In this document: positions 1-64,000 of the stretch, in pieces
How positions within the stretch are numbered: position 1 is the first letter of the stretch
How the letters are laid out: each line of letters starts with the position of its first letter
Assembly (NCBI RefSeq): GCF_016703145.1
Contig: NZ_JADJCO010000003.1
Location: forward strand, 317,163 to 381,162
Direction: 5' to 3'
Source: Ottowia sp.
GTDB lineage: Bacteria > Pseudomonadota > Gammaproteobacteria > Burkholderiales > Burkholderiaceae_C
Length of the DNA: 64,000 bases
Position numbers and translations under genes: made by a program
Notes under the pieces: model-generated
The model's database searches: none
Told to the model about the DNA's origin: nothing
What the model saw: the letters and a program-made list of their open reading frames with translations, nothing else

Positions 1-116
1 CAGCCCAGCGCGTCGTCGGGCCGGCGCTCCAGCTGCTGGCGCACCAGCGCCTCGGCCCGCGCGGGCTGGCCCTGCGCGAGCAGTTGCGCGGCGGGCCCGA
101 GCCCATCCTGGGCCAT
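1..116 (-). CDS. N-terminal fragment of a hypothetical protein (runs off the window)
   Basis: ATG at 116, five nt after the carboxypeptidase stop. MAQDGLGPAAQLLAQGQPARAEALVRQQLERRPDDALG stays open to position 1. Too short to assign a family. Confidence 0.3.
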   Translation of the reverse strand, partial: MAQDGLGPAAQLLAQGQPARAEALVRQQLERRPDDALG

Positions 117-121
117 GGGGC

Positions 122-1279
122 TTACTGGATCCAGAGGCGGATGGCGTCCCAGGCGCGGCCGAGGAAGCCGGCCTCCTCGACGCCTTCCAGCGCCACCAGC
201 GGCACCTCGGCCAGGAGCTGATCACCCTGCCGGATCTTCAGCGTGGCGACCGCCTGGCCCTGCTTGAAGGGCGCGATCAGCGGCTCGGGGCGGGCGATCT
301 CGGTCTTGACCTGGGCGGTGGTGCCGGTGGGCACGGCGACGACGATGGGCTCGGCGCGGCCCAGCTTCAGCTCGCTGGCCTGGCCCTTCCAGACGCGCGG
401 CGCGGCCACGGGCTTGCCGGCGTCGAACAGCTTGACGCCCTCGTAGGCGGTGTAGCCCCAGTTCAGCAGCTTCTGCGATTCGTTGGCGCGCGCGCTCTCG
501 CTGGCGGCGCCCAGCACCACCGACAGCAGGCGGCGCCCGCTCAGGTTGGGGAAGTCGCGCTTGGCGGTGGCCACCAGGCAGTAGCCGGCGGCCTTGGTGT
601 GGCCGGTCTTCAGGCCATCGACGGTGGGGTCGCGCAGCAGCAGCAGGTTGCGGTTGGTGTCGTTGCTGGCGGGGGTGCCGGGGTAGCGGTACTTCTTGAT
701 GGTGTAGTAGTGCACGTACTCCGGGAAGTCCTGCAGCAGCCGCGCCGACAGCACGGCCAAGTCGCGCGCGGTGGTGGTGTGGCCGGGCTCGGTCAGGCCC
801 TCGACGTTGCGGTAGCTGGTGTTCTTCAGGCTCAGGGCCTTGGCCTGGTCGTTCATGAGCTGCACGAAGCGCTCGACCGAGCCGGCCACGCCCTCGGCGA
901 GCGCCACGGTGGCATCGTTGCCGGATTGCACGATCATCCCTTTGATCAGGTCTTCCACCGGCACCTGCATCTTGGGGTCGATGAACATGCGCGAGCCGGG
1001 CATCTTCCAGGCGCGCTGGCTGACGGGCATGGTCTGGGTCAGCGCGATCTTCTTGGCGCGCAGGGCATCGAACACCAGGTAGGCCGACATCAGCTTGGTC
1101 AGCGACGCCGGCTCGACCGGCGCGTCGATGTCCTTGGCGGCCAGGATTTGCCCGGCCGTCACGTCCATCACCAGGTAGGCCTTGGCCGCCACCTCGGGCG
1201 GCTGCGGCGCCTGGGCGCGGGCGGCGAGCGAGGCGGCGGCGAGGGTGAGGGCGGCGAGCGTCTGGAGGAAGCGGTTCAT
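122..1279 (-). CDS. Serine-type D-alanyl-D-alanine carboxypeptidase (PBP5/6 class)
   Basis: Signal peptide MNRFLQTLAALTLAAASLAARAQA. SxxK (ASLTKLM), SxN (QSGNDA) and KTG (LKTGHT) motifs. Start trimmed from the 535-aa track ORF to the in-frame ATG at 1279. Confidence 0.9.
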   Translation of the reverse strand: MNRFLQTLAALTLAAASLAARAQAPQPPEVAAKAYLVMDVTAGQILAAKDIDAPVEPASLTKLMSAYLVFDALRAKKIALTQTMPVSQRAWKMPGSRMFIDPKMQVPVEDLIKGMIVQSGNDATVALAEGVAGSVERFVQLMNDQAKALSLKNTSYRNVEGLTEPGHTTTARDLAVLSARLLQDFPEYVHYYTIKKYRYPGTPASNDTNRNLLLLRDPTVDGLKTGHTKAAGYCLVATAKRDFPNLSGRRLLSVVLGAASESARANESQKLLNWGYTAYEGVKLFDAGKPVAAPRVWKGQASELKLGRAEPIVVAVPTGTTAQVKTEIARPEPLIAPFKQGQAVATLKIRQGDQLLAEVPLVALEGVEEAGFLGRAWDAIRLWIQ

Positions 1280-1319
1280 GGGGCGTGGGAATCGGATCGG
1301 GCCAAGGCCGGGGGGCTCG

Positions 1320-1970
1320 TCAGGCGCGCATGTGGCGCGCGACCAGCGACTTGAGCAGCGGCAGCTGCCCATGGAAGAAATGCTCGCCGCCAGGCACCAC
1401 GGTGACCGGCAGCGCCTGTGGCCGCGCCCAGTCCAGGACCGAGGCCAGCGGCACGGTGTCGTCGTGCTCGCCGTGCACCACCAGGGTGTGCGGGTGCAGG
1501 TCGACGGGCACCGGCGCGACGGCGAAGCGCGACGCGGCGGTGCCGACCAGCACCGCGCGGGCGATGGCGCGATCGGCGTGCAGCGCGGCGATGGCGTGCG
1601 TGGCGACGAAGGCGCCGAAGGAGAAGCCGCCGATCGCCAGCGGCGCGTCCGCCGGCGCGGCCTGGGCGACCACGGCCAGCATGTCCTCGGCCTCGCCGCG
1701 GCCCTCGTCGTAGGCGCCGGCGCTGGCACCGACGCCGCGGAAATTGAAGCGCACCGCGCGCCAACCGCACTGCACGCAGGCGCGCGCGATGGTTTGCACC
1801 ACCTTGTTGGTCATGGTGCCGCCGAACCGCGGATGGGGGTGGGCGATGACGGCGGTGCCCAGCGGCGCCGTGAACTGATCGGGCGCGGGCACGTCCAGCA
1901 GCGCCTCGATGGCGCCGGCCGGCCCGTGCAGGATCAGGGGTTGGGTCAGGGGTTGGGTCAGGGCGTTCAC
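1320..1970 (-). CDS. Alpha/beta-fold hydrolase (COG2945-like)
   Basis: 216-aa ORF. HPHPRFGGTM and nucleophile elbow GGFSFGA; length is typical of this small hydrolase family. Confidence 0.75.
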   Translation of the reverse strand: MNALTQPLTQPLILHGPAGAIEALLDVPAPDQFTAPLGTAVIAHPHPRFGGTMTNKVVQTIARACVQCGWRAVRFNFRGVGASAGAYDEGRGEAEDMLAVVAQAAPADAPLAIGGFSFGAFVATHAIAALHADRAIARAVLVGTAASRFAVAPVPVDLHPHTLVVHGEHDDTVPLASVLDWARPQALPVTVVPGGEHFFHGQLPLLKSLVARHMRA

Positions 1971-2040
1971 TATGCTATTTAAATTATAGCTATCGGCGTA
2001 TGTTTCGCGCGGGCTGGGGCTCGAAAAAGCTTGTAAACGC
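1971..2040 (+). repeat. Dispersed ~60-70 bp repeat, copy 1
   Basis: TATGCTATTTAAATTATAGCTATCGGCGTATGTTTCGCGCGGGCTGGGGCTCGAAAAAGCTTGTAAA. Intergenic, between the hydrolase start and the ferredoxin stop. Confidence 0.75.
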
Positions 2041-2054
2041 CGGCTCGGGGCGAG

Positions 2055-2387
2055 TCAGCGGCCGAGGTGTGACGGCGTCAGCAGGCGCTCGACCACGCGG
2101 CCGTGCTTGAGGTGCGACTCGACGATCTCGTCGATGTCGCCGTGGTCCAGGTACGTGTACCACACCGCCTCGGGGTAGACCACGGCCACCGGCCCGCCGG
2201 CGCAGCGGTCCAGGCAGCCGGCCTTGTTGACCCGCACCCGGCCCGGCCCGGCCAGGCCCTCGGCCTTGACGCGCGCCTTGCAGTGGTCGAACGCGGCCTG
2301 CGCGCCGTGGTCGGCGCAGCAGGCTTCGCCGTTGTCGCGCTGGTTCAGGCAGAAGAAGATGTGGCGCTGGTAGTACGACGAACTCAT
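2055..2387 (-). CDS. Thioredoxin-like [2Fe-2S] ferredoxin
   Basis: 110 aa. HIFFCLNQRDNGEACC ... AGCLDRCAGGPVAVVYPEAVWY Cys pattern, typical of this ferredoxin class. Confidence 0.8.
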   Translation of the reverse strand: MSSSYYQRHIFFCLNQRDNGEACCADHGAQAAFDHCKARVKAEGLAGPGRVRVNKAGCLDRCAGGPVAVVYPEAVWYTYLDHGDIDEIVESHLKHGRVVERLLTPSHLGR

Positions 2388-3502
2388 GCGTCGATTCTAG
2401 GCGCCGCCCCCTCGCCGCGCCGCGCCAGGCGCACGATCAGGTAGACGAATGCGACGTAGGGCCACAGCCAGCCCACCCACTGCGCCAGCCCGTGGAAGTG
2501 GATGAAGCGCCCCTGCTCCCAACTCTGCAGCGTGGACGCGAAGTACGCGCTCTGCGGCGCCGCGTTGAGCAGCGCCAACTGCCCCATCAGCACCGCCATC
2601 AGCAGCACCACGCAGACCCGGGCCGGCAGGGGCAGCAGCAGGATGGCGGCCAGCGCGGCAGCCGGCAGGCCCAGCCGCACGGGCTCGCTGATCCAGGCCC
2701 AGGCGTACAGCGGCCCATAGGTCAGCGCCGCCGACAGCGCCGACGCCGCCACGCCCGCGGCCAGCGCCAGCAGCGCGAACAGCGCGCGCCGGCCCCGGTG
2801 CTGGATCACGGTGTAGCCCAGCAGACAGGGCACCAGCGCGCCCAGGGCGACGCAGGCCGTCTCGACGCCGGGCAGCAGCGGCTGCAGCTCGATCTCGCGC
2901 ACCGGCAGCCATTCCAGGAACGGCGTGTCCTGCAGCAGCGTGGCCAGGCCTTCCTCGGCGCGCTCGAACACCTGCCCCAGGCCGAAGGCGACCGGCGCTG
3001 GAAACAGCAGGCCCAGCGGCCACAGCGCCAGCAGCACCAGCGCCCCGCGCGAGTCGCGCACGAACCAGCGCGCGCGCAGGCGCCGCCAGCGGTCGATGGC
3101 GCCCAGCCGCTCCAGCACGAAGGCCGCCAGCGCGCCCAGGGCGCCACCGGCGGCGTTCAGCGCCAGGTCCAGGTTGGACGCCACGCGCAGCGGCAGGTAG
3201 GACTGCAGGCCCTCCAGCGTGAAGGACAGCAGCGCCGCCGCCAAGCTGGCCAGCGTCACCGCCGGCCAGCCGCGCCGCATGCGCATCAGCGCCAAGGCCA
3301 GCAGAAAGCCCAGCGGCGCGTAGCCGACCAGGTTGGCGACCAGGTCGAAGCGCGTCCAGTACTGCGGCAGCGGCGCGCTCAGGTAGGCCCAGGGCGCGAT
3401 GCCCTGGTCGCGCCAGCCGGTGAAGGGAAACAGGCTGGCATAGCCGATCAGCGTGGCGTAGAGCAGCGCCAGCGGCAGGGCGGCGGACTTGTGGCGTTGC
3501 AT
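2384..3502 (-). CDS. VanZ-like integral membrane protein
   Basis: Polytopic hydrophobic protein beginning MQRHKSAALPLALLYATLIGYASLFPFTGWR (VanZ-like N-terminus). Start trimmed to ATG 3502 (M76 of the track ORF). Confidence 0.55.
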   Translation of the reverse strand: MQRHKSAALPLALLYATLIGYASLFPFTGWRDQGIAPWAYLSAPLPQYWTRFDLVANLVGYAPLGFLLALALMRMRRGWPAVTLASLAAALLSFTLEGLQSYLPLRVASNLDLALNAAGGALGALAAFVLERLGAIDRWRRLRARWFVRDSRGALVLLALWPLGLLFPAPVAFGLGQVFERAEEGLATLLQDTPFLEWLPVREIELQPLLPGVETACVALGALVPCLLGYTVIQHRGRRALFALLALAAGVAASALSAALTYGPLYAWAWISEPVRLGLPAAALAAILLLPLPARVCVVLLMAVLMGQLALLNAAPQSAYFASTLQSWEQGRFIHFHGLAQWVGWLWPYVAFVYLIVRLARRGEGAAPRIDA

Positions 3503-3518
3503 GGCGCCGGCGCGGCCC

Positions 3519-3947
3519 CTAGAACGGCTTGACCACGACCAGGACCACGGCCGCCACGAGCAGCAGCACCGGCAGCTCGTTGAACCAGCGGAACCACGCA
3601 TGGCCGCGCACCGGCAGGCGTTGCTGGAAGCGCCGCAGCAGGCGCCCGCAGTCGGCGTGGTAGGCGACGAGCGCCGCCACGACCAGCAGCTTGGCGTGCA
3701 TCCAGCCGTTGCCAGGGCCTCGGCCAAGGCCGTAGCCCAGCCACAGCACCAGGCCCAGGGCCAGCGCCGGCACGGCCAGCAGGGTCATGAAGCGGTGGAG
3801 CTTGCGCGCCATCAGCAACAGGCGTTCGCGCTCGGCCACCGATTCGGGCGGCACCATCGCAAGGTTGACGAAGAGGCGCGGCAGGTAGAAAAGACCAGCG
3901 AACCAGCTGGCGACGAAGACGATGTGGAATGCCTTGACCCAGAGCAT
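3519..3947 (-). CDS. hemJ: Protoporphyrinogen IX oxidase HemJ (UPF0093/CopD-like membrane protein)
   Basis: MLWVKAFHIVFVASWFAGLFYLPRLFV ... WMHAKLLVVAALVAYHADCGRLLRRF ... FRWFNELPVLLLVAAVVLVVVKPF matches the HemJ family end to end. Start at M14 of the track ORF. Confidence 0.75.
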   Translation of the reverse strand: MLWVKAFHIVFVASWFAGLFYLPRLFVNLAMVPPESVAERERLLLMARKLHRFMTLLAVPALALGLVLWLGYGLGRGPGNGWMHAKLLVVAALVAYHADCGRLLRRFQQRLPVRGHAWFRWFNELPVLLLVAAVVLVVVKPF

Positions 3948-6296
3948 TCGTCGAGTGTAGCCAGCCGCGGGGAAAAGGCCCGCCAAGCTGGCGCTGGCGA
4001 AGTTCGGGCCGCGCCCGCTCGATCATCGATCCGCGCGCCCTTGGACCCACATGCATACTGGCGCATGGTCGACGCTTCAGTCCCTGCCTCCAGAATTCAG
4101 AAGGCCCGAAGCACCCGCATCGTGGGCGTGGGTGCGTCCGCGGGTGGACTGGAACCGCTGGAACAGTTCATCTCCGGGGTTCCTACCGCCAGTGGCCTGG
4201 CCTATGTGGTCGTCCAGCACATGGACCCGACACACAAGGCCTTGCTGGGCGAGTTGCTGCAGCGGGTCACCGCGATGCCGGTGCATGAAGTGAGGGACGC
4301 GCAGCGCATCGAGCCCGATGTCGTGTACGTCATCCCCCCCAACACCGAACTCACGGTGGTCGAGGGCATGCTCCATCTGGCGAGCCCCTCGCAGTTGCAC
4401 GGACGGCGCTTGCCGATCGATGTGCTGTTCAGTTCACTGGCGCGGGAACTCGGCGACCGGGCCATCGGCGTCGTCCTGTCGGGCATGGGGTCGGACGGCA
4501 CGCTGGGGCTGCAGGCCATCCAGTCGCAAGGCGGCCTGACCCTGGCGCAGCAACCCGATTCAGCCCAGTTCGACGCCATGCCCAAAAGCGCCATCGCGGC
4601 CGGCTGCGTCGACATCGTCGCGCTGCCGGGCGAGATGCCGGCACGCATTCTGGGCGTCGCGGGCGCGCCGGCCGCGAGCGGGCCGGGGCTGCCCGAAGCG
4701 GGCGATCACGCGGCGGCACTGAACAGCATTCTGGGGCTGTTGCACGACCGCACCCGGCACGACCTCGCGGACTACAAGCCCAACACCCTCGTGCGCCGCA
4801 TCGGCCGCCGCATGGCGGTGCATTCCCTGGACACGATGACGGCCTACGCCGCCTTCCTGCGTCACAACACACAGGAGCTGGACCTGCTGTTCAAGGAGAT
4901 GCTGATCGGCGTCACCACCTTCTTTCGCGACCCCGAGGTCTGGCAGGAACTCCGGGACCAGGTTCTGCCGACCCTGCTCGCGCGCCATGCTGCAGCGGGC
5001 AACGGACCCCTGCGCGCCTGGGTGGTGGGTTGTTCGACTGGCGAGGAAGCCTACTCGCTGGCCATCACCTTCGCGGAGGTCCTGGAGTCGATGCCGCAAC
5101 GTGCTTCTTGCGAGCTGCAGATCTTCGCGACCGATCTGAACGCCGACGCGATCGCCGCGGCGCGCAACGGCCGCTTTGCCCCGACGATCACCCGGGATTT
5201 GACCCCCGCACGGTTGGCGAAGTTCTTCACCGAGCGGCCCGACGGCTACCAGATCGACAAGCGCATCCGCGACATGGTGCTGTTCGCCCAGCACGACGTG
5301 ATCCTCGATCCGCCGTTCACGCGCCTGGACATCCTGTCGTGCCGCAACCTGATGATCTATTTCAGCGCCGCCCTGCAACGGCGCCTGGTGCCGCTGTTCC
5401 ACTACAGCCTGCGCCACGGCGGTGCCTTGCTGCTGGGCAATTCGGAGACCGTCGGCCGTGCGCAGACGCTGTTCATTCCTCTCTCGCCAAAGTCCAGGCT
5501 CTTCTGGCGCGGCGACAATGCCGGTGCCGTCGACGCCATGGTCTTTCCGACCCACCGACGTCCCGCCTCGCCATCGGCGACGCAGGAGTCCACTGTGCCC
5601 GCATTGAATCCTCCTCTGGTCAACCTCCAATCCGTGGCCGACCAACTGCTCCTGCAGACGTTTTCGCCGCCGGCGGTGCTGGTCAACGACGGGGGCGACA
5701 TCGTCTACATCAGCGGACGCACCGGCCGCTATCTGGAGCCCGCGGCGGGCAAGGCGAACTGGAACATCCATGTGATGGCGCGGCCCGCCATTCGCACGCA
5801 ACTGGCGATTGCCTTGAGGACCGCGTTGCAAGACAAGACCCCGGTTCAGTTGCGCGGGCTGCGGCTCGATGATGAAACGACGGCCACGGTGGACATCACG
5901 GTGCAGGCCGTTCTGCAGCCCAAGTCCTTCGACGGCATGGCGATGATCGTCTTTCGCGATGCGGCCCTGCCGCCCAAGCGGCGCGGGCGGCTCGCCAAGT
6001 CGGCGGGCCCCGCGAACACGAGCGTGGAGGACGAGTTGGTTCGCGCACGCGCGGAGATCCAGGCGCTGCGGCAGGAGATGCGGGCGTCGCAGGAGGAACT
6101 GCAGGCGGCCAACGAGGAACTGCAATCGACGAACGAGGAACTGCAGTCGGCCAATGAGGAACTGACGACCTCCAAGGAAGAGGCGCAGTCGATGAACGAG
6201 GAACTGCAGACGATCAATGGCGAGTTGCAGTCGAAGCTCGATGACCTGGCGCTGTCGCAGAGCGACATGCAGAACCTGCTGAACAGCACCGACATC

Positions 6297-7735
6297 GGGC
6301 CTGTCTGAATTTTTGTGTTCGAGGCGGTTGGTTGATCTGCTCTCGATTGATTTCTCTTCTGTCTTCAGGCCCCTGCCGGTCGCGGCGCGGTGAGCCTGTA
6401 TTCTGGTTCCAACCTCCTTGCTGGCGCCATGGGTCGGCTGCGTGAAGCGATCTTCGTGGGTATCGCGAACTGGTTCTCGCCTCCTTCAATCCTTGGCTGC
6501 CCGTCCCCAGTCGGCCGTTATGTTGCGCAGCGCCAGCCAGATCAGCTTGGAGGCCGCATCGTCACTGGGGTGTCCCCGTGTCTTGATGATCTTGCGCAGT
6601 CGCGCGTTGATGCTCTCGATGGCGTTGGTCGTGTAGATCACCCGGCGGATGGACGGTGGAAATGCAAAGAACGGAATCACCGGTCCCCGCCCGACGCCAG
6701 GCCGCCACCACGGTGGGAACTTGACGCCCACGGGCCTTGAGCGAAGGCGTCGAGTTCGGCCTCGGCCGCCTCTGCGCTGGCGGCCGTGTAGATCGGCCTG
6801 ATGGCCGCCGCCAGCAACTTGCGATCCTTCCAACTGGCGTAGTCAGGGGTTGCGAATCAGGTGCACGATGCGTCTGGCGTGGTGGCCGGGTACACCGCCG
6901 CCAGCGCTTCGGGCATGCCCTTCAAGCCGTCGGTGACGGCAATGAGGATGTCATTGACCCGCGGGTCTTCAAGTCGTTGAACACCTTCATCCAGAACTTG
7001 GCGCCTTCGGTGCCCTCGATCCAAGCCCAGGATGTCGCGCGTGCCATCGGGCAACACGCCCAGCGCCAGGTAGATCGCCTTGTTGCGGACCACGGCATCC
7101 TCACGAATCTTGACCCGCAGGGCGTCGAAGAAGACCACCGGGTACATCGGCTCCAGCGGGCGCGCCTGCCAGGCGGTGACCTCGGCCATGACGGCGTCGG
7201 TGACCGAACTGATGAACTCGGGCGACACCTCCACGCCGTAGCTCTCCAGCAGGAAGCCCTGGATCTCGCGCATGGTCAGGCCGCGCGCGTACATGGCCAC
7301 GATCTTGTCGTCGAAGCCGGTGAAGCGGCGTTCGTGCTGGGGATGAGCACCGGCTCGAAGGAGCCGGCGCGGTCGCGCGGGACTTCGATGCGCAGCGGCC
7401 CATCGTCGGTCAGCAGGTCTTGGCGCTGCGGCCGTTGCGCTGGTTGGCAGTGCCGGCCTCGGGCTTGCTCGCGCCATTCGGGTAGCCCAAATGGTGCGAC
7501 ATCTCGGCACCCAGGGCGCGCTCGATCAACGCCTTCTTGAATGCCACCGTCGCCGCGTTCACGGCATCGCCGGTCATGGGCCCCGAGACGAACTGGTCAA
7601 TCAGCTCCTTCGGGATCGACGGCAGCGCCGCCATCTTGGCGGCGATCGCCGCGTTCTTCATCTTCGTCTTGCTCGTCGGCATACATGTTCCTGGTCGTCA
7701 TGCTATGCCTCGAACACAAAATTCAGGACAGGCTC
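6297..7735 (-). mobile_element. IS256-family insertion sequence, degenerate copy 1 (1439 bp)
   Basis: Terminal inverted repeats GGGCCTGTCTGAATTTTTGTGTTCGAGGC (6297-) and GCCTCGAACACAAAATTCAGGACAGGCTC (-7735). 8-bp direct duplication CCGACATC at 6289-6296 and 7736-7743. Confidence 0.85.
6486..7682 (-). pseudogene. IS256-family (mutator-type) transposase, multiple frameshifts
   Basis: The product is spread over three track ORFs: 7410..7682 (MPTSKTKMKNAAIAAKMAALPSIPKELIDQFVSGPMTG...), 6857..7510 and 6486..6833 ([30 protein letters not shown]). Confidence 0.85.
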
Positions 7736-8105
7736 CCGACATCGCCACGCTGTTCCTCGATAGCGACCTCAACGTGCGGCGCTTCACCGAGCAGATCGCC
7801 CGCGTGGTGCATCTGCGTGAAGGCGACATCGGCCGCCCCTTGAGCGAACTGGCGAACACCTTGATCTATCCGGAACTTCATGCTGACGTGAAAGAGACGC
7901 TGCGCACCCTGGCCTTCAGCGAGAAGCAGGTCGCCACCACCGATGGCCATTGGTACACCGTGCGCATCATGCCCTACCGCACCCTGGCCAACGTGATCCG
8001 GGGCGTGGTGATCACTTTTGTGGACATCACGGCCGCGAAAGAACTCGAGTCCCGCCTGCGCAAGGCGTAGAGTGAGGGTTGCGCAGTCCTGCGCAGAAAG
8101 CCGAT

Positions 8106-8699
8106 ATGTCCCATCGCGACCTCGAATCCACGCCGCTGACCGACCTTCGGTTCCGAGCGGCGAGCCGGCTGGCAGGCGTCGATGGGGCACAGGGCGGGGC
8201 GGCCTGGGCCACCGACGCGCTGGCGGTGCTCCATGCGTTGGCATCGTCCCCCGACACCGCGGCCGATGCGCTGGCCTTGCTTCACGAGCTGCAAGTCCAT
8301 CAGGTCGAAGTGGACCTGCAGGCCGAGGAGCTGCGGGCCTCGCGCGGCGAATTGGAGGCGGCGCTGCGGCGGCAGATCGAACTCTATGATTTCCAACCCG
8401 TCGGCTGCTTCTCCCTGGACGACCATCTGATGATCCGCGAAGCGAATCTGATGGGCGCAAGAATGCTCGGGGTCGAGCGCGATGAAGCCTGTGGGCTGGC
8501 CATCGACACATTTTTCACGGCCAGCAGCTTGCGTGCGCTGCGAGACTTGATCGCCGGCGCGCGCGAGCGCGGTCACGCGTCTGGCACGCTCAAGTGGCGT
8601 CACGCCAGCGGGCTTGAGCAGGCGGTCCGCATGGAAGCGGCGCTTGCCCCCTCTGGCGGCGCGTGCCTGGTGGCGCTGATGCGCATCGAGGGCGCCTGA
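8106..8699 (+). CDS. PAS-domain protein with N-terminal coiled coil
   Basis: LQVHQVEVDLQAEELRASRGELEAALRRQIELYDFQPVGCFSLDDHLMIREANLMGARMLG is the usual coiled-coil-PAS partner found downstream of CheB/CheR-PAS genes. ATG at 8106 is preferred over the track start at 8079. Confidence 0.6.
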   Translation: MSHRDLESTPLTDLRFRAASRLAGVDGAQGGAAWATDALAVLHALASSPDTAADALALLHELQVHQVEVDLQAEELRASRGELEAALRRQIELYDFQPVGCFSLDDHLMIREANLMGARMLGVERDEACGLAIDTFFTASSLRALRDLIAGARERGHASGTLKWRHASGLEQAVRMEAALAPSGGACLVALMRIEGA

Positions 8700-9115
8700 G
8701 AGGCCGCCACGGCAGGCGGCTGACCTGCCACGTGGGATGGCGTGGGGGCTGGTCAGCGATCGCTGGTCGGCCAACGTCGAAGCATGCGGGGCACGATCAT
8801 GGCGACACGCGGGCCACCGTTCGTGGTCTTGTGAATGATGCGGTTCGATCCATGCACCTTGGGCGCAGGTGCATCTTCCGTCGTGAAGTCGCCTTGCTGC
8901 CGTGGGAGGTCCTTGCCCTTGGAGGCGAGCGTGAGAATGGGGCGGATCATGGGGGAGCCTTTGGGAGTGAGGCGGTGCACTGCGCTGCACCCGCGGCCAG
9001 GCGCTGCAACCGGCGACGCCGTTCGCCATATCGCCTGGGTTCTGGTTGTATCCATGCCCTGGGTCTTCGTCTGTGTGCTGCCGCACGGAGGCAAGCGCGA
9101 GTGGTTTGCCGCGCG

Positions 9116-9574
9116 TCAGTCCAGATAGGGGAGGAAATGCGGCACCACCTCGTGAAGAAACGAAATCTCGCGTGCCGCGATCGTCCGGGTCTCCACGTCG
9201 AAATGGATGAAGGCGCCATACGGTGTTCCGCATTCGTGCGTCAGCAACTGCCCGTAGTACGACTCGACCAAGCTGGCGTGCGGTAGAAGCGCGAAGCGGC
9301 GGTCGGTGGAAGCGTGGCTGATCACCCTCTCGCCCTGCTGCATCACGAACTGGCAGAAGCTGCGGCTCAGTGGCAGGACCATCGGCCAGGCACGGTATTC
9401 CGCATGACGATCGAAGATGTGGACCGCACGCATGGCGTTCCCGCTGAGCTTGTAGATTCCGCTGTAGCGATAGGCTGCTCGGTCATTCAGCAGTGCCAGG
9501 GCGCGCAGCACCCCGCGCGTGGACAGAACGCGGTGGACCACGGCCTTCTGGGTGGCCAAGTCGATCTCGAGCAT
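9116..9574 (-). CDS. GAF-domain protein (small, single domain)
   Basis: 152 aa starting MLEIDLATQKAVVHRVL. Pattern YRYSGIYKL...HIFDRH...FCQFVMQQGE resembles small GAF sensor proteins. Assignment is by recollection of the family only. Confidence 0.5.
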   Translation of the reverse strand: MLEIDLATQKAVVHRVLSTRGVLRALALLNDRAAYRYSGIYKLSGNAMRAVHIFDRHAEYRAWPMVLPLSRSFCQFVMQQGERVISHASTDRRFALLPHASLVESYYGQLLTHECGTPYGAFIHFDVETRTIAAREISFLHEVVPHFLPYLD

Positions 9575-9743
9575 GTGAGGGGTCCTGGTGAACAAAACCC
9601 CACGGTATCGCGCAGGCTGGAATCGTCTGTGCGCTGCCGAACGTACGAGCGCCGGCGGGCGGGTGCGGCGCAAGATGTGTTCGACAGCGTACAGATCAAG
9701 CTACATTTGTTTCCATGATGGCCCTTCATCGGATCGGCTCGCC

Positions 9744-10484
9744 ATGACACCGAATTCCACGGGGTTCGCGCCGGATGCTGCCCCGGGGCACAACCGCCTC
9801 ATTGCGGCCGTGCCGGCGGCCGTGCGGGCGACCCTGATGCCACTCCTTGAACCGGTTGACCTCAAGCTGGGCGATGTGCTGTACGAATCCGGCGTGGTGC
9901 AGCAGCACGTGTACTTCCCCATCGACTGCATCGTTTCGCTGCTGTACGTCCTGGAAGATGGGCAATCCGCCGAGATCGCCGTCGTCGGCTTCGAGGGCAT
10001 GGTGGGGGTTTCACTGGTGATGGGCGGGGGCAGCACACCCAACCGCGCGGTGGTCCAGAGTGCCGGGCGTGCATGGCGCCTGGGCGCCCGCCATTTCGGG
10101 CAGCGCCTGGAGCAAAGCGGCCCATTGCTCCATCTGCTGCTGCGCTACACCCAGGCCCTCATCACGCAGATGTGCCAGACGGCCGTGTGCAACCGGCACC
10201 ATTCGCTGGAGCAACAGCTGTGCCGCTGGCTCTTGCTGAGCCTGGACCGGCTGCCAGGCAACGAACTGGTGATGACGCAGGAACTCATCGCCAACATGCT
10301 CGGTGTACGGCGCGAGGGCGTGACCGAGGCGGCCGGCAAGCTGCAGCGCCTGGATCTCATCAAGTACGCCCGTGGCCACATCACGGTACTGGACCGTCCC
10401 GGCCTGGAGCGGCGGGTTTGCGAATGTTATTCAGTGGTCAAGCGCGAGACCGACCGCCTGCTTCCGCGCGAAGCAGCCCTCTGA
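9744..10484 (+). CDS. Crp/Fnr-family transcriptional regulator
   Basis: cNMP-binding beta-barrel (YFPIDCIVSLLYVLEDGQSAEIAVVGFEGMVG) and C-terminal HTH (TQELIANMLGVRREGVTEAAGKLQ). Start at MTPNSTG. Confidence 0.85.
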   Translation: MTPNSTGFAPDAAPGHNRLIAAVPAAVRATLMPLLEPVDLKLGDVLYESGVVQQHVYFPIDCIVSLLYVLEDGQSAEIAVVGFEGMVGVSLVMGGGSTPNRAVVQSAGRAWRLGARHFGQRLEQSGPLLHLLLRYTQALITQMCQTAVCNRHHSLEQQLCRWLLLSLDRLPGNELVMTQELIANMLGVRREGVTEAAGKLQRLDLIKYARGHITVLDRPGLERRVCECYSVVKRETDRLLPREAAL

Positions 10485-10706
10485 GTCCGCGGGCGGCCGC
10501 CCGCGTACTGCACGCCTTGACAACGGAACACGTCGGAAACTGGGCGTTGTTGATGCACCCAGGGTAGCGTGCGTGTCTTTGCGCACAGACCGCGGCCACG
10601 GCCGGGTCTATGCTGGATTCGGTAGCGCAATCCTGCACGGTCCTTCTCCCAAGGCAAGGCGCCCAGCGTGACTCAGAAGCCGACGGGTTCCAACCGGGCG
10701 CACATG

Positions 10707-10805
10707 AAAAAACCCCGGCACAAGGGCCGGGGTGCAAAAGCCTGTCTGCTGTCACACATCTAGGCTCCCGCTCAGGGAGGAAAAGCGGGGAGCGGCGAAC
10801 CGCCC
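10707..10805 (-). ncRNA. Candidate ~99-nt small RNA (no family recognised)
   Basis: Predicted start is about 7 nt after the -10 box. Three hairpins: GGGCGG-UUCG-CCGCUC, CCCGC-UUUUCCUCCCUGA-GCGGG and AGCCU-N18-AGGCU. Then an intrinsic terminator CCCCGGC-CCUUGU-GCCGGGG followed by U6. Lies in the 456-bp crp-hemB spacer, antisense to both genes. Confidence 0.4.
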
Positions 10806-10811
10806 GAAATA

Positions 10812-10840
10812 AATATACCAAAAGTGTCTATGCGCAGCAA
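10812..10840 (-). promoter_or_regulatory. Sigma70-type promoter for the candidate sRNA
   Basis: On the minus strand: TTGCTG (10840-10835), 17-nt spacer, TATATT (10817-10812). Confidence 0.4.
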
Positions 10841-10844
10841 TTGA

Positions 10845-12000
<1,156 letters not shown>

Positions 12001-12012
12001 GGAGAACCTGCC

Positions 12013-13115
12013 GTGCAGATCGTCGAATTCACCGCCGGCAGCCTGCGCTTCGCCGACGCCGTGCCGCCACAGGCACCCGCCGACGGCTTCGTCTGGATCT
12101 ACCTGGAGCGCCCCGAACTCGCCGCGCGCCTGCCCGAGCTGCAGGCCGCCGCGCAGCGCCTGGGCGGCTCGCCGCTGCTCGACGTGCACGCCAAGGACCT
12201 GGCCAACGAGGCCCATCCCTCGCACTACGACGCCACCTCGGTCTACGACCTGGTGATTTTCCGCCGCCTGGCGACCGTCGCCGAAGGCCAGCGCGACGCC
12301 TCGGCGCAGGCACCCATCCCCAGCGCCTTCGCCCGCATCGACTCGCGCGCCGTCGGCTTCGCCGTGTTCGACCGGCTGCTCATCAGCGTGCACCCGCCCG
12401 GCTGCCAAACCGCCGTCGGCTTCATCGAGCGGCTGGCCGCCGACGCCCGGCTCAGCGTCGACGCCACCGCCATCACCCGCACCCGGATGCCGCAAGCCCC
12501 GGCCGACCTGGCGCTGCACATGATCAACGCCATGGTGGACAGCTACCTCGAACTGCGCAAGGAGCTGACCCGCGCCCTCGAACACGCGCAGGGTGAGCTG
12601 CTGCGGCCCGACCCGCCCCAGGACACCTGGGGCGCGCTGATGCACGCGCGCCAGCGCCTGCACCTGCTGCAGGAGCTGTGCGAGGAGCAGCAGGACGCGA
12701 TGCAGGAATGGCTGGACACGCTGCGCGAGCTGCCGCTGGCCGCCTACGCCCCCGAGACGCCGCTGGCGCAGCACCGGCGCGACCAGCTCATGGCCCGCGC
12801 GCGCGACGTGATGGAGCACATCGACCGCGTGCTGCACCCGCGCGCCGGCTGGAGCAGTCGGCCGAGACGGCGGTGCAAATCCACTTCAGCGCCCAGGGCC
12901 ACCGCACCAACGACACCATGCGCACGCTGACGGCGGTGACGGCGGTGTTCCTGCCGCTGAACCTGTTCACCGGCTTCTTCGGCATGAACTTCGACCACCT
13001 GCCGCTCATCCACAGCACCGCCGGCATGTGGGTGGCGCTGGCGCTGCTGATCGCGCTGGCGGCGGGCATCCTGGTCCTGTTCTGGCGCCGGCGGTACCTG
13101 TCGCGCAAGCAATGA
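12013..13115 (+). pseudogene. CorA-family divalent-cation transporter, one frameshift
   Basis: GGAGA RBS then GTG at 12013. The N-terminal domain runs in the frame of ORF 11980..12930. The C-terminus RRLEQSAETAVQIHFSAQGHRTNDTMRTLTAVTAVFLPLNLFTGFFGMNF (GMN motif) runs in the frame of ORF 12678..13115. The switch lies in CACCCGCGCGCCGG near 12835-12848. Confidence 0.75.
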
Positions 13116-13151
13116 CCGGGGGATCGGCGCTCGCGAGACGAAAAACCCGGC

Positions 13152-13841
13152 TCAGCCCACGTGCCGGGCAAAGAACGCCAGCGTGCGCTCGCGCGCCAGC
13201 CGGGCCGAGGGCGCGTCCCAGGTGCCGCGCTGGTCGCAGTTGAAGCCGTGGTGGGCGGGATAGACATGCACCTCGACGTCGGGGTGCGCCTGGCGGAACG
13301 CCTCCACACCGTCCATCGGCACCCATTGGTCACGGTCGGACAGGTGCGCCAGCACCGGCACCTGCGGCCGGCGCGCGATGTCCTGGGCCTGCGTGAGGCC
13401 GCCCGGGTAGTACGGCACGGCGGCGGACAGGCCCTCCAGCCCGCAGGCCGAGCGCCAGGTGAGCAGCCCGCCCCAGCAGTAGCCGACGATGCCCACCTTG
13501 CCGCCGCCGGCCTGCGCGGCGTGGGTGATGGCGGCCTGGATGTCCTGCATCACGCCCGGCTCGGGCAACCCGTCCACCTCGGTCTTGAGGGCAAAGCCGG
13601 CCTGCATGTCGGCGTCGGTGTAGCCCAATTCCACGCCCGGCTTGACGCGCTGGAAGGTGGACGGCGCGACGGCCAGGTAGCCCTCGGCGGCGTAGCCGTC
13701 GGCGACGGCGCGGATGTGCGAGTTGACGCCGAAGATCTCCTGCAGCACCACGATGGCGCCCCGGGGCCGGCCGGCCGGCTGGGCCACGTAGGCGGGAATC
13801 TTCTGGCCGTCGGGGGCCGTGAGGTCGATGAACTGTCCCAT
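13152..13841 (-). CDS. Dienelactone hydrolase family protein
   Basis: 229 aa. VVLQEIFGVNSHIRAVADGYAAEGYLAVAP and nucleophile motif GYCWGG. Start trimmed to MGQFIDL. Confidence 0.85.
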   Translation of the reverse strand: MGQFIDLTAPDGQKIPAYVAQPAGRPRGAIVVLQEIFGVNSHIRAVADGYAAEGYLAVAPSTFQRVKPGVELGYTDADMQAGFALKTEVDGLPEPGVMQDIQAAITHAAQAGGGKVGIVGYCWGGLLTWRSACGLEGLSAAVPYYPGGLTQAQDIARRPQVPVLAHLSDRDQWVPMDGVEAFRQAHPDVEVHVYPAHHGFNCDQRGTWDAPSARLARERTLAFFARHVG

Positions 13842-13852
13842 GCGGTTGACTC

Positions 13853-13912
13853 CTTTTTCAATAGCTGTTGGCGCAATGCGTGCGCGGTCTGGCGGCTGAT
13901 TCAACCCTCGAA
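13853..13912 (+). repeat. Dispersed repeat, copy 3
   Basis: TTTTCAATAGCTGTTGGCGCAATGCGTGCGCGGTCTGGCGGCTGATTCAACCC. Upstream of the dienelactone hydrolase gene. Confidence 0.8.
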
Positions 13913-14033
13913 CGCGGCGCGGGTGGCCGGCCGCGCCGGCGGCCAGGGTGCGGGCATCGTAGCGCGCCGGCCCGGGCCATCTCCTGAATAATGCGTGCCA
14001 GCCCGGCGGACGCCGGGCCTTTTGGAGCCTCTC

Positions 14034-14516
14034 ATGACCCACCCGCAAAAAGACATTCAATATTTCTGGGAAGACCTGGCCGTCGGCACCACGCTGGAGA
14101 TGGGCAGCGTGACCGTCGACCACGACGAGGTCATCGCCTTCGCCAGCAAGTACGACCCCCAGCCCTTCCACCTGGACGACGCGGCCGCCGCCAGGTCGAT
14201 CTTCGGCAAGCTCTCGGCCAGCGGCTGGCACACCTGCGCCATGGCCATGGGGCTGATGGTGCGCAACTTCCTGAACCAGGCGTCCAGCCTGGGCTCGCCC
14301 GGCCTGGAGCAGGTGAAGTGGCTCAGGCCCGTCCACCCCGGCGACACGCTCACGCTGCGCCAGCGCGTGGTCGAGTCGCGCCCCATGAAGTCGCGCCCCG
14401 ACGTCGGCCTGACCCGCACGCATTGGGAAATGTTCAACCAGCATGGCGAGCAGGTGCTGCTGATGGACGGCTACGGCATGTTCCGGCGGCGCACGCCGGC
14501 CGAGGCCGCGTCCTGA
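14034..14516 (+). CDS. MaoC-like (hot-dog fold) dehydratase
   Basis: GGAG RBS 6 nt upstream of the start. FASKYDPQPFHLD...SGWHTCAMAM...WLRPVHPGDTL is typical of MaoC dehydratase domains. Confidence 0.8.
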   Translation: MTHPQKDIQYFWEDLAVGTTLEMGSVTVDHDEVIAFASKYDPQPFHLDDAAAARSIFGKLSASGWHTCAMAMGLMVRNFLNQASSLGSPGLEQVKWLRPVHPGDTLTLRQRVVESRPMKSRPDVGLTRTHWEMFNQHGEQVLLMDGYGMFRRRTPAEAAS

Positions 14517-14518
14517 GC

Positions 14519-14574
14519 GATTTCGGGCACCAGCCCGCATGGGTATTTCGCCAAAAGCTATTTATTTGATAGCG
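14519..14574 (-). repeat. Dispersed repeat, copy 4 (inverted)
   Basis: The reverse complement reads GCTATCAAATAAATAGCTTTTGGCGAAATACCCATGCGGGCTGGTGCCCGAAATC. Lies between the convergent maoC-like gene and glcF. Confidence 0.8.
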
Positions 14575-15799
14575 ATTCGTCCAGCGCCTCGATCCAGTGC
14601 CGCACCGGCACGTCGGTGCCGGACTGCAGGTGCGTGATGCAGCCGATGTTGGCCGACAGGATGGCGGCCGGGCGCTCGGCGGCGCGCTCGCCCTGCAGAT
14701 GGCCCAGCTTGCGGTCGCGCAGGCGCGTGGCCAGCTCGGGCTGCAGCACCGAGTAGGTGCCGGCCGAGCCGCAGCACAGGTGCGGCTCCTGCGCCGCCGC
14801 CCGCAATGTGAAGCCGAGCGCGCGCAGGTGCTGCTCGACCCCGCCGCGCAGCTTCAGCCCGTGCTGCAGCGTGCAGGGCGGGTGCCAGGCCAGCGTGCCA
14901 GCGGGCGCGCGCACGCGGCCCGCCAGCGCGGCGGCGATGTCGGGCAGCAGTTCGCTCACGTCGCGCGCCAGGGCCGACACGCGCGCGGCCTTGTCGGCGT
15001 AACGCGCGTCGCCCCGCAGCAAGTGGCCGTAGTCCTTGACCATCGCGCCGCAGCCCGAGGCGTTGATGACCAGGCCTTCGGCCGCGCCGGATTCGAACCG
15101 CGGCCACCAGGCGTCGATGTTGGCGCGCATCTGCGCCAACCCGCCCTCGGCGTCGGCCAGGTGCCACTTCACCGCGCCGCAGCAGCCCTGGCCGCGCGGG
15201 CGCAGGCTCTGGATGCCCGCCGCGTCCAGCACGCGCGCCGTGGCGGTGTTGATGTTGGGCGCCATGGATGGCTGCACGCAGCCTTCCAGCAGCAGCACCT
15301 TGCGCGCGTGCGCGCGGGTGGGCCAGGCGCCGGCCGGCCGGCGCTCGGGCACCTTGGCCCGCAGCGCCGCCGGCAGCAGCCCGCGCACCGACTGGCCCAG
15401 GCGCATCGCCGGGCCGAACAGCGGCGACGACAGGCCGGCGCGCAGCAGCGCGCGCTGGCGCCGCTCGGCCGGCGGGCGCGGCACCTGGCGCTCCACCACC
15501 TGGCGGCCGATGTCCACCAGGTGGCCGTACTGCACGCCGCTGGGGCAGGTGGTCTCGCAGTTGCGGCAGGTGAGGCACCGGTCCAGGTGCAGCTGCGTCT
15601 GGCGCGTGGGCGCGTGGCCTTCCAGCACCTGCTTGATGAGGTAGATGCGCCCGCGCGGGCCGTCCAGCTCGTCGCCCAGCAGTTGGTAGGTGGGACAGGT
15701 GGCGGTGCAGAAGCCGCAGTGCACGCACTTGCGCAGGATGGCCTCGGCCTCGCGGCCTTCGGGCGTGCCTTGGAACTCGGGCGCGAGCGTGGTTTGCAT
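14558..15799 (-). CDS. glcF: Glycolate oxidase iron-sulfur subunit
   Basis: Two 4Fe-4S motifs (CVHCGFCTATCP, CLTCRNCETTCP) and CCG domains (GCCGAV, LCCGSAG). The start ATG overlaps the glcE stop (ATGA at 15799). Confidence 0.9.
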   Translation of the reverse strand: MQTTLAPEFQGTPEGREAEAILRKCVHCGFCTATCPTYQLLGDELDGPRGRIYLIKQVLEGHAPTRQTQLHLDRCLTCRNCETTCPSGVQYGHLVDIGRQVVERQVPRPPAERRQRALLRAGLSSPLFGPAMRLGQSVRGLLPAALRAKVPERRPAGAWPTRAHARKVLLLEGCVQPSMAPNINTATARVLDAAGIQSLRPRGQGCCGAVKWHLADAEGGLAQMRANIDAWWPRFESGAAEGLVINASGCGAMVKDYGHLLRGDARYADKAARVSALARDVSELLPDIAAALAGRVRAPAGTLAWHPPCTLQHGLKLRGGVEQHLRALGFTLRAAAQEPHLCCGSAGTYSVLQPELATRLRDRKLGHLQGERAAERPAAILSANIGCITHLQSGTDVPVRHWIEALDESLSNK

Positions 15800-16869
15800 C
15801 AGAAATCCGGGGTCATGCGGCCGGGACTCAGGATGCCCGCCGGGTCGAAGGCCTGCTTGAGCTGCGCGTGGATGCGCGCCAGCGGCGCCGGCAGCGGCGT
15901 GAACACGGGCACCGTGCCGTCGCCGCCGCGAAACAGCGTGGCGTGGCCGCCCGCGCGCGCCGCCGCCTCGCGCACCTGCGGCGCGGCGTGCGGCGGCAGC
16001 TTGACCCATCGCTGCGCGCCGTGCCATTCGACCAGCGTCGGCCCCAGGTTCAGCGGCGTGGCGGTGTCGGGCACGCTGGCGCGCCACAGCGCCTCGGCGG
16101 GCCCCAGGCGGAAGAAGGGCAGGGCCTGGTCGCGCAGCGCGGCCCACTGGCGCGCGGCGCGCTCGCCGTCCAGCGCCTGGCCGCCCATGGCGCGGCGCGC
16201 GGCCTCGACCGCCGCGCGCGCGCCGCGCAGGCGCACGGCCAGTTGGCCATCGGCCCAGCAGCTCGCGTTGAGGGGCAGGGGCTTGCCGCCCCAGCGGTTG
16301 AGCTGCTGGCGCGCGCTGGTCTCGGACAGCTCGAACAGCAGCGTGCATTCGGCCGGCGGCATGGGCAGCACCTTCAGGCTGACTTCCACGATCACGCCCA
16401 GCGTGCCCATCGAGCCGGCCATCAGCCGGCTGACGTCGTAGCCGGCCACGTTCTTCATCACCTGGCCGCCGAAGGTGAGCAGCTCGCCCCGGCCGTTGAG
16501 CATGCGCACGCCCAGCACGTGGTCGCGCACGCCGCCCACGCTGGCGCGTGCCGGCCCGGCCAGCCCGGCCGCGACCATGCCGCCCACGGTGCCGGCGACG
16601 CCGAAGCGCGGCGGCTCGAAAGGCAGGCATTGGCCGTGCTCGGCCAGCAGCGCCTCCAGCTCGCGCAGGCGGGTGCCGGCGCGCGCGGTGACGACCAGCT
16701 CGCTCGGCTCGTGGCTGACGATGCCGGCCAGGGGCCGCACGTCCAGCAGCTCGCCGTGCAGGCGCTGGCCATAAAAGTCCTTGGTGCCGCAGCCCCGGAT
16801 GCGCAGCGGCCGCCCGCGGTCGGCGGCGTTGCGCAGCTTGTCGGCGAGGGCGTCGAGGGAGGTGTCCAT
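15799..16869 (-). CDS. glcE: Glycolate oxidase FAD-binding subunit
   Basis: FAD-binding PCMH-type domain (RIRGCGTKDFYG, VSHEPSELVVTARAGT, NVAGYDVSRLMAGSMGTLG), immediately upstream of glcF. Confidence 0.85.
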   Translation of the reverse strand: MDTSLDALADKLRNAADRGRPLRIRGCGTKDFYGQRLHGELLDVRPLAGIVSHEPSELVVTARAGTRLRELEALLAEHGQCLPFEPPRFGVAGTVGGMVAAGLAGPARASVGGVRDHVLGVRMLNGRGELLTFGGQVMKNVAGYDVSRLMAGSMGTLGVIVEVSLKVLPMPPAECTLLFELSETSARQQLNRWGGKPLPLNASCWADGQLAVRLRGARAAVEAARRAMGGQALDGERAARQWAALRDQALPFFRLGPAEALWRASVPDTATPLNLGPTLVEWHGAQRWVKLPPHAAPQVREAAARAGGHATLFRGGDGTVPVFTPLPAPLARIHAQLKQAFDPAGILSPGRMTPDF

Positions 16870-16926
16870 GGCGAGCCGATGGTAAACCCTGAGGCACTCT
16901 CCCGCCGGGCCCGGCGATGCGCGAAA

Positions 16927-16990
16927 ACTATGTTTTTTATAGCTATTGGCGCAACAAGGACAATGGCTTCCGGCCGATTTGGCACGAAGA
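16927..16990 (+). repeat. Dispersed repeat, copy 5
   Basis: CTATGTTTTTTATAGCTATTGGCGCAACAAGGACAATGGCTTCCGGCCGATTTGGCACGAAG. Lies between the glcE start and the amtB terminator. Confidence 0.75.
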
Positions 16991-16992
16991 AT

Positions 16993-17018
16993 AAAAAAAT
17001 CCCGCCGAGGAGGCGGGA
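16993..17018 (-). terminator. Intrinsic terminator of amtB
   Basis: Minus strand TCCCGCC-TCCTC-GGCGGGA followed by T7, 32 nt after the amtB stop. Confidence 0.8.
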
Positions 17019-17049
17019 TCAAGACCCTTCGCGGAGGCCAGAGGAGAAC

Positions 17050-18393
17050 TCAGCGGTTGTAGGCGGTCTCGCCGTGGCTGGAGATGTCGAGGCCCTGGCG
17101 TTCTTCTTCCTCGGTCACGCGCAGGCCGATCATCAGGTCCACGAGCTTGTAGAGCACCACCGAGACCACGCCCGACCAGGCGATGGTGAACAGCACGCTC
17201 TTGACCTGGATCCACACCTGCGCGCCCATGGCGAAGTCCGCCGCGGCGGTGCCGCCCAGCGCCGGGGCCGCGAACACGCCGGTGAGGATGGCGCCCAGGA
17301 TGCCGCCGACGCCGTGCACGCCGAACACGTCGAAGGCGTCGTCGGCCTTCAGCAGGCGCTTGAGGCCGCTCACGCCCCACAGGCAGACCAGGCCGGCCAG
17401 CGCGCCGATGACGATGGAGCCCATCGGCCCGACGAAGCCGGCCGCCGGCGTGATGGCCACCAGCCCGCCGACCGCGCCCGAGGCGGCGCCCAGCATCGAA
17501 GCCTTGCCTTTGTGCATGGCCTCGCCGGCGCACCAGCCCAGCGTGGCGGCGGCGGTGGCCAACACGGTGTTGACGAAGGCCAGGCCGGCCGTGCCGTTGG
17601 CGGCGCCGGCCGAGCCGGCGTTGAAACCGAACCAGCCCACCCACAGCAGCGAGGCGCCCACCATGGTCAGCGTCAGCGAGTGCGGGGTGAACGCCTCGCG
17701 GCCGAAGCCCACGCGCTTGCCCACCACGTAGGCGCCCACCAGACCGGCGATGCCGGCGTTGATGTGCACCACGGTGCCACCAGCGAAGTCGAGCGCGCCG
17801 TCCTGGGCCAGCAAGCCGCCGCCCCAGACGATGTGCGCCATCGGCACGTAGCTGAGCGCGAACCACAGCGCCGAGAACACCAGCACGGCGGAGAACTTCA
17901 TGCGCTCGGCGAAGGAGCCGACGATCAGCGCCACGGTGATGGCGGCGAAGGTGCCCTGGAAGGCGACGAAGACGTATTCGGGGATGGTCGCCAGCGCGCC
18001 GATGGTGTCGGTGGTGACGCCCTTGAGGAACAGCTTGTCGAAGCCGCCGACGAAGTTGCCCTCGCCGCTGAAGGCCAGGCTGTAGCCGAACACCGCCCAC
18101 AGGATGCTGATGAGCGAGAACACGACGAAGACCTGCATCAGCACGCTGAGCATGTTCTTGCTGCGCGTCAGGCCGCCGTAGAACAGGGCCAGGCCGGGGA
18201 TGGTCATCAGGATGACCAGCAGGGTGGAGGTCAGCATCCAGGCGGTGTCGCCGGAATCGACCTTGGGCGCGGCCTCGGCCGCCACGGCGGCGGCGGAAGC
18301 GGCGGCCTCGGGGGCCGCGGCCTGCGCCAGGGCCAGCCCGCTGCCCAGCAGCAGGCTCAGGCCCAGCGCGGGGGATGCGAATCGGGATTTCAT
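17050..18393 (-). CDS. amtB: Ammonium transporter
   Basis: Signal peptide MKSRFASPALGLSLLLGSGLALAQA, then an Amt family match (AFAGGTVVHINAGIAGLV, FGVHGVGGILGAILTG). GGAGGA RBS upstream of ATG 18393. Confidence 0.95.
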   Translation of the reverse strand: MKSRFASPALGLSLLLGSGLALAQAAAPEAAASAAAVAAEAAPKVDSGDTAWMLTSTLLVILMTIPGLALFYGGLTRSKNMLSVLMQVFVVFSLISILWAVFGYSLAFSGEGNFVGGFDKLFLKGVTTDTIGALATIPEYVFVAFQGTFAAITVALIVGSFAERMKFSAVLVFSALWFALSYVPMAHIVWGGGLLAQDGALDFAGGTVVHINAGIAGLVGAYVVGKRVGFGREAFTPHSLTLTMVGASLLWVGWFGFNAGSAGAANGTAGLAFVNTVLATAAATLGWCAGEAMHKGKASMLGAASGAVGGLVAITPAAGFVGPMGSIVIGALAGLVCLWGVSGLKRLLKADDAFDVFGVHGVGGILGAILTGVFAAPALGGTAAADFAMGAQVWIQVKSVLFTIAWSGVVSVVLYKLVDLMIGLRVTEEEERQGLDISSHGETAYNR

Positions 18394-18419
18394 GTTGGGG
18401 TCCTCCTTGGTACGGCGGG

Positions 18420-18818
<399 letters not shown>

Positions 18819-18825
<7 letters not shown>

Positions 18826-19580
18826 GTGTACTTGACGCCCACCACCAGCCCGGTGCGCCCGGTGAAGCGCCCGCTGGGCGTGACGTACAGCGCCTTGTCG
18901 GCGTTGGTGCCGATCACGGCGGCGCTGGCCGACAGACCGTTGCCGAAGTCCTTGTTCAGCGTCAGCGCCCAGTCGGTGTACGAGAAGGCGCTGTTGTGGC
19001 GGATCCACTGGCGCCCCACGTGCGGCACCACCGACCAGCCGTCGCCGAGGTCGAAGTTGGCGGAGAGGTCCAGGTAGCCGCTGCCCTTGCTGTCGTCGAA
19101 GCCGAACAGGTTGGTCAGCGAGTGCGAGTACTTGACCGTGAACATCTCGTAGCTCAGCGCGCCGTAGATCTCGGTGGTGTTGGGGCTGGTGCCCAGCTTG
19201 GCGTTGGGGTACTGGTAGCGCAGCAGGCCGACGTCGTAGCCGATGGGGCCGGCTGTGCCCTTGTAGCCGCCGTACACGTCCCATTCGAGCGGCGCGTCGC
19301 CGCCGGCGTCCTTGACCCACTTGATGGTGGTCAGCCAGGTGCCCACGTACAGGCCGCTGGCGTGGCTGTAGTCGGCGCCGGCGCTGACGGCGGGCTTCAG
19401 GCGGGTCTGCGCGATGCCGCGGTAGCGGTAGTCGGTGGTCAATGCGGCGTTGAAGCTGAAGCTGTGCTCCGGCGTGGGCGCTTCGGCCGGCGCGGTGGCC
19501 TGGGCCAGCACGGCGCCGGAAGCGGCCAGGGCGGCCGTGGCCAGGGTGAGTCGTTGCAGGGTGCGCAGGGTCGTGGTCAT
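18819..19580 (-). CDS. TorF-family outer-membrane beta-barrel (putative porin)
   Basis: Signal peptide, alternating beta-strand pattern, C-terminal ...VVGVKYTF. Resembles the TIGR02001/TorF family. AGGAGG RBS upstream of ATG 19580. Confidence 0.55.
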
Positions 19581-19616
19581 GGGTGTCCTCCTTAGGATGG
19601 TGTGCACCCCTCACCA

Positions 19617-19632
19617 TGCAGGGAGCGTGCCA
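19617..19632 (-). promoter_or_regulatory. Sigma54 (-24/-12) promoter for porin-glnK-amtB
   Basis: Minus strand TGGCACGCTCCCTGCA matches TGGCAC-N5-TTGCW at 15 of 16 defined/spaced positions. It ends 36 nt upstream of ATG 19580. Confidence 0.55.
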
Positions 19633-19686
19633 GCGCACCGACGCGCTACAGTTCAGCTGCGCCGCCGCACGATGCGCGGCGCACGG

Positions 19687-19703
19687 CGCACTATTTCGGT
19701 GCA
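19687..19703. promoter_or_regulatory. Candidate NtrC-type enhancer site
   Basis: CGCACTATTTCGGTGCA resembles TGCACY-N5-GGTGCA. It lies about 60-80 bp upstream of the sigma54 element. Confidence 0.35.
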
Positions 19704-19763
19704 TTTGTGCGCCGGCCGCGCCATCGATTCCACCGAAGCACCAAAACAGGGAGGCGCCGCCAC

Positions 19764-21296
19764 ATGGGTTTGAGTCTGGTGCAAAGCCGCGCGCTGATGG
19801 GCCTGGACGCGCCGGCCGTGACGGTGGAGGTGCACCTGGCCAACGGCCTGCCCAGCTTCACCCTGGTGGGGCTGGCGGACGTGGAGGTCAAGGAAGCGCG
19901 CGAGCGCGTGCGCAGCGCGCTGCTCAACAGCGGACTGGCCTTCCCGCACAACCAGCGCATCACCGTCAACCTGGCCCCGGCCGACCTGCCCAAGGACTCG
20001 GGCCGGTTCGACCTGCCGATCGCTCTGGGCATCCTGGCCGCCAGCGGGCAGATCGACGGCGCGCGCCTGGCGGGCTGGGAGTTCGCCGGCGAGCTGTCGC
20101 TGTCGGGCGAGCTGCGCCCCGTGCGCGGCGCGCTGGCCATGGCCGCCGCCCTGCGCCGCGCCGGCGAGGGGCCCGCGCTGGCCCTGCCGCCCGGCAGCGC
20201 CGAGGAAGCCGCCCTGGTGCCCGGCCTGGCCGTGTACCGCGCCCGTCACCTGCTGGACGTGGCGGCGCGGTTCATGCCGAACGCCGAGGACGCCGGCCCC
20301 GCCGGCGGCTGGGCGCGCGTGCCGCCCGCCGCGCGCCACGCGGCGCCGCCCTACCCCGACCTGGCCGACGTCAAGGGCCAAGCCGCCGCCAAGCGCGCGC
20401 TGGAGATCGCCGCCGCCGGCGGCCACGGCGTGCTGATGATCGGCCCGCCCGGCACCGGCAAGTCGATGCTGGCCCAGCGCTTCGCCGGCCTGCTGCCGCC
20501 CATGGGCGAGGACGAGGCGCTGCGCAGCGCCGCCATCGCCAGCCTGGGCGGGCGCTTCGACCTCGCGCGCTGGGGCCAGCGGCCCACGCGCGCGCCGCAC
20601 CACACGGCCAGCGCGGTGGCGCTGGTGGGCGGCGGCTCGCCGCCGCGGCCGGGCGAGATCTCGCTGGCGCACGAGGGCGTGCTGTTCCTCGACGAACTGC
20701 CCGAGTTCCCCCGTGCCGCGCTGGAGGCGCTGCGCGAGCCGCTGGAGAGCGGCCACATCACCATCAGCCGTGCCGCTCGGCGGGCGGACTTCCCGGCGCG
20801 CTTCCAGCTCGTCGCGGCGATGAACCCCTGCCCCTGCGGCCACCTGGGCGCGCGCCAGCCGCCGTGCCGCTGCACGCCCGAGCAGGTGGCGCGCTACCAG
20901 GGCCGGCTGTCTGGCCCGCTGCTGGACCGCATCGACCTGCACGTCGAGGTCGCCGCCCTGGCGCCCGACGAACTGCTGGCCGCGCCCGCCGGCGAAGGCA
21001 CGGCCGCCATCCGCGCCCGCTGCGCCGCCGCGCGCGAGCGCGCCTTGGCGCGGCAGGGCACGCCCAACCAGGCGCTGCAGGGCCAGGCGCTGGACGCGCA
21101 CCTGCGGCTCGACCCCGCCGCCGCGCCCTTCGTCAGCGCCGCCGCCACCCGCCTGGGCTGGAGCGCCCGCGCCACGCACCGCGCGCTGAAGGTGGCGCGC
21201 ACCATCGCCGACCTGGCCGGCAGCGAGCTGGTCACCACCGCCCACGTGGCCGAGGCGGTGCAGTACCGGCGCGCGCTGCGGGCGGCTGGGTCGTGA
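19764..21296 (+). CDS. comM: YifB/ComM family Mg-chelatase-like ATPase
   Basis: Lon-like N-domain (VTVEVHLANGLPSFTLVGL), Walker A MIGPPGTGKSML, FLDELPEF, and a C-terminal ChlI-like region. GGGAGG RBS upstream. Confidence 0.9.
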   Translation: MGLSLVQSRALMGLDAPAVTVEVHLANGLPSFTLVGLADVEVKEARERVRSALLNSGLAFPHNQRITVNLAPADLPKDSGRFDLPIALGILAASGQIDGARLAGWEFAGELSLSGELRPVRGALAMAAALRRAGEGPALALPPGSAEEAALVPGLAVYRARHLLDVAARFMPNAEDAGPAGGWARVPPAARHAAPPYPDLADVKGQAAAKRALEIAAAGGHGVLMIGPPGTGKSMLAQRFAGLLPPMGEDEALRSAAIASLGGRFDLARWGQRPTRAPHHTASAVALVGGGSPPRPGEISLAHEGVLFLDELPEFPRAALEALREPLESGHITISRAARRADFPARFQLVAAMNPCPCGHLGARQPPCRCTPEQVARYQGRLSGPLLDRIDLHVEVAALAPDELLAAPAGEGTAAIRARCAAARERALARQGTPNQALQGQALDAHLRLDPAAAPFVSAAATRLGWSARATHRALKVARTIADLAGSELVTTAHVAEAVQYRRALRAAGS

Positions 21297-21355
21297 GATT
21301 TTGAATGAAACCCGCCTTCAACCCCTGTGAATACCATGCTGATAGCTACATAAAC
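21296..21355 (-). repeat. Dispersed repeat, copy 7 (inverted, diverged)
   Basis: The forward strand GATTTTGAATGAAACCCGCCTTCAACCCCTGTGAATACCATGCTGATAGCTACATAAAC aligns to the inverted consensus. Lies after the comM stop. Confidence 0.55.
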
Positions 21356-21383
21356 AGGAGCATTCAGCGCTCCTGAAGCCGCC

Positions 21384-22262
21384 TCACTTGACCGGCAGGA
21401 ACACCAGCAGCGGCGCCGCCACCAGCCCCTGCACGTAGCCGATCACGGCGCGGCGGTAGCGCTCGGTCATGTAGCTGGCCAGCAGGTCGAGGCGGCCGAT
21501 GACCTTGCCGAACTCGCGCTCGAAGCTCAGATTGCGGTTCTCGCCCGCGATCTCGTTGGCCAGCAGCAGCGGCTGGCCGCGTGCGTCACGGCGGGTGTTG
21601 AGGATCCACAGCGCCACTTCCATGTTGCGCGCGGCGTTGTGCACGTGCTGCGGATCGACGCCGTCGAGGTAGTAGAACTCGCGCTTGCCGCCGTGCGCGG
21701 TGACGATGGTGTCGGCGCAGGCCAGGATGAAGGCGGCCACGCGGTCGCCCTGGAAGGCCGGCGCGAGCGCCAGCGACAGCGCCGCCACGTCGCGCTGGCC
21801 GCCCAGCGGGGCCCAGGGCTGGCCGGCCCGCAGGGCGGTATCGAGCTGCAGCAGCGCGGTCTCGCGCGTGGCCGCCGTCTTGCGCCACTCGGCCGGGTTG
21901 CGGCGGTACAGCTTGTCGGCCAGCAGGCGCAGGCTGGCCAGGTTGGCGCTCATGGCGGCGTGGGTCATGCGGTTGCCCTCGCTCTGCAGCAGCTCGGTCG
22001 AACTGAAGCCGGCGCCTTGCACGGTGCCACGCGTCGTCGGCGCGTCGCCGGCGCAGCCGGCCAGGCTCAGGGCGCCGGCAAAGGAAAGGGCCGCGAAAGC
22101 GGCCCTGGACGTGCTGCAAACCCCGCCAGCGGCGGGGCGACGGCGATCAGGCCGCGACGGCGAGCTGCTCGCCCTTGACGGACGGCTTGCCGGAGCCGTT
22201 GGTAACGGCACCGCTGCCGGCGGCAGGGCTGCTGTCTTGCGATATGCCGAACGTGATCTCAC
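21384..22262 (-). CDS. Hypothetical lipoprotein (start uncertain)
   Basis: Clear lipobox AAFAALSFAGALSLAGC. No ATG/GTG/TTG lies in frame just upstream of it. The only in-frame start (GTG 22262) overlaps the bactofilin gene by 116 nt. Confidence 0.45.
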   Translation of the reverse strand: MRSRSAYRKTAALPPAAVPLPTAPASRPSRASSSPSRPDRRRPAAGGVCSTSRAAFAALSFAGALSLAGCAGDAPTTRGTVQGAGFSSTELLQSEGNRMTHAAMSANLASLRLLADKLYRRNPAEWRKTAATRETALLQLDTALRAGQPWAPLGGQRDVAALSLALAPAFQGDRVAAFILACADTIVTAHGGKREFYYLDGVDPQHVHNAARNMEVALWILNTRRDARGQPLLLANEIAGENRNLSFEREFGKVIGRLDLLASYMTERYRRAVIGYVQGLVAAPLLVFLPVK

Positions 22263-22728
22263 CGGAAAGCTGGCCTCCTTCTTCGATCACGATCTTGCCA
22301 TAGCGGATCTTGCCGATGACCTTGCCAGTGGCGAAGATGACCAGTTTCTGCCGCACCGTGAGATTGCCGTCGAAAATGCCGCGCACTTCGGCGATGTCGA
22401 TCTCGGCCGAGCCCTTGAAGGCGCCCTGCTCAGCGATCTGGATCACGCGCGAGTTCATCGCGGCCTCGACCGTGCCCTCGACCACCAAGGTGTCGCAGTC
22501 GGTGATCTCGACGCCCTTGAGCTTGATGTTGGGACCGACGGTGAGCTTGGCACCGCTCTCGGCAGGCGCCGCGAGCATGGCGGCGGGCGCACTCACGGGC
22601 GCCGCGAACGGCTGCGCGCTGCCACCGGCCGAGGCGAGCGAACTGGTGCCGCCCAGCGGGCTGCCAGGGGTGCGGGACGCGGCGGGGTCGTTGTCGCGCT
22701 TGCCGAAGAATGGTCCTTGAAGTGCCAT
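22147..22728 (-). CDS. Bactofilin-family cytoskeletal protein
   Basis: Central DUF583-like beta-helix repeats (IKLKGVEITDCDTLVVEGTVEA...FKGSAEIDIAEVRGIFDGNLTVRQKLVIFATGKVIGKIRYGKIVIEEGGQLSGEI) with disordered tails. Start at MALQGPFF. Confidence 0.8.
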   Translation of the reverse strand: MALQGPFFGKRDNDPAASRTPGSPLGGTSSLASAGGSAQPFAAPVSAPAAMLAAPAESGAKLTVGPNIKLKGVEITDCDTLVVEGTVEAAMNSRVIQIAEQGAFKGSAEIDIAEVRGIFDGNLTVRQKLVIFATGKVIGKIRYGKIVIEEGGQLSGEITFGISQDSSPAAGSGAVTNGSGKPSVKGEQLAVAA

Positions 22729-22935
22729 GCTCTCTCCTGATAACAATCGGTCAATTGTAACGATCACCGTGACATTTTTTACGAACAGCGGGAAAAAGTC
22801 GTAACGAAATCGCCCTGCCGCCGCCAGGGCCACGCCCCTGCCAGGGGGTACCATGCGTCAAGATTCGCAGCCGTTTCCCCGCCTCCACCTCCCGTTCACC
22901 GCCCCTCCACCTCCCGTTTCCCTGCCCTCACCCGC

Positions 22936-24054
22936 ATGCCCGACCCGACCCCCCGGATCGCGACCAAGCGCACCGCCGTGGGCGTGCGCGCGGTGCTGGC
23001 CGGTCAATGGACGGCGGGTCGCCTGGCCACGCGGCCGGCCTGGCGGCGCGTGGCGAGCGCGCTGGCGGCGGTGGCGCCGGGCGCGGCCTGGGACTTGCGC
23101 CCGCTGCAGGCGCTGGACCACCTGGGGGCGCTCGCCCTGTGGGAGCACTGGGGTCGCCAGTGGCCGGCGCAAGTGGAGGCGCTCGACGAGCAGCGCGCCG
23201 TGCTGGAGCGGGTGGCGTCCTTTCCGCCCGTGCAGGCGGCCGCCGCGCTGCGCGGCTGGGCCGGACAGGTGGATGCGTTCGGACTGGGCGTCGTCCAGGC
23301 CGGCGCCCAGGTGCGCGACTTCGTCATGCTGGCGGGCCAGTTGCTGCTGGACGCGCTGCGCCTGCTGGCCGCGCCGCGGCGCGGGCCGTGGCGCGACTTC
23401 TCGGGCCTGCTGTACCGCATCGGGGCGCAGGCGCTGCCGATCACGGCGCTGGTGGGCTTTCTGATCGGCGTGGTGCTGGCCTACCTGATGAGCCAGGTGC
23501 TGCGCCAGTTCGGCGCCGAGACCTTCATCGTCAACATCCTCGGCCTGGCGCTGGTGCGCGAGCTGGGGCCGCTGCTGGCGGCGGTGCTGATCGCTGGGCG
23601 CTCGGGCTCGGCCATCACGGCGCAGATCGGCGTGATGCGCGTGACCGAGGAGCTGGACGCCATGCGCGTGCTGGGCATCCCCACGGGCTTCCGGCTGGTG
23701 CTGCCGCGCGCCATGGCGCTGGCCATCGCCATGCCGCTGATCTCGGTCTGGACCTCGGTGGCGGCGCTGGTGGGCGGCGTGCTGGCGGCCGACGTGACGC
23801 TGGGCATCAGCGGCAGCTACTTCCTGGAGGCGCTGCCCAAGGCGGTGCCGGTGGCCAACCTGACGCTGGCCTGCGCCAAGTCGGTGGTGTTCGGCCTGTT
23901 CATCGCGCTGATCGGCTGCCACTTCGGGCTGCGCGTCAAGCCCAACACCGAGAGCCTGGGGCAGGGCACCACGGCGTCCGTGGTGGCCTCGATCACCGCC
24001 GTGATCCTGATCGACGCGCTGTTCGCCGTGCTGTTCAAGAGCGTGGGGATATGA
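22936..24054 (+). CDS. MlaE-family ABC transporter permease with N-terminal extension
   Basis: The C-terminal 250 aa match the MlaE/YrbE family (GAQALPITALVGFLIGVVLAY, RELGPLLAAVLIAGRSGSAITAQIG, MRVTEELDAM). Confidence 0.85.
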   Translation: MPDPTPRIATKRTAVGVRAVLAGQWTAGRLATRPAWRRVASALAAVAPGAAWDLRPLQALDHLGALALWEHWGRQWPAQVEALDEQRAVLERVASFPPVQAAAALRGWAGQVDAFGLGVVQAGAQVRDFVMLAGQLLLDALRLLAAPRRGPWRDFSGLLYRIGAQALPITALVGFLIGVVLAYLMSQVLRQFGAETFIVNILGLALVRELGPLLAAVLIAGRSGSAITAQIGVMRVTEELDAMRVLGIPTGFRLVLPRAMALAIAMPLISVWTSVAALVGGVLAADVTLGISGSYFLEALPKAVPVANLTLACAKSVVFGLFIALIGCHFGLRVKPNTESLGQGTTASVVASITAVILIDALFAVLFKSVGI

Positions 24055-24229
24055 CTCACCCCCGTGGCTCCACTCGCCGCGCGATGTTGCGCCTCCCCCC
24101 TCGAGGGGGCGCACCCATTGGCCGGGCGGAGCCCGGCCAGGGGTGCACTGGGTTGGCCTGCTCCGCGGCCATTCGATCCTTTGGGATTCTTCCGCTGTGG
24201 GTGGCGCGCGGCGTCATGGGTCACTGAGG

Positions 24230-25069
24230 ATGGACACCGCCGCCGTCCACGACGACCGCGCCGGCGCGCTGCCCGCGCCGGGGCAGCCGGTGATCGAGGT
24301 GCGCGGCCTGTGGAGCGTGTTCCCCGTGCCCGGCGGCGGCGAGGTGGTGGTGCACAAGGACCTCGACCTCACCGTGCTGCGCGGCGAGGTGCTGACCCTG
24401 GTGGGCGGCTCGGGCACCGGCAAGACGGTGCTGCTGCGCCAGATGCTGGGGCTGAACACGCCGGCCAAGGGCAGCGTCACCGTGCTGGGCCGGCCGGTGG
24501 CCGAGCTGTCGCGCGACGGCGCCGCCGCGCGCGTGGGCATGCTGTTCCAGCAGGGGGCGCTGTTCTCGGCCTTCAGCGTGCTCGACAACATCGCCTTCCC
24601 GCTGCGCGAGGCGGGCGCCGTGCCCGACGCGCTGGCGCGCGAGGCAGCCATGCTCAAGCTGCGGATGGTGGGCCTGAAGCCCGGCGACGCGCACAAGATG
24701 CCGGCCGAGCTGTCCGGCGGCATGATCAAGCGCGTGGCGCTGGCGCGCGCGCTGGTCATGGACCCGCCGCTGCTGATGCTCGACGAGCCCACCGCCGGCC
24801 TCGACCCCGACAGCTCCGACGCCTTCGTGACCCTGCTGCGCTCGCTGCACCAGGAGCTGGGCCTGACCGTGGTGATGGTCACGCACGATCTGGACACGCT
24901 GTTCGAGCTGTCCAGCCGGGTGGCCGTGCTGGCCGAGCAGCGCGTCATCATCGCCGCGCCGGTTCGGGAGGTACTGGCCTTCGACCACCCGTTCATCCGT
25001 CACTTCTTCCTGGGCGAGCGCGGCCAGCGCGCCATGGAGCTGCTGCACCAGCGCAAGCAGACCGCATGA
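24230..25069 (+). CDS. ABC transporter ATP-binding protein (MlaF-like)
   Basis: Walker A GGSGTGKT, signature LSGGMIKR, Walker B LLMLDEPTAGLD. GAGGA RBS upstream of ATG 24230. Confidence 0.9.
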   Translation: MDTAAVHDDRAGALPAPGQPVIEVRGLWSVFPVPGGGEVVVHKDLDLTVLRGEVLTLVGGSGTGKTVLLRQMLGLNTPAKGSVTVLGRPVAELSRDGAAARVGMLFQQGALFSAFSVLDNIAFPLREAGAVPDALAREAAMLKLRMVGLKPGDAHKMPAELSGGMIKRVALARALVMDPPLLMLDEPTAGLDPDSSDAFVTLLRSLHQELGLTVVMVTHDLDTLFELSSRVAVLAEQRVIIAAPVREVLAFDHPFIRHFFLGERGQRAMELLHQRKQTA

Positions 25070-25086
25070 AAGGACAATAGAGCGCC

Positions 25087-26076
25087 ATGGAAAACAAGTC
25101 CCATGCCCTGGCCGCCGGCCTGTTCGTGGTGGCGGTGACCGCGCTGCTGGCCGTGCTGGCCCTGTGGCTGACGCGCGACATCGCCAACACCACCACCTAC
25201 GAGATGACCAGCAGCGACGCCGTCACCGGCCTGCAGGTGCAGGCGCCGGTGCGCTTCAAGGGCGTGGCCGTGGGCAAGGTGACCGACATCGCCTTCGACC
25301 CCGCCGCGCGCGGCAACGTGCTGGTCACCGTGGCCGTCAGCCCCGCCGCGCCCATCACCCAATCCACCTTCGCCACGCTGGCGTTCCAGGGCGTCACCGG
25401 CCTGTCCTTCATCCAGCTCGACGACGACGGCGCCTCCAGCGCGCCGCCGCCCGCCGGCCCCAACGGGCCGCCGCGCATCCCCCTCAAGCCCAACGCGCTG
25501 GGCCAGCTCACCGACCAGGCCAGCGCGCTGATCGACAAGGTGGACAAGGCCGTCGAGAGCATCAACCAGGCGCTCGGCCCCGGCAACCAGGCCGCGCTGA
25601 CCCAGGCGCTGGCCCAGGTCGGCGCCGCCGCCGGCAGCATGAACCAGCTCGCGCTGACCACCGACAAGACCCTGCGCACCCAGTTCGACCCGGCCCGGAC
25701 CAACCTGCCGGCGCTGGTCCAGCAGGCCGGCGCCACCCTCAAGACCACCCAGGACGCCGCCGCCGAGGCGCGCCGCGCCATCGCCGCGTTGGGCGAGGTG
25801 GCCGCCGACGCCCAGCAGGGGCTGGCGCGCGTGACCGGCTCCGGCGGCGTGATCGACCGCATGGGCGAGAGCGCCAACACCGTCACAAGCACCACGCTGC
25901 CGCGCATCCAGCACCTGACCGACGACGCCAGCCGCACCATCCGCCGGCTGGACCGCATCGCCGACGCGCTGGGCGAGAACCCGCAGGCGCTGCTGTACGG
26001 CAGCGGCGCCATCCCGGCCGGCCCCGGCGAGCCAGGTTTCGCGGCGCCCGCGGCCACTTCGCTCCGCCAGGATTGA
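25087..26076 (+). CDS. MlaD/MCE-domain substrate-binding protein
   Basis: N-terminal TM helix then MCE domain (VTGLQVQAPVRFKGVAVGKVTDIAF). Confidence 0.85.
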   Translation: MENKSHALAAGLFVVAVTALLAVLALWLTRDIANTTTYEMTSSDAVTGLQVQAPVRFKGVAVGKVTDIAFDPAARGNVLVTVAVSPAAPITQSTFATLAFQGVTGLSFIQLDDDGASSAPPPAGPNGPPRIPLKPNALGQLTDQASALIDKVDKAVESINQALGPGNQAALTQALAQVGAAAGSMNQLALTTDKTLRTQFDPARTNLPALVQQAGATLKTTQDAAAEARRAIAALGEVAADAQQGLARVTGSGGVIDRMGESANTVTSTTLPRIQHLTDDASRTIRRLDRIADALGENPQALLYGSGAIPAGPGEPGFAAPAATSLRQD

Positions 26077-26138
26077 TATGAAAATAATAGCTGTTGGCGC
26101 AATACCCATGCGGGCTAGAACCCTGTTTCTCTTGATTC
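26074..26138 (+). repeat. Dispersed repeat, copy 8
   Basis: GATATGAAAATAATAGCTGTTGGCGCAATACCCATGCGGGCTAGAACCCTGTTTCTCTTGATT. Its CCATGCGGGCT core supplies the ATG of the lipoprotein gene at 26108. Confidence 0.8.
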
Positions 26139-26719
26139 CCGTGATCCTGACCGGCTGCGCCCTGCCGCTGCCCGACAAGCCCGTGCGCCCCGAGCCCTAC
26201 GACCTCGGCCCGGCCCTGGCCGCGCCCGCCGCCACGCCCGCTGGCGCGCCGCTGGCGCTCGACGGCGTCGAATCGGCCGCCGCCATCGACAGCACCTCGG
26301 TCATCTACCGGCTGCTGTACGCCGGCAGTGGTCAGCAGCCGCGCCCCTACGCCCACGCGCGCTGGACCATGTCGCCGCCGCAGCTCGTCACCCAGCGCCT
26401 GCGCGAGGCGCTGGCGGCCACGCGCCCGGTGCTCGACACCGGCACCGGCCTGGCCACGCTGGAACTGCGCGCCGAGCTGGACGACTTCAGCCACGTCTTC
26501 TCCTCGCCCGGCGCCAGCGAAGGCGTGGTGCGCCTGCGTGTCACCGTCACCGCGCCCGGCGCGCGGCAGGACCGCTTGCTGGGCCAGCGCACCTTCGCCG
26601 CGCGCCACGCCGCCCCCACGCCCGACGCCGCAGGCGGCGTCGGCGCGCTGCGCGCGGCCACCGACGAGGTGGTGCGGCAGGTGGTGGACTGGGTAGGCAG
26701 CCTGCCGGCCCCGCGCTGA
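26108..26719 (+). CDS. ABC-type transport auxiliary lipoprotein (DUF330/YmbA-like)
   Basis: MRARTLFLLIPVILTGC lipobox. Position after mlaFED-like genes is typical. Its ATG lies inside a copy of the dispersed repeat. Confidence 0.65.
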   Translation: MRARTLFLLIPVILTGCALPLPDKPVRPEPYDLGPALAAPAATPAGAPLALDGVESAAAIDSTSVIYRLLYAGSGQQPRPYAHARWTMSPPQLVTQRLREALAATRPVLDTGTGLATLELRAELDDFSHVFSSPGASEGVVRLRVTVTAPGARQDRLLGQRTFAARHAAPTPDAAGGVGALRAATDEVVRQVVDWVGSLPAPR

Positions 26720-26794
26720 CCACCGGACGCCGGCTGCGGCGGGCCGTGGATTCGGGCAAGATGCCCGCATCCCAACGCGAGGCAAGCCAGCGTC

Positions 26795-27292
26795 ATGTTC
26801 CATCTCAGCGTCCCCTGGTGGGAATTCGTCCTCCGCGGCGTCGTCGTGTACCTGTTCCTGCTGCTGTTCCTGCGCCTCACCGGGCGGCGCCAGATCGGAC
26901 AGTACGACCCGTTCGACCTGATCCTGCTGCTCATCCTGTCCAACGCGGTGCAGAACTCGATGAACGCGGGCGACAACTCGCTGCTGGGTGGACTGATCTC
27001 GGCGCTGACGCTGATCGGCTGCCACGTGCTCATGTCGCAACTGGCCTGGCGCAGCCCACGGCTGGCGCGGCTGATCGACGGCAAGCCGCGCGTGCTGATC
27101 CACGCCGGCCAGCTCGACGCCGGCACCCTGCGCGCCGAGCGCCTGACCGCCGACGACGTGCACGCCGCCCTGCGCGCCGCCGGCTGCCTGCACACGCACG
27201 AGGTCGAGCGCGCCACCATCGAGACCAACGGCCAGATCACCGTGGTGCTGCGCAACCGCGATTCGGCGCGCGGGCTCGAAGTGGAGAGCTGA
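26795..27292 (+). CDS. DUF421 (YetF-like) membrane protein
   Basis: RGVVVYLFLLLFLRLTGRRQIGQYDPFDLILLLILSNAVQNSM is the hallmark N-terminus of DUF421. Confidence 0.7.
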   Translation: MFHLSVPWWEFVLRGVVVYLFLLLFLRLTGRRQIGQYDPFDLILLLILSNAVQNSMNAGDNSLLGGLISALTLIGCHVLMSQLAWRSPRLARLIDGKPRVLIHAGQLDAGTLRAERLTADDVHAALRAAGCLHTHEVERATIETNGQITVVLRNRDSARGLEVES

Positions 27293-27302
27293 CCTCCCTG
27301 CG

Positions 27303-27824
27303 TCAGTCGCAGGCGCGCCAATCCTTGCCGGCCAGGGCCGGGCGCAGCGCCGCCAGTTGCGGGCGCAGCGCGGCGCCGGGGCGGTCCACGTCCACGCCAA
27401 GTTCGCGCAGCTCGGCGCGCTTGGCGCGCACCGCCTCGGCGTCGGCCAGCCGGCCGACGTAGACCATCCAGCGGTCAGGCAACTGCACCGGGTCGAGGCG
27501 CCAACTGCCGGACGGCAGCGCGGCGGCGGCGCGCAAAGCGGCGGCCTGGTCCTCGTCGAAGGTGCCGGCCTGCAGGCAGGCGGTGCCATCGTCCAGCGCG
27601 GGGGCCGCCGCCACCGTGGCCGAAGCGGCCGTCCTGGCCATGGACGCGGGCGCCGCCACGGGGGCGGCCGACGCCGCCGCCAGGGGCCGCACGCTCAGCG
27701 CCTCGGGCCGCACCTGCCGCGCCAGGGGCTCGGACTCGGCGGGCGTCTCGGGGCCCAGGCCCAGGCCACGCAGCGCGCCTTGTGACCAGGCCAGCAGCAG
27801 CGCCACCACCAGCGCGCGCGGCAT
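27303..27824 (-). CDS. SPOR-domain protein
   Basis: Signal/anchor MPRALVVALLLAWSQ, an Ala/Pro linker, and a C-terminal SPOR-like fold (CLQAGTFDEDQAAALRAAA...MVYVGRLADAEAVRAKRAELRELG). Confidence 0.5.
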   Translation of the reverse strand: MPRALVVALLLAWSQGALRGLGLGPETPAESEPLARQVRPEALSVRPLAAASAAPVAAPASMARTAASATVAAAPALDDGTACLQAGTFDEDQAAALRAAAALPSGSWRLDPVQLPDRWMVYVGRLADAEAVRAKRAELRELGVDVDRPGAALRPQLAALRPALAGKDWRACD

Positions 27825-27831
27825 GGGCGGC

Positions 27832-28620
27832 CTACGCGTCCCTGGGTGCCAGCGGGCGCACGCTGACTTCGGCGGTGTGGATCTCGCGCAGGCCACCGGC
27901 CGTCTGCACGCGCAGCGCGCCGGTGGGGCCGACGCCGCAGGCCAGGCCCTCGGTGCCGTCGGACAGGCGCACCGCCCGGCCGGCGAAGACGTCGCGGGCG
28001 TTGAAGCGTTCGGCCAGGGGCGCGAATCCGGCGTGCTCGAACACCTTGACCGTCCGCGCCAGCGGCGCCGCGATGCGCGCCAACGCGGCGGGCGGGTCGA
28101 TGCCTGGTCGCAGCGCCTGCAGCCAGGCCGGCGGCGTGGAGAAGCCGGCGTCCTCCATCGGGGCGATGTTGATGCCGACGCCGATCACGGCGTAGCGCGC
28201 CGCATCCGCCGCGCCGGCGCCCGCCGTCTCGACCAGGATGCCGGCCAGCTTGCGGTCCTGCCACCACAGGTCGTTGGGCCATTTCAGGCCGATGCCGGGG
28301 TGCAGGCTCTCGGCCACGGCCAGCCCGACGGCCAGCGACAGACCCGACCAGTCGCGCGGCGCCAGCGGCAGCCCAAGCGAGAAGGCCAGCGCCGCGCCCG
28401 GCGGCCGGCGCTGCCAGCCGCGCCCCAGGCGGCCGCGTCCGGCGGTCTGCACCTCGGCCGCCAGCAGCACCGGCGCCGTCTCGCCGGCGCGGGCACGGCG
28501 CATCAGCTCGGTGTTGGTGGAGTCGATCTCGGCCACGGCCTCGACCGAGATGCCCGGCAGCAGCGGCGCCAGCGCCTCGCCGAGGGCAGCCGTGGGCCAG
28601 GGCAGGGCGGGCCGGTTCAT
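27832..28620 (-). CDS. birA: Biotin--[acetyl-CoA-carboxylase] ligase
   Basis: VAEIDSTNTEL, QTAGRGRLGRGW (GRGRxGR biotin-binding loop), LKWPNDL. No N-terminal HTH, so class I. Confidence 0.85.
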   Translation of the reverse strand: MNRPALPWPTAALGEALAPLLPGISVEAVAEIDSTNTELMRRARAGETAPVLLAAEVQTAGRGRLGRGWQRRPPGAALAFSLGLPLAPRDWSGLSLAVGLAVAESLHPGIGLKWPNDLWWQDRKLAGILVETAGAGAADAARYAVIGVGINIAPMEDAGFSTPPAWLQALRPGIDPPAALARIAAPLARTVKVFEHAGFAPLAERFNARDVFAGRAVRLSDGTEGLACGVGPTGALRVQTAGGLREIHTAEVSVRPLAPRDA

Positions 28621-28623
28621 GCG

Positions 28624-29166
28624 TCAGCGCCGGGGGCGAGCGCCCTTTTTGGGCTTGCCGCCCAGGTCCTCGGCGCCGTCCAGGCCGGACGACAGCAGGG
28701 TGCCGCGGCACTTGCGGCTGCCGCACCAGCAGGGGTAGTCGGCCTTCAGCTCGGAGGTGAGCGGCTCGTCGATCACCAGGCCGTAGTCGTAGTTCAGCTC
28801 CTCGCCGGCCCGGATGGCGCGCCGCGCCTTGATGAAGATGCGGCCGTCCTGCTCATCGGCGATGCAGTTGGGAGCGCAACTGTGGTTGATCCAGCGCGAG
28901 GCGTTGCCGCCGTGAAGCGCGTCGATGACGCGGTCCTCGTCGATGTGGAAGTAGAAGGTGTGGTTGGGGTCGTCGGGATCGTGCGGGTGGCGGCGCTGCG
29001 CCTCGTCCCAGGTGATGATTTCGCCCACGTACTCGATGATGCGCGTGCCCCGGGGGATGTCCACCAGCGCGAACACGCCCTTGCCGTGCACGCCCGAGCG
29101 GCGGGTCTGGATGCGGCGGCCGGCCGGCAGGGCGGCCGTGGCGGAAGCGGTGGATTTGGAGGGCAC
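28624..29166 (-). CDS. SET-domain protein-lysine methyltransferase-like protein
   Basis: GKGVFALVDIPRGTRIIEYVGEII, RWINHSCAPNC, ELNYDY, and post-SET CWCGSRKCRG. Confidence 0.85.
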   Translation of the reverse strand: MPSKSTASATAALPAGRRIQTRRSGVHGKGVFALVDIPRGTRIIEYVGEIITWDEAQRRHPHDPDDPNHTFYFHIDEDRVIDALHGGNASRWINHSCAPNCIADEQDGRIFIKARRAIRAGEELNYDYGLVIDEPLTSELKADYPCWCGSRKCRGTLLSSGLDGAEDLGGKPKKGARPRR

Positions 29167-29261
29167 GGCCGGAATTTGCTATGTTGAACCCATGGGTGCG
29201 CATGGGCGCGCCTGCGTGGGCGCGTGAGCGCACGCGCGCGAAGGAACCGGATTCTAGCCAC

Positions 29262-32213
29262 ATGAAAACCCTGGTCATTGCCGAGAAGCCCTCGGTGGCG
29301 CAAGACATCGTGCGCGCCCTCACGCCCGTCGCGGGCAAGTTCGACAAGCACGACGATCACTTCGAGAACGAGCGCTACGTGGTCACCAGCGCCGTGGGCC
29401 ACCTGGTGGAAATCCAGGCGCCCGAGCAGTACGACGTCAAGCGCGGCAAGTGGAGCTTCGCTCACTTGCCGGTGATCCCGCCGCGCTTCGACCTCAAGCC
29501 CGTGGACAAGACCCGGACGCGCCTGAACGCCGTCGTCAAGCAGGCCCGCCGCAAGGACGTGGGCGCGCTGGTCAACGCCTGCGACGCGGGACGCGAGGGC
29601 GAGCTGATCTTCCGCCTGATCGAGCAGTACGCCGGCGGCCAGAAGGGCGAGCAGTTCGTGCCGCTGGGCAAGCCCGTGCAGCGCCTGTGGCTGCAGAGCA
29701 TGACGCCGCAGGCCATCCGCGACGGCTTCGAGCGGCTGCGCAGCGACCAGCAGATGCAGGGCCTGGCCGACGCCGCGCGCAGCCGCAGCGAGGCCGACTG
29801 GCTGGTGGGCATCAACGGCACGCGGGCGATGACGGCCTTCAATTCGCAGGGCGGCGGCTTCTTCCTGACCACCGTGGGCCGCGTGCAGACGCCGACGCTG
29901 GCGGTGGTGGTCGAGCGCGAGGAGCAGATCCGCCGGCACGTATCGCGCCCCTACTGGGAAGTGCACGCCACCTTCCTGGCCGAGGCCGGCCTGTACCCGG
30001 GCAAGTGGTTCGACCCGGCCTGGAAGAAGGGCGACGACCCCGACGCGCGCGCCGACCGCGTGTGGGACGAGCGCACGGCACTGGCCATCGCCGCGGCCGC
30101 GCGCGGCCAGTCCTGCACGGTGCGCGAGGAAAGCAAGCCCACCTCCCAGGCGTCGCCCGCCCTGTTCGACCTGACCAGCCTGCAGCGCGAGGCCAACGGC
30201 AAGTTCGGCTACTCGGCCAAGACCACGCTGGCGCTGGCGCAGTCGCTGTACGAGCGCCACAAGGCGCTGACCTACCCGCGGACCGACTCGCGCCACCTGC
30301 CCGAGGACTACGTGGGCGTGGCGCGCCAGACCTTCGAGATGCTGGCCGCCGGCCAGCAGCGCCACCTGGCGCCGCACGCCCGCACGGCGCTGGAGCAGGG
30401 CTACGTCAAGCCATCCAAGCGCATCTTCGACAACGCCAAGGTATCGGACCACTTCGCCATCATCCCCACGCTGCAAGAGCCCGGCGCGCTGTCGGAGGCC
30501 GAGCGCAAGCTGTACGACCTGGTGGTGCGCCGCTTCATGGCGGTGTTCTTCCCCAGCGCCGAATACCAGGTGACGACCCGCGTTACCACCGCCAGCCACG
30601 AAGGAAAGAGCTACGACTTTCAGAGCCACGGCAAGGTGCTCACCAAGCCCGGCTGGCTGGCCATCTACGGCAAGGAAGCCGCCGACGAGCAGGGCGACGA
30701 CAAGGACGGCAAGTCGCTGGTGCCCGTCCGGCCCGGCGAGATGGTGCGCAACGAGTCGGCCGAGGCCAAGGCCCTGCGGACCCGCCCGCCCGCCCGCTAC
30801 TCCGAGGCCACGCTGCTGGGCGCCATGGAAGGCGCGGGCAAGTGGGTCGAGGACGACGAGCTGCGCGAGGCCATGCAGGAAAAGGGCCTGGGCACCCCCG
30901 CCACGCGAGCGGCCATCATCGAGGGCCTGCTGAACGAGAAGTACATGCTGCGCGAGGGGCGCGAGATGATCCCCACGGCCAAGGCCTTCCAGCTCATGAC
31001 GCTGCTGCGCGGCCTGGAGGTGGAGGAACTCAGCCGGCCCGAGTTGACCGGCGAGTGGGAATACAAGCTGGCGCAGATGGAGCACGGCCAGCTCTCGCGC
31101 GAGCAGTTCATGCGCGAGATCGCCGCCATGACCGAGCGCATCGTGCGCAAGGCCAAGGAATTCAGCCGCGACACCGTGCCCGGCGACTACGCCACCCTGC
31201 AGGCGCCCTGCCCGCACTGCGGCGGCGTGGTCAGGGAGAACTACCGCCGCTACGGCTGCACCGGCGCCGACGGCCAGGGCGAGGGCTGCGGCTTCTCCTT
31301 CACCAAGACGCCCGGCGGGCGCACCTTCTCCGCCGAGGAGGCCGAAGCGTTCCTGCGCGACCGCCGCATCGGCCCGCTGGAGGGTTTCCGCTCCAAGGCC
31401 GGCTGGCCCTTCGTGGCCGAGCTGGCGCTGGTGCCCGACGAGGAAGGCGGCAGCCACTTCAAGCTGGAGTTCGACTTCGGCGACGACGCCAAGGCCGAGC
31501 AGTCGGGCGAGATCGTCGACCTGTCCGGCCAGGCCGGCCTGGGCCCCTGCCCCAAGTGCGGCGCGCAGGTCTTCGCCTTCGGCAAGAGCTACGTCTGCGA
31601 GAAGTCCGTGCCCACCGCCGCGCAGCCCACGCCGTCGTGCGACTTCAAGAGCGGCCAGATCATCCTGCAGCAGCCCGTGGAGCCCGCGCAGATGAAGAAG
31701 CTGCTGGAGGACGGCAAGACCGACCTGCTCGACAAGTTCGTCAGCATGCGCACGCGCCGCGCCTTCAAGGCGCGCCTGGCCTGGAGCGCCGAGGAAGGCA
31801 AGGTGATCTTCGAATTCGAGCCGCGCGAAGGCAAGCCCGGCGCCAAGTACCCGCCGCGCAAGGCCGCGCCCGCTACGAAATCAGGAGCTACCGGCGTAAC
31901 AGGGACGCCGGCCAAAGCCCCGAAAGCCGCCAAAAAGGCGCCCGCCCGGAAAGCCGCCGCCCCGCAGGCCGAGAAAACCCCGCGCGCCGGCACCCTCAAG
32001 CCCGACCCGCAGCTCGCCGCCGTCATCGGCGCCGGCCCCTTCGGCCGCGGCGAGGTGATGAAGCTGCTGTGGGACTACATCAAGGCCCACGGCCTGCAGG
32101 ACCCGCAGGACAAGCGCACCATCGTCGCCGACGCCAAGCTGCGCCCCATCCTCGGCGCCGACCGCGTGGGCATGTTCAAGCTGGCGGGCATCGTGGGCGG
32201 GCATTTGAGCTGA
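29262..32213 (+). CDS. topB: DNA topoisomerase III with C-terminal zinc ribbons and a SWIB/MDM2 domain
   Basis: TOPRIM MKTLVIAEKPSVA; active-site region LTYPRTDSRHL; CPHCGG / CPKCGA ribbons. The terminal 75 aa (LKPDPQLAAVIGAGPFGRGEVMKLLWDYIKAHGLQDPQDKRTIVADAKLRPILG) form a SWIB fold. Confidence 0.9.
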   Translation: MKTLVIAEKPSVAQDIVRALTPVAGKFDKHDDHFENERYVVTSAVGHLVEIQAPEQYDVKRGKWSFAHLPVIPPRFDLKPVDKTRTRLNAVVKQARRKDVGALVNACDAGREGELIFRLIEQYAGGQKGEQFVPLGKPVQRLWLQSMTPQAIRDGFERLRSDQQMQGLADAARSRSEADWLVGINGTRAMTAFNSQGGGFFLTTVGRVQTPTLAVVVEREEQIRRHVSRPYWEVHATFLAEAGLYPGKWFDPAWKKGDDPDARADRVWDERTALAIAAAARGQSCTVREESKPTSQASPALFDLTSLQREANGKFGYSAKTTLALAQSLYERHKALTYPRTDSRHLPEDYVGVARQTFEMLAAGQQRHLAPHARTALEQGYVKPSKRIFDNAKVSDHFAIIPTLQEPGALSEAERKLYDLVVRRFMAVFFPSAEYQVTTRVTTASHEGKSYDFQSHGKVLTKPGWLAIYGKEAADEQGDDKDGKSLVPVRPGEMVRNESAEAKALRTRPPARYSEATLLGAMEGAGKWVEDDELREAMQEKGLGTPATRAAIIEGLLNEKYMLREGREMIPTAKAFQLMTLLRGLEVEELSRPELTGEWEYKLAQMEHGQLSREQFMREIAAMTERIVRKAKEFSRDTVPGDYATLQAPCPHCGGVVRENYRRYGCTGADGQGEGCGFSFTKTPGGRTFSAEEAEAFLRDRRIGPLEGFRSKAGWPFVAELALVPDEEGGSHFKLEFDFGDDAKAEQSGEIVDLSGQAGLGPCPKCGAQVFAFGKSYVCEKSVPTAAQPTPSCDFKSGQIILQQPVEPAQMKKLLEDGKTDLLDKFVSMRTRRAFKARLAWSAEEGKVIFEFEPREGKPGAKYPPRKAAPATKSGATGVTGTPAKAPKAAKKAPARKAAAPQAEKTPRAGTLKPDPQLAAVIGAGPFGRGEVMKLLWDYIKAHGLQDPQDKRTIVADAKLRPILGADRVGMFKLAGIVGGHLS

Positions 32214-32238
32214 GCACCCCTTGAACATTGGATCATCC

Positions 32239-32709
32239 ATGAACATCACCAAAGACACCGCCGTCACCCTCGCCTACAAGCTGACCACGCCGCAGGGCAA
32301 GCCGCTGGACGCCGGCACCACGGCCTACCTGCACGGCGGCTACGGCAACCTCTTCGCCAAGGTCGAGGCCGCGCTGGAGGGCCAGGGCGTGGGCCATTCG
32401 GTCAGCATCGAGCTGGCGCCGGCCGACGCCTTCGGCGAGCGCGACGAGGCGCTGGTGCGCACCATCCCCAGGAGCGAGTTCCCGCCCGGCGTGAAGGTCG
32501 GCGGCCAGTTGCAGGGCGCGGGGCCGTCGGGGCAGCCGCAGGTGTTCAACGTGATCAGGATCAAGGGGCCCGAGGTGCACCTGGACGGCAACCACGCGCT
32601 GGCCGGGCAGGCGCTGCGCTTCGCCGCCAAGGTGACGGCCGTGCGCGCCGCCACGGCCGAGGAGATCGCCCATGGCCACGTGCACGGGGCGCACGGGCAT
32701 CACCACTGA
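32239..32709 (+). CDS. slyD: FKBP-type peptidyl-prolyl isomerase SlyD
   Basis: FKBP plus IF-domain pattern (VTLAYKLTT...LHGGYGNLF...LDGNHALAGQALRF) and a His-rich tail HGHVHGAHGHHH. Confidence 0.85.
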   Translation: MNITKDTAVTLAYKLTTPQGKPLDAGTTAYLHGGYGNLFAKVEAALEGQGVGHSVSIELAPADAFGERDEALVRTIPRSEFPPGVKVGGQLQGAGPSGQPQVFNVIRIKGPEVHLDGNHALAGQALRFAAKVTAVRAATAEEIAHGHVHGAHGHHH

Positions 32710-32721
32710 GGTCCAGGACTC

Positions 32722-32783
32722 CTGTATTGATAGCTTTCTGCGCAATATCCATGCGGTCTGGCGGCTGATTTAACCTGGAATCA
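32722..32783 (+). repeat. Dispersed repeat, copy 9
   Basis: TGTATTGATAGCTTTCTGCGCAATATCCATGCGGTCTGGCGGCTGATTTAACCTGGAA. Lies between slyD and the MFS gene. Confidence 0.8.
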
Positions 32784-32809
32784 GCCCCTCGGCGCCGCTC
32801 CAGCGCCGC

Positions 32810-34081
32810 GTGTCCGCGCGCCCTTTTCCCATGTCCCTCCCCGAGCCTTCCGCCGCCCCGCCCCTACGTCAGCACCAGGCCTGGGCCATGCTGCTGGCAC
32901 TGACCAGCGCGTTCGCGCTGAGCCAGGCCTTCCGCACGGTGGCGTCCATCATGGGGCCGCCGCTGGCCGGGCAGCTGCACCTGTCGCCGCAGCAGCTGGG
33001 GCTGTGGGCGGCGTCCTACCACTTCGCGTTCGGCTTCATGCAACTGGCGATGGGCGTGTCGCTGGACCTGTGGGGCGTGCGGCGCACGATTCTGCTGGCG
33101 TTTCCGATGGCGATGGCCGGCGCGGCGCTGTCGGCGCAGGCGGACAGCTACCCGGTGCTGATGCTGGGCCAGTTGCTGATCGGCACCGGCTGCGCGCCGG
33201 CCTTCCTGGTCTGCACGCTGTTCATCAGCCGCCACTTCTCGGCCGCGCGCTTCACCGCCACCTCGGGGCTGGTGATGAGCCTCAGCAACCTGGGCGTGCT
33301 GGCCACGGCCACGCCGCTGGCCTGGCTGATCGAGCTGCGCTCCTGGCGCTGGGGTTTCGGCGTGCTGGCCGCGGCCAGCGTGCTGTCCTGGGTGGCGATC
33401 TGGTGGCTGGTGCGCGAGCCGGCGCGCGCCGGCACGGCGGCCGGCGGCGGCCGGCGTCCCTCGGCCCTGGCGTCGCTGCGCGAGCTGCTGCGCCTGTTCG
33501 CCCTGCCGCAGACGGCCGGGCTGGTGGCCTACGCCGCGGTGGGTTACGCCGGCTTCATCTCGCTGCGCGGGCTGTGGCTGGGGCCGCTGCTGGTGGAGCG
33601 CCACGGCTTCTCGCTGGTGCAGAGCGGCAACGTGGCGCTGGCGATGACGCTGGCCAGCATGGCCAGCCCGGCGGTCTTCGGCCGGCTGGACCCCGGCGGC
33701 GCGCGGCGCGTGCGCTGGATGCTGACGCTGACGCTGGTGGCCGCCATGATGGTGGGCACCATCGGCCTGGTGCGCTTGGCCTGGGCCGACGTGGCGCTGG
33801 CCGTCACCTACGGCATGCTGTCGGGCAGCGGCGTGCTGCAGTACGGCTACGTGCGCGACGCCTACCCCGAGGCGGTGCGCGGGCGGGCGCTGTCGCTGTT
33901 CACGATGGCGATGTTCCTGGGCATCTCGCTGATGCAGTGGGCCAGCGGGCTGGCCGCCAGCCTGGCGCCCAGCGTGGGGGTGGAGCCGTTCACCGCCGCG
34001 CTGCTGACCATGTCGGCGCTGCTGCTGGCCGGGGCGCTGGCCTTCTGGTGCCTGCCGCGCGCGACGCCGGCGGGCGGGTAA
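32810..34081 (+). CDS. MFS transporter
   Basis: About 12 predicted TM segments across 423 aa. The start could instead be ATG 32831. Confidence 0.75.
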   Translation: MSARPFPMSLPEPSAAPPLRQHQAWAMLLALTSAFALSQAFRTVASIMGPPLAGQLHLSPQQLGLWAASYHFAFGFMQLAMGVSLDLWGVRRTILLAFPMAMAGAALSAQADSYPVLMLGQLLIGTGCAPAFLVCTLFISRHFSAARFTATSGLVMSLSNLGVLATATPLAWLIELRSWRWGFGVLAAASVLSWVAIWWLVREPARAGTAAGGGRRPSALASLRELLRLFALPQTAGLVAYAAVGYAGFISLRGLWLGPLLVERHGFSLVQSGNVALAMTLASMASPAVFGRLDPGGARRVRWMLTLTLVAAMMVGTIGLVRLAWADVALAVTYGMLSGSGVLQYGYVRDAYPEAVRGRALSLFTMAMFLGISLMQWASGLAASLAPSVGVEPFTAALLTMSALLLAGALAFWCLPRATPAGG

Positions 34082-34150
34082 GGGCACGCCTGGTTACCGG
34101 GCGGGCGCCCACGGCGTCATACTGGCCGGATGCCACAGGAGAGCCTTGCC

Positions 34151-34318
34151 ATGTCCCACGTTCGCACCCTGCTCGCCCGCGCCGCGCTCGCCGGCGCGGC
34201 CCTGGCCGCGCTGGCCGGCTGCGCCGGCACGCCGCGCAACCCCGAGGTCGAGGCCGCCACGCCGGGCGTCACCGTGTACGGCACGGCCGATGCCGGCGTG
34301 GGCCGCATCGGACGCTGA
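34151..34318 (+). CDS. Small putative lipoprotein or truncated porin N-terminus
   Basis: MSHVRTLLARAALAGAALAALAGC lipobox, then VTVYGTADAGVG, which resembles the first strand of Gram-negative porins. The ORF stops exactly where a repeat copy begins (34321). Confidence 0.3.
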   Translation: MSHVRTLLARAALAGAALAALAGCAGTPRNPEVEAATPGVTVYGTADAGVGRIGR

Positions 34319-34320
34319 GA

Positions 34321-34389
34321 ATTGCTATCTGATTAATAGCTTTTAGCTCAATATCCACGCTGGCCAGAGCCCGAAAAGGCTTGAAATCC
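34321..34389 (+). repeat. Dispersed repeat, copy 10
   Basis: ATTGCTATCTGATTAATAGCTTTTAGCTCAATATCCACGCTGGCCAGAGCCCGAAAAGGCTTGAAA. Confidence 0.75.
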
Positions 34390-34393
34390 GCCG

Positions 34394-34729
34394 ATGCGCC
34401 GCCTGACGCACGCTCCCAACGCCGCCATCGCCCAGCTCTGGGCCGACCTGCTGTGCGAGGCCGGCTACCCGGCCACGGTGGAGCGGCGCTTTCTCTCCAG
34501 CGTGGCGGGCGAGCTGCCGCCCGACCAGTGCCTGCCCGAGATCTGGCTGCGCCATGACGAGCACCTGGGCGCGGCGCGCGCGCTGCTTCAGGACCTGGCG
34601 CGCGTGCCCCAGCGGCGCTGGGTCTGCGGCGGCTGCGGCGAGCTGGTCGAAGGCGGCTTCGAGCAATGCTGGGCCTGCGGCGCGCTGATGCCGGACGCCT
34701 GGCGGGAGGGCGGCAACCCGCCGCTTTAA
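34394..34729 (+). CDS. DUF2007-like protein with C-terminal zinc ribbon
   Basis: AIAQLWADLLCEAGYPATV (DUF2007-like) and CGGCGELVEGGFEQCWACG. Confidence 0.55.
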   Translation: MRRLTHAPNAAIAQLWADLLCEAGYPATVERRFLSSVAGELPPDQCLPEIWLRHDEHLGAARALLQDLARVPQRRWVCGGCGELVEGGFEQCWACGALMPDAWREGGNPPL

Positions 34730-34777
34730 GATCGCGCCATCCCGCCATCCTGGCCGCGGCTTCCATCGGAGTTCATC

Positions 34778-34990
34778 ATGAAAATCAGTGCCCGCAACGT
34801 GTTGCCTGGCAAGGTCGTTTCCATCGTCCGCGGCCCCGTGTCCACCGAGGTGACGCTGGAAATCTCGCCCGGCGTGCAGATCACCTCGACCATCACCAGC
34901 AACTCCGCCGAGGCGCTGGGCTTGAAGGAAGGCGCCAGGGCGTACGGCGTGATCAAGGCATCGTCCGTGATGATCGGCGTGGACGACTGA
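34778..34990 (+). CDS. Molybdenum-pterin-binding (Mop/TOBE) protein
   Basis: 70 aa: MKISARNVLPGKVVSI...VSTEVTLEI...ITSTITSNSAEALGLKEG..AYGVIKASSVMI, a canonical Mop domain. Confidence 0.85.
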   Translation: MKISARNVLPGKVVSIVRGPVSTEVTLEISPGVQITSTITSNSAEALGLKEGARAYGVIKASSVMIGVDD

Positions 34991-35000
34991 CCGGGGGCGC

Positions 35001-35501
35001 CTACTTCATCCGGTCGTCGGAGCGGGTGGAGGGCAGGCGCTGCAAGCCCTGCGCGAACCAGCCGATGCGTTCGGTGGCTCGCACGTCCAGGGCGGGCACA
35101 TAGGGCTTGATGTCGAGCACCGGCGTGCCGTCGAGCATGTCGTTGCCCAGGAACCGCAGCACGCGGCCTTGCACGCTGGCCAGCCGCACGATGGACAGGC
35201 CCAGGCGGTTGGGCCGGGCGGGTGAGCGCGTGGCAAAGACGCCGTGGCTTCGGGTGTCCATGAAGGGCACGACCTCCAGCTTTTCAGACGCCAGATGCAG
35301 ATGCGTGAGCACGATCAGGTAGTCGAACCCCTCGATGTCGCGCAATCCGGCGGCAAACTCCTCGAAAACCTCCAACTCGCCTTCCACGTCCGCCGCGGCC
35401 ACGGTTTGGATGGGCATGCCCTGCGTCGTGGGGAACGGGCCGCGAACGATGCCGATGGGGCGGACGGCGATGCCGCCCGAGGTTCCGGCTTGCGGTGGCA
35501 T
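35001..35501 (-). CDS. trmO: tRNA (t6A37-N6)-methyltransferase TrmO (YaeB/TsaA family)
   Basis: IGIVRGPF...EGFDYLIVLTHLH...TRSPARPNRLGLSIVRL...DMLDGTPVLDIKPY. Start at M134 of the track ORF. Confidence 0.8.
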   Translation of the reverse strand: MPPQAGTSGGIAVRPIGIVRGPFPTTQGMPIQTVAAADVEGELEVFEEFAAGLRDIEGFDYLIVLTHLHLASEKLEVVPFMDTRSHGVFATRSPARPNRLGLSIVRLASVQGRVLRFLGNDMLDGTPVLDIKPYVPALDVRATERIGWFAQGLQRLPSTRSDDRMK

Positions 35502-35509
35502 GCCGCCCT

Positions 35510-36070
35510 TCACTTCCAGCGCAGCGGCTCGGTCGGCACGCTGCCGCGCGTGCCCGACAGGGTCAGCACGCCTTCCTGCACGGTGGCCTGCAGCTGCATG
35601 CTGCGCTCGGCAAGCTGCGCCAGCGCCTGCACGTCGGCGGCGGGCAGGCGCCACACCTGCAGCCGGTCCAGCCGAGCCAGTTTGCCGGCGATGCCGCGCC
35701 ACCACACCTCGGCCGCCGGGCCGTGGGCGTAGACGATGACCTGGTCGGCCTTGGAGCAAGCCTTGGCCAGGGGCTTGTCGTCGGGCTGGCCGACTTCGAC
35801 CCACAGGCGCGCACGGCCGGTGAAGTCGCTCAGCAGCACATCGGGCTCGTCGGGGCTGGACAGGCCGGCGCCGAAGCCGATGCGGCCGTCGCCGCCGCAC
35901 ATCGCCTGCACCTGGTGGGCGTTGAGCGCCAGCGCGGCCAGGCGCACCATCATGCGTTCGTCGGTCTCGCTGGGGTGGCGCGCCAGGGTGAGCTGCAGGT
36001 CGGTGTAGCAGGCGTGGTCGATGTCGGCCAGTGCCAGGTCGGCCTTGAAGATGGTGGATTTGAGGGCCAT
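35510..36070 (-). CDS. YaeQ-family protein
   Basis: MALKSTIFKADLALADIDHACYTDLQLTLARHPSETDERMMVRL is the conserved YaeQ N-terminus. Confidence 0.85.
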   Translation of the reverse strand: MALKSTIFKADLALADIDHACYTDLQLTLARHPSETDERMMVRLAALALNAHQVQAMCGGDGRIGFGAGLSSPDEPDVLLSDFTGRARLWVEVGQPDDKPLAKACSKADQVIVYAHGPAAEVWWRGIAGKLARLDRLQVWRLPAADVQALAQLAERSMQLQATVQEGVLTLSGTRGSVPTEPLRWK

Positions 36071-36082
36071 GGGGCGGTGTTG

Positions 36083-36150
36083 ATACTATTTTATTGATAG
36101 CTGTCGGCGCAGTATCCGCGCCGGCCCTTGGCCAATTTTTTTTGAAATCC
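36083..36150 (+). repeat. Dispersed repeat, copy 11
   Basis: ATACTATTTTATTGATAGCTGTCGGCGCAGTATCCGCGCCGGCCCTTGGCCAATTTTTTTTGAAA. Lies between the yaeQ start and the purB stop. Confidence 0.75.
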
Positions 36151-36156
36151 GCGCGG

Positions 36157-37641
<1,485 letters not shown>

Positions 37642-37693
37642 CTAAAATGACGGTGCCCATCGGCCACCCGTCCACCAGCCAGCGGTAGTTTCC

Positions 37694-38323
37694 ATGTCCA
37701 TGAAATTGATCGGCTCCCCGGCCAGCCCCTACGTGCGCAAGGTGCGCGTCGTCCTGGCCGAGAAGAAGCTGGACTGCCAGTTCGTCACCGAGAACGTCTG
37801 GGCCGAAGGCACCACCATCGGCAGCGCCAACCCGCTGGGCAAGGTGCCCTGCCTGATCGTGGACGGGCAGGACGCGGTGTTCGACTCGCGCGTGATCGTC
37901 GAGCACCTGGACACGCTCTCGCCCGTGGGCAAGCTGATCCCGCCGGCCGGCCGCCACCGGGTGGAAGTCAAGACCTGGGAGGCGCTGGCCGACGGCCTGC
38001 TGGACGCCGCCATCCTGGCGCGCCTGGAGCGCACCTGGCCCGGCCGCGCCGAGGGCGAGCGCAGCGCCGCCTGGATCGAGCGCCAGATGCGCAAGGTGGA
38101 CGATGCGCTGGCCGCGATGAGCAGCGGCCTGGGCGACAAGGCCTGGTGCTCGGCCGGCATCCACCTGACCCTGGCCGACATCGCCGTCGGCTGCGCGCTG
38201 GGCTACCTGGACTTCCGCTTCCCCGATTTGGACTGGCGCGCGCGCCACGCCAACCTGGCGCAACTGCTGGACGCGCGGCTGACGCAGCGCCCGAGCTTCG
38301 CGGACACCGTGCCCGTCGCCTGA
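37694..38323 (+). CDS. Glutathione S-transferase
   Basis: N-terminal thioredoxin-like motif (SPYVRKVRVVLAEKKL, GKVPCLIV, DSRVIVEHLD) and a C-terminal alpha domain. Confidence 0.85.
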   Translation: MSMKLIGSPASPYVRKVRVVLAEKKLDCQFVTENVWAEGTTIGSANPLGKVPCLIVDGQDAVFDSRVIVEHLDTLSPVGKLIPPAGRHRVEVKTWEALADGLLDAAILARLERTWPGRAEGERSAAWIERQMRKVDDALAAMSSGLGDKAWCSAGIHLTLADIAVGCALGYLDFRFPDLDWRARHANLAQLLDARLTQRPSFADTVPVA

Positions 38324-38415
38324 GCCGGACGCTCTCTTCCTGCCTCAAAGCGACCGCGCCGCCGGGGCACGAGGCCCGGGCGGCGCGGTCTGAATAAAAA
38401 AGCTGCCGAAGCGGC

Positions 38416-38465
38416 CTGAAGCGAAGGAGGAGGAGGGAGGGAGGAGGAAGTACGCTTCAGGTTTT
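38416..38465 (+). terminator. Hairpin with 29-nt all-purine GGA-rich loop plus short T run (possible GST terminator)
   Basis: CTGAAGCG (38416-38423), loop AAGGAGGAGGAGGGAGGGAGGAGGAAGTA, CGCTTCAG (38453-38460), then GTTTTC. Confidence 0.35.
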
Positions 38466-38687
38466 CAATCGGCGCGAAGCCGGCAGGCTTGGCAGCGTCA
38501 AGGAGTCAATGGGCTTGGGTCCCACTCATCACGTGCATTGAGAGGGCGCATCTTCGTCCAAAGTTCCGGTTCGCGTCGCCACGATGCGTAAAGTACTGTG
38601 AAGCCCGCGTGACGGATTGCACACCACCCAGCGCCTAGAATGCCGGGCACCAGCACAACCACTTCGCGTCCGAGAGGAACTTCCCCC

Positions 38688-39551
38688 ATGACCATGCTCT
38701 ACCCCGAACTTTTCAAGCAGCTCGAAGCCGTGCGCTGGAACATGGGCAAGGACATTCCTTGGGACAGTTTCGACGCCAGCCAGCTCAGCGACGAGCAGGC
38801 GCAAACCATCAAGATGAACGCCATCACCGAGTGGTCGGCGCTGCCGGCCACCGAGATGTTCCTGCGCGACAACCAGGAGGACTCGGACTTCTCCGCCTTC
38901 ATGTCGATCTGGTTCTTCGAGGAGCAGAAGCACTCGCTGGTGCTGATGGAGTACCTGCGGCGCTTTCGCCCCGACCTGGTGCCGACCGAGGAGGAGCTGC
39001 ACGCGGTGCGCTTCCAGTTCGACCCCGCGCCGGCGCTGGAGACGCTGATGCTGCACTTCTGCGGCGAGATCCGCCTCAACCACTGGTACCGCTGCGCGGC
39101 CGAATGGCACACCGAGCCGGTGATCCGCCACATCTACACCACGCTCAGCCACGACGAGGCGCGCCATGGCGGCGCCTATCTGCGCTACATGAAGCGGGCC
39201 ATCGCCAACTTCGGCGACGACGCGCGCACGGCCTTCGCCAAGGTGGGCGTGCTGATGGCCAGCGCGCGCCGCACGGCGCAAGCGCTGCACCCGACCAACC
39301 TGCACGTGAGCAAGGCGCAGTTCCCGCGCGACACGGTGCAGAGCCGCCTGCCCGACCCCGAGTGGCTGGAGGAATGGCTGGACAAGCAGATCAAGTTCGA
39401 CGCCGGCTGGGAGACCAAGGTGGTCGAGCGCATCCTGCACAACCTCAGCCTGCTGCTGGAGCGCGGCTTCAAGACCGCGCAGGACCTCAACCGCTACCGC
39501 AAGGAGTTGTCGGTGCGCACGTCCGGCGGCGCGCAGCCGGCCACGGCCTGA
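38688..39551 (+). CDS. Ferritin-like di-iron protein (acyl-ACP-desaturase-like fold)
   Basis: Two ExxH motifs (FFEEQKHSLV, SHDEARHGGAY) with spacing typical of di-iron carboxylate proteins. Start at MTMLYPEL. Confidence 0.55.
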   Translation: MTMLYPELFKQLEAVRWNMGKDIPWDSFDASQLSDEQAQTIKMNAITEWSALPATEMFLRDNQEDSDFSAFMSIWFFEEQKHSLVLMEYLRRFRPDLVPTEEELHAVRFQFDPAPALETLMLHFCGEIRLNHWYRCAAEWHTEPVIRHIYTTLSHDEARHGGAYLRYMKRAIANFGDDARTAFAKVGVLMASARRTAQALHPTNLHVSKAQFPRDTVQSRLPDPEWLEEWLDKQIKFDAGWETKVVERILHNLSLLLERGFKTAQDLNRYRKELSVRTSGGAQPATA

Positions 39552-39790
39552 GAAGGCGTCAGCCAGGTCTTCGGCTCCTCGGCTCGTCGTCGAGGCTTTC
39601 CTCCAGCATGCGGCGCTATGCCGGGTTCTTGTCGCCGATCAGGGCGACCCTCTGGACCAGCGCTCACGCGAAGGCCATCCCGGCGGCGTGGCCGAGGGTG
39701 AAGGCCTCCTCGAACACCGAGTAGCCCGACCAGTCCGCGTGGGCGAAGGCCAGGCGCGGCGCGGCCTCGAAGACGAGCGCCGGATGCTCC

Positions 39791-39852
39791 TTGTTTAATA
39801 GCAGTCGGCACAATACTGATGCGGGCCAGAGGCTGATTTGGCTCAAATTTCC
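39791..39852 (+). repeat. Dispersed repeat, copy 12 (inside the FAD-oxidoreductase reading frame)
   Basis: TTGTTTAATAGCAGTCGGCACAATACTGATGCGGGCCAGAGGCTGATTTGGCTCAAAT. Translated in frame as ...NLSQISLWPASVLCRLLLNK... Confidence 0.8.
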
Positions 39853-40640
39853 GGGCACGGGCACGGCCATGGCATGGCCGTAGCGCACCAGCTCGATGCG
39901 CTGGGTCTTGCCGGCCAGGTCGGGGTGGGCGGCGGCCAGCTCGGCCACGATGGCGTCGCGCCACGCCGTCCACGGCGCCTGCAGCAAGCGCTCGCGCCCG
40001 CCCGGCTCGTCGCCCAGCGCGCGGTAGTAGGTCAGCACCGTGGGGCCGGGCACGGGGCGCAGGCTCTGGTGCCGTGCATCGACGTAGCCCAGGCCGGCGC
40101 CGCCGTACAGCACGTTGTCCCAGCTCGGCGCGGCGCCGGGCCGGTCGTCCAGCGGCACGCGCAGGCGCAGGTTGGCCACCAGCCAGGCGCGGTGCGGATC
40201 GTGGCGGCGCGCTGGCGCAGCGCCTCGGGCGCGGGCTGCACCACGCGCGCGGCGGCCAGCGCGGGCAAGGCGACGATGGCCTGCGGGGCCTGCCAGCGCT
40301 CCAGCCGGCCGTTGGCGACGTCGATCGCATCGACGGCGACGCCGTGGCGCCCGTGCGCGATGCGCCCGACGACGCGCCCGGTGCGCAGCCGATCGCCCAG
40401 CGGCGCCGCCAGCCGCGCGCCGATCCAGCCGTTGCCCTGCGGCCAGGTGAATACGGCGGACGCCTCGCCGCCCATGCCGGGCGCGTCGCCGGGGGCGTGA
40501 AAGCCGTGCCGGCTGGCGAAGTAGTGCAGGCCGGCCCAGGCCGACACGGTGGCGATGCCGGCGCCGTAGTCGTCGCGGCAGCAGTAGTCCAGGTACCAGA
40601 GCAGGTGCGCGTCATCCAGGCCCTCGGCCCGCAGCCACGC

Positions 40641-40700
40641 TTTGAAAGTAATAGCGTCCTGCGCAAGCTGCACGCCGGCAAACGACGATTTTTGTATTGG
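40641..40700 (+). repeat. Dispersed repeat, copy 13 (inside the FAD-oxidoreductase gene, at a frame break)
   Basis: TTTGAAAGTAATAGCGTCCTGCGCAAGCTGCACGCCGGCAAACGACGATTTTTGTATTGG. A diverged copy. Confidence 0.6.
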
Positions 40701-41306
40701 AACGGCGTAGCGCCCGCGCTTGCGCGCGCGCCACGGCCCGGGCGAAGCGCCGGTACTGCGCCAGCGTGCCCGCGCCCACGCCCTGCACGGGCAGCAGGCC
40801 GTCCTGCCAGTGGCCGTCGAAAAACAGGCGCTCCTGCGGGCTGTGGCACAGGTGGCGCTCATCGATCTGCCAGCGGCCGGCCACGCGCCGGCGCAGGCCC
40901 AGCTCCTCCAGCAGGTCCTGCACCGCGCGCGCGTCGTCGCCGGGCACGGGCAGGTAGTGCGCGCCCATCGGGCAGTCGATGCCGCCGACCTGCGTCCCCC
41001 GGCTATTGCCGCCGGCGGTGTCCTCCAGCTCCAGCACGGCGAAGTCCTCGTGCCCGGCCAGCCGCAGCGCCCGCGCCGCCGCCAGCCCGGCGATGCCGCC
41101 GCCGGCGATCACGGTGTGCACGCGGCGCGTGGCGTCGGGTGCCCGATCGGGCCAGGGCTGGCGCAGCAGGTGGCCGCGCTCGTGGGCGATGCCCGTGTAG
41201 CCGCCCTCGATGGCCTGCATGGCCTCGCGCGAGCAGCCCGCCGCCAGCAGCGCGCCGGCACCGGCGGCCAGCCAGGCGCGGCGCCGCGGGCCGGCGCTCG
41301 GCGTGC

Positions 41307-42866
41307 TCATGGCTGCACCTGCCCCCATTCGGTCTCGTAGGTGTGCACCAGCACCTGGTTGGACAGCCGGTTGACCTGGGCCGGCACGCGCGCCATGTCG
41401 GCCGGGAAGTCGAACAGCAGCGGCAGCGTGGCCGGCGTCAGGTAGCGCAGCCCCGGCGGCAGCGCGTCCGGCAGGCGCCAGGGGCGGCGGCTGGCGATGA
41501 CGAAGCCCCATTCGCCGAAGCTGGGCACGTGGGCGTGGTAGGGCGCGGTGCGCAGGCCGGCGGCCTCGATGCTGGTGACGACGCTCCAGAAGCTCTGGCG
41601 CGCCACCAGCGGCGAGGTGGTCTGCACCACGGCGTAGCCGCTGGCGGCCAGGCGCCGGCCGAGCAGGGCGTAGAAGCTGTGGGTGTAGAGCTTGCCGATG
41701 GCGAAGTTGGTGGGGTCGGGGAAATCGACCACGATCACGTCGAAGGGGTCGTCGCCCCGCTCGTCGCCCTGCTGCAGCCACTGGAAGGCGTCGGTGTTCA
41801 CGATGGTGAGCCGGGGCGAGGCCAGCGCGTCGGCGTTGAGCGCGCGCAGCGTGGGGTGCGTGCCGAACAGGCGCGTCATCTCCGGGTCCAGCTCGACCAG
41901 GGTGATGGATTCGACGCTGGGGTGCCTGAGCACCTCGCGCACCGCCATGCCGTCGCCGCCGCCCAGCACGGCCACGCGGCGCGGGTGGCCGTGCGCGGCC
42001 ATCGCGGGGTGCACCAGGGCCTCGTGGTAGCGGTATTCGTCGCGCTCGGCGAACTGCAGGTTGCCGTTGAGGTACAGCCGGTGCCCGGCGCGGCCGTGGG
42101 TGACCACGATGCGCTGGTAGGGCGAGGCGCTGCCGAGCACGATGCGGTCCTGGTAGAACTTGTCCTCGGCGAAGCGCGTGAGCTGCTCGGCCCCGAACAG
42201 CCCCGCGACCAGCGCCGCCAGCACCAGCGCGCAGGCCAGCGCATGCGCGCCGAAGCGCCGCAGCTCGCCGCGGAACAGCCACAGCGCCCACACCGCCACG
42301 GCGGCGTTCATCAGCCCGAACACCAGCCCGGTGCGGATCAGCCCCAGGTGCGGCACCAACAGCAGCGGAAAGGCCAGCGACACCGCCAGCGCGCCCAGGT
42401 AGTCGAAGGTGAGCACCTGGCTCACCAGGTCCTTCAGCGCCACGTTGCGCTTGAGGATGCGCATGACCAGCGGGATCTCCAGCCCCACCAGCGTGCCCAC
42501 CAGCAGCACCAGGCCGTACAGCAGCACGCGGAAGGCGCCGGGCACGTAGGCGTTAGCCACGAAAAGCGTAGCTGGCAGCGCCCCACCCACAAGGGCCACG
42601 AGCAGTTCTATGCGCAGAAAATGCGCGGGCAACTGGCGGTCGATGTAGCGCGACAGCCACGAGCCCACGCCCATGGCGAACAGGTAGGTGCCGATGACGG
42701 TGGAGAACTGCAGCACCGAGTCGCCCAGCACGTACGACGCCAGCGCGCCGGCCGCCAGCTCGTACAGCAGCCCGCACGCGGCCACGACGAAGACGCTGGC
42801 GAGCAGCGCGATGTCGATGGGGCGGGGGCCGGCGCGGGGAGGGGCGGGAGGGGAGGCCGCGGTCAC
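41307..42866 (-). CDS. Membrane-anchored spermidine/spermine-synthase-like aminopropyltransferase
   Basis: About 7 N-terminal TM helices, then a SpeE-like domain (VAVLGGGDGMAVREVL, VDFPDPTNFAIGKLYT). Start provisionally at GTG 42866. Confidence 0.75.
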   Translation of the reverse strand: MTAASPPAPPRAGPRPIDIALLASVFVVAACGLLYELAAGALASYVLGDSVLQFSTVIGTYLFAMGVGSWLSRYIDRQLPAHFLRIELLVALVGGALPATLFVANAYVPGAFRVLLYGLVLLVGTLVGLEIPLVMRILKRNVALKDLVSQVLTFDYLGALAVSLAFPLLLVPHLGLIRTGLVFGLMNAAVAVWALWLFRGELRRFGAHALACALVLAALVAGLFGAEQLTRFAEDKFYQDRIVLGSASPYQRIVVTHGRAGHRLYLNGNLQFAERDEYRYHEALVHPAMAAHGHPRRVAVLGGGDGMAVREVLRHPSVESITLVELDPEMTRLFGTHPTLRALNADALASPRLTIVNTDAFQWLQQGDERGDDPFDVIVVDFPDPTNFAIGKLYTHSFYALLGRRLAASGYAVVQTTSPLVARQSFWSVVTSIEAAGLRTAPYHAHVPSFGEWGFVIASRRPWRLPDALPPGLRYLTPATLPLLFDFPADMARVPAQVNRLSNQVLVHTYETEWGQVQP

Positions 42867-42937
42867 GGCGCTATTGTGCGGGAGCGGTGCGCCCCTTCCG
42901 GGCGGCGGCGCCCGCGCCCAGGGCGCCGCGCCGGAAC

Positions 42938-45063
42938 TCAGAACTGGTAGTTGGCGCTCAGCAGAAAGCTGCGCGGCGCGCCCGGCATGGCGCTGGAGCG
43001 CCAGTATTCCTTGTCCAGCAGGTTCGACACCGCCAGGGTGACCGTCCACGGCGCGGCGCGCCAGCCGACCAGCGCGTCCCAGCGCGTGTAGCCCGGCAGG
43101 CGCGCGGTGTTGGCGGCGTTGGTCCAGCGCGCGCTGGTGTGGGTCACGCCGATCTCGGCGTACCACGGGCCGGACGGCGCGTAACGCACGAACAGGCTGC
43201 CGTTGCGCTTGGCTGAGTTCGGCAGGTAGTTGCCCTGGTTGGCGGGCGTTCCCCTGTCCTCGACCGCCTTGGCGCTCATCAGGCCCACGCCGCCGCGCAC
43301 ATACCACGACGGCGCCAGGCGCCCCGACGCGCTGAACTCGATGCCGCGCGAGCGCTCCTTGCCGCGCACGGCCCAGGTGACGGGTCGTTGTCGGGGTCGG
43401 GCCGGTAGCGGATGTTGAAGTGCTCCAACTGGTAGACCGAGAGCTGGGTGGACAGCGCGCCGTCGAACCAGTCGCTCTTGACGCCGACCTCGAACTGGCG
43501 TGAATACTGCGGCTCCTCGTCCAGCACGGCGCCGGCGCCGGTGTCCACGCCGAGGAAGCCGCGCCCACCGTAGGGCGAGAAGCTCTTGTTCCACGAGGCG
43601 TAGAAGCTGTGCTCGCGCACGGGCTGCCAGACGACGCCGATGCGCGGGCTCACGGCGTTGCCGCTGGTGTCGCGGGTGGCGCTGGTGAGCAGGTTGGTGC
43701 TGCGGAAGTCGTAGCTGTCGTAGCGCAGCCCGGCCAGCACCTTCCACTGCGGCGTGAGGCTGATCAGGTCCTGCACGTACAGCGCCTGCGCGCTGCCCTT
43801 GTGCAGGTTGTGCTGGTTGGGCGTGCCTTGCACCGGCAGGGGCGGCCAGGCGATAGGCAGCCGCGGGTCGTAGGTGAAGGTGGTGGCCGGCGTGCCGATG
43901 CGGGGGTGGCGCTTTTCCTGGCTGATCTCCAGCCCCACGAGCAGGTCGTGCTGGACATCGCCGGTCTTGAACTTGCCGGTCAGGTCCAGCGTGTTGCTCA
44001 GGGTCTTGTTGCTGGTCTGCTGCCAGGCGTAGCCGGGCTTGATCAGGCCGGTGGCGGCGCTGTAGGTGCCGCCGAAGAAATGGTCGAAGTCCTGGCTGGC
44101 CTCGCGCTGGCTGGCCACCCAGCGCAGGCTCCAGGCGGCATTGAAGTCGTACGACAGGTCCGAGCGCAGCACGCGCAGGCGGTCCTCGACGGTGTTGTCG
44201 GGGTGCGAGAAGCTCTCGCGGATGGAGATGCCGGCGGGCAACTGGTCGTAGGCCGGGCCGCGGTCGGGCACGCGCCACACGTTGTCCCAGGTGTACTGCG
44301 CGGTCCAGCGCAGGCCCGTGCGCGTGTCCACCAGGATGCTGGGCGAGATCATCTCGTTCTTGTTGCGGATGCCGCGGCGGAAGCTGTGCGCCTGCTCGCG
44401 GTCGGCCGTCAGGCGCACGACCACGTTGGGGTTGATGACCTGGTTGATGTCCAGCGTGCCGCCGTAGTTGTCCCACGAGCCGCCGCGCAAGGTGACGCTG
44501 CTCTTGGCGTCGAAGCGCGCCTGCTTGCTGACCAGGTTGATCACGCCGCCGCCGGCGCCGCGGCCGTACAGCACCGAGGCGGGTCCCTTCAGGATCTCGA
44601 TGCGCTCCACGTTGGCCGTGCTGCGGCGCACCTGGCCGGATTCGCGCACGCCGTCGCGGTAGATGTCGTTCGAGTCGGAGCCGAAGCCCCGGATCAGGAC
44701 GCCCTCGCCGCGCATGTCGTAGTTGGTGTTCACGCCCGGCACGCCGTCGAGCATGACCGACAGGTCATTGATGCCGTAGCTCTTGTACTTGTTGACTTCC
44801 AGCGTGTCGATGGTCTGCGGGATGTCCTTGGGCGCCATGTAGGTCTTGGTGGCGGTGGTCACCCCTTCGGGGCGCACGTCGTCGGGGTCGTGCTGCGTGC
44901 TGGTCACCTCCACGGTGGGCATGGTGGCGACTTCCTCCGTCGTCTGGGCGCCTGCGGGCAGGCTCCACGCCTGGCACGCCAGCACGGCCGCCAGCGCCAC
45001 CGCCGAGCGCCTGTGCGCGCGGGCCGGGCCCTCCCTCTCGTCGTTGTTGTCCATCGTCCGCAT
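42938..45063 (-). pseudogene. TonB-dependent siderophore-type receptor, one frameshift
   Basis: Plug domain (IEILKGPASVLYGRGAGGGVINLVSK) in ORF 43279..45063. The last strands and terminal ...FLLSANYQF are in ORF 42938..44476. The frames switch near 43380-43400. Confidence 0.85.
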
Positions 45064-45155
45064 CCTGAAGAAGTGAGATGCGAGGGATTGTAATGGAAAC
45101 GCGAATCATTCTTATTTGATAATCTTGTGTCCACTGCGGGTCAGGCGTCTCCCCT

Positions 45156-48100
45156 TCATTGCGCTGGCGATGCCCACTCCGCACCCAGCGCCTCGGCCTG
45201 CTGCAGCACCAGTTCCACCGCGCTGTCCGCCATGTCCGGCGGGTACTTGTACTTGCGCAGGATGCGCTTGACCATCAGCCGCAGGCTGGCGCGCACGCTC
45301 TCGCGGCGGCTCCAATCGACGGTGATGTTCTGGCGCAGGTTCTCGGTCAGTTCGTGGGCGATCTTCTTCAGCGTCTCGTCGGTGAGTTCGCGCACGGCCG
45401 ATTCGTTGGCCGCCAGCGCGTCGTAGAAGCGCACCTCGTCCTCCGTCAGGCCCAGTTGCTCGCCCCGGCGGGCCGCGTCGCGGAACTTGCGGGCCATCTC
45501 GACCAGTTCTTCCATCACCTGCGCCGTCTCGATGCTGCGGTTCTGGTAGCGGGTGATGACGCCGGTGAGCATGTCGGAGAACTTGCGCTGCTGCACGATG
45601 TTGGTGGCGAACCGGGCCTTGATCTCGCCTTCGAGCAGGCGGTCCAGCAGTTCCACCGCCAGGTTGCGTTCGGGCAGGCTTCGCACCTGGGCCAGGAACT
45701 CGTCGTCCAGCAGGCCGATGTTGGGCTTGTCCAGGCCCACGGCGTCGAAGATGTCCACCACCGATTCGCTGACCACGGCCTGGTTGATGATCTGGCGGAT
45801 GGCGGCATCGCGCGCCTCGTCGGTCTTCTTCCGCTGGCTGGTGTCGCGCTTGGTCAGGATGACCTTCATGGCTTGCAGAAAGGCCACCTCGTCGCGCACC
45901 GCCTGGGCCTCGTCCAGCGTGCAGCACAGGGTGAAGGCCTGGCCCATCGCCAGGGCGGCGTCGGCAAAGCGCTTCTTGCCATCGCGCAGCACATGGCCGT
46001 CCTTGTCCCTGGCGCCGCTGGACAGGCCCAGCACGTGGTTGGCGGCGCCCGCCAGCGTCTTGTGGCCGCCCGCCTTGAAGCCCGACCAGTCGAAGCCATG
46101 CAGCATGGCGTGCAGCACGTCGCGCTTTTCCAGCAGCACGGCCAGCGCTTCGTGCGCGTCCACCGTGGGCCTTCCACGGCCCTGGCTGGCCGTGTATTCC
46201 TTCATCGCGGCCTTCAGCTCGTTGCCGATGCCGATGTAGTCCACCACCAGGCCGCCCTGCTTGTCGCGGAACACGCGGTTCACGCGGGCGATGGCCTGCA
46301 TCAGGTTGTGGCCCTTCATGGGCTTGTCGACATACATGGTGTGGGCGCAGGGGGCGTCGAAGCCGGTGAGCCACATGTCGCGCACGATGACCAGCTTGAG
46401 CGGGTCGGCGGGATCCTTGAAGCGCTTTTCCAGGCGCTTCTTCACCTGGGCGCCGTGGATGTGCGGGCGCAGCAGGGCCTTGTCGGAGGCAGCGCCGGTC
46501 ATGATGACCTTGATGGCGCCCTGCTCCGGGTCGTCGCTGTGCCAGCCGGGGCGCAGCCGGGTGATCTCGTCGTAGAGGTGCACGCAGATGTCGCGGCTCA
46601 TGGTCACCACCATGGCCTTGCCGCCGAAACCATCCGACATGTTGGCCTGGTTGCGCTGCTCGAAGTGCGCCACCAGGTCGGCCGCCACGCTGGCCACGCG
46701 GGGTTCGGCACCCACGATCTTTTCCAGCGCGGCCCAGCGGGACTTGAGCCGAGCCTGGGCGCCCTCTTCCTCGTCCTCGGCCAGTTCGTCCACCTCCTCG
46801 TCCAGCAGGGAAAGGTCGGCCTCTTTCAGTTTGAGCTTGGCGAGGCGACTCTCGTAGTAGATGGCCACCGTGGCGCCGTCTTCCTTGGCCTGCCGCATGT
46901 CATAGACATGGATGTAGTCGCCGAACACGGCGCGGGTGTCGCGGTCGGTGCTGCTGACCGGCGTGCCGGTGAAGGCCACGAAGGTGGCGTGAGGCAAGGC
47001 ATCGCGCAGATGCTGGGCGTAGCCGACCTGGTAGGTGGTCTTGTATTCGGGCGGTTCGAACTCGGCAAGCACCGCGCTGCTGCCTGCGTCGCCGATCACT
47101 ATGCTTTTGCTAGCTTCCTGCGCTTTATCAGCAAGGGCTGGAGGCTGATTTGGCTTCAAACAACCCACCTTGCGCGTCTTGAGCCTGGCCTCGAAGCCGT
47201 ACTGCGTGCGGTGCGCCTCGTCGGCGATCACCACGATGTTGCGGCGCTCGGACAGCACGGGGAACATGTCCTCGTCCTCGCCCGGCATGAACTTCTGGAT
47301 GGTGGCAAAGATGATGCCGCCCGAGGGCCGGTTGGCCAGCAACTGCCGCAGCGCCTGCCGCGTGGCGGCCTGCACGGGCTGCTCGCGCAACAAGTCCTGC
47401 GCCAGGCTGAACACGCCGAACAACTGCCCATCGAGGTCGTTGCGGTCGGTGATGACCACGATGGTGGGGTTCTCCATCGCGGGCTCCTGCATCACGCGCG
47501 CCGCGAAGCAGGTCATGGTGATGCTCTTGCCGCTGCCCTGCGTGTGCCACACCACGCCGCCCTTGCCCTGGATGCCGGCCGGGCTGCCGGGGCGCGAGGC
47601 CGCCACCACGTGCCCGATGGCCGCGCGCACCGCGTGGAACTGGTGGTAGCCCGCCACCTTCTTGACCAGTTGGCCATCGTCCTCGAACAGCACGAAGCAG
47701 CGCAGGTAGTCCAGCAGGTAGCGCGGCGCCAGCGCGCCGCGCACCAGGGTTTCCAGCTCGTTGAACTGGCCCAGCGGGTCGAGGGTGGCGCCATCGATGG
47801 TGCGCCACTGCAGGTACCGTTCGGTGTTGGCCGAGAGCGACCCCATGCGCGCCTCGGAGCCGTCCGAGACCACCAGCAGCTCGTTGTACTGGAACAGGTC
47901 GGGAATCTGCGCCTTGTACGTCTGGATCTGGTCGTAGGCGCGCCAGATGTCGGCGTGCTCGTCGGCGGGGTTCTTCAGCTCCAGCAGCACCAGCGGCAGG
48001 CCGTTGACGAACAGCACCACGTCGGGCCGCCGCGTGTGGTGCGGCCCCTTGACGGTGGATTGGTTGACGACCCAGAACTCATTGCGCGCCGCATCCTGCC

Positions 48101-48440
48101 AGTCGATCAGGCGCACGAAGTCGCCCACCGTCTCGCCATCGCGCTGGTACTGCACCGGCACGCCGCCCACCAGCAGCTTGTGGAAGGCGCGGTTGGCCGA
48201 GAGCTGGGCCGGGATGCCCAGGCTCAGCACCTGCTGCAAGGCGTCTTCGCGGGCGGCGGTGGGAACGCCGGGGTTCAGGCGCCCGATGGCCTCGCGCAGG
48301 CACGGGGCCAGCACCACCTGGCGGTAGTCGGTGCGCTGGGGGTTGGCGCCATCGGGGGCGATGGCAAGGCCCGGGTGCACCGCATAGCCCACATCGGCCA
48401 GCCAGGCCAGGGTTTCTTGTTCGAGTTGGTCTTCAGTCAT
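45156..48440 (-). CDS. hsdR: Type I restriction enzyme R subunit (carries an in-frame repeat insertion)
   Basis: Walker A HTQGSGKS, motif [11 protein letters not shown], motif III FTGTP. The start ATG at 48440 is 5 nt after the fic stop. About 23 codons (47098-47165) derive from the dispersed repeat. Confidence 0.9.
47098..47165 (+). repeat. Dispersed repeat, copy 14 (in frame inside hsdR)
   Basis: CACTATGCTTTTGCTAGCTTCCTGCGCTTTATCAGCAAGGGCTGGAGGCTGATTTGGCTTCAAA. Read on the minus strand as [23 protein letters not shown]. Confidence 0.8.
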
Positions 48441-48444
48441 GGGC

Positions 48445-49593
48445 TCATCCTGCCAGCAACGCGATATACGCCACATAGCTGTAACTGCGGTGGGTCTTCT
48501 GGCCGGTCAGCTCAGAGACGATGCCCAAGTCCGCCAGCACCTTCACCGCCGCACTAGCGGTCGGAAAACTGGAGTCAAGCTTCTGGCGTACCTGCTCGAT
48601 GGTGAAGCGCGGCATCATCGGCAGCAACTCCAGCAGGCGATAGCTGGCCATGCCTCCCCTGGGCGACGCCAGCAGGCGGCGGCGGTCTTGCGCCAGCAGG
48701 GCGGCCACGGCCACGATGTTGCGCTCGGCCTCTTGCGCGGCCAGCGCCACGCCCTCCAGGAAGAACGCCACCCAGCCCTCCCAATCGCCCTCGGTGCGGA
48801 CGTTGGACAGGCGGCGGTAATACTCCTTCTGGTGCTGCTTCAAATAGCCGCTCACATACATCAGCGGCTCGGGCAGCAAGCCCCAGTGCTCCAGCAGTGC
48901 GGCGATCAGCAGGCGGCCCATGCGGCCATTGCCGTCCAGAAACGGGTGGATCGTCTCGAACTGCACGTGGATCAGCGCCGTCTTCACCAACGGCGGCAGG
49001 GGCTGGGCCTCGCCGTCATGGATGAAGCGCTCCAGGCCGGCCAGCAAATCAGGCACCCGCTCGGGCGGCGGCGGCACGAACACCGCGTTGCCGGGCCGCG
49101 TGCCGCCAATCCAGTTCTGCGAACGGCGCAGCTCGCCCGGCTGCTTGCCCTGGCCCCGCACGCCATCGAGCAGCAGGCGGTGCGCGTCGCACAGCAGGCG
49201 CACGCTGATGGGCAGGCCCGCCGGCTCGCGCAGGCTGTCCTGCACCAGCCGGAAGGCGCGCAGGTAGTTGGTCACCTCCTCCACGTCGTCGGTGTTGCTG
49301 ACCGTGAAACCGGCCTCCTCGTCGAACAGATCCACCAGCGTGGCCTGCGTGCCCTCGATCTGCGAGGTGAGCAACGCCTCTTTGCGAATGGCGCTGTACA
49401 AGAGCCAATCCACTGACGGCACCAGCCCCGCCACGCCAGCCAGCCGCGCCAGCGCCATCTCGGCGGCATGGTTAGCAGCGGCGAAGGATTCGGGCGCCAG
49501 CGGCGGATCAGCGGGCGGCAGCGGGTGCGGCACGAACGCCCGCACCGGCTCGCCCAGCGTGGTGGAGGTGATGGTGGTGCCGGTGCTGCGCAT
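48445..49593 (-). CDS. Fic-family protein (AMPylase-type) with Fic_N and C-terminal wHTH
   Basis: Catalytic motif [13 protein letters not shown]-terminal [16 protein letters not shown]. 382 aa. Confidence 0.9.
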
Positions 49594-49608
49594 GGGATGA
49601 AAGATGCT

Positions 49609-49983
49609 TTAAACCGAGTGCAGGGCGATTAAAGCATTCTTTAATGATGACCGTGGATGAAAAACTGCTTTCATGGCTGTCAGCAGCCCGCAGGCACGCA
49701 CCTGCCCAAACCCCACCCGCAGCGCCTGGCGGTAGCGCAGCACCTCCTTGGCGGCGGGGTTGGCAAACACCTCCGGCAGCACATCGTCCTTGAACCGCTC
49801 ATCGTGCGTGGTGACGATGTTCTCGATCTCCGAGCTGTCCTTGGCCTCCTGCAGGCCCAGGGTGCTGATCAGGATGCCCTGGTTGGGAATGGACGCCGCA
49901 ATGCCCTTGAGTTCCGCCAGCCTGCGGCTGCTGCTGGCCAACTTCTTGAGGATGGCGGGCGTGTCAAAGCGGGCGGCGTCCAT
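49609..49983 (-). pseudogene. Fragment (N-terminal ~100 aa) of a second Fic-family gene
   Basis: FDTPAILKKLASSSRRLAELKGIAASIPNQGILISTLGLQEAKDSSEIENIVTT...AAKEVLRYRQALRVGF is a Fic_N domain. No catalytic HPFxxGNGR follows. Confidence 0.65.
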
Positions 49984-50035
49984 CTGTTCGAGCGGGTGAG
50001 CAGGGGCATGGCGGGCCTACGGCGGGCTGGGATGC

Positions 50036-50102
50036 GTATAGAAAAGCCGGTTTTCTATACATGGTAGCCAGCATGTGTATAGGAAACGCCATTTTTTATA
50101 CA
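50036..50102. promoter_or_regulatory. Two adjacent AT-rich palindromes (candidate operator or bidirectional terminator)
   Basis: GTATAGAAAAGCCGGTTTTCTATAC (50036-50060) and TGTATAGGAAACGCCATTTTTTATACA (50076-50102) share the half-site TATAG(A/G)AAA. Confidence 0.35.
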
Positions 50103-50180
50103 TGTACGGTGCGGCATACATGCAAAGCGCCTTTTCAAGCATAGGGGACGGATGGCCGGTGTATCGCGCCAAGTTACCAA

Positions 50181-50238
50181 TGAAATCTGGCTCTAGCGCC
50201 TACCCATCAAGCGCAAGCAGCTATTCTTTAAATAGCAA
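50181..50238 (-). repeat. Dispersed repeat, copy 15 (inverted)
   Basis: The reverse complement reads GCTATTTAAAGAATAGCTGCTTGCGCTTGATGGGTAGGCGCTAGAGCCAGATTTCA. Lies downstream of the TIR gene. Confidence 0.7.
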
Positions 50239-50366
50239 CAAAAGCCTGAGTGTTGAAAGAGTTTTTGCATGAGCCGCTGGAAAGTCAACTCATACATCCG
50301 CACAGCTCGGTCTCCTGATCCGCGACTGGCATCGGCCAAGAGCGGACAGTTGTCGAGAGGAGTCGC

Positions 50367-51380
50367 TCAACTTCTGTGCTCGCCGTCAACGTGACGTGCA
50401 AAGGCATACTGGAGTAGTGAGGTTCTGCCTTGAATGTGCAGGACCCGGATCTGCATAAAAACACCATTTGCGTCTTCCAGTTCAAACGGTACATCGACTT
50501 CAAAAGTCGACGGCTGTTGGACGCCGCCGTTAATTGCGATATTGTCGGCGTAGAGGTACATGCGATTATGAGTATCTAGTATCGGATTTAGACGCCCCTC
50601 CAGCCCAGGAATATGCCCGGTGCTATGGCAGATGATCGAACCTGTGTTCTCTGAATCGAAAACTGTAACGGTTATATCAGTGCCAGGATCCCACGATTTA
50701 ATGACCGCACCTGGATATTTAGGATGAGCAACAAGCAGTTGATAGAGACGGCGCGTCGGTATGGACACAGCGGCCACGCCGTCTGCGGGGGTGACCGCAT
50801 TCTTCGTGGTGCCGTTGTCGGCGATGGCAGTAACCGATGCTCCTGCTACGGGTGAGCCACTTGAAGAGATGACGGAAACTCTCGCATGAACCGGGTCAAT
50901 ACGAGGTGCATTTTCCACTGAAAACATGGCGCGTCGTATCGACTCCGAAGGAATAGTGCGTCCGCTGTTCACCAGCTTCGTCTGAACTACCTTGACGAAC
51001 TCTTGAGGAGATCGTCCAGTTAGGGAGATGTATCCCACGGTTGATAGAACACCGGGAATCGGCGTGTCGTCGAACCTTGTTGGAAGTATGTACTCCTGAT
51101 GTTCCTGAAACGCGCGCGCTTGCATGGCCTGACGTTCGTGATTTGTCCACAGCTTGCGCGCGTAGTGCTCTGAAATGAACATGATCGTGTACAGCGCCTT
51201 ATTTTGATAGACGTCAGATAAGTATTCGTAGAGGTTCTTCCCCCAGAGGTTTGATTCTTCAAATAGATCGTAGAAGACCTTGACGCCTGAGTCTCGCAGC
51301 AAATTTGCGACTTGATCGACGTAAACTCTGTCTTCTCCGGCGAATGAAAGAGCGATCTCAAATTCGACTGTACGGTTCAT
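50367..51380 (-). CDS. TIR-domain protein with C-terminal beta-sandwich (CarboxypepD_reg-like) and an unassigned domain
   Basis: N-terminus EFEIALSFAGEDRVYVDQVANLLRDSGVKVFYDLFEESNLWGKNL...IMFISEHYARKLWTNHERQAMQARA matches the bacterial TIR_2 pattern, including a Glu (E82) at the expected catalytic position. The 337-aa frame is intact. The segment is AT-richer than its surroundings. Confidence 0.8.
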   Translation of the reverse strand: MNRTVEFEIALSFAGEDRVYVDQVANLLRDSGVKVFYDLFEESNLWGKNLYEYLSDVYQNKALYTIMFISEHYARKLWTNHERQAMQARAFQEHQEYILPTRFDDTPIPGVLSTVGYISLTGRSPQEFVKVVQTKLVNSGRTIPSESIRRAMFSVENAPRIDPVHARVSVISSSGSPVAGASVTAIADNGTTKNAVTPADGVAAVSIPTRRLYQLLVAHPKYPGAVIKSWDPGTDITVTVFDSENTGSIICHSTGHIPGLEGRLNPILDTHNRMYLYADNIAINGGVQQPSTFEVDVPFELEDANGVFMQIRVLHIQGRTSLLQYAFARHVDGEHRS

Positions 51381-51392
51381 ACTTTTCGATGC

Positions 51393-51635
51393 CTAAATTT
51401 TTTGCACGGAAGGCGCAATTCGGCCCGCATAGGCAGCCACTGTAAGCCCAGGCCGGATGATGCACGATGTTCTTTCGTATTTGGCTCCATAGTATCTGCC
51501 GATTCCCGCAACTAGAAAGGCTGCTATGAGGCCCAAATGCCAGATGGCTACAATGGGTCGATTCCTGCCGGAGATAACAGTGCAATTGGATGAAACCGAT
51601 TGCCGCATTGACTGGACATATGGCACTGGATTCAT
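51393..51635 (-). CDS. Hypothetical 80-aa single-pass membrane protein
   Basis: Its ATG overlaps the hsdS stop (ATGA, 51632-51635). One TM segment, PIVAIWHLGLIAAFLVAGIGRYYG. Its stop lies 13 nt before the TIR ATG. No homology recognised. Confidence 0.4.
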   Translation of the reverse strand: MNPVPYVQSMRQSVSSNCTVISGRNRPIVAIWHLGLIAAFLVAGIGRYYGAKYERTSCIIRPGLTVAAYAGRIAPSVQKI

Positions 51636-52235
51636 TGGCCATGAGAGTCTGGGATGCGACACCCCTCCTCTTGCAGGGTGTTGACGCCCGCTTCGGTCAA
51701 CGCCTCGGGTACGCGAAGCTGGCCGGAGATCAGACGGGGGAGCAGAGTATCGCGGAGGATAGTGAGAGTTTGGACTTGTTCTTCATTGGCACGCACGGTT
51801 TCATAAAGTGGCGAAATGTGTGCTGCGAAGGCTTCGGACACATCATTTCCTGGGTTCAGAAATTTGATCCGCCACATATTGGATTGACTCAGCTTCGCTT
51901 GGACTGCGCCCGTGATGTAAGGCTGAATATTCGTGCGCTGCAATGCAAGCATCAAATGCTCTGTAGATACTCCCGCCTTCCCTTGAATAATGTGTGCATG
52001 GTTATTTACCCAGAACTTTCCCCAAACATATTGCATGATTGGAAAGCCCTGCTCATCCGCAACCGATCCGTCCTCTCCTGCCAAAAGAAAGATGCCATCG
52101 AAAAGATAGCCATCAACGTAATCCATCAGGGCCGCCGCACCGTAGTATGGATATATGCCACGACGCTTGGCGCGTTCAGCACTTGATAGAGGAACACGCT
52201 TGGAATCAGAAATCGCGCATACCTCTTTTAGACTG

Positions 52236-53313
52236 GGCGGCCTCAAATCCGAAGTGCAACACCCCCTGCGGTAAGGTGTTCACATGCCATCCGCCTCCCG
52301 ATACGAACAACTCCAACCCGAAGACCGCATGACGATCGCGAGCATGCGCCAGCAAGGGCAAAGCGCGCGATGGCGCTGGGGCGATCGCCATCGACGATCA
52401 GCCGCGAGCTGGCGCGCAACACGGGCGCTGACGCGGCCTACGGCTCGCACCGCGCACAGCGTCCTGCCAGGCGCCGGCGTGCTGCCCGCCCTCTTGCCAA
52501 ACTGTCTTCTGACAGCCTGTCCTGGAGCCTGGTGATGACCCTGTTGGACTGGAAGTGGTCGCCCCAGCAGATTGCCGCTACCCTCAAGCGCACCTTTCCC
52601 AACGAGGCCGCGCGCCACGTGTCCCACGAAACCATCTACACCGCCATCTACGCCCAGCCTCGGGGCGAACTGCGCCGCCAGCTCATCGCCTGCCTGCGCC
52701 AGGGCCGTGGCACACGGTTGCCGCGCAGCCGTGGCACCGACCGGCGTGGCCAGATCCCCGAGATGGTCAGCATCCACTGCGCCCACCCGAGATCGAGGAT
52801 CGCGGATGCCCGGCCACTGGGAAGGCGACTTCATCAAGGGGCGGGCAACAAGTCCTCCGTGGGCGTGCTGGTGGAGCGCTCCAGCCGCCTGGTGCTGCTG
52901 GCCAAGATGGACGATGCCACGGCCAGCTCGGCGCTGGCCGGTTTCACGGCCAAGCTCAACGCGATTGCCGATCCGATGCGCAAGAGCTTCACCTACGACC
53001 AGGGCAAGGAGATGAGCTACCACCGGCACTGGCCGCCGCCAGGCGCAGGTCTACTTTGCGACCCCCACGCCCCTGGCAGCGCGGCACCTGCGAGAACACC
53101 AACGGGCTGCTGCGCCAGTACCTGCCCAGGGCACTGACCTGAGCGTGCACAGCCAGGACGAACTGGACGCCATCGCCGACAGCTTGAACAGCAGACCTCG
53201 CGCAACCCATGGCTTCAACACCCCGCTGGCCGTCTTCCACCTGCTGGCCATGGCTCAGCAGGCTCCAGTTCTCGCTCAATAACCACGTGTTGCGCTTCGG
53301 TCTTGAAACCGCC
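52236..53313 (+). mobile_element. IS30-family insertion sequence, degenerate (1078 bp)
   Basis: Inverted repeats GGCGGCCTCAAATCCGAAGTGCAACAC (left) and the reverse complement of GTGTTGCGCTTCGGTCTTGAAACCGCC (right). 3-bp duplication CTG at 52233-52235 and 53314-53316. Confidence 0.8.
52284..53282 (+). pseudogene. IS30-family transposase, at least 4 frameshifts
   Basis: Pieces lie in all three forward frames: YEQLQPEDRMTIASMRQQGQSAR / LGRSPSTISRELARN... / RPPEIEDR / MPGHWEGDFIKG / AGNKSSVGVLVERSSRLVLLAKM... / PWQRGTCENTNGLLRQYLP. Confidence 0.8.
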
Positions 53314-53635
53314 CTGCAATAGGCCCACCCTCTTGGTACCTCCCCTAACTCCGACGCCTCGAACCCATCCGGAAACAGCGCCGCCGTGGCCTCGTCCATG
53401 CCTTCGGGGGCGCGGCCTTGCATCTTGGCACTCACGGGGTCGAAATCGACGAACCACGACTTGAAGAGCGCCTGGGCGATGGCTTCGAGCGTGGCGTTGG
53501 CTTCGCGTAGGAGGGTGATGCGGTCGTCAAGCGGACGTAATGCCGCGGAAACCTCGCGCTGCACTTCAAGGCGGGGCGCTTCAAAGAAAATCTGACCAAA
53601 CGCTGACTTGTTCAGAATTGGTTGCGCGGAGCCCC

Positions 53636-55107
53636 GAGCCTGTCCTGAATTTTGTGTTCGAGGCATAGCATGACGACCAGGAACATGTATGCCGACGAGC
53701 AAGACGAAGATGAAGAACGCGGCGATCGCCGCCAAGATGGCGGCGCTGCCGTCGATCCCGAAGGAGCTGATTGACCAGTTCGTCTCGGGGCCCATGACCG
53801 GCGATGCCGTGAACGCGGCGACGGTGGCATTCAAGAAGGCGTTGATCGAGCGCGCCCTGGGTGCCGAGATGTCGCACCATTTGGGCTACCCGAATGGCGC
53901 GAGCAAGCCCGAGGCCGGCACTGCCAACCAGCGCAACGGCCGCAGCGCCAAGACCGTGCTGACCGACGATGGGCCGCTGCGCATCGAAGTCCCGCGCGAC
54001 CGCGCCGGCTCCTTCGAGCCGGTGCTCATCCCCAAGCACGAACGCCGCTTCACCGGCTTCGACGACAAGATCGTGGCCATGTACGCGCGCGGCCTGACCA
54101 TGCGCGAGATCCAGGGCTTCCTGCTGGAGAGCTACGGCGTGGAGGTGTCGCCCGAGTTCATCAGTTCGGTCACCGACGCCGTCATGGCCGAGGTCACCGC
54201 CTGGCAGGCGCGCCCGCTGGAGCCGAGGTACCCGGTGGTCTTCTTCGACGCCTTGCGCGTGAAGATCAAGGAAGACGCGGTGGTGCGCAACAAGGCCATC
54301 TACCTGGCCCTGGGCGTGCTGCCCGATGGCACGCGCGACATCCTGGGCTTGTGGATCGAGGGCACCGAAGGCGCCAAGTTCTGGATGAAGGTGTTCAACG
54401 ACTTGAAGACCCGCGGCGTCAATGACATCCTCATTGCCGTCACCGACGGCTTGAAGGGCATGCCCGAAGCGCTGGCGGCGGTGTCCGGCCACCACGCTGC
54501 AGACGTGCATCGTGCACCTGATTCGCAACTCCCTGGACTACGCCAGTTGGAAGGATCGCAAGCTGCTGGCGGCGGCCATCAGGCCGATCTACACGGCCGC
54601 CAGCGCAGAGGCGGCCGAGGCCGAACTCGACGCCTTCGCTCAAGGCCCGTGGGGCGTCAAGTTCCCCACCGTGGTGGCGGCCTGGCGTCGGGCGTGGGAC
54701 CGGGTGATTCCGTTCTTTGCATTTCCACCGTCCATCCGCCGGGTGATCTACACGACCAACGCCATCGAGAGCATCAACGCGCGACTGCGCAAGATCATCA
54801 AGACACGGGGACACTTCCCCCAGTGACGATGCGGCCTCCAAGCTGATCTGGCTGGCGCTGCGCAACATAACGGCCGACTGGGGACGGGCAGCCAAGGATT
54901 GGAAGGAGGCGATGAACCAGTTCGCGATACTCCACGAAGATCGCTTCACGCAGCCGACCCATGGCGCCAGCAGCAAGGAGGTTGAACCATGAATACATGG
55001 CTCAACCGGGGCGCCTCCGGCGGCCTGGCAGGGGCCTGAAGACAGAAGAGAAATCAATCGAGAGCAGATCAACCAACCGCCTCGAACACAAAAATTCAGA
55101 CAGGCCC
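53636..55107 (+). mobile_element. IS256-family insertion sequence, degenerate copy 2 (1472 bp)
   Basis: Same terminal repeats as copy 1 (GAGCCTGTCCTGAATTTTGTGTTCGAGGC ... GCCTCGAACACAAAAATTCAGACAGGCCC). 8-bp duplication GGAGCCCC at 53628-53635 and 55108-55115. Confidence 0.85.
53689..54992 (+). pseudogene. IS256-family transposase, at least 2 frameshifts
   Basis: ORF 53689..54846 is colinear with copy 1 up to ...GMPEALAAV. The product continues in ORF 54512..54826 ([18 protein letters not shown]...[22 protein letters not shown]) and then in a third frame (...[26 protein letters not shown]...). Confidence 0.85.
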
Positions 55108-55489
55108 GGAGCCCCCGGCAAGGCTGCGAATTTCATCCTTTCGCGTGTTCAGGTTGTAGTAAACGAACTCAGGGCAGAACTTCGACTCGTCAACCAAGAT
55201 CGCATTGATCTGCTGATTGGTAACGCATCGAGAGGCAGCAATCGCAGCCTTACCCATGTCTGAGCCGATGCATGTCACCAAAACGCTGCGTGGTGGTATG
55301 AGGCTGCCTTTGACAGACTGGGCTCCGGCCTCTGAGATGCTGCGAACGGTCTTGGTGATCCACTTGTTCCCCGAGAAATCAGGAGGAGACACAAACGGCA
55401 CGTCGTCGCCGCCGAAAGCGGGCACGCCACTCTTGGGTGTCTTTCCCGTAACTAAGCGACCGACTTCTTGAAGGCGGTACGTTCTCCAC

Positions 55490-57052
<1,563 letters not shown>

Positions 57053-57123
57053 GTGTGAAAAGGAAGCGGGCCGCCCCGGAGCGCCGGGGCCGCCGGTGTG
57101 CGTTGGCGCGGGGCGGGGCCGGC

Positions 57124-57345
57124 TCAGTGGATCGCCGCCGCCACGATGATGCTGATGCCCAGGCACATGGCGGCGACCACCAGGGCCAGGGCCTTGTTCT
57201 GCTTCTCGACGATTTCGAGCCAGAGGTCGTGCGGCGTGATCTTGTCGATGATGGCGAAGCACAGCCAGAAGATGACCACGCCGATCAGCGCGTAGAGGAT
57301 GGACCCGACGAACGCCGCGGGCCTGAGCCATTCGATTCCCATCAT
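57124..57345 (-). CDS. DUF350 (YjfL-like) membrane protein
   Basis: 73 aa with two hydrophobic segments flanking [22 protein letters not shown], the usual DUF350 layout. Confidence 0.7.
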
Positions 57346-57370
57346 TGCCTGTGCTCCTTTTGCCAGTGTG

Positions 57371-58876
57371 TCATTTGTGGCCCCCGCCCGAGGACCAGCC
57401 GCCGTACGAGCCGCCCGAGCTGCGGTAGCCGCCGCCCGGGCTGCCCGAGCAACGGTCCATCACCACCAGGATGACGATGAGGGCGACGCAGATGAGGATC
57501 AGCGTACCGCAACCGATGCCGCGCAGCGCGGCCACCGGGGCGGCGTCGGCGCGCTTGAAGAGGTCTTGCCGGCCGTCGAGCCTGAAGGCCTTGGCCACGG
57601 TGTCGGCGTTGATCCGGCTGCCCGCCGACCAGGTGACCTCGCGCGGCGTCTGCTCCATCGACAGCAGGCCCTTGCCGGCGTTGGCGAAGTCGCGGTTGCG
57701 GGTTTTCTGGCCGCGCTCGACGGGCCAGTAGAACTCGCCGGCCACGTAGGTGGTCTCGGCGTCGTAGGCGGACTGCAGCTGGTAGGTGGCGCCCAGGTAG
57801 GTGGCGCCGCGCCCGCCCTGCGCCAGCCGGGGGGCGCCCGTGGCGGGGCGCACCAGGCTCCAGCCGTCGGACGCATCGACCAAAAACGCGAAGCCGCGCT
57901 TTCGGTTGTAGAGCAGGTATTCGTCCCAGCCGAACTGTTCGTCATCGCCCGGCTCCTGGCCCACGCGGCGCTGGAAGCCGACCACCTGCCAGTGCACGCC
58001 TTCGAGCTGCCCGGTGCCGCCCAGCGGGATGAGCGGGCGCACGGGCTCGTCCTGCCCGGCGTGGCGCAGCTCGCCGCCCAGGCCGCCGGCCAGGTCGATC
58101 AGGCTGTGGCACGCGGCGCAGGCGATGGCCTGGGTGGTGTCCAGCTTGACATGCACCGGCGCGCCGCACCGCGGGCAGTTGAACTGGCGGCCTTGCTCGT
58201 CCTTGGCCGATTCGTCCTTCAGGCCTTGCAGGCGCAGGTCGTCCAGCAGCACGGCGCGGCCGCGCTCCAGCCGGGGCGGCGTGTGGCCATGGTCGATGGA
58301 CAGCACCTCGCCGTCCTCGGCGCGCAGCTCGACCACGCGGAAGGGCTGGCCCAGGGGCGGCAGCCTGGGCAGCTCGCCCTGGGCGGAGACGAGGCGCGCC
58401 TGCACGTTGGCCGCCACGCTGAACGGCTGGCCGCCGATGGCGGTGGCCGCGCCGACGCGGAAGCTCTCGGCCGGCGGCAGGTCGCGGGGGGCGTCGAACG
58501 GCCGGGTGAAGACGTAGGCGCCGTTGTCCTCGCCCAGCGTGGCGGTGCGGCCGTCGTCCAGGAGGGCGTTCCACTCGGTCCAGGTGCCTTCGTCGCCCTG
58601 GTACTGCAGGCGGCCGATCAGGGTGAAAGGCAGGTCCTGGCCGTCCAGCGCGATGCGGCCGCTGGCCATGAGCCGCAGCGGGCTGTGGTCGTCGAAGATC
58701 TCGGCCATCCGGCCCAGGCGCCGCAGCACCTCGCCGCTGCGCACCACGGTGCTCTGGCAGTAGGGGCAGACGGCATGGGTGGACTGCGCGCCGCGGAACT
58801 CGACGGGCGCGCCGCAGCCGGGGCAGGGCGCGCGGTAGCTGCGCTGGCGGGGGCCGCCGCTGCCGGGCTCGCTCAC
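57371..58876 (-). CDS. DUF4178-type protein with two zinc ribbons, C-terminal TM helix and Gly-rich tail
   Basis: CPGCGAPVEF...CPYCQS and CPRCGAPVHV...CAACHS ribbons. Repeated DUF4178-like beta modules. TM CGTLILICVALIVILVVM. Tail GGGYRSSGGSYGGWSSGGGHK. Confidence 0.7.
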   Translation of the reverse strand: MSEPGSGGPRQRSYRAPCPGCGAPVEFRGAQSTHAVCPYCQSTVVRSGEVLRRLGRMAEIFDDHSPLRLMASGRIALDGQDLPFTLIGRLQYQGDEGTWTEWNALLDDGRTATLGEDNGAYVFTRPFDAPRDLPPAESFRVGAATAIGGQPFSVAANVQARLVSAQGELPRLPPLGQPFRVVELRAEDGEVLSIDHGHTPPRLERGRAVLLDDLRLQGLKDESAKDEQGRQFNCPRCGAPVHVKLDTTQAIACAACHSLIDLAGGLGGELRHAGQDEPVRPLIPLGGTGQLEGVHWQVVGFQRRVGQEPGDDEQFGWDEYLLYNRKRGFAFLVDASDGWSLVRPATGAPRLAQGGRGATYLGATYQLQSAYDAETTYVAGEFYWPVERGQKTRNRDFANAGKGLLSMEQTPREVTWSAGSRINADTVAKAFRLDGRQDLFKRADAAPVAALRGIGCGTLILICVALIVILVVMDRCSGSPGGGYRSSGGSYGGWSSGGGHK

Positions 58877-58902
58877 GCCGGCAGCTCCCGGCGGCGGACA
58901 GA

Positions 58903-58970
58903 CGATTTCAAGCCAAATCGGCCTCTAGCCCGCATGAATATTGAGCAAGCAGCTATTATTTTTGTAGTAA
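58903..58970 (-). repeat. Dispersed repeat, copy 16 (inverted)
   Basis: The reverse complement reads CTACAAAAATAATAGCTGCTTGCTCAATATTCATGCGGGCTAGAGGCCGATTTGGCTTGAAATCGTC. Lies between the SPFH and DUF4178 genes. Confidence 0.85.
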
Positions 58971-58992
58971 ACTGGGCTGTGCTTGATGCCGT

Positions 58993-60030
58993 TCAGACCA
59001 GCTTCTTCAGCAGCTCGGCCTTCTTGGCGTTGAATTCCTCGTCGGTCAGGATGCCCTTGGCCTTGAGTTCGCCCAGCTTCTCCAGCGTGGCCATCACGTC
59101 CTCGGGCCTGACGCCAACCGGCGCGGCGGGCGCGGGGGCGCCGCCCTGCAGCGCCGACTGCATGTTCTGCGCCAGGATCTGCCCCATGGCCACGCCGGCG
59201 CCCATGCCCAGCCCGGCGCCGGCCAAGCCGCCCGCGTCGCCGCCGGCGCCCACGCCCTCGGCCATCTTGGGGATGGCCTGCGCGGTCTGGTACTGCATGA
59301 AGCGGCCCATGTCGTTGCCGACCATGCCCGTGCCGATCTTCTGGTCCAGCACTTTCTGCAGCTCTTCGGGCAGCGAGATGCTCTGCACCGTCATGGCTTC
59401 GAGCTGGAGGCCGTAGGCCGCCATGGCCGGCGCCAGCGCGCTGGCCAGCGCCTGCGCGAACGCCTGCTGGTTGGCCGCCAGGTCGAGGAAGGACACCTGG
59501 CTCCGCGCGATGCCGGTGGCGATGTTCTGCACGATCAGGCCGCGCAACTGGCCGTCGAGCTCGGCCACGGTGTAGACATCGCGCGTGCCGCTGATCTCGG
59601 TGTGGAAGGTCTTCGGATCGGCCACGCGCCAGGCGTAGTTGCCGAAGGCGCGCAGGCGCACGGCGCCGAACTCGGCGTCGCGCACGGCGATGGGCTGCGG
59701 CGTGCCCCACTTCTGGTCGATCTGCTGGCGCGTGCTGAAGAAGTACACGTCGCTCTTGAAGGGCGACTGGAACAGCTTGTCCCAGTTCTTGAGGTTGGTC
59801 AGCAGCGGCAGCGTCTGCGTGGTGAGCTGGTGGGTGCCGGGGCCGAACACGTCGGCCACCTGGCCTTCGTTGACGAACATCGCCATCTGCGTCTCGCGCA
59901 CCACCAGCACGGCGCCGTTCTGGATCTCCATGTCGGCCATGGGGAAGCGCCAGGCCAGGGTACCCTCGCCGGCCTCCGTCCACTGGATGACATCGATAAA
60001 TTGCTTCTTGATGAAATCCATCAGTGCCAT
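58993..60030 (-). CDS. SPFH/Band-7 superfamily protein (YdjI/COG4260 type) with C-terminal SHOCT motif
   Basis: MALMDFIKKQFIDVIQW...GAVLVVRETQMAMFVNEGQV is the COG4260 N-terminus. The C-terminal LEKLGELKAKGILTDEEFNAKKAELLKKL is a SHOCT motif. Confidence 0.8.
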   Translation of the reverse strand: MALMDFIKKQFIDVIQWTEAGEGTLAWRFPMADMEIQNGAVLVVRETQMAMFVNEGQVADVFGPGTHQLTTQTLPLLTNLKNWDKLFQSPFKSDVYFFSTRQQIDQKWGTPQPIAVRDAEFGAVRLRAFGNYAWRVADPKTFHTEISGTRDVYTVAELDGQLRGLIVQNIATGIARSQVSFLDLAANQQAFAQALASALAPAMAAYGLQLEAMTVQSISLPEELQKVLDQKIGTGMVGNDMGRFMQYQTAQAIPKMAEGVGAGGDAGGLAGAGLGMGAGVAMGQILAQNMQSALQGGAPAPAAPVGVRPEDVMATLEKLGELKAKGILTDEEFNAKKAELLKKLV

Positions 60031-60188
60031 GGCCTGCCCTTCCGGTAGGGGAAAACGTCGGCGGATGATACGCGGGGCCCCCTGCCGGCGCGGACCACCG
60101 CGCGCGCTTCTCTACAATGGCCCGCACCTTCTGGCGCCACCTTCCAAAACCACAAGCGCGGCCGGCGCCCGCGCGAGGAGCACCGCCC

Positions 60189-62519
60189 ATGACCACCCCC
60201 CCGCCCGCCTCCACCGACGACAAGCGCGCCGAACTGCGCCGCGCCGCGCTCGACTACCACGAGTTTCCGGTGCCCGGCAAGGTTGCCATCTCGGCGACCA
60301 AGCAGATGATCAACCAGCGCGACCTGTCGCTGGCCTATTCGCCCGGCGTGGCCGCGCCGTGCGAGGAGATCGTCAAGGACCCGGTCAACGCCTTCAAGTA
60401 CACCGCGCGCGGCAACCTGGTGGCCGTCATCACCAACGGCACCGCGGTGCTGGGCCTGGGCGACATCGGCCCGCTGGCCTCCAAGCCGGTGATGGAAGGC
60501 AAGGGCGTGCTGTTCAAGAAGTTCGCCGGCGTGGACGTGTTCGACATCGAGATCGACGAGAAGGACCCCCAGAAGCTGGTGGATGTGATCGCCGCGCTGG
60601 AGCCCACCTTCGGCGCCATCAACCTCGAGGACATCAAGGCGCCGGACTGCTTCTACGTCGAGCGCGAGTTGCGCAAGCGCATGAAGATCCCGGTCTTCCA
60701 CGACGACCAGCACGGCACGGCCATCACGGTGGCGGCGGCCATGGTCAACGGACTGAAGGTGGCGGGCAAGGACATCGCCCAGGTCAAGGTAGTCACCTCC
60801 GGCGCCGGCGCGGCCGCGCTGGCCTGCCTGAACCTGCTGCTGAAGGTGGGCGTGCGGCGCCAGAACGTGTTCGTCACCGACCTGGCCGGCGTGGTCTACG
60901 AGGGCCGCGAGGAGCTGATGGACGACGACAAGCGCCAGTACATGCAGAAGACCGACGCGCGCACGCTGGCCGAGGTGATCGACGGCGCCGACGTGTTCCT
61001 GGGCCTGTCGGCCGGCGGCGTGCTCAAGCCCGAGATGGTGGCCCGGATGGCGCCGCGCCCCGTGATCTTCGCGCTGGCCAACCCCAACCCCGAGATCGCG
61101 CCCGAGGACGCGCACGCCGTGCGCGACGACATCATCATGGCCACCGGCCGCACCGACTACCCGAACCAGGTCAACAACGTCCTGTGCTTCCCGTACATCT
61201 TCCGCGGCGCGCTCGACTCGGGCGCCACCACCATCACCGACGAGATGGAACTGGCCGCTGTCCACGCCATCGCCGAGCTGGCGCAGGCCGAGCAGAGCGA
61301 GAAGGTGGCCGCCGCCTACGTGGGCGAGAAGCTCAGCTTCGGCCCTGAATACCTGATCCCCAAGCCGTTCGACCCGCGGCTGATGACCAAGATCGCGCCC
61401 GCGGTGGCCCAGGCCGCCGCGGACAGCGGCGTGGCGCTGCGCCCCATCACCGACATGGACGCCTACCGCGAAAAGCTGCAGAACTTCGTCTACGCCTCGG
61501 GCACGACGATGAAGCCCATCTTCGACGCCGCCCGGCGGGCCACCAAGAAGCGCGTGGCCTATGCCGAGGGCGAGGAGGAGCGCATTCTGCGCGCCTGCCA
61601 GATCGTGGTGGACGAGGGCCTGGCGCGCCCGACGCTGATCGGCCGGCCGGCCATCATCGCCCAGCGCATCGAGAAATTCGGCCTGCGCCTGCAGGAAGGG
61701 CGCGACTACGAAGTCGCCAGCACCGAGTTCGACCCCCGCTACCGCGACTTCTGGCAGACCTACCACCGCATGACCGAGCGCAAGGGCATCACCGCCCAGG
61801 TGGCCAAGATCGAGATGCGCCGGCGCCTGACGCTGATCGCCTGCATGATGCTGCACAAGGACGAGGTGGACGGGCTGATCTGCGGCACCTGGGGCACCAC
61901 GCTGCAGCACCTCACCTACATCGACCAGGTCATCGGCAAGCGCCCCGGCGGCGCCATCAGCACCGCGCAGGACGTGCCGGTGTACGCCTGCATGAACGGG
62001 CTGCTGCTGCCAGACCGGCAGGTGTTCCTGGTGGACACCCACGTCAACTACGACCCCACGCCCGAGGAGCTGTGCGAGATCACCGCCCTGGCGGCCGAGG
62101 AGATGGTGCGCTTCGGCATCCAGCCCAAGGCGGCGCTGTTGTCGCACTCCAACTTCGGCACCAGCAACCAGCCCACGGCGGTCAAGATGCGCCGCACGCT
62201 GGAGCTGCTGCGCGAGCAGACCCCCTGGCTGGAAGTGGACGGCGAGATGCACGGCGACGTGGCGCTGGACGGCCAGCAACGCGCCACCGTGATGCCGAGC
62301 AGCCCTCTGCACGGCGATGCCAACCTGCTGGTGTTTCCCAACATCGACGCCGCCAACATCGCCTACAACCTGCTCAGGACCGTCGCTGGCGGCAACATTG
62401 CCATCGGCCCGGTGCTGCTCGGCGCGGCCAAACCCGTGCACATTGTCACGGCCAGCGCCACCGTGCGCCGCATCGTCAACCTGACGGCGCTTACCGTGGC
62501 CGACGCGAACGCCGATTAG
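60189..62519 (+). CDS. maeB: NADP-dependent malic enzyme (malic plus PTA-like domains)
   Basis: [37 protein letters not shown]-like ALANPNPEI. The C-terminal phosphate-acetyltransferase-like domain runs to ...[11 protein letters not shown]. Confidence 0.92.
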
Positions 62520-62562
62520 TAGAGCCCCGCCACTTTAGTGAGCGCACACTAATCGCGCGCCG

Positions 62563-62595
62563 GGATAGTCCTGCGCAGTGCCTGTGATTTAAGCA
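62563..62595 (+). repeat. Dispersed repeat, short degenerate copy 17
   Basis: GGATAGTCCTGCGCAGTGCCTGTGATTTAAGC retains the ATAG..CTGCGCA...TGATTTAA spacing, with the central core deleted. Confidence 0.4.
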
Positions 62596-62671
62596 GGCGC
62601 TTGCTTTTTCGTGGCTGCTGCGTCACACTAGCGCCTTGGGATTTTCGGGTTAACCCGGAGGTTTTCGAAGG

Positions 62672-63088
62672 GTGTTTTTCATGTTGCGAACAGCGGCATC
62701 GCATGTTGCCCGGTCGCTTCTGGCGGTGTCGCTGTGTGCAGGCCTGATGGCCGGCACGGGCACGGCTCAGGCGCGCGAAGGGTCCTGGAGCTCGGAGCCC
62801 ACCGTCTCGGTGGTCGACCTGCCCAGGCAGGGGCAGCAGACATACCGTCTGATCCACCTGGGCGGTCCGTTTCCCTACGACAAGGATGGCGCGGTGTTCG
62901 GCAATCGCGAACGGCTGTTGCCGGCCAAGCGGCGGGGCTACTACCGAGAATACACCGTCGAGACCCGAAGGGTGAGCCACCGTGGCGCCCGGCGCATCGT
63001 GTGCGGAGGGTATGAGCGCACGCAGCCCGAGGCCTGCTATTACACCAGCGACCATTATTCGAGCTTCAAGAGGATTGTCGAACGATGA
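62672..63088 (+). CDS. Secreted guanyl-specific ribonuclease (barnase / RNase Sa, N1/T1 family)
   Basis: Signal peptide, then LPRQGQQTYRLIHLGGPFPYDKDGAVFGNRERLLP...YREYTV...RGARRIV...YYTSDHYSSF. Confidence 0.8.
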   Translation: MFFMLRTAASHVARSLLAVSLCAGLMAGTGTAQAREGSWSSEPTVSVVDLPRQGQQTYRLIHLGGPFPYDKDGAVFGNRERLLPAKRRGYYREYTVETRRVSHRGARRIVCGGYERTQPEACYYTSDHYSSFKRIVER

Positions 63089-63588
63089 AAGCGCGCGAAC
63101 AGTTTCAGCCGGTGCAGTCGCCTGCGCCGGACAGGTTATTGACTTCAGAGAGAGCAGCGGAGATGGATCAGCCACTTCGTCAACCCCAGGACACGCCCCT
63201 CAAGGGCGTGCGCAGCAACATCGTGCAGTCCATCCGCGCCTTCCGCGTGCATGACCTGCAGGAGACGGCGGCGCAGCTCGGCCAGCACTTCCTCTACGCC
63301 AATCTGGCGGCGGCGCAGACCAAGCAGGACGTGCTGGACCTGATCGCGCAGCAGTTCACCTTCCCGGCGCACTTCGGCAAGAACTTCGACGCGCTGTACG
63401 ACTGCATGACCGACCCGCTGCACAAGTCGGGCCCGCAGCCGGGCTTCATCGTGGTGCTGGAACAGATCCCGGCCACGGCCAAGTTCGACAAGGAAGCGCG
63501 CGAGCAGCTGCTGGACATCTTCCGCGACGCGGCCGACTACTGGAACGACCGGAAGATACCGTTCAGGTGCTTCTATTCTTTTCGGTAG
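63085..63588 (+). CDS. Barstar-family ribonuclease inhibitor (N-terminally extended)
   Basis: KQDVLDLIAQQFTFPAHFGKNFDALYDCMTD...FIVVLE...FRDAADYW matches the barstar core. The ATG overlaps the RNase stop (ATGA). An alternative start is MDQPL at about 63163. Confidence 0.7.
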   Translation: MKAREQFQPVQSPAPDRLLTSERAAEMDQPLRQPQDTPLKGVRSNIVQSIRAFRVHDLQETAAQLGQHFLYANLAAAQTKQDVLDLIAQQFTFPAHFGKNFDALYDCMTDPLHKSGPQPGFIVVLEQIPATAKFDKEAREQLLDIFRDAADYWNDRKIPFRCFYSFR

Positions 63589-63793
63589 CCCGTTCTGCAC
63601 CCACCGGCCAAGCAGAACGGGCGAACGAGGCCCAGGGCGATGCACAGGCGGACGCCGCCGGCATCGAATCCGGCGAGAAGATGCCGACCGACAAGCTGGT
63701 CGACATCTCGCCGCTGGCGCTGCGCATGAGCAGCCCCTTCAACGCGGGATACTGGCTGAGCGCCGCCTGAAGCGCCGCCGACCGTGTCCGACG

Positions 63794-63820
63794 AAGCCCG
63801 CCTCGCGCGGGCTTTTTCTT
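63794..63820 (+). terminator. Intrinsic terminator
   Basis: AAGCCCGC-CTCGC-GCGGGCTT followed by TTTCTTT. Confidence 0.7.
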
Positions 63821-63851
63821 TAGAGTGCTCCCTCGACCAGCCGAGTCCGCC

Positions 63852-64000
63852 ATGACCGCCGCCACCGCTGAATCACCCGGCACCCCTGCCGAATCGCTAT
63901 CAACTCAAGAGCTGCAATCGCAGATCGTGCGCGGGCTGCAGGCCATTTTGCCCACTGAATCGGTGCTGTGGTCCAGCGAGGAGACCACGCCCTACGAATG
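63852..64000 (+). CDS. 5' end of an FAD-linked oxidase (GlcD/D-lactate-dehydrogenase-like), runs off the window
   Basis: MTAATAESPGTPAESLSTQELQSQIVRGLQAILPTESVLWSSEETTPYE resembles the N-terminal leader of GlcD-type FAD-binding oxidases (..vl...e.l..Ye). Only 49 aa are visible. Confidence 0.4.
   Translation, partial: MTAATAESPGTPAESLSTQELQSQIVRGLQAILPTESVLWSSEETTPYE

Follow-up and report, generated by a model that had tools for sequence, protein, structure and literature searches.

A family of 66-nucleotide dispersed repeats in Ottowia and other Comamonadaceae genomes

Here we describe a dispersed repeat of about 66 nt that occurs in 18 copies, 16 clear and 2 weak by iterated nhmmer, in a 64-kb stretch of an Ottowia genome (64,000 nt; hereafter the window, meaning the whole of the DNA analysed). 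The repeat is a genuine family, apparently without an earlier published description: none was found in the searchable literature. We see it as about an even call that it is an old non-autonomous insertion element, behaving like the REP and RPE repeats, whose DNA is read by a putative trans-acting factor. The window copies, spaced at about one per 4 kb, have nhmmer E-values between 2e-16 and 4e-6 and are oriented 14:4, nearly matching the 17 copies at 13:4 of a preliminary description. They average 46% GC, against 68.7% (~69%) for the window. The consensus, tT-GCTAy-N7-rTAGCTGCyyGCGC-N11-GGGCTrGAGGCCGATTTGGCTyaAAA, is about 66 nt long; copies of one genome are 60-76% identical in pairs, and their longest common block is ~21 nt. 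The strongest conserved block is (A/G)TAGC, with AGC in ~270 of 272 copies, and the N11 loop is nearly random. A degenerate core pattern matches the window 29 times, compared with 5.2 +/- 2.1 times in shuffles (29 was reached in 0 of 100), and the dense family of the preliminary description is confirmed. The GCTAT-N7-ATAGC arm pair was found in most copies, as had been claimed; the literal 41-nt consensus proposed at that stage hits one copy only at <=3 mismatches and is the dialect of this one species. That first reading also missed that several copies lie in-frame inside genes and that the family spans many genera. An Rfam scan of the window at the gathering threshold returned anti-hemB only, leaving the repeat unmatched, and a permissive scan with the best copy gave nothing relevant.

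Gene calls from the public record, used for placement unless another basis is given, show copies filling or overlapping short gene junctions. The best copy (58905..58969, -; 55.4 bits) lies between the stop of a Band_7 gene (58995) and the start of a DUF4178 gene (58876). Three copies account for most or all of a spacer: 18760..18824 (+; 49.2 bits) is the entire 60-nt spacer from the Gcw_chp stop (18819) to the glnK start (18758) and supplies an AAGGA ribosome-binding site; 34322..34386 (+; 50.3 bits) takes up the 75 nt that separate a 55-aa gene from a DUF2007 gene; and 1973..2037 (+; 44.1 bits, E 8e-13) occupies the 84-nt spacer from the stop of a 110-aa gene (2055-2387, -) to the start of a hydrolase gene (~1970, -). 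Others reach into coding sequence. The copy at 11934..11998 (+; 30.9 bits), in the hemB-corA spacer, covers the final codons and stop of hemB (10941-11951). That at 14511..14575 (-; 51.9 bits) sits between the convergent stops of a MaoC gene (+, 14516) and a glcF-like Fe-S gene (-, 14558), the latter stop falling within the copy. The copy at 26073..26137 (+; 47.8 bits; translation MRARTLFLLIPVILTGC) overlaps the mlaD stop and is likely to hold the ATG (26108) and first signal-peptide codons of a PF03886 lipoprotein. Among the remaining junction copies, 21299..21363 (-; 31.8 bits) separates comM, which stops at 21296, from a convergent 194-aa gene with its stop at 21384, and 16927..16991 (+; 44.5 bits) has the amtB terminator hairpin (16998-17020) on one side and a glcE-like gene (start 16869, -) on the other. 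The copy at 32718..32782 (+; 47.7 bits) follows a 156-aa gene, 9 nt beyond its stop, with an MFS transporter gene downstream, and has orthologous copies in two related loci (L210 and L214). The copy at 13849..13913 (+; 40.7 bits; genes assigned by Pfam) lies between two divergently transcribed genes, for a dienelactone hydrolase (-) and a MaoC dehydratase (+), and that at 36083..36147 (+; 45.5 bits; filled/empty site comparison) lies in the purB-yaeQ spacer.

The remaining copies in the host part of the window lie within genes. That at 39784..39848 (+; 51.6 bits) is in-frame in the C-terminal part of a FAD amine oxidase gene (-) and is common to four Ottowia species; in the window, this gene is split by a frameshift. 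Another, at 63893..63957 (+; 33.3 bits; gene calls), is in-frame in the gene of a GlcD-like FAD oxidase (start ~63854, +), close to the N-terminus. The weak copy at 31872..31920 (+; 22.9 bits) falls within the Lys/Ala/Pro-rich C-terminal linker of topoisomerase I (29262-32213), a site also occupied in two other Ottowia species. The weak copy at 40638..40679 (+; 24.5 bits), in the middle of the FAD amine oxidase gene just described, is kept as coding sequence in three species; it could be an ancient copy that was exapted, or could resemble the repeat by chance. Direct reading suggested one further, non-significant candidate, a possible degenerate remnant at 62563..62600 (+; GGGATAGTCCTGCGCAGTGCCTGTGATTTAAGC), which gave no nhmmer match at E<0.05 and probably set the end coordinate of the preliminary description.

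Two copies belong to a low-GC restriction-modification island. One (47096..47160, +; 44.4 bits; translation and homologue alignment) is an in-frame part of hsdR (45156-48440, -), in the stretch that separates helicase motif II (DEAH) from motif III (TGTP), and the hsdR homologues do not carry the insert. The other (50174..50238, -; 37.1 bits; gene calls) lies between the stop of a TIR gene (50367) and the start of a Fic_N gene (49983). In both, the loop has a dialect seen in other genera instead of the host's own, and they most likely came in with the island; this speaks against the earlier suggestion of family activity after the acquisition, which is not supported.

Across the family, the median distance to the upstream stop codon is 18 nt, which together with the window gene calls bears out a location at gene boundaries. 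Convergent spacers hold 0.84 copies per kb, tandem spacers 0.51 and divergent spacers 0.19, a 4.4-fold excess of convergent over divergent. Most copies stand alone: of 107 adjacent pairs, 1 is <20 nt apart. Copies lying in-frame inside open reading frames (ORFs) make up 35 of 256 (~14%; 19 forward and 16 reverse), use three reading frames and are found in trmJ, purL, dapF and hsdR among others. The element persists where harm is small: after stops, in convergent gaps, in short operon spacers and in protein surface loops. Its orientation follows no such pattern. The strong bias seen at first was a local run: four extra copies within 10 kb of the window ends are all in the opposite orientation, so that adding 10 kb on each side turned 14:4 into 14:8. 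Adjacent copies in other genomes share orientation or not in a ratio of 55:52, orientation relative to transcription and the upstream gene is 49:54, and local GC skew, used as a proxy for replichore, gave no significant orientation effect (p 0.10-0.83). Genome position is independent of copy orientation.

The element enters genomes as a block, as is seen at orthologous sites, each of them filled or empty. The purB-yaeQ spacer measures 3-16 nt in many genera and contains the element in six lineages. At trmJ, 80 species present empty, full and half-copy alleles, and, compared with their solved (PDB) homologues, DapF and TrmJ contain 11-14 additional residues where the element is inserted. Different genera have copies at different sites. 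No insertion polymorphism was found among close strains, in which contigs at 97-99.9% identity keep every copy; mobility is therefore deduced solely from comparison between genera, where no filled/empty pair was close enough to place insertion boundaries to the base.

Scanning covered the window and loci of 8-21 kb. Copies occur about once every 4-9 kb. The family is present in Ottowia, Acidovorax, Polaromonas, Rhodoferax, Giesbergeria, Simplicispira and Curvibacter. An exact 21-mer occurs at >119 loci, nearly all from Comamonadaceae genera or from metagenome-assembled genomes (MAGs) titled as unclassified Burkholderiales; a few MAGs bear other names. At purB loci, chosen without bias, matches came solely from Comamonadaceae-type records (Acidovorax, Polaromonas, Giesbergeria and Rhodoferax; Hydrogenophaga and Comamonas gave weaker matches). 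The purB loci of Burkholderia, Massilia, Cupriavidus and the like gave no match, the remaining Burkholderiales in the sample lacked the repeat, and it is missing from many Comamonadaceae loci and, at purB, from entire sampled genera. On this sampling, the family is confined to part of the Comamonadaceae. Copies are also found on Comamonadaceae plasmids, and one lies in orfF/gcuF, a cassette of clinical integrons, at a distance from the attC that belongs to that cassette. Phages are nearly devoid of the element (2 matches in 2.9 million viral contigs).

Codon usage in trmJ shows that the element is retained at the DNA level. Within the insert, CTA accounts for 42 of 43 Leu codons, compared with 0.8% elsewhere in the gene; the corresponding values are 31/31 against 28% for GAT, 86% against 8.5% for GGG and 83% against 15% for TTG. 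Outside the element, a rare codon is fixed in just 1 of 188 columns. The conserved blocks are thus kept against codon bias in ~55 species. This constraint is not absolute, because the trmJ series shows true decay, in the form of half copies and of scores that drop from 54 bits to undetectable. Every genome has its own repeat dialect: loops of one genome share 47% identity and those of different genomes 33% (a result reached by 0 of 500 permutations), and orthologous copies in three Ottowia species have species-specific loops. Retention of the blocks in ORFs and, across genera, at orthologous sites exceeds what is predicted for a purely selfish, decaying element, and points to a host-level function or ongoing gene conversion.

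What is conserved is sequence, with little sign of RNA structure. In a covariation analysis, paired cells amounted to 74.5%, against 73.8% in shuffles, with a score of 0.153 against 0.149. Observed pairing equals that expected under independence. The RNAalifold consensus energy is -0.21 kcal/mol, essentially no fold, and only three short candidate hairpins were seen (minimum free energy (MFE) z-score ~ -1.2). Together with the 49:54 orientation ratio, these values make a small-RNA or structured-RNA role unlikely. The other negative observations of the preliminary description stood. The flanks of 272 copies show neither target duplication nor conservation, their sole signal being a weak T-rich pair; copies have no ORF of their own; and a simple terminator is excluded, there being no U-tract and terminator-like matches occurring at chance level and rarely within copies. 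Promoter-like matches are likewise at chance level and seldom inside copies. Neither end (TTGCTAy or GGCTyaAAA) is the inverse of the other, so that there are no terminal inverted repeats (TIRs), and both ends lack integron attC cores (RYYYAAC ... GTTRRRY).

Among known systems, the REP and BIME repeats of enterobacteria and pseudomonads (including REPINs) offer one close parallel. They too are short, numerous, non-coding, located downstream of genes and sparse in divergent spacers, and neither they nor the element have TIRs or target-site duplications (TSDs). In REPs, a conserved GTAG or CGTC tag stands at the foot of the hairpin; the (A/G)TAGC core, which is invariant here, is reminiscent of GTAG, although it lies internally and reads ATAG more often than GTAG. 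A few inverted half-copy pairs also occur (L129, L152). By contrast, the element has no strong palindrome (z ~ -1.2, no covariation), where a REP is a stable hairpin of 20-40 nt; it is twice as long as a REP; its copies are mostly single and oriented independently of their neighbours; and its sequence is kept across genera, whereas REPs are usually species-specific. REP/BIME repeats are mobilised by RAYT, a Y1 HUH enzyme encoded by a single-copy gene flanked by inverted repeats. The search for a RAYT found none near the window copies: the sole gene flanked by an inverted copy pair is that of the MaoC dehydratase, the only transposase in the window is of the IS256 family, and no mobilising enzyme was found there.

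The RPE of Rickettsia and the in-frame MITEs of Coxiella are similar in another respect, being in-frame in housekeeping genes, where they encode loop peptides, and also intergenic. The likeness to RPE is one of behaviour, not sequence, in that homologues lack the inserted segment (DapF, TrmJ, the trmJ alleles and hsdR). Sequence and host group are unrelated, the hosts here being free-living with large genomes, and the element, unlike RPE, is not palindromic, uses three frames and has its nucleotides held against codon bias. BRE, a small repeat described in Bordetella, Polaromonas, Acidovorax, Delftia and Rhodoferax, is ~90 bp long with 69% GC, forms tandem arrays of varying copy number and is mostly intergenic with some copies in coding sequence (Hot et al. 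2011, PMC3110155). It resembles the element as a small, mostly intergenic and partly coding repeat in overlapping genera, and in other genera the purB-yaeQ spacer contains a different, GC-rich repeat consistent with BRE. The two are not the same, as the element has 66 nt, 46% GC and single dispersed copies.

Correia/NEMIS, ERIC and RUP MITEs are similarly non-autonomous, dispersed, located at gene junctions and able to donate expression signals; a MITE with terminal inverted repeats is ruled out, as there is no TIR, TSD or related IS end. Nor does the element look derived from IS200/IS605 (PATE), having no strand bias by GC skew (14:8 with flanks) and no fixed tetra- or pentanucleotide at its flank. 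The uptake sequences of Pasteurellaceae (USS) and Neisseriaceae (DUS) resemble it in being dense, orientation-free, found in ORFs in preferred frames, divided into dialects and conserved as DNA at orthologous sites; the resemblance is one of genomic signatures only. Their cores of 9-12 nt arise by point mutation, whereas the element is a 66-nt inserted block, and we know of no link between it and competence.

If the repeat is an old insertion element, it would be read as DNA sequence and not as folded RNA, a view that follows from its conservation in fixed sequence blocks, not base pairs. The reader would be a trans-acting protein, most likely an enzyme that copies or maintains the element, and could be of RAYT/HUH type or another host-resident recombinase. 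Lineage dialects could then have come from co-evolution with this factor or from gene conversion among copies. The copies in the Ottowia genome would now be fixed and essentially immobile, and some may have been co-opted as a spacer, ribosome-binding site, start codon or protein linker.

An alternative that we consider unlikely is a DNA signal that serves the host, its insertion origin being secondary. The blocks would bind a conserved chromosomal protein, in nucleoid organisation or as gyrase or IHF-like sites as for BIMEs, or, by analogy with uptake sequences, would serve self-recognition through molecular drive. Such a signal would fit placement regardless of orientation, conserved blocks without covariation that are held against codon bias in trmJ, genome dialects even at orthologous sites, the high density, maintenance across genera and near absence from phages. 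It sits poorly with the many Comamonadaceae loci, and whole genera at purB, that have no copy, with the decay and loss of orthologous copies, and with a 66-nt composite block that arrives by insertion when point mutation is the source of known uptake sequences; we know of no candidate binding protein, and no report of Comamonadaceae uptake sequences was found. It is improbable that the copies are neutral fossils of one ancient burst, with blocks and dialects due to ectopic conversion only and neither factor nor function. Species-specific dialects at orthologous sites, strains free of polymorphism and the failure to find a transposase for the repeat would agree with this, but copies are only 60-76% identical and share at most ~21 nt in one block, little for RecA-dependent conversion to act on; conversion would have made the N11 loop, which is nearly random, as uniform as the ~100% AGC; and sites differ between genera. 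More improbable still is an RNA-level 3'-UTR element that stabilises or terminates upstream mRNAs as REPs do, or acts as small RNAs: the position just past stop codons, the enrichment in convergent gaps and the short palindromes GCTAT-N7-ATAGC and GGCC-N5-GGCT are what it would predict, but equal orientations to the upstream gene, no covariation and essentially no consensus fold, no U-tract, terminator- and promoter-like matches at chance level, 14% of copies within ORFs and no Rfam match all argue against it.

We would put forward, with low confidence, that the element is not merely selfish and is a 66-nt signal on double-stranded DNA for a conserved Comamonadaceae protein. If so, it would serve chromosome organisation or self-DNA recognition, selection or molecular drive would hold it in place, even in essential genes against codon bias, and its dialects would arise through co-evolution of the reader protein and its hundreds of sites.

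Using a profile (HMM) seeded with 12 copies and iterated by nhmmer over the window until convergence, we find 18 copies of the AT-rich repeat (E values from 2e-16 to 4e-6), 14 on the forward strand and 4 on the reverse strand. This bears out the copy count of the preliminary description, although its 41-nt consensus matches one site only in the window at three or fewer mismatches. The copies, named here by their start in the window, average 46% GC against 68.7% for the window. A repeat finder run on the window returned several families of 59–63 nt at 60–76% identity, and a loose core pattern matched 29 times, compared with 5.2 ± 2.1 times in shuffled sequences. Consensus and flanks were analysed on an alignment of 272 distinct copies. 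The consensus, of about 66 nt, reads tT GCTAy N7 rTAGCTGCyy GCGC N11 GGGCTrGAGGCCGATTTGGCT yaAAA and is organized in sequence blocks (AGCT, GCGC, GGGCT and GAGGCCGATTTGGCT); the previously described 5′ arm pair GCTAT-N7-ATAGC is present. Conservation is uneven, the central A-G-C being kept in about 270 of the 272 copies and the N11 loop being near random. No terminal inverted repeats, duplication or flank conservation were found in these 272 copies.

Three short hairpins can be drawn on the element, and none is supported. For every candidate base pair, the observed Watson–Crick fraction equals the expectation under independence, and mutual information is high between neighbouring columns only. 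In a gap-free alignment of 47 sequences, 74.5% of cells are paired (73.8% after shuffling) and the covariation score is 0.153 (0.149 after shuffling). RNAalifold returned −0.21 kcal/mol, that is, essentially no consensus structure; the mean MFE z-score of the copies is about −1.2. The GCTAy/rTAGC arms at first seemed to show compensatory changes, but the counts at that pair (CT 54, AG 43, CG 8) did not bear this out. The RNA role that the preliminary description had left open thus finds neither covariation above shuffles nor a consensus fold, and a structured RNA or single-stranded DNA is rejected on the same grounds. No Rfam family matches the element. Promoter and terminator readings were also discarded: no copy contains a sigma-70-like site, terminator-like matches are at chance level overall, and sigma-54, sigma-32 and IHF motifs proved on manual check to misfit the family consensus.

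The repeat extends across many Comamonadaceae. Contig JADJBG010000005.1 of GCA_016703855.1 matches the window at 99.94% identity, and the closest named relatives of the window YaeQ protein are Ottowia. An exact 21-mer of the 3′ block occurs at more than 119 loci among the matches listed, the genera among them being Acidovorax, Polaromonas, Rhodoferax, Simplicispira, Giesbergeria, Ottowia, Curvibacter, Melaminivora, Ramlibacter and Brachymonas; the other matches listed are metagenome-assembled genomes with no genus name or an implausible one. In 80 purB-centred loci, a sample unbiased for the repeat, the HMM found it in Comamonadaceae-type records only (Acidovorax, Polaromonas, Giesbergeria and Rhodoferax, and more weakly Hydrogenophaga and Comamonas), with no match in Limnohabitans, Caenimonas, Burkholderia, Paraburkholderia, Massilia, Cupriavidus and others. 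The 21-mer is present in 2 of 2.9 million viral contigs, and a few Comamonadaceae plasmids carry copies. Density is one copy per 3.6 kb in the window and lower elsewhere, at about one per 9 kb for other genomes; extrapolated from the sampled loci, a genome would contain from several hundred up to about a thousand copies.

A blastn search of PLSDB matched about 1,745 plasmids of enterobacteria, at the orfF/gcuF cassette of the dfrA12-orfF-aadA2 class 1 integron. This cassette holds a full element (37.7 bits and E 1e-11 with nhmmer), on the other strand from the annotated 96-residue ‘DUF1010’ ORF; outside the window, in the sampled locus L216 from pCTX-M3 (NC_004464.2, about 66,700), it lies at 3985–4055. 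The C-terminal end of this ORF runs through the cassette attC, and the annotated orfF ORF may be spurious. Pfam DUF1010 is not an alias of the element, since, within the part of OrfF that matches DUF1010, the copy accounts for the first ~16 residues only, and translated window copies gave no match to DUF1010. The presence of the copy suggests a Comamonadaceae origin for this cassette of a clinical, widespread integron.

To class about 244 copies, we used a simple gene caller based on codon position and checked it on public gene calls. Convergent spacers hold 58 copies (0.84 per kb of spacer DNA), tandem spacers 103 (0.51 per kb) and divergent spacers 17 (0.19 per kb), and copies lie at a median of 18 nt from the stop codon upstream. 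This is the classic 3′-end distribution of REP sequences, from which the element differs by the absence of an orientation rule: in tandem spacers it runs with and against transcription in 49 and 54 cases, respectively. An RNA 3′-UTR element is a less likely rival explanation of the family. Public gene calls agree with the gene-boundary placement described earlier, many short window spacers being almost entirely element. The 86-nt purB–yaeQ spacer and the 75-nt spacer 5′ of the DUF2007 gene are each nearly all one copy, and in the 60-nt Gcw_chp–glnK spacer the copy provides the ribosome-binding site. Copies overlap the stop codons of hemB, mlaD and a glcF-like gene, and copy 26073 probably holds a lipoprotein start codon and the first signal-peptide codons. 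The PF03886 lipoprotein gene has alternative starts inside copy 26073, and public gene calls place a 33-residue ORF over the equivalent of window copy 32718 in locus L200 (13298–13399). The repeat misleads gene callers, giving rise to false small ORFs and misplaced start codons. Just 5′ of hemB (10941–11951), an anti-hemB sRNA match (RF02837, 64.9 bits) lies at 10704–10791 on the reverse strand. A barnase-like ribonuclease gene and a barstar gene form an adjacent pair at 62681–63588.

The strong orientation bias reported for the window is a local run and no property of the family. When the window is extended by 10 kb to either side within its own genome, four more copies appear, all in the minority orientation, bringing the ratio to 14:8, and adjacent copies in other genomes agree in orientation in 55 cases and disagree in 52. 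As local GC skew shows no link to orientation either, and neighbours do not cluster, replication-linked orientation is rejected.

The element enters as a block. In many genera the purB–yaeQ spacer is 3–16 nt long; six lineages have the element there, always with its ATAGC end adjoining yaeQ, and other genera have two inverted half copies or a different, GC-rich repeat. Half copies comprise the 5′ part only (rTAGCTGC..GCGC and a short hairpin), sometimes as inverted pairs, and occur in the purB–yaeQ spacer of loci L129, L133 and L152 and in about 20 trmJ alleles (L238, L242–L246, L251–L256 and others); they may be a related, shorter and more REP-like sub-family. The GC-rich repeat (CCCCCTGAGCGGC...GGGGGACAACGCCAGTGGCCCGGCC...), about 100 nt long, lies in this spacer in other Comamonadaceae (L127, L143, L144 and L176) and agrees with BRE as described by Hot et al. 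(2011).

Copies also lie inside genes. Of 256 copies, 35 (14%) are embedded in a reading frame that continues unbroken and shows coding signal to either side, 19 forward and 16 reverse, with the recurrent peptide LSKxELLA-x4-GLEADLA in the forward frame and KPNQPPAL...AATKS and QAKSASGP...SSYS in reverse frames. Hosts include trmJ, purL, dapF, cobQ and genes for XdhA-like and UvrA-like proteins, an HrpA-like helicase and an EamA transporter; those of the window are hsdR, an amine oxidase gene, topA and a glcD-like gene. DapF and TrmJ are 11–14 residues longer at the insertion site than solved homologues. The hsdR copy falls in a loop that separates helicase motifs II and III and is missing from four HsdR homologues (P0139, P0157, P0183 and P0220); an exact-protein look-up of the window HsdR returned no record. 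The FAD amine oxidase gene (39662–41310, reverse strand) is split by a frameshift into ORFs of 426 and 129 residues, and is a pseudogene unless the frameshift is an assembly error; it is intact in three other Ottowia species (545–547 residues). For protein evolution, copies add 11–22 residues to TrmJ, DapF, PurL, the UvrA-like protein, HsdR and others.

Exact 21-mer identity of in-frame copies could not serve as a sign of constraint, these copies having been chosen by that pattern, and a series of 80 trmJ loci, unbiased for the repeat, took their place. Most of these loci, including those of Polaromonas, Acidovorax, Curvibacter and Simplicispira, carry a full copy, about 12 have an ‘empty’ allele (HFAALTSPAAQEAGQRPESVAF) and a third group has the 5′ half only. 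HMM scores range from 54 bits down to undetectable. The insertion is thus old, common to several genera and decaying. At the element site codon usage departs from that elsewhere in trmJ: Leu CTA is used in 42 of 43 cases (0.8% elsewhere), Ser TCA in 80% (6.5%), Gly GGG in 86% (8.5%), Asp GAT in 31 of 31 (28%) and Leu TTG in 83% (15%). Of the 188 conserved columns outside the element, only one has a rare codon fixed, and synonymous third-position identity there is 0.62. Selection on the protein cannot account for the nucleotide retention of the element blocks in trmJ.

The N11 loop is 47% identical within genomes versus 33% between them, a difference reached in none of 500 permutations. Three Ottowia species have species-specific loops at the same syntenic sites (CAATAyCCAyGCGGGC in the window species and CTTGCCAGACAAGCGC in the other two), which implies that loops evolve in concert, are replaced or co-evolve with a reader. 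A less likely alternative is that the copies are fossils which gene conversion keeps similar. Two copies in the restriction–modification (R-M)/TIR island, 47096 and 50180, bear foreign loop dialects; there is thus no sign of the activity after island acquisition that had been proposed, and from their sequence both copies probably arrived together with the island. This type I R-M island (45156–57052) comprises hsdR, two Fic-family genes, an IS-disrupted hsdS, hsdM and a TIR-domain protein gene (50367–51392, local GC 51%). Two inverted IS256-family copies lie at 6296–7735 and 53636–55108 (transposase 53689–54846, Pfam Transposase_mut), one within hsdS and the other truncating a cheB/cheR fusion gene. 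GCA_016703855.1 lacks this second IS copy, which means that the window represents a different strain or assembly. The fusion gene also contains tandem 21-nt (7-codon) repeats (AGGAACTGCAG..., 6052–6219), which probably encode a coiled-coil heptad region.

Current mobility left no trace at the two sites compared. Every copy is in place in ten strain-level contigs around yaeQ (97–99.9% identity) and in eight around glnK, and insertion polymorphism among strains is rejected there; between species, flanks are too diverged to fix insertion boundaries. No associated transposase was found, the sole IS of the window being of the IS256 family. The inverted copies 13849 and 14515 enclose a 175-residue gene encoding a MaoC dehydratase, and other short inverted pairs have ordinary genes between them.

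The repeat is real, shared by many Comamonadaceae, block-structured, non-palindromic and of insertion origin. It is REP-like in placement and lacks the hairpin that defines REP sequences; its in-frame copies are RPE-like, entry into genes being shared with that family. It has neither the terminal inverted repeats nor the target-site duplications that define MITEs, and by its defining test it is not an attC site. Identity with BRE is rejected on the published description (Hot et al. 2011, PMC3110155), from which it differs in length, GC content and tandem arrangement. No description of the element was found in the literature searched. Warren et al. (2010) reported that conserved intergenic ‘missing genes’ are in excess in Acidovorax and Delftia, and copies of the element may lie behind some of this excess.

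The element carries no RNA or single-stranded DNA structure signal, is independent of orientation, is retained at the nucleotide level and has genome-specific dialects. We infer that a trans-acting protein reads it as DNA sequence; this reader would most likely be the protein that spreads or maintains the element, and the copies of the window genome would be fixed and partly co-opted. A host DNA-binding or self-recognition signal is a less likely rival reading, and the genomic signatures of the element recall those of uptake sequences. It is unusual for a repeat in bacteria both to be retained at the nucleotide level within ORFs and to show genome-specific dialects at orthologous sites, and whether the element is selfish, converted or functional becomes a testable question.

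Follow-up and report, generated by a model that had tools for sequence, protein, structure and literature searches.

The 64-kb stretch of Ottowia DNA analysed here (the window) carries a gene for a TIR-domain protein between hsdS and hsdR of a type I restriction-modification (R-M) locus, which raises the question of whether the protein belongs to the R-M system or stands alone. An earlier note on this DNA had proposed the former, reading the TIR gene and a small upstream ORF as a translationally coupled, PrrC-like two-gene module. The TIR gene and its parts are as follows.

50367..51380, minus strand: TIR gene (TIR domain, beta-sandwich, new C-terminal domain), an intact 337-aa ORF with an ATG start; the functional unit
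50961..51380, minus strand: TIR domain (aa 1-140), from Pfam TIR_2, the AbTir/BtTir alignment and Foldseek
51137-51135, minus strand: GAA codon of Glu82, putatively catalytic by alignment to AbTir
50661..50894, minus strand: transthyretin/CarboxypepD_reg-like beta-sandwich (aa 163-240), from a Pfam match below cut-off, AF2 and Foldseek
50391..50660, minus strand: all-beta C-terminal domain (CTD) of ~90 aa (aa 241-330), from AF2; conserved and without annotation

The ORF is uninterrupted, as first described, and the TIR motifs quoted in the earlier note are present in its product, in which Pfam TIR_2 matches aa 9-124 (E = 8.2e-17). Foldseek returned BtTir (7uxr) at a TM of 0.69, along with AbTir, BtpA, PdTIR, BcThsB and the SPARTA TIR; the TIR part of the AF2 model has a pLDDT of 46-80 and is of moderate confidence only. 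In phmmer alignments to AbTir and BtTir, the motif K76-x-W78-T79-N80-x-E82 lies in the same register as the AbTir active site, with K76, W78, T79 and E82 aligned to AbTir K202, W204, T205 and E208. The TIR fold and the register of E82 with the catalytic glutamate on helix alpha-C, AbTir E208, were both recovered. In AbTir, the E208A exchange abolishes activity, W204 governs cyclisation and K202 contacts the diphosphate (10.1101/2022.05.07.491051). K76, W78, E82 and R83 are invariant and H81 is nearly invariant among 51 close homologues, and each of the five is at least 95% conserved across 72 family members, Aquimarina included. The catalytic centre of the TIR domain apparently is competent. 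The conserved W78 fits a signalling role and a depleting role equally.

The CarboxypepD_reg-like sandwich noticed earlier was found at aa 168-236 (E = 5e-7), with a score of 30.3 bits that falls slightly short of the Pfam cut-off of 32.3 bits; it is modelled with a pLDDT of 85-95 and has transthyretin-type Foldseek matches. The last ~100 residues, which the earlier note could not place, have no Pfam match, and the CTD that they contain is modelled with a pLDDT of 85.7. Foldseek searches with the CTD gave no fold assignment, the best match having E = 0.25 against the PDB and E = 0.02 at a TM of 0.30 against BFVD. The C-terminal region is a real, conserved domain without annotation. Against the homologues of loci L008, L001 and L009, the dN/dS of the gene is 0.05-0.07; by part, it is 0.03 for the TIR domain, 0.05 for the CTD and 0.14-0.17 for the sandwich, which is the least constrained part of the protein. 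No PADLOC 2.0 or NCBIfam family matches the protein over its full length, in agreement with the earlier statement that it fits no named system, and we found no published description of a TIR domain fused to a CarboxypepD_reg or transthyretin-like domain.

The surrounding locus consists of the following features.

45156..48476, minus strand: hsdR (PADLOC REase_I, 1095 bits)
48445..49593, minus strand: full-length SoFic-type Fic gene (PADLOC SoFic, E = 2e-110; Fic_N and Fic domains)
49609..49983, minus strand: Fic_N-only fragment left over from another Fic/SoFic-type gene, 29% identical to the resident SoFic
51632..52246, minus strand: hsdS fragment with TRD2 and the C-terminal conserved region (PADLOC Specificity_I, E = 7.5e-58, profile positions 196-366 of 368)
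52284..53142, plus strand: frameshifted IS30-like transposase remnant interrupting hsdS (HTH_38 and rve matches; ORF fragments in several frames)
53622..55121, plus strand: IS256-family element interrupting hsdS, its transposase frameshifted (Transposase_mut, E = 2e-72; terminal inverted repeats)
55096..55500, minus strand: N-terminal hsdS fragment with TRD1 (Methylase_S, E = 3e-10)
55490..57052, minus strand: hsdM (PADLOC MTase_I, E = 4e-177, with the alignment starting at aa 95 of a long ORF); its start is likely the Met of MNADIQ...

The placement of the TIR gene between hsdS and hsdR stands, with two corrections. On one side, the adjoining piece of hsdS is not an intact gene but the TRD2 fragment of a gene split into three pieces by the IS256-family element and the IS30-like remnant, both oriented opposite to the upstream operon; with hsdS split by two IS elements, no intact R-M complex is left to guard. 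The IS256-family element has 43-nt terminal inverted repeats (53622-53664 and 55079-55121) and ~80% nucleotide identity to annotated IS256-family copies. On the hsdR side, SoFic and the Fic_N fragment intervene. SoFic is a known single-gene defence system; the PADLOC match covers 17-380 of the 382 aa of the gene product, and the NCBIfam match, at 148.5 bits, is well short of the cut-off of 550 bits. Published work describes the hsdS-hsdR slot as a hotspot in which defence genes are embedded, among them PrrC, DarTG2 in EPEC and TgvAB in V. cholerae (PMC12255303, PMC11411939, 10.1101/2024.01.29.577857). Here the slot also hosts SoFic and the dead Fic fragment beside what is described below as an ex-cassette.

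The AT-rich block that had been judged by eye was borne out by computation: the GC of 50-52 kb is 0.514, while all other 2-kb bins lie at 0.63-0.76. GC3 is 0.53 in the TIR gene and 0.89-0.91 in hsdR, hsdM and SoFic. The hsdS TRD2 fragment, with a GC of 0.519, is as AT-rich as the TIR gene, and the two share a ~2.2-kb block of about 50% GC. Promoter scans, by type a weak kind of evidence, recognised no sigma-70-like promoter on the strand of the TIR gene, and the window contains no Shine-Dalgarno sequence for it; with attC also lacking (see below) and the upstream operon broken by IS elements, expression of the TIR gene is uncertain.

Directly upstream of the TIR gene lies the second member of the proposed module.

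51393..51662, minus strand: small ORF, 89 aa long if started at GTG and 80 aa if started at the ATG at 51635; in our judgement not a gene but a chance reading frame of the junction DNA

The small ORF itself, its hydrophobic stretch (IVAIWHLGLIAAFLVAGIG) and the ATGA overlap were found as described, the ATG at 51635-51633 overlapping the hsdS TGA at 51634-51632; a spacer of 12 nt, and not of the 13 nt given earlier, separates its stop from the TIR ATG. Its standing as a translationally coupled membrane partner did not survive. We found no homologue among 5.8 billion (5.8e9) protein clusters or in about 90 related loci, tblastn against 80 loci gave nothing better than E = 3.4, and the gene caller left the ORF uncalled on a sister contig, L093, that is 98.7% identical to the window. 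Since it has no homologue and is uncalled on L093, the small ORF was rejected as a gene and as a membrane partner. In its other frames, this stretch contains further overlapping chance ORFs, 52-198 aa long. The TAG stop sits within a TTAGGC core-site relic (51396-51391); read from the sequence, the small ORF reaches from host DNA into what is left of an integron cassette, and this relic supplies its stop codon. On L093, the small-ORF region is identical bar one extra A in the 12-nt spacer, so that comparison with the window gives no information on selection on the small ORF; the TIR gene is identical in both, whereas 36 positions differ in the adjacent SoFic. No exact copy of a 28-mer taken from the junction turned up in JGI metagenome contigs, and the pre-insertion or donor state was therefore not recovered there.

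The two ends of the region shared with relatives are as follows.

51391..51396, minus strand: TTAGGC, an integron core-site relic (G|TTRRRY) at the 5' cassette end, placed by the blastn boundary
50367..50381, minus strand: 3' breakpoint, similarity to relatives stopping after GGC (50382)

In blastn, DNA similarity to L008 and L001-L003 starts at 51396, and similarity to relatives is restricted to 51396-50382. It begins only after the body of the small ORF, contrary to a two-gene module; the unit of inheritance is a single gene, not a module. At the position of the window TTAGGC, relatives carry G|TTAGCN, and the base before the window sequence is T, not G. At their 3' end, relatives read ...GGC TAA C (R'' box), followed by attC, whereas the window ORF continues for four codons (EHRS) past GGC with no attC after it. 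In L001, L005, L008, L009, L087, L094 and L096, the 5' G|TTAGCN is complementary to a stop-embedded N'GCTAAC, and four different N/N' pairs occur over those seven loci, a compensatory covariation of 5' core and R'' box. The R'' box is gone from the window copy while these seven relatives keep the complementarity to the first six cassette bases, so the window copy is best called an ex-cassette, one that to all appearances has kept a core-site relic at its 5' end and lost its attC.

An attC lies directly 3' of the TIR homologue in L001, L005, L008, L009 and L087, and the attC-like hairpins of relatives have z-scores of -3.4 to -4.9. An attC covariance model, built on 21 attC sites, found one site behind every ORF in L009 (21 sites) and L001 (8 sites) as well as 2 sites in L008, with no site at E ≤ 0.1 in the remaining ~880 kb searched. 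Relatives in attC arrays include those of Jeongeupia and Desulfomicrobium. Covariance model R1, which was built from few attC types and can miss others, found no attC in the window with filters on or off (best E = 1.3); no significant attC-like hairpin was found 3' of the window TIR gene, and neither an IntI-like sequence nor an attC across the 64 kb. An IntI1-like fragment adjoins the homologue in L087. In the first 4.3 kb of L009, Pfam searches of the called ORFs found no integron integrase, and this array may therefore be a CALIN, or its integrase may lie beyond the contig end. A tyrosine recombinase adjoining the homologue in L096 was considered as an integron integrase and rejected, having no BLAST similarity to IntI1. 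Integrons are known to store defence cassettes, and homologues of such cassettes outside integrons and without attC have been described.

The window protein is 94% identical in amino acids to the homologue in L008, and the family, at 65-94% identity across phyla, shows extreme horizontal spread. Among 16 independent contexts of close relatives, hsd genes adjoin the TIR gene in one, that of the window; hsdS, hsdM or hsdR is adjacent in none of the other 15 and in none of 54 Aquimarina loci. The recurrence between hsdS and hsdR that an R-M-linked module would show was thus not found, and no neighbour or effector family recurs beside the TIR gene over the close-relative contexts. About half of the close relatives have housekeeping surroundings without a defence neighbour. 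At least 4 of the 16 contexts have defence neighbours: Thoeris II and DUF4062 cassettes in L001, BrxR and a GIY-YIG protein in L005, mad3/mad2-like genes in L013, and the type I R-M and SoFic genes of the window. TIR domains of this subtype, at 46-59% identity, are also paired with other C-termini.

We compared the protein with known systems. AbTir, BtTir, TcpB (BtpA) and PdTIR are its best PDB sequence matches (E = 3e-6 to 6e-4) and its best fold matches, and the AbTir/BtTir group has the K-x-W-T-N-x-E motif identical in register. In members of that group, studied mainly as virulence-type factors, the TIR domain is joined to an N-terminal coiled coil or to some other region, whereas the window protein has an N-terminal TIR domain followed by the sandwich and a new beta domain. 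Thoeris ThsB is likewise a TIR enzyme of bacterial immunity, with weak profile and fold similarity; unlike ThsB, the window protein has its own C-terminal module and lacks a ThsA_Macro partner at any copy. DSR2 combines SIR2 with a C-terminal region that senses phage by binding tail tube protein, and acts alone. The logic that we propose would be DSR2-like, with an N-terminal NAD+-degrading effector and C-terminal sensing in one polypeptide and an abortive-infection outcome, but with TIR instead of SIR2 as effector, a far smaller protein (337 aa) and an unrelated sensor. PrrC, DarTG2 and TgvAB occupy the same hsdS-hsdR position; PrrC is almost exclusively R-M-embedded, whereas the TIR family adjoins hsd genes only in the window, where hsdS is disrupted. 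Like the defence cassettes of mobile integrons (BRiCs) and of sedentary chromosomal integrons, the relatives are compact, usually one-gene and attC-bearing, and share arrays with known defence cassettes; the window copy, in contrast, lies outside any integron and has no attC. No TIR cassette of this architecture appears in the published integron work searched for TIR. PDC-S66, a PADLOC candidate, is the best PADLOC match (E = 5e-14), but nothing outside the TIR domain is matched (aa 4-100; profile positions 146-239 of 282), and PDC-S66 has its TIR domain at the opposite end and lacks both sandwich and CTD.

These observations bear on four alternatives to a stand-alone immune protein. That the TIR protein is a latent effector in the manner of PrrC, kept under guard by the type I R-M complex and forming a two-gene module with a coupled 80-aa membrane protein, is suggested by its position between hsdS and hsdR on the same strand, by the ATGA that the small-ORF start and the hsdS stop share, and by the precedent of PrrC, DarTG2 and TgvAB as systems embedded in that slot. 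It is now largely refuted, and we consider it very improbable: the small ORF lacks homologues and takes its stop from a cassette relic, hsd neighbours are absent from the other 15 contexts and from all 54 Aquimarina loci, where the synteny is a different one, hsdS is split by the IS256-family and IS30-like elements, and SoFic and the Fic fragment separate the gene from hsdR. A decidedly unlikely alternative is Thoeris-like signalling, in which the protein, as a sensor TIR, would produce a signal of cADPR type, or another one derived from NAD, to act on an effector whose gene lies elsewhere, or would pair with a paralogous TIR. W78 occupies the AbTir position that determines ADPR cyclisation, PADLOC ThsB1 matches weakly (7.5e-5, aa 4-101), BcThsB is among the Foldseek matches, the L001 cassette lies two cassettes from Thoeris II, and a second TIR gene follows the homologue in Vibrio and Pseudoalteromonas and shares one cassette with it in L096. 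However, a search for ThsA_Macro and ThsB found no homologue of either in the window or in the other loci, no effector family recurs beside the gene, the Pfam family is TIR_2 with no match to ThsB_TIR (PF08937), and most copies are solitary single-gene cassettes.

The family might also serve a cellular role other than defence, for example in regulation linked to NAD or in signalling related to stress or the envelope, its immune-looking contexts being incidental to cassette life. Aquimarina speaks for this: 54 loci carry a syntenic homologue (46-48% identical to the window protein; mean within-genus identity 74%) in housekeeping-type surroundings, next to alpha-2-macroglobulin in 52 of the 54 and with radical SAM and asparaginase genes near, a fixed synteny that is atypical for defence genes. 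Many other relatives also lie amid housekeeping genes, integron cassettes carry many kinds of function, and some CTD-bearing proteins have signal-peptide-like N-termini, so that the CTD is not solely a cytoplasmic phage sensor. We nevertheless think such a role unlikely. A CTD profile search found 467 representative proteins at E ≤ 1e-3, and among the best 147 of these the partners of the CTD include CarboxypepD_reg (45), TIR_2 (16), caspase (3), Pkinase (3), PIN_8 (2), DUF4062 (2), Trypsin_2 (2), HipA (1), EAD11 (1) and AbiEi_4 (1), of which TIR, caspase, PIN_8, HipA, DUF4062, EAD11 and AbiEi are typical conflict-system effectors; defence neighbours occur in at least 4 of the 16 contexts, and the cross-phylum spread at 65-94% identity fits accessory, selfish or defensive genes. 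The last alternative concerns the state of the window copy and not the function of the family, and is compatible with the reading that we prefer: the copy may be an unexpressed passenger, an intact ex-cassette that arrived in one piece together with hsdS TRD2 from a donor of ~50% GC and that has no present function in the decaying R-M locus. The missing attC, sigma-70-like promoter and Shine-Dalgarno sequence, the upstream operon interrupted by two opposite-oriented IS elements, the unameliorated composition (GC3 0.53 against about 0.9) and the adjoining dead Fic fragment all point this way, but the full-length ORF keeps every family-invariant residue, the gene is identical in L093 while SoFic is not, and promoter scans weigh little. 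We regard the passenger state as possible but rather doubtful.

The reading that we favour, at a probability of about one in two, is that of a stand-alone immune protein combining a sensor with a TIR NADase, here an ex-cassette in a known defence hotspot and independent of the R-M genes and the small ORF. An anti-phage role of the gene is plausible on the sequence evidence. The protein is cytoplasmic and three-part, with a putatively NAD+-cleaving TIR domain, a transthyretin-like sandwich and the ~90-aa beta domain, and its gene belongs to a widely transferred family that travels as a single-gene integron cassette. The sandwich and CTD would form the sensing or assembly part; an infection cue would lead to self-association, which would build a composite TIR active site in which E82 is catalytic and W78 favours ADPR cyclisation. 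The reaction would use up NAD+ and might release a cADPR isomer, and growth of the infected cell would cease in the manner of abortive infection, with neither the R-M genes nor the small upstream ORF required. We regard the anatomy and conservation of the protein, the cassette nature of its gene, the lack of a partner and the break in hsdS as shown; for this protein we infer NADase activity, a trigger, a defence phenotype and expression in the Ottowia host. More tentatively, and at somewhat less than even odds, we suggest that it belongs to a widespread and so far undescribed family of immune sensors that act as single proteins, defined by a sandwich-plus-CTD module that is swapped among effectors and senses an infection cue, the TIR version having been spread across phyla by integrons and having become a fixed core gene in Aquimarina.

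The embedding of the TIR gene in an R-M operon and the start/stop overlap are here side effects of the arrival of a cassette in a locus under decay, and such 'guilt by embedding' and overlaps are weak evidence of functional coupling. If the gene is a defence gene, it would add a compact one-gene TIR system and a further case in which integrons have supplied defence genes to chromosomal hotspots, the hsdS-hsdR slot among them. The fixation across the genus Aquimarina offers a test case for the recruitment of such TIR proteins to non-defence roles. A defence function would also establish a new sensor module that six or more other effector types share, in which case identifying its ligand once would annotate protein families by the hundred.

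The TIR gene of the window is an uninterrupted reading frame in a type I restriction-modification (R-M) locus, the features of which are as follows.

Features of the hsd locus, in order along the minus strand
hsdM, minus strand: first gene in this order
55500-55096, minus strand: hsdS TRD1 fragment
53622-55121: IS256-family element with 43-nt terminal inverted repeats and a frameshifted transposase, splitting hsdS
Between the IS256-family element and the IS30-like remnant: hsdS central piece
About 52284-53142: IS30-like remnant, splitting hsdS
52246-51632, minus strand: hsdS TRD2
235 nt between hsdS TRD2 and the TIR gene: junction DNA with the small ORF
GTG at 51662 (89 aa) or ATG at 51635-51633 (80 aa), minus strand: small ORF
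50367..51380, minus strand: TIR ORF, 337 aa
Residues 9-124 of the TIR ORF: TIR_2 domain (Pfam, E=8.2e-17)
Residues 168-236 of the TIR ORF: CarboxypepD_reg-like domain (Pfam, E=5e-7; 30.3 bits, just under the 32.3-bit cut-off)
About 380 nt between the TIR gene and the Fic_N-only fragment: non-coding DNA
49983-49609, minus strand: Fic_N-only fragment, directly upstream of the SoFic-type gene
49593-48445, minus strand: full SoFic-type gene (PADLOC, E=2e-110)
hsdR, minus strand: last in this order, after the SoFic-type gene

The Pfam matches confirmed the intact ORF with a TIR domain and a following beta-sandwich that the earlier note had read from the sequence; no Pfam match was found past residue 240. 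An AF2 model based on 51 homologues had a mean pLDDT of 75.8 (46-80 in the TIR part, 85-95 in the C-terminal two thirds). In Foldseek searches against the PDB, the N-terminal domain matched BtTir (TM 0.69), AbTir, BtpA, PdTIR, BcThsB and SPARTA TIR, and the middle domain matched transthyretin-type sandwiches. The C-terminal domain (CTD, residues 241-330), modelled alone, gave a confident seven-stranded beta fold (pLDDT 85.7) with no match in the PDB or BFVD. Alignment showed that the TIR domain carries a complete predicted active site of the AbTir type, a bacterial TIR_2 NADase. By phmmer, K76, W78, T79 and E82 correspond to AbTir K202, W204, T205 and E208, placing E82 in the catalytic-Glu register, as had been proposed. 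In AbTir, the E208A variant is inactive, W204 governs ADPR cyclisation, and K202 contacts the diphosphate (10.1101/2022.05.07.491051). All 51 close homologues have K76, W78, E82 and R83, and nearly all have H81; K76, W78, H81, E82 and R83 are at least 95% conserved among 72 family members. The gene is under strong purifying selection, with dN/dS of 0.05-0.07 against three relatives; the TIR domain (0.03) and CTD (0.05) are its most constrained parts and the sandwich (0.14-0.17) its least.

The GC content of the 50-52 kb bin was 0.514, compared with 0.63-0.76 in every other 2-kb bin of the window, and GC3 was 0.53 for the TIR gene and hsdS TRD2 versus 0.89-0.91 for hsdR, hsdM and SoFic, bearing out an AT-rich block that includes TRD2. 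The TIR gene does lie between hsdS and hsdR as previously described, although hsdS is split by two IS elements and the Fic_N fragment and SoFic precede hsdR. Because hsdS is present as three pieces, and both methylation and restriction require HsdS (PMC11411939), the type I R-M system has very probably lost its function. The Fic_N-only fragment is just 29% identical to the SoFic-type gene and so is the remnant of a different Fic gene; with two further Fic-type genes in the hsdS-hsdR slot, one of them this remnant, the slot indicates gene turnover at a hotspot. Such embedding is known from DarTG2 between hsdS and hsdR in EPEC and TgvAB within a type I R-M cluster of V. cholerae, and was termed 'guilt by embedding' by Payne et al. 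(PMC12255303, PMC11411939, 10.1101/2024.01.29.577857).

A sister metagenome contig (L093) is 98.7% identical to window positions 52049-49074. The TIR gene and its flanks are identical in the two except for one extra A at 51387, and of the 40 differences between them, 36 fall in a stretch of about 120 nt at the SoFic N-terminus (49426-49548), which suggests a recombination patch or hypervariable segment.

The small ORF upstream of the TIR gene had been proposed to encode a translationally coupled 80-aa membrane partner. The frame exists and its ATG overlaps the TGA that ends the upstream hsdS frame, though it ends 12 nt, not 13, before the TIR ATG. No homologue was found among 5.8 billion protein clusters, tblastn in 80 loci carrying relatives of the TIR gene gave nothing better than E=3.4, and the gene caller left it uncalled on L093. 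Nucleotide similarity to the closest relatives (88% for L008, 77% for L001-L003) spans only 51396, 16 nt before the TIR ATG, to 50382, the last shared codon; the ORF body is wholly outside this conserved unit, with its TAG stop (51395-51393) inside. The same stretch holds several further chance ORFs of 52-198 aa in other frames. The small ORF is not a gene, and the proposed partner falls away.

The limits of this unit are those of an integron cassette. Upstream of the ATG, relatives carry G↓TTAGCN followed by ATCGA, and their ORFs close with ...N'GC TAA C. At L009 (Jeongeupia naejangsanensis), the family gene is part of an array of small ORFs on the same strand, and after each comes an imperfect palindrome of 57-97 nt that starts with GCCTAAC and ends with AACGTTAGGC. 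The attC consensus comprises an R'' box, RYYYAAC, and an R' box, GTTRRRY; the L009 palindromes are textbook attC sites. A covariance model built from 21 sites of this kind recovered 21 sites in L009, 2 in L008 and 8 in L001 (a Desulfomicrobium MAG). All eight L001 sites directly follow an ORF, and five of them were outside the seed set. The rest of the search, ~880 kb that took in the window and those Aquimarina loci that were scanned, gave no site at E≤0.1. Hairpins from the stop-embedded R'' box were significant in L001, L009, L005 and L087 (z -3.4 to -4.9). The strongest point for cassette nature is covariation: the first six cassette bases are complementary to the R'' box with four different pairs at the variable position, TTAGCC/GGCTAA (L001, L008, L009), TTAGCG/CGCTAA (L005), TTAGCA/TGCTAA (L087) and TTAGCT/AGCTAA (L094, L096). 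L087 also carries, at 7639-7824, a divergently oriented fragment that lies 177 nt upstream of the gene and shares 56% identity with IntI1 residues 256-316 (the IntI1 query was approximate, so this match bears on homology only); with housekeeping genes around it, the locus resembles a decayed integron with one cassette. Successive L001 cassettes encode Thoeris II (ThsB + ThsA_Macro), a 284-aa protein, a DUF4062 protein and the TIR protein. Positions 1-9100 of L001 form an integron-type array in which this complete type II Thoeris is one cassette, and the DUF4062 protein and two unknown proteins are further cassettes, all by the TIR cassette.

The window copy keeps a 5' relic (T↓TTAGGC). Beyond the GGC codon, which in the relatives is followed by TAA-C, similarity is lost and the ORF continues for four more codons (EHRS). 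Downstream there is no attC or significant hairpin, and the window holds no IntI-like sequence; this makes the copy an ex-cassette that lies outside any integron, a situation already described for homologues of integron defence cassettes (10.1101/2024.07.02.601719). Since GC is ~50% throughout hsdS TRD2, the 235-nt junction, the TIR gene and the 380 nt downstream, we infer that the whole ~2.2-kb block entered together from a lower-GC donor, which was not found among the sequences compared. The DNA flanking the relic (51397-51631 and 49984-50381), at about 50% GC like the cassette and TRD2, matched no compared locus and may represent either donor flanks or decayed cassettes.

The TIR protein matched 3933 proteins at E≤1e-3. 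The best 120 of these are 65-100% identical, mostly 332-333 aa, and come from Desulfomicrobium, Massilia, cyanobacteria, Vibrio, Pseudomonas, Pseudoalteromonas and others; a species-representative scan added Lentisphaera (94%), Verrucomicrobiota and one Nanoarchaeota MAG. Among 16 independent close relatives, integron signatures occur at L001, L005, L008, L009, L087, L094 and L096, and defence neighbours in the window, L001 (Thoeris II, DUF4062), L005 (BrxR, GIY-YIG protein) and L013 (mad3/mad2-like). Surroundings are plain housekeeping at L004/L010, L081, L087 and L088, with which we grouped L008, L011, L012, L015 and L016, where no neighbour tested had a PADLOC match. No neighbour family recurs beside the relatives; the TIR gene is a stand-alone unit.

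In Vibrio cyclitrophicus (L094/L095) and Pseudoalteromonas sp. SD03 (L096/L097), at positions 6001-7843, a 262-aa paralogue comes after the family gene; it shares the TIR subtype (45-55% identity across that domain) and has a Cys-rich C-terminus. Both genes share one cassette in L096 (TTAGCT ... AGCTAAC), and the arrangement may be a two-TIR variant of the system. A Sinorhizobium chiapasense plasmid (pSchITTGS70c, L091, 31.9-46.8 kb) encodes a 734-aa protein containing the whole TIR-sandwich-CTD (32% identical), in a cluster that also encodes two more TIR proteins and a UvrD-type helicase.

A CTD-only profile retrieved 467 representative proteins (308 at E≤1e-10), sometimes with two or three CTD copies. 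In the best 147 of the 467, co-occurring Pfam domains were CarboxypepD_reg (45), TIR_2 (16), Big_1 (10), HATPase_c_4 (4), caspase and Pkinase (3 each), PIN_8, DUF4062, Trypsin_2 and Peptidase_M48 (2 each), and HipA, EAD11, pYEATS and AbiEi_4 (1 each). The TIR subtype (46-59% identity), in turn, also occurs with different C-termini, as in a Ralstonia protein adjoining DEAD helicase, KAP NTPase and TatD genes, a Nostoc GUN4 fusion, Bacillus proteins and the Cys-rich Vibrio and Pseudoalteromonas paralogue. The CTD is thus a conserved C-terminal module exchanged among effectors, and such two-way shuffling typically marks modular conflict proteins.

The TIR protein is not covered over its full length by any family in PADLOC 2.0, NCBIfam or Pfam, which upholds the view that its architecture matches no named system, and our literature search found no paper on a TIR + sandwich + CTD protein. 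Thoeris membership was rejected, there being no ThsA and no ThsB_TIR match, as was membership of PADLOC PDC-S66, whose match covers the TIR domain only. Nor is the gene PrrC-type. It resembles the AbTir/BtTir group in its predicted TIR active site, DSR2-type single-protein NADase sensors in its proposed logic and integron defence cassettes in mobility.

We favour a stand-alone defence protein, with a probability of about 0.5. The C-terminal module would sense a cue or mediate assembly; TIR-TIR association could then build the active site, by analogy with AbTir filaments (10.1101/2022.05.07.491051), and NAD+ would be consumed, perhaps with release of a cADPR isomer, arresting the infected cell. 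The purely structural part of this reading, a solitary ex-cassette with neither partner nor R-M coupling, is highly probable. With hsdS in pieces and the small ORF not a gene, the R-M-coupled module with a membrane partner is absent, and the PrrC-like two-gene arrangement of the earlier note can hardly be correct. A Thoeris-like signal generator acting on a trans effector is very unlikely.

Pulling the other way from a conflict protein are the CTD proteins with signal-peptide-like N-termini (P0122, P0123, P0124 and P0126; P0124 appears caspase-like by eye in its N-terminal region) and synteny in Aquimarina. Because of such starts, and of trypsin-like and caspase domains in the CTD set, the module may also work outside the cytoplasm. 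In 54 Aquimarina loci, a 46-48% identical homologue occupies one syntenic site, with alpha-2-macroglobulin nearby in 52; since within-genus identity is 74%, it behaves there as a core gene passed down vertically would, which is not usual for defence genes. Across Aquimarina and related Flavobacteriaceae/Bacteroidia (L018-L070, L075, L080), Asparaginase_2 lay near the homologue in 39 of the 54 loci and a radical SAM gene in 37. A non-defence role is unlikely. Whatever the family function, the window copy itself is possibly, though doubtfully, silent: it has no attC, no detected promoter and no Shine-Dalgarno sequence, and the operon upstream is broken.

Uncharacterised TIR fusion proteins are common. 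We rate this one as a putative TIR-effector immune protein that combines a probable sensor module of a new kind with the lifestyle of a cassette, and the gene is a good candidate for defence.
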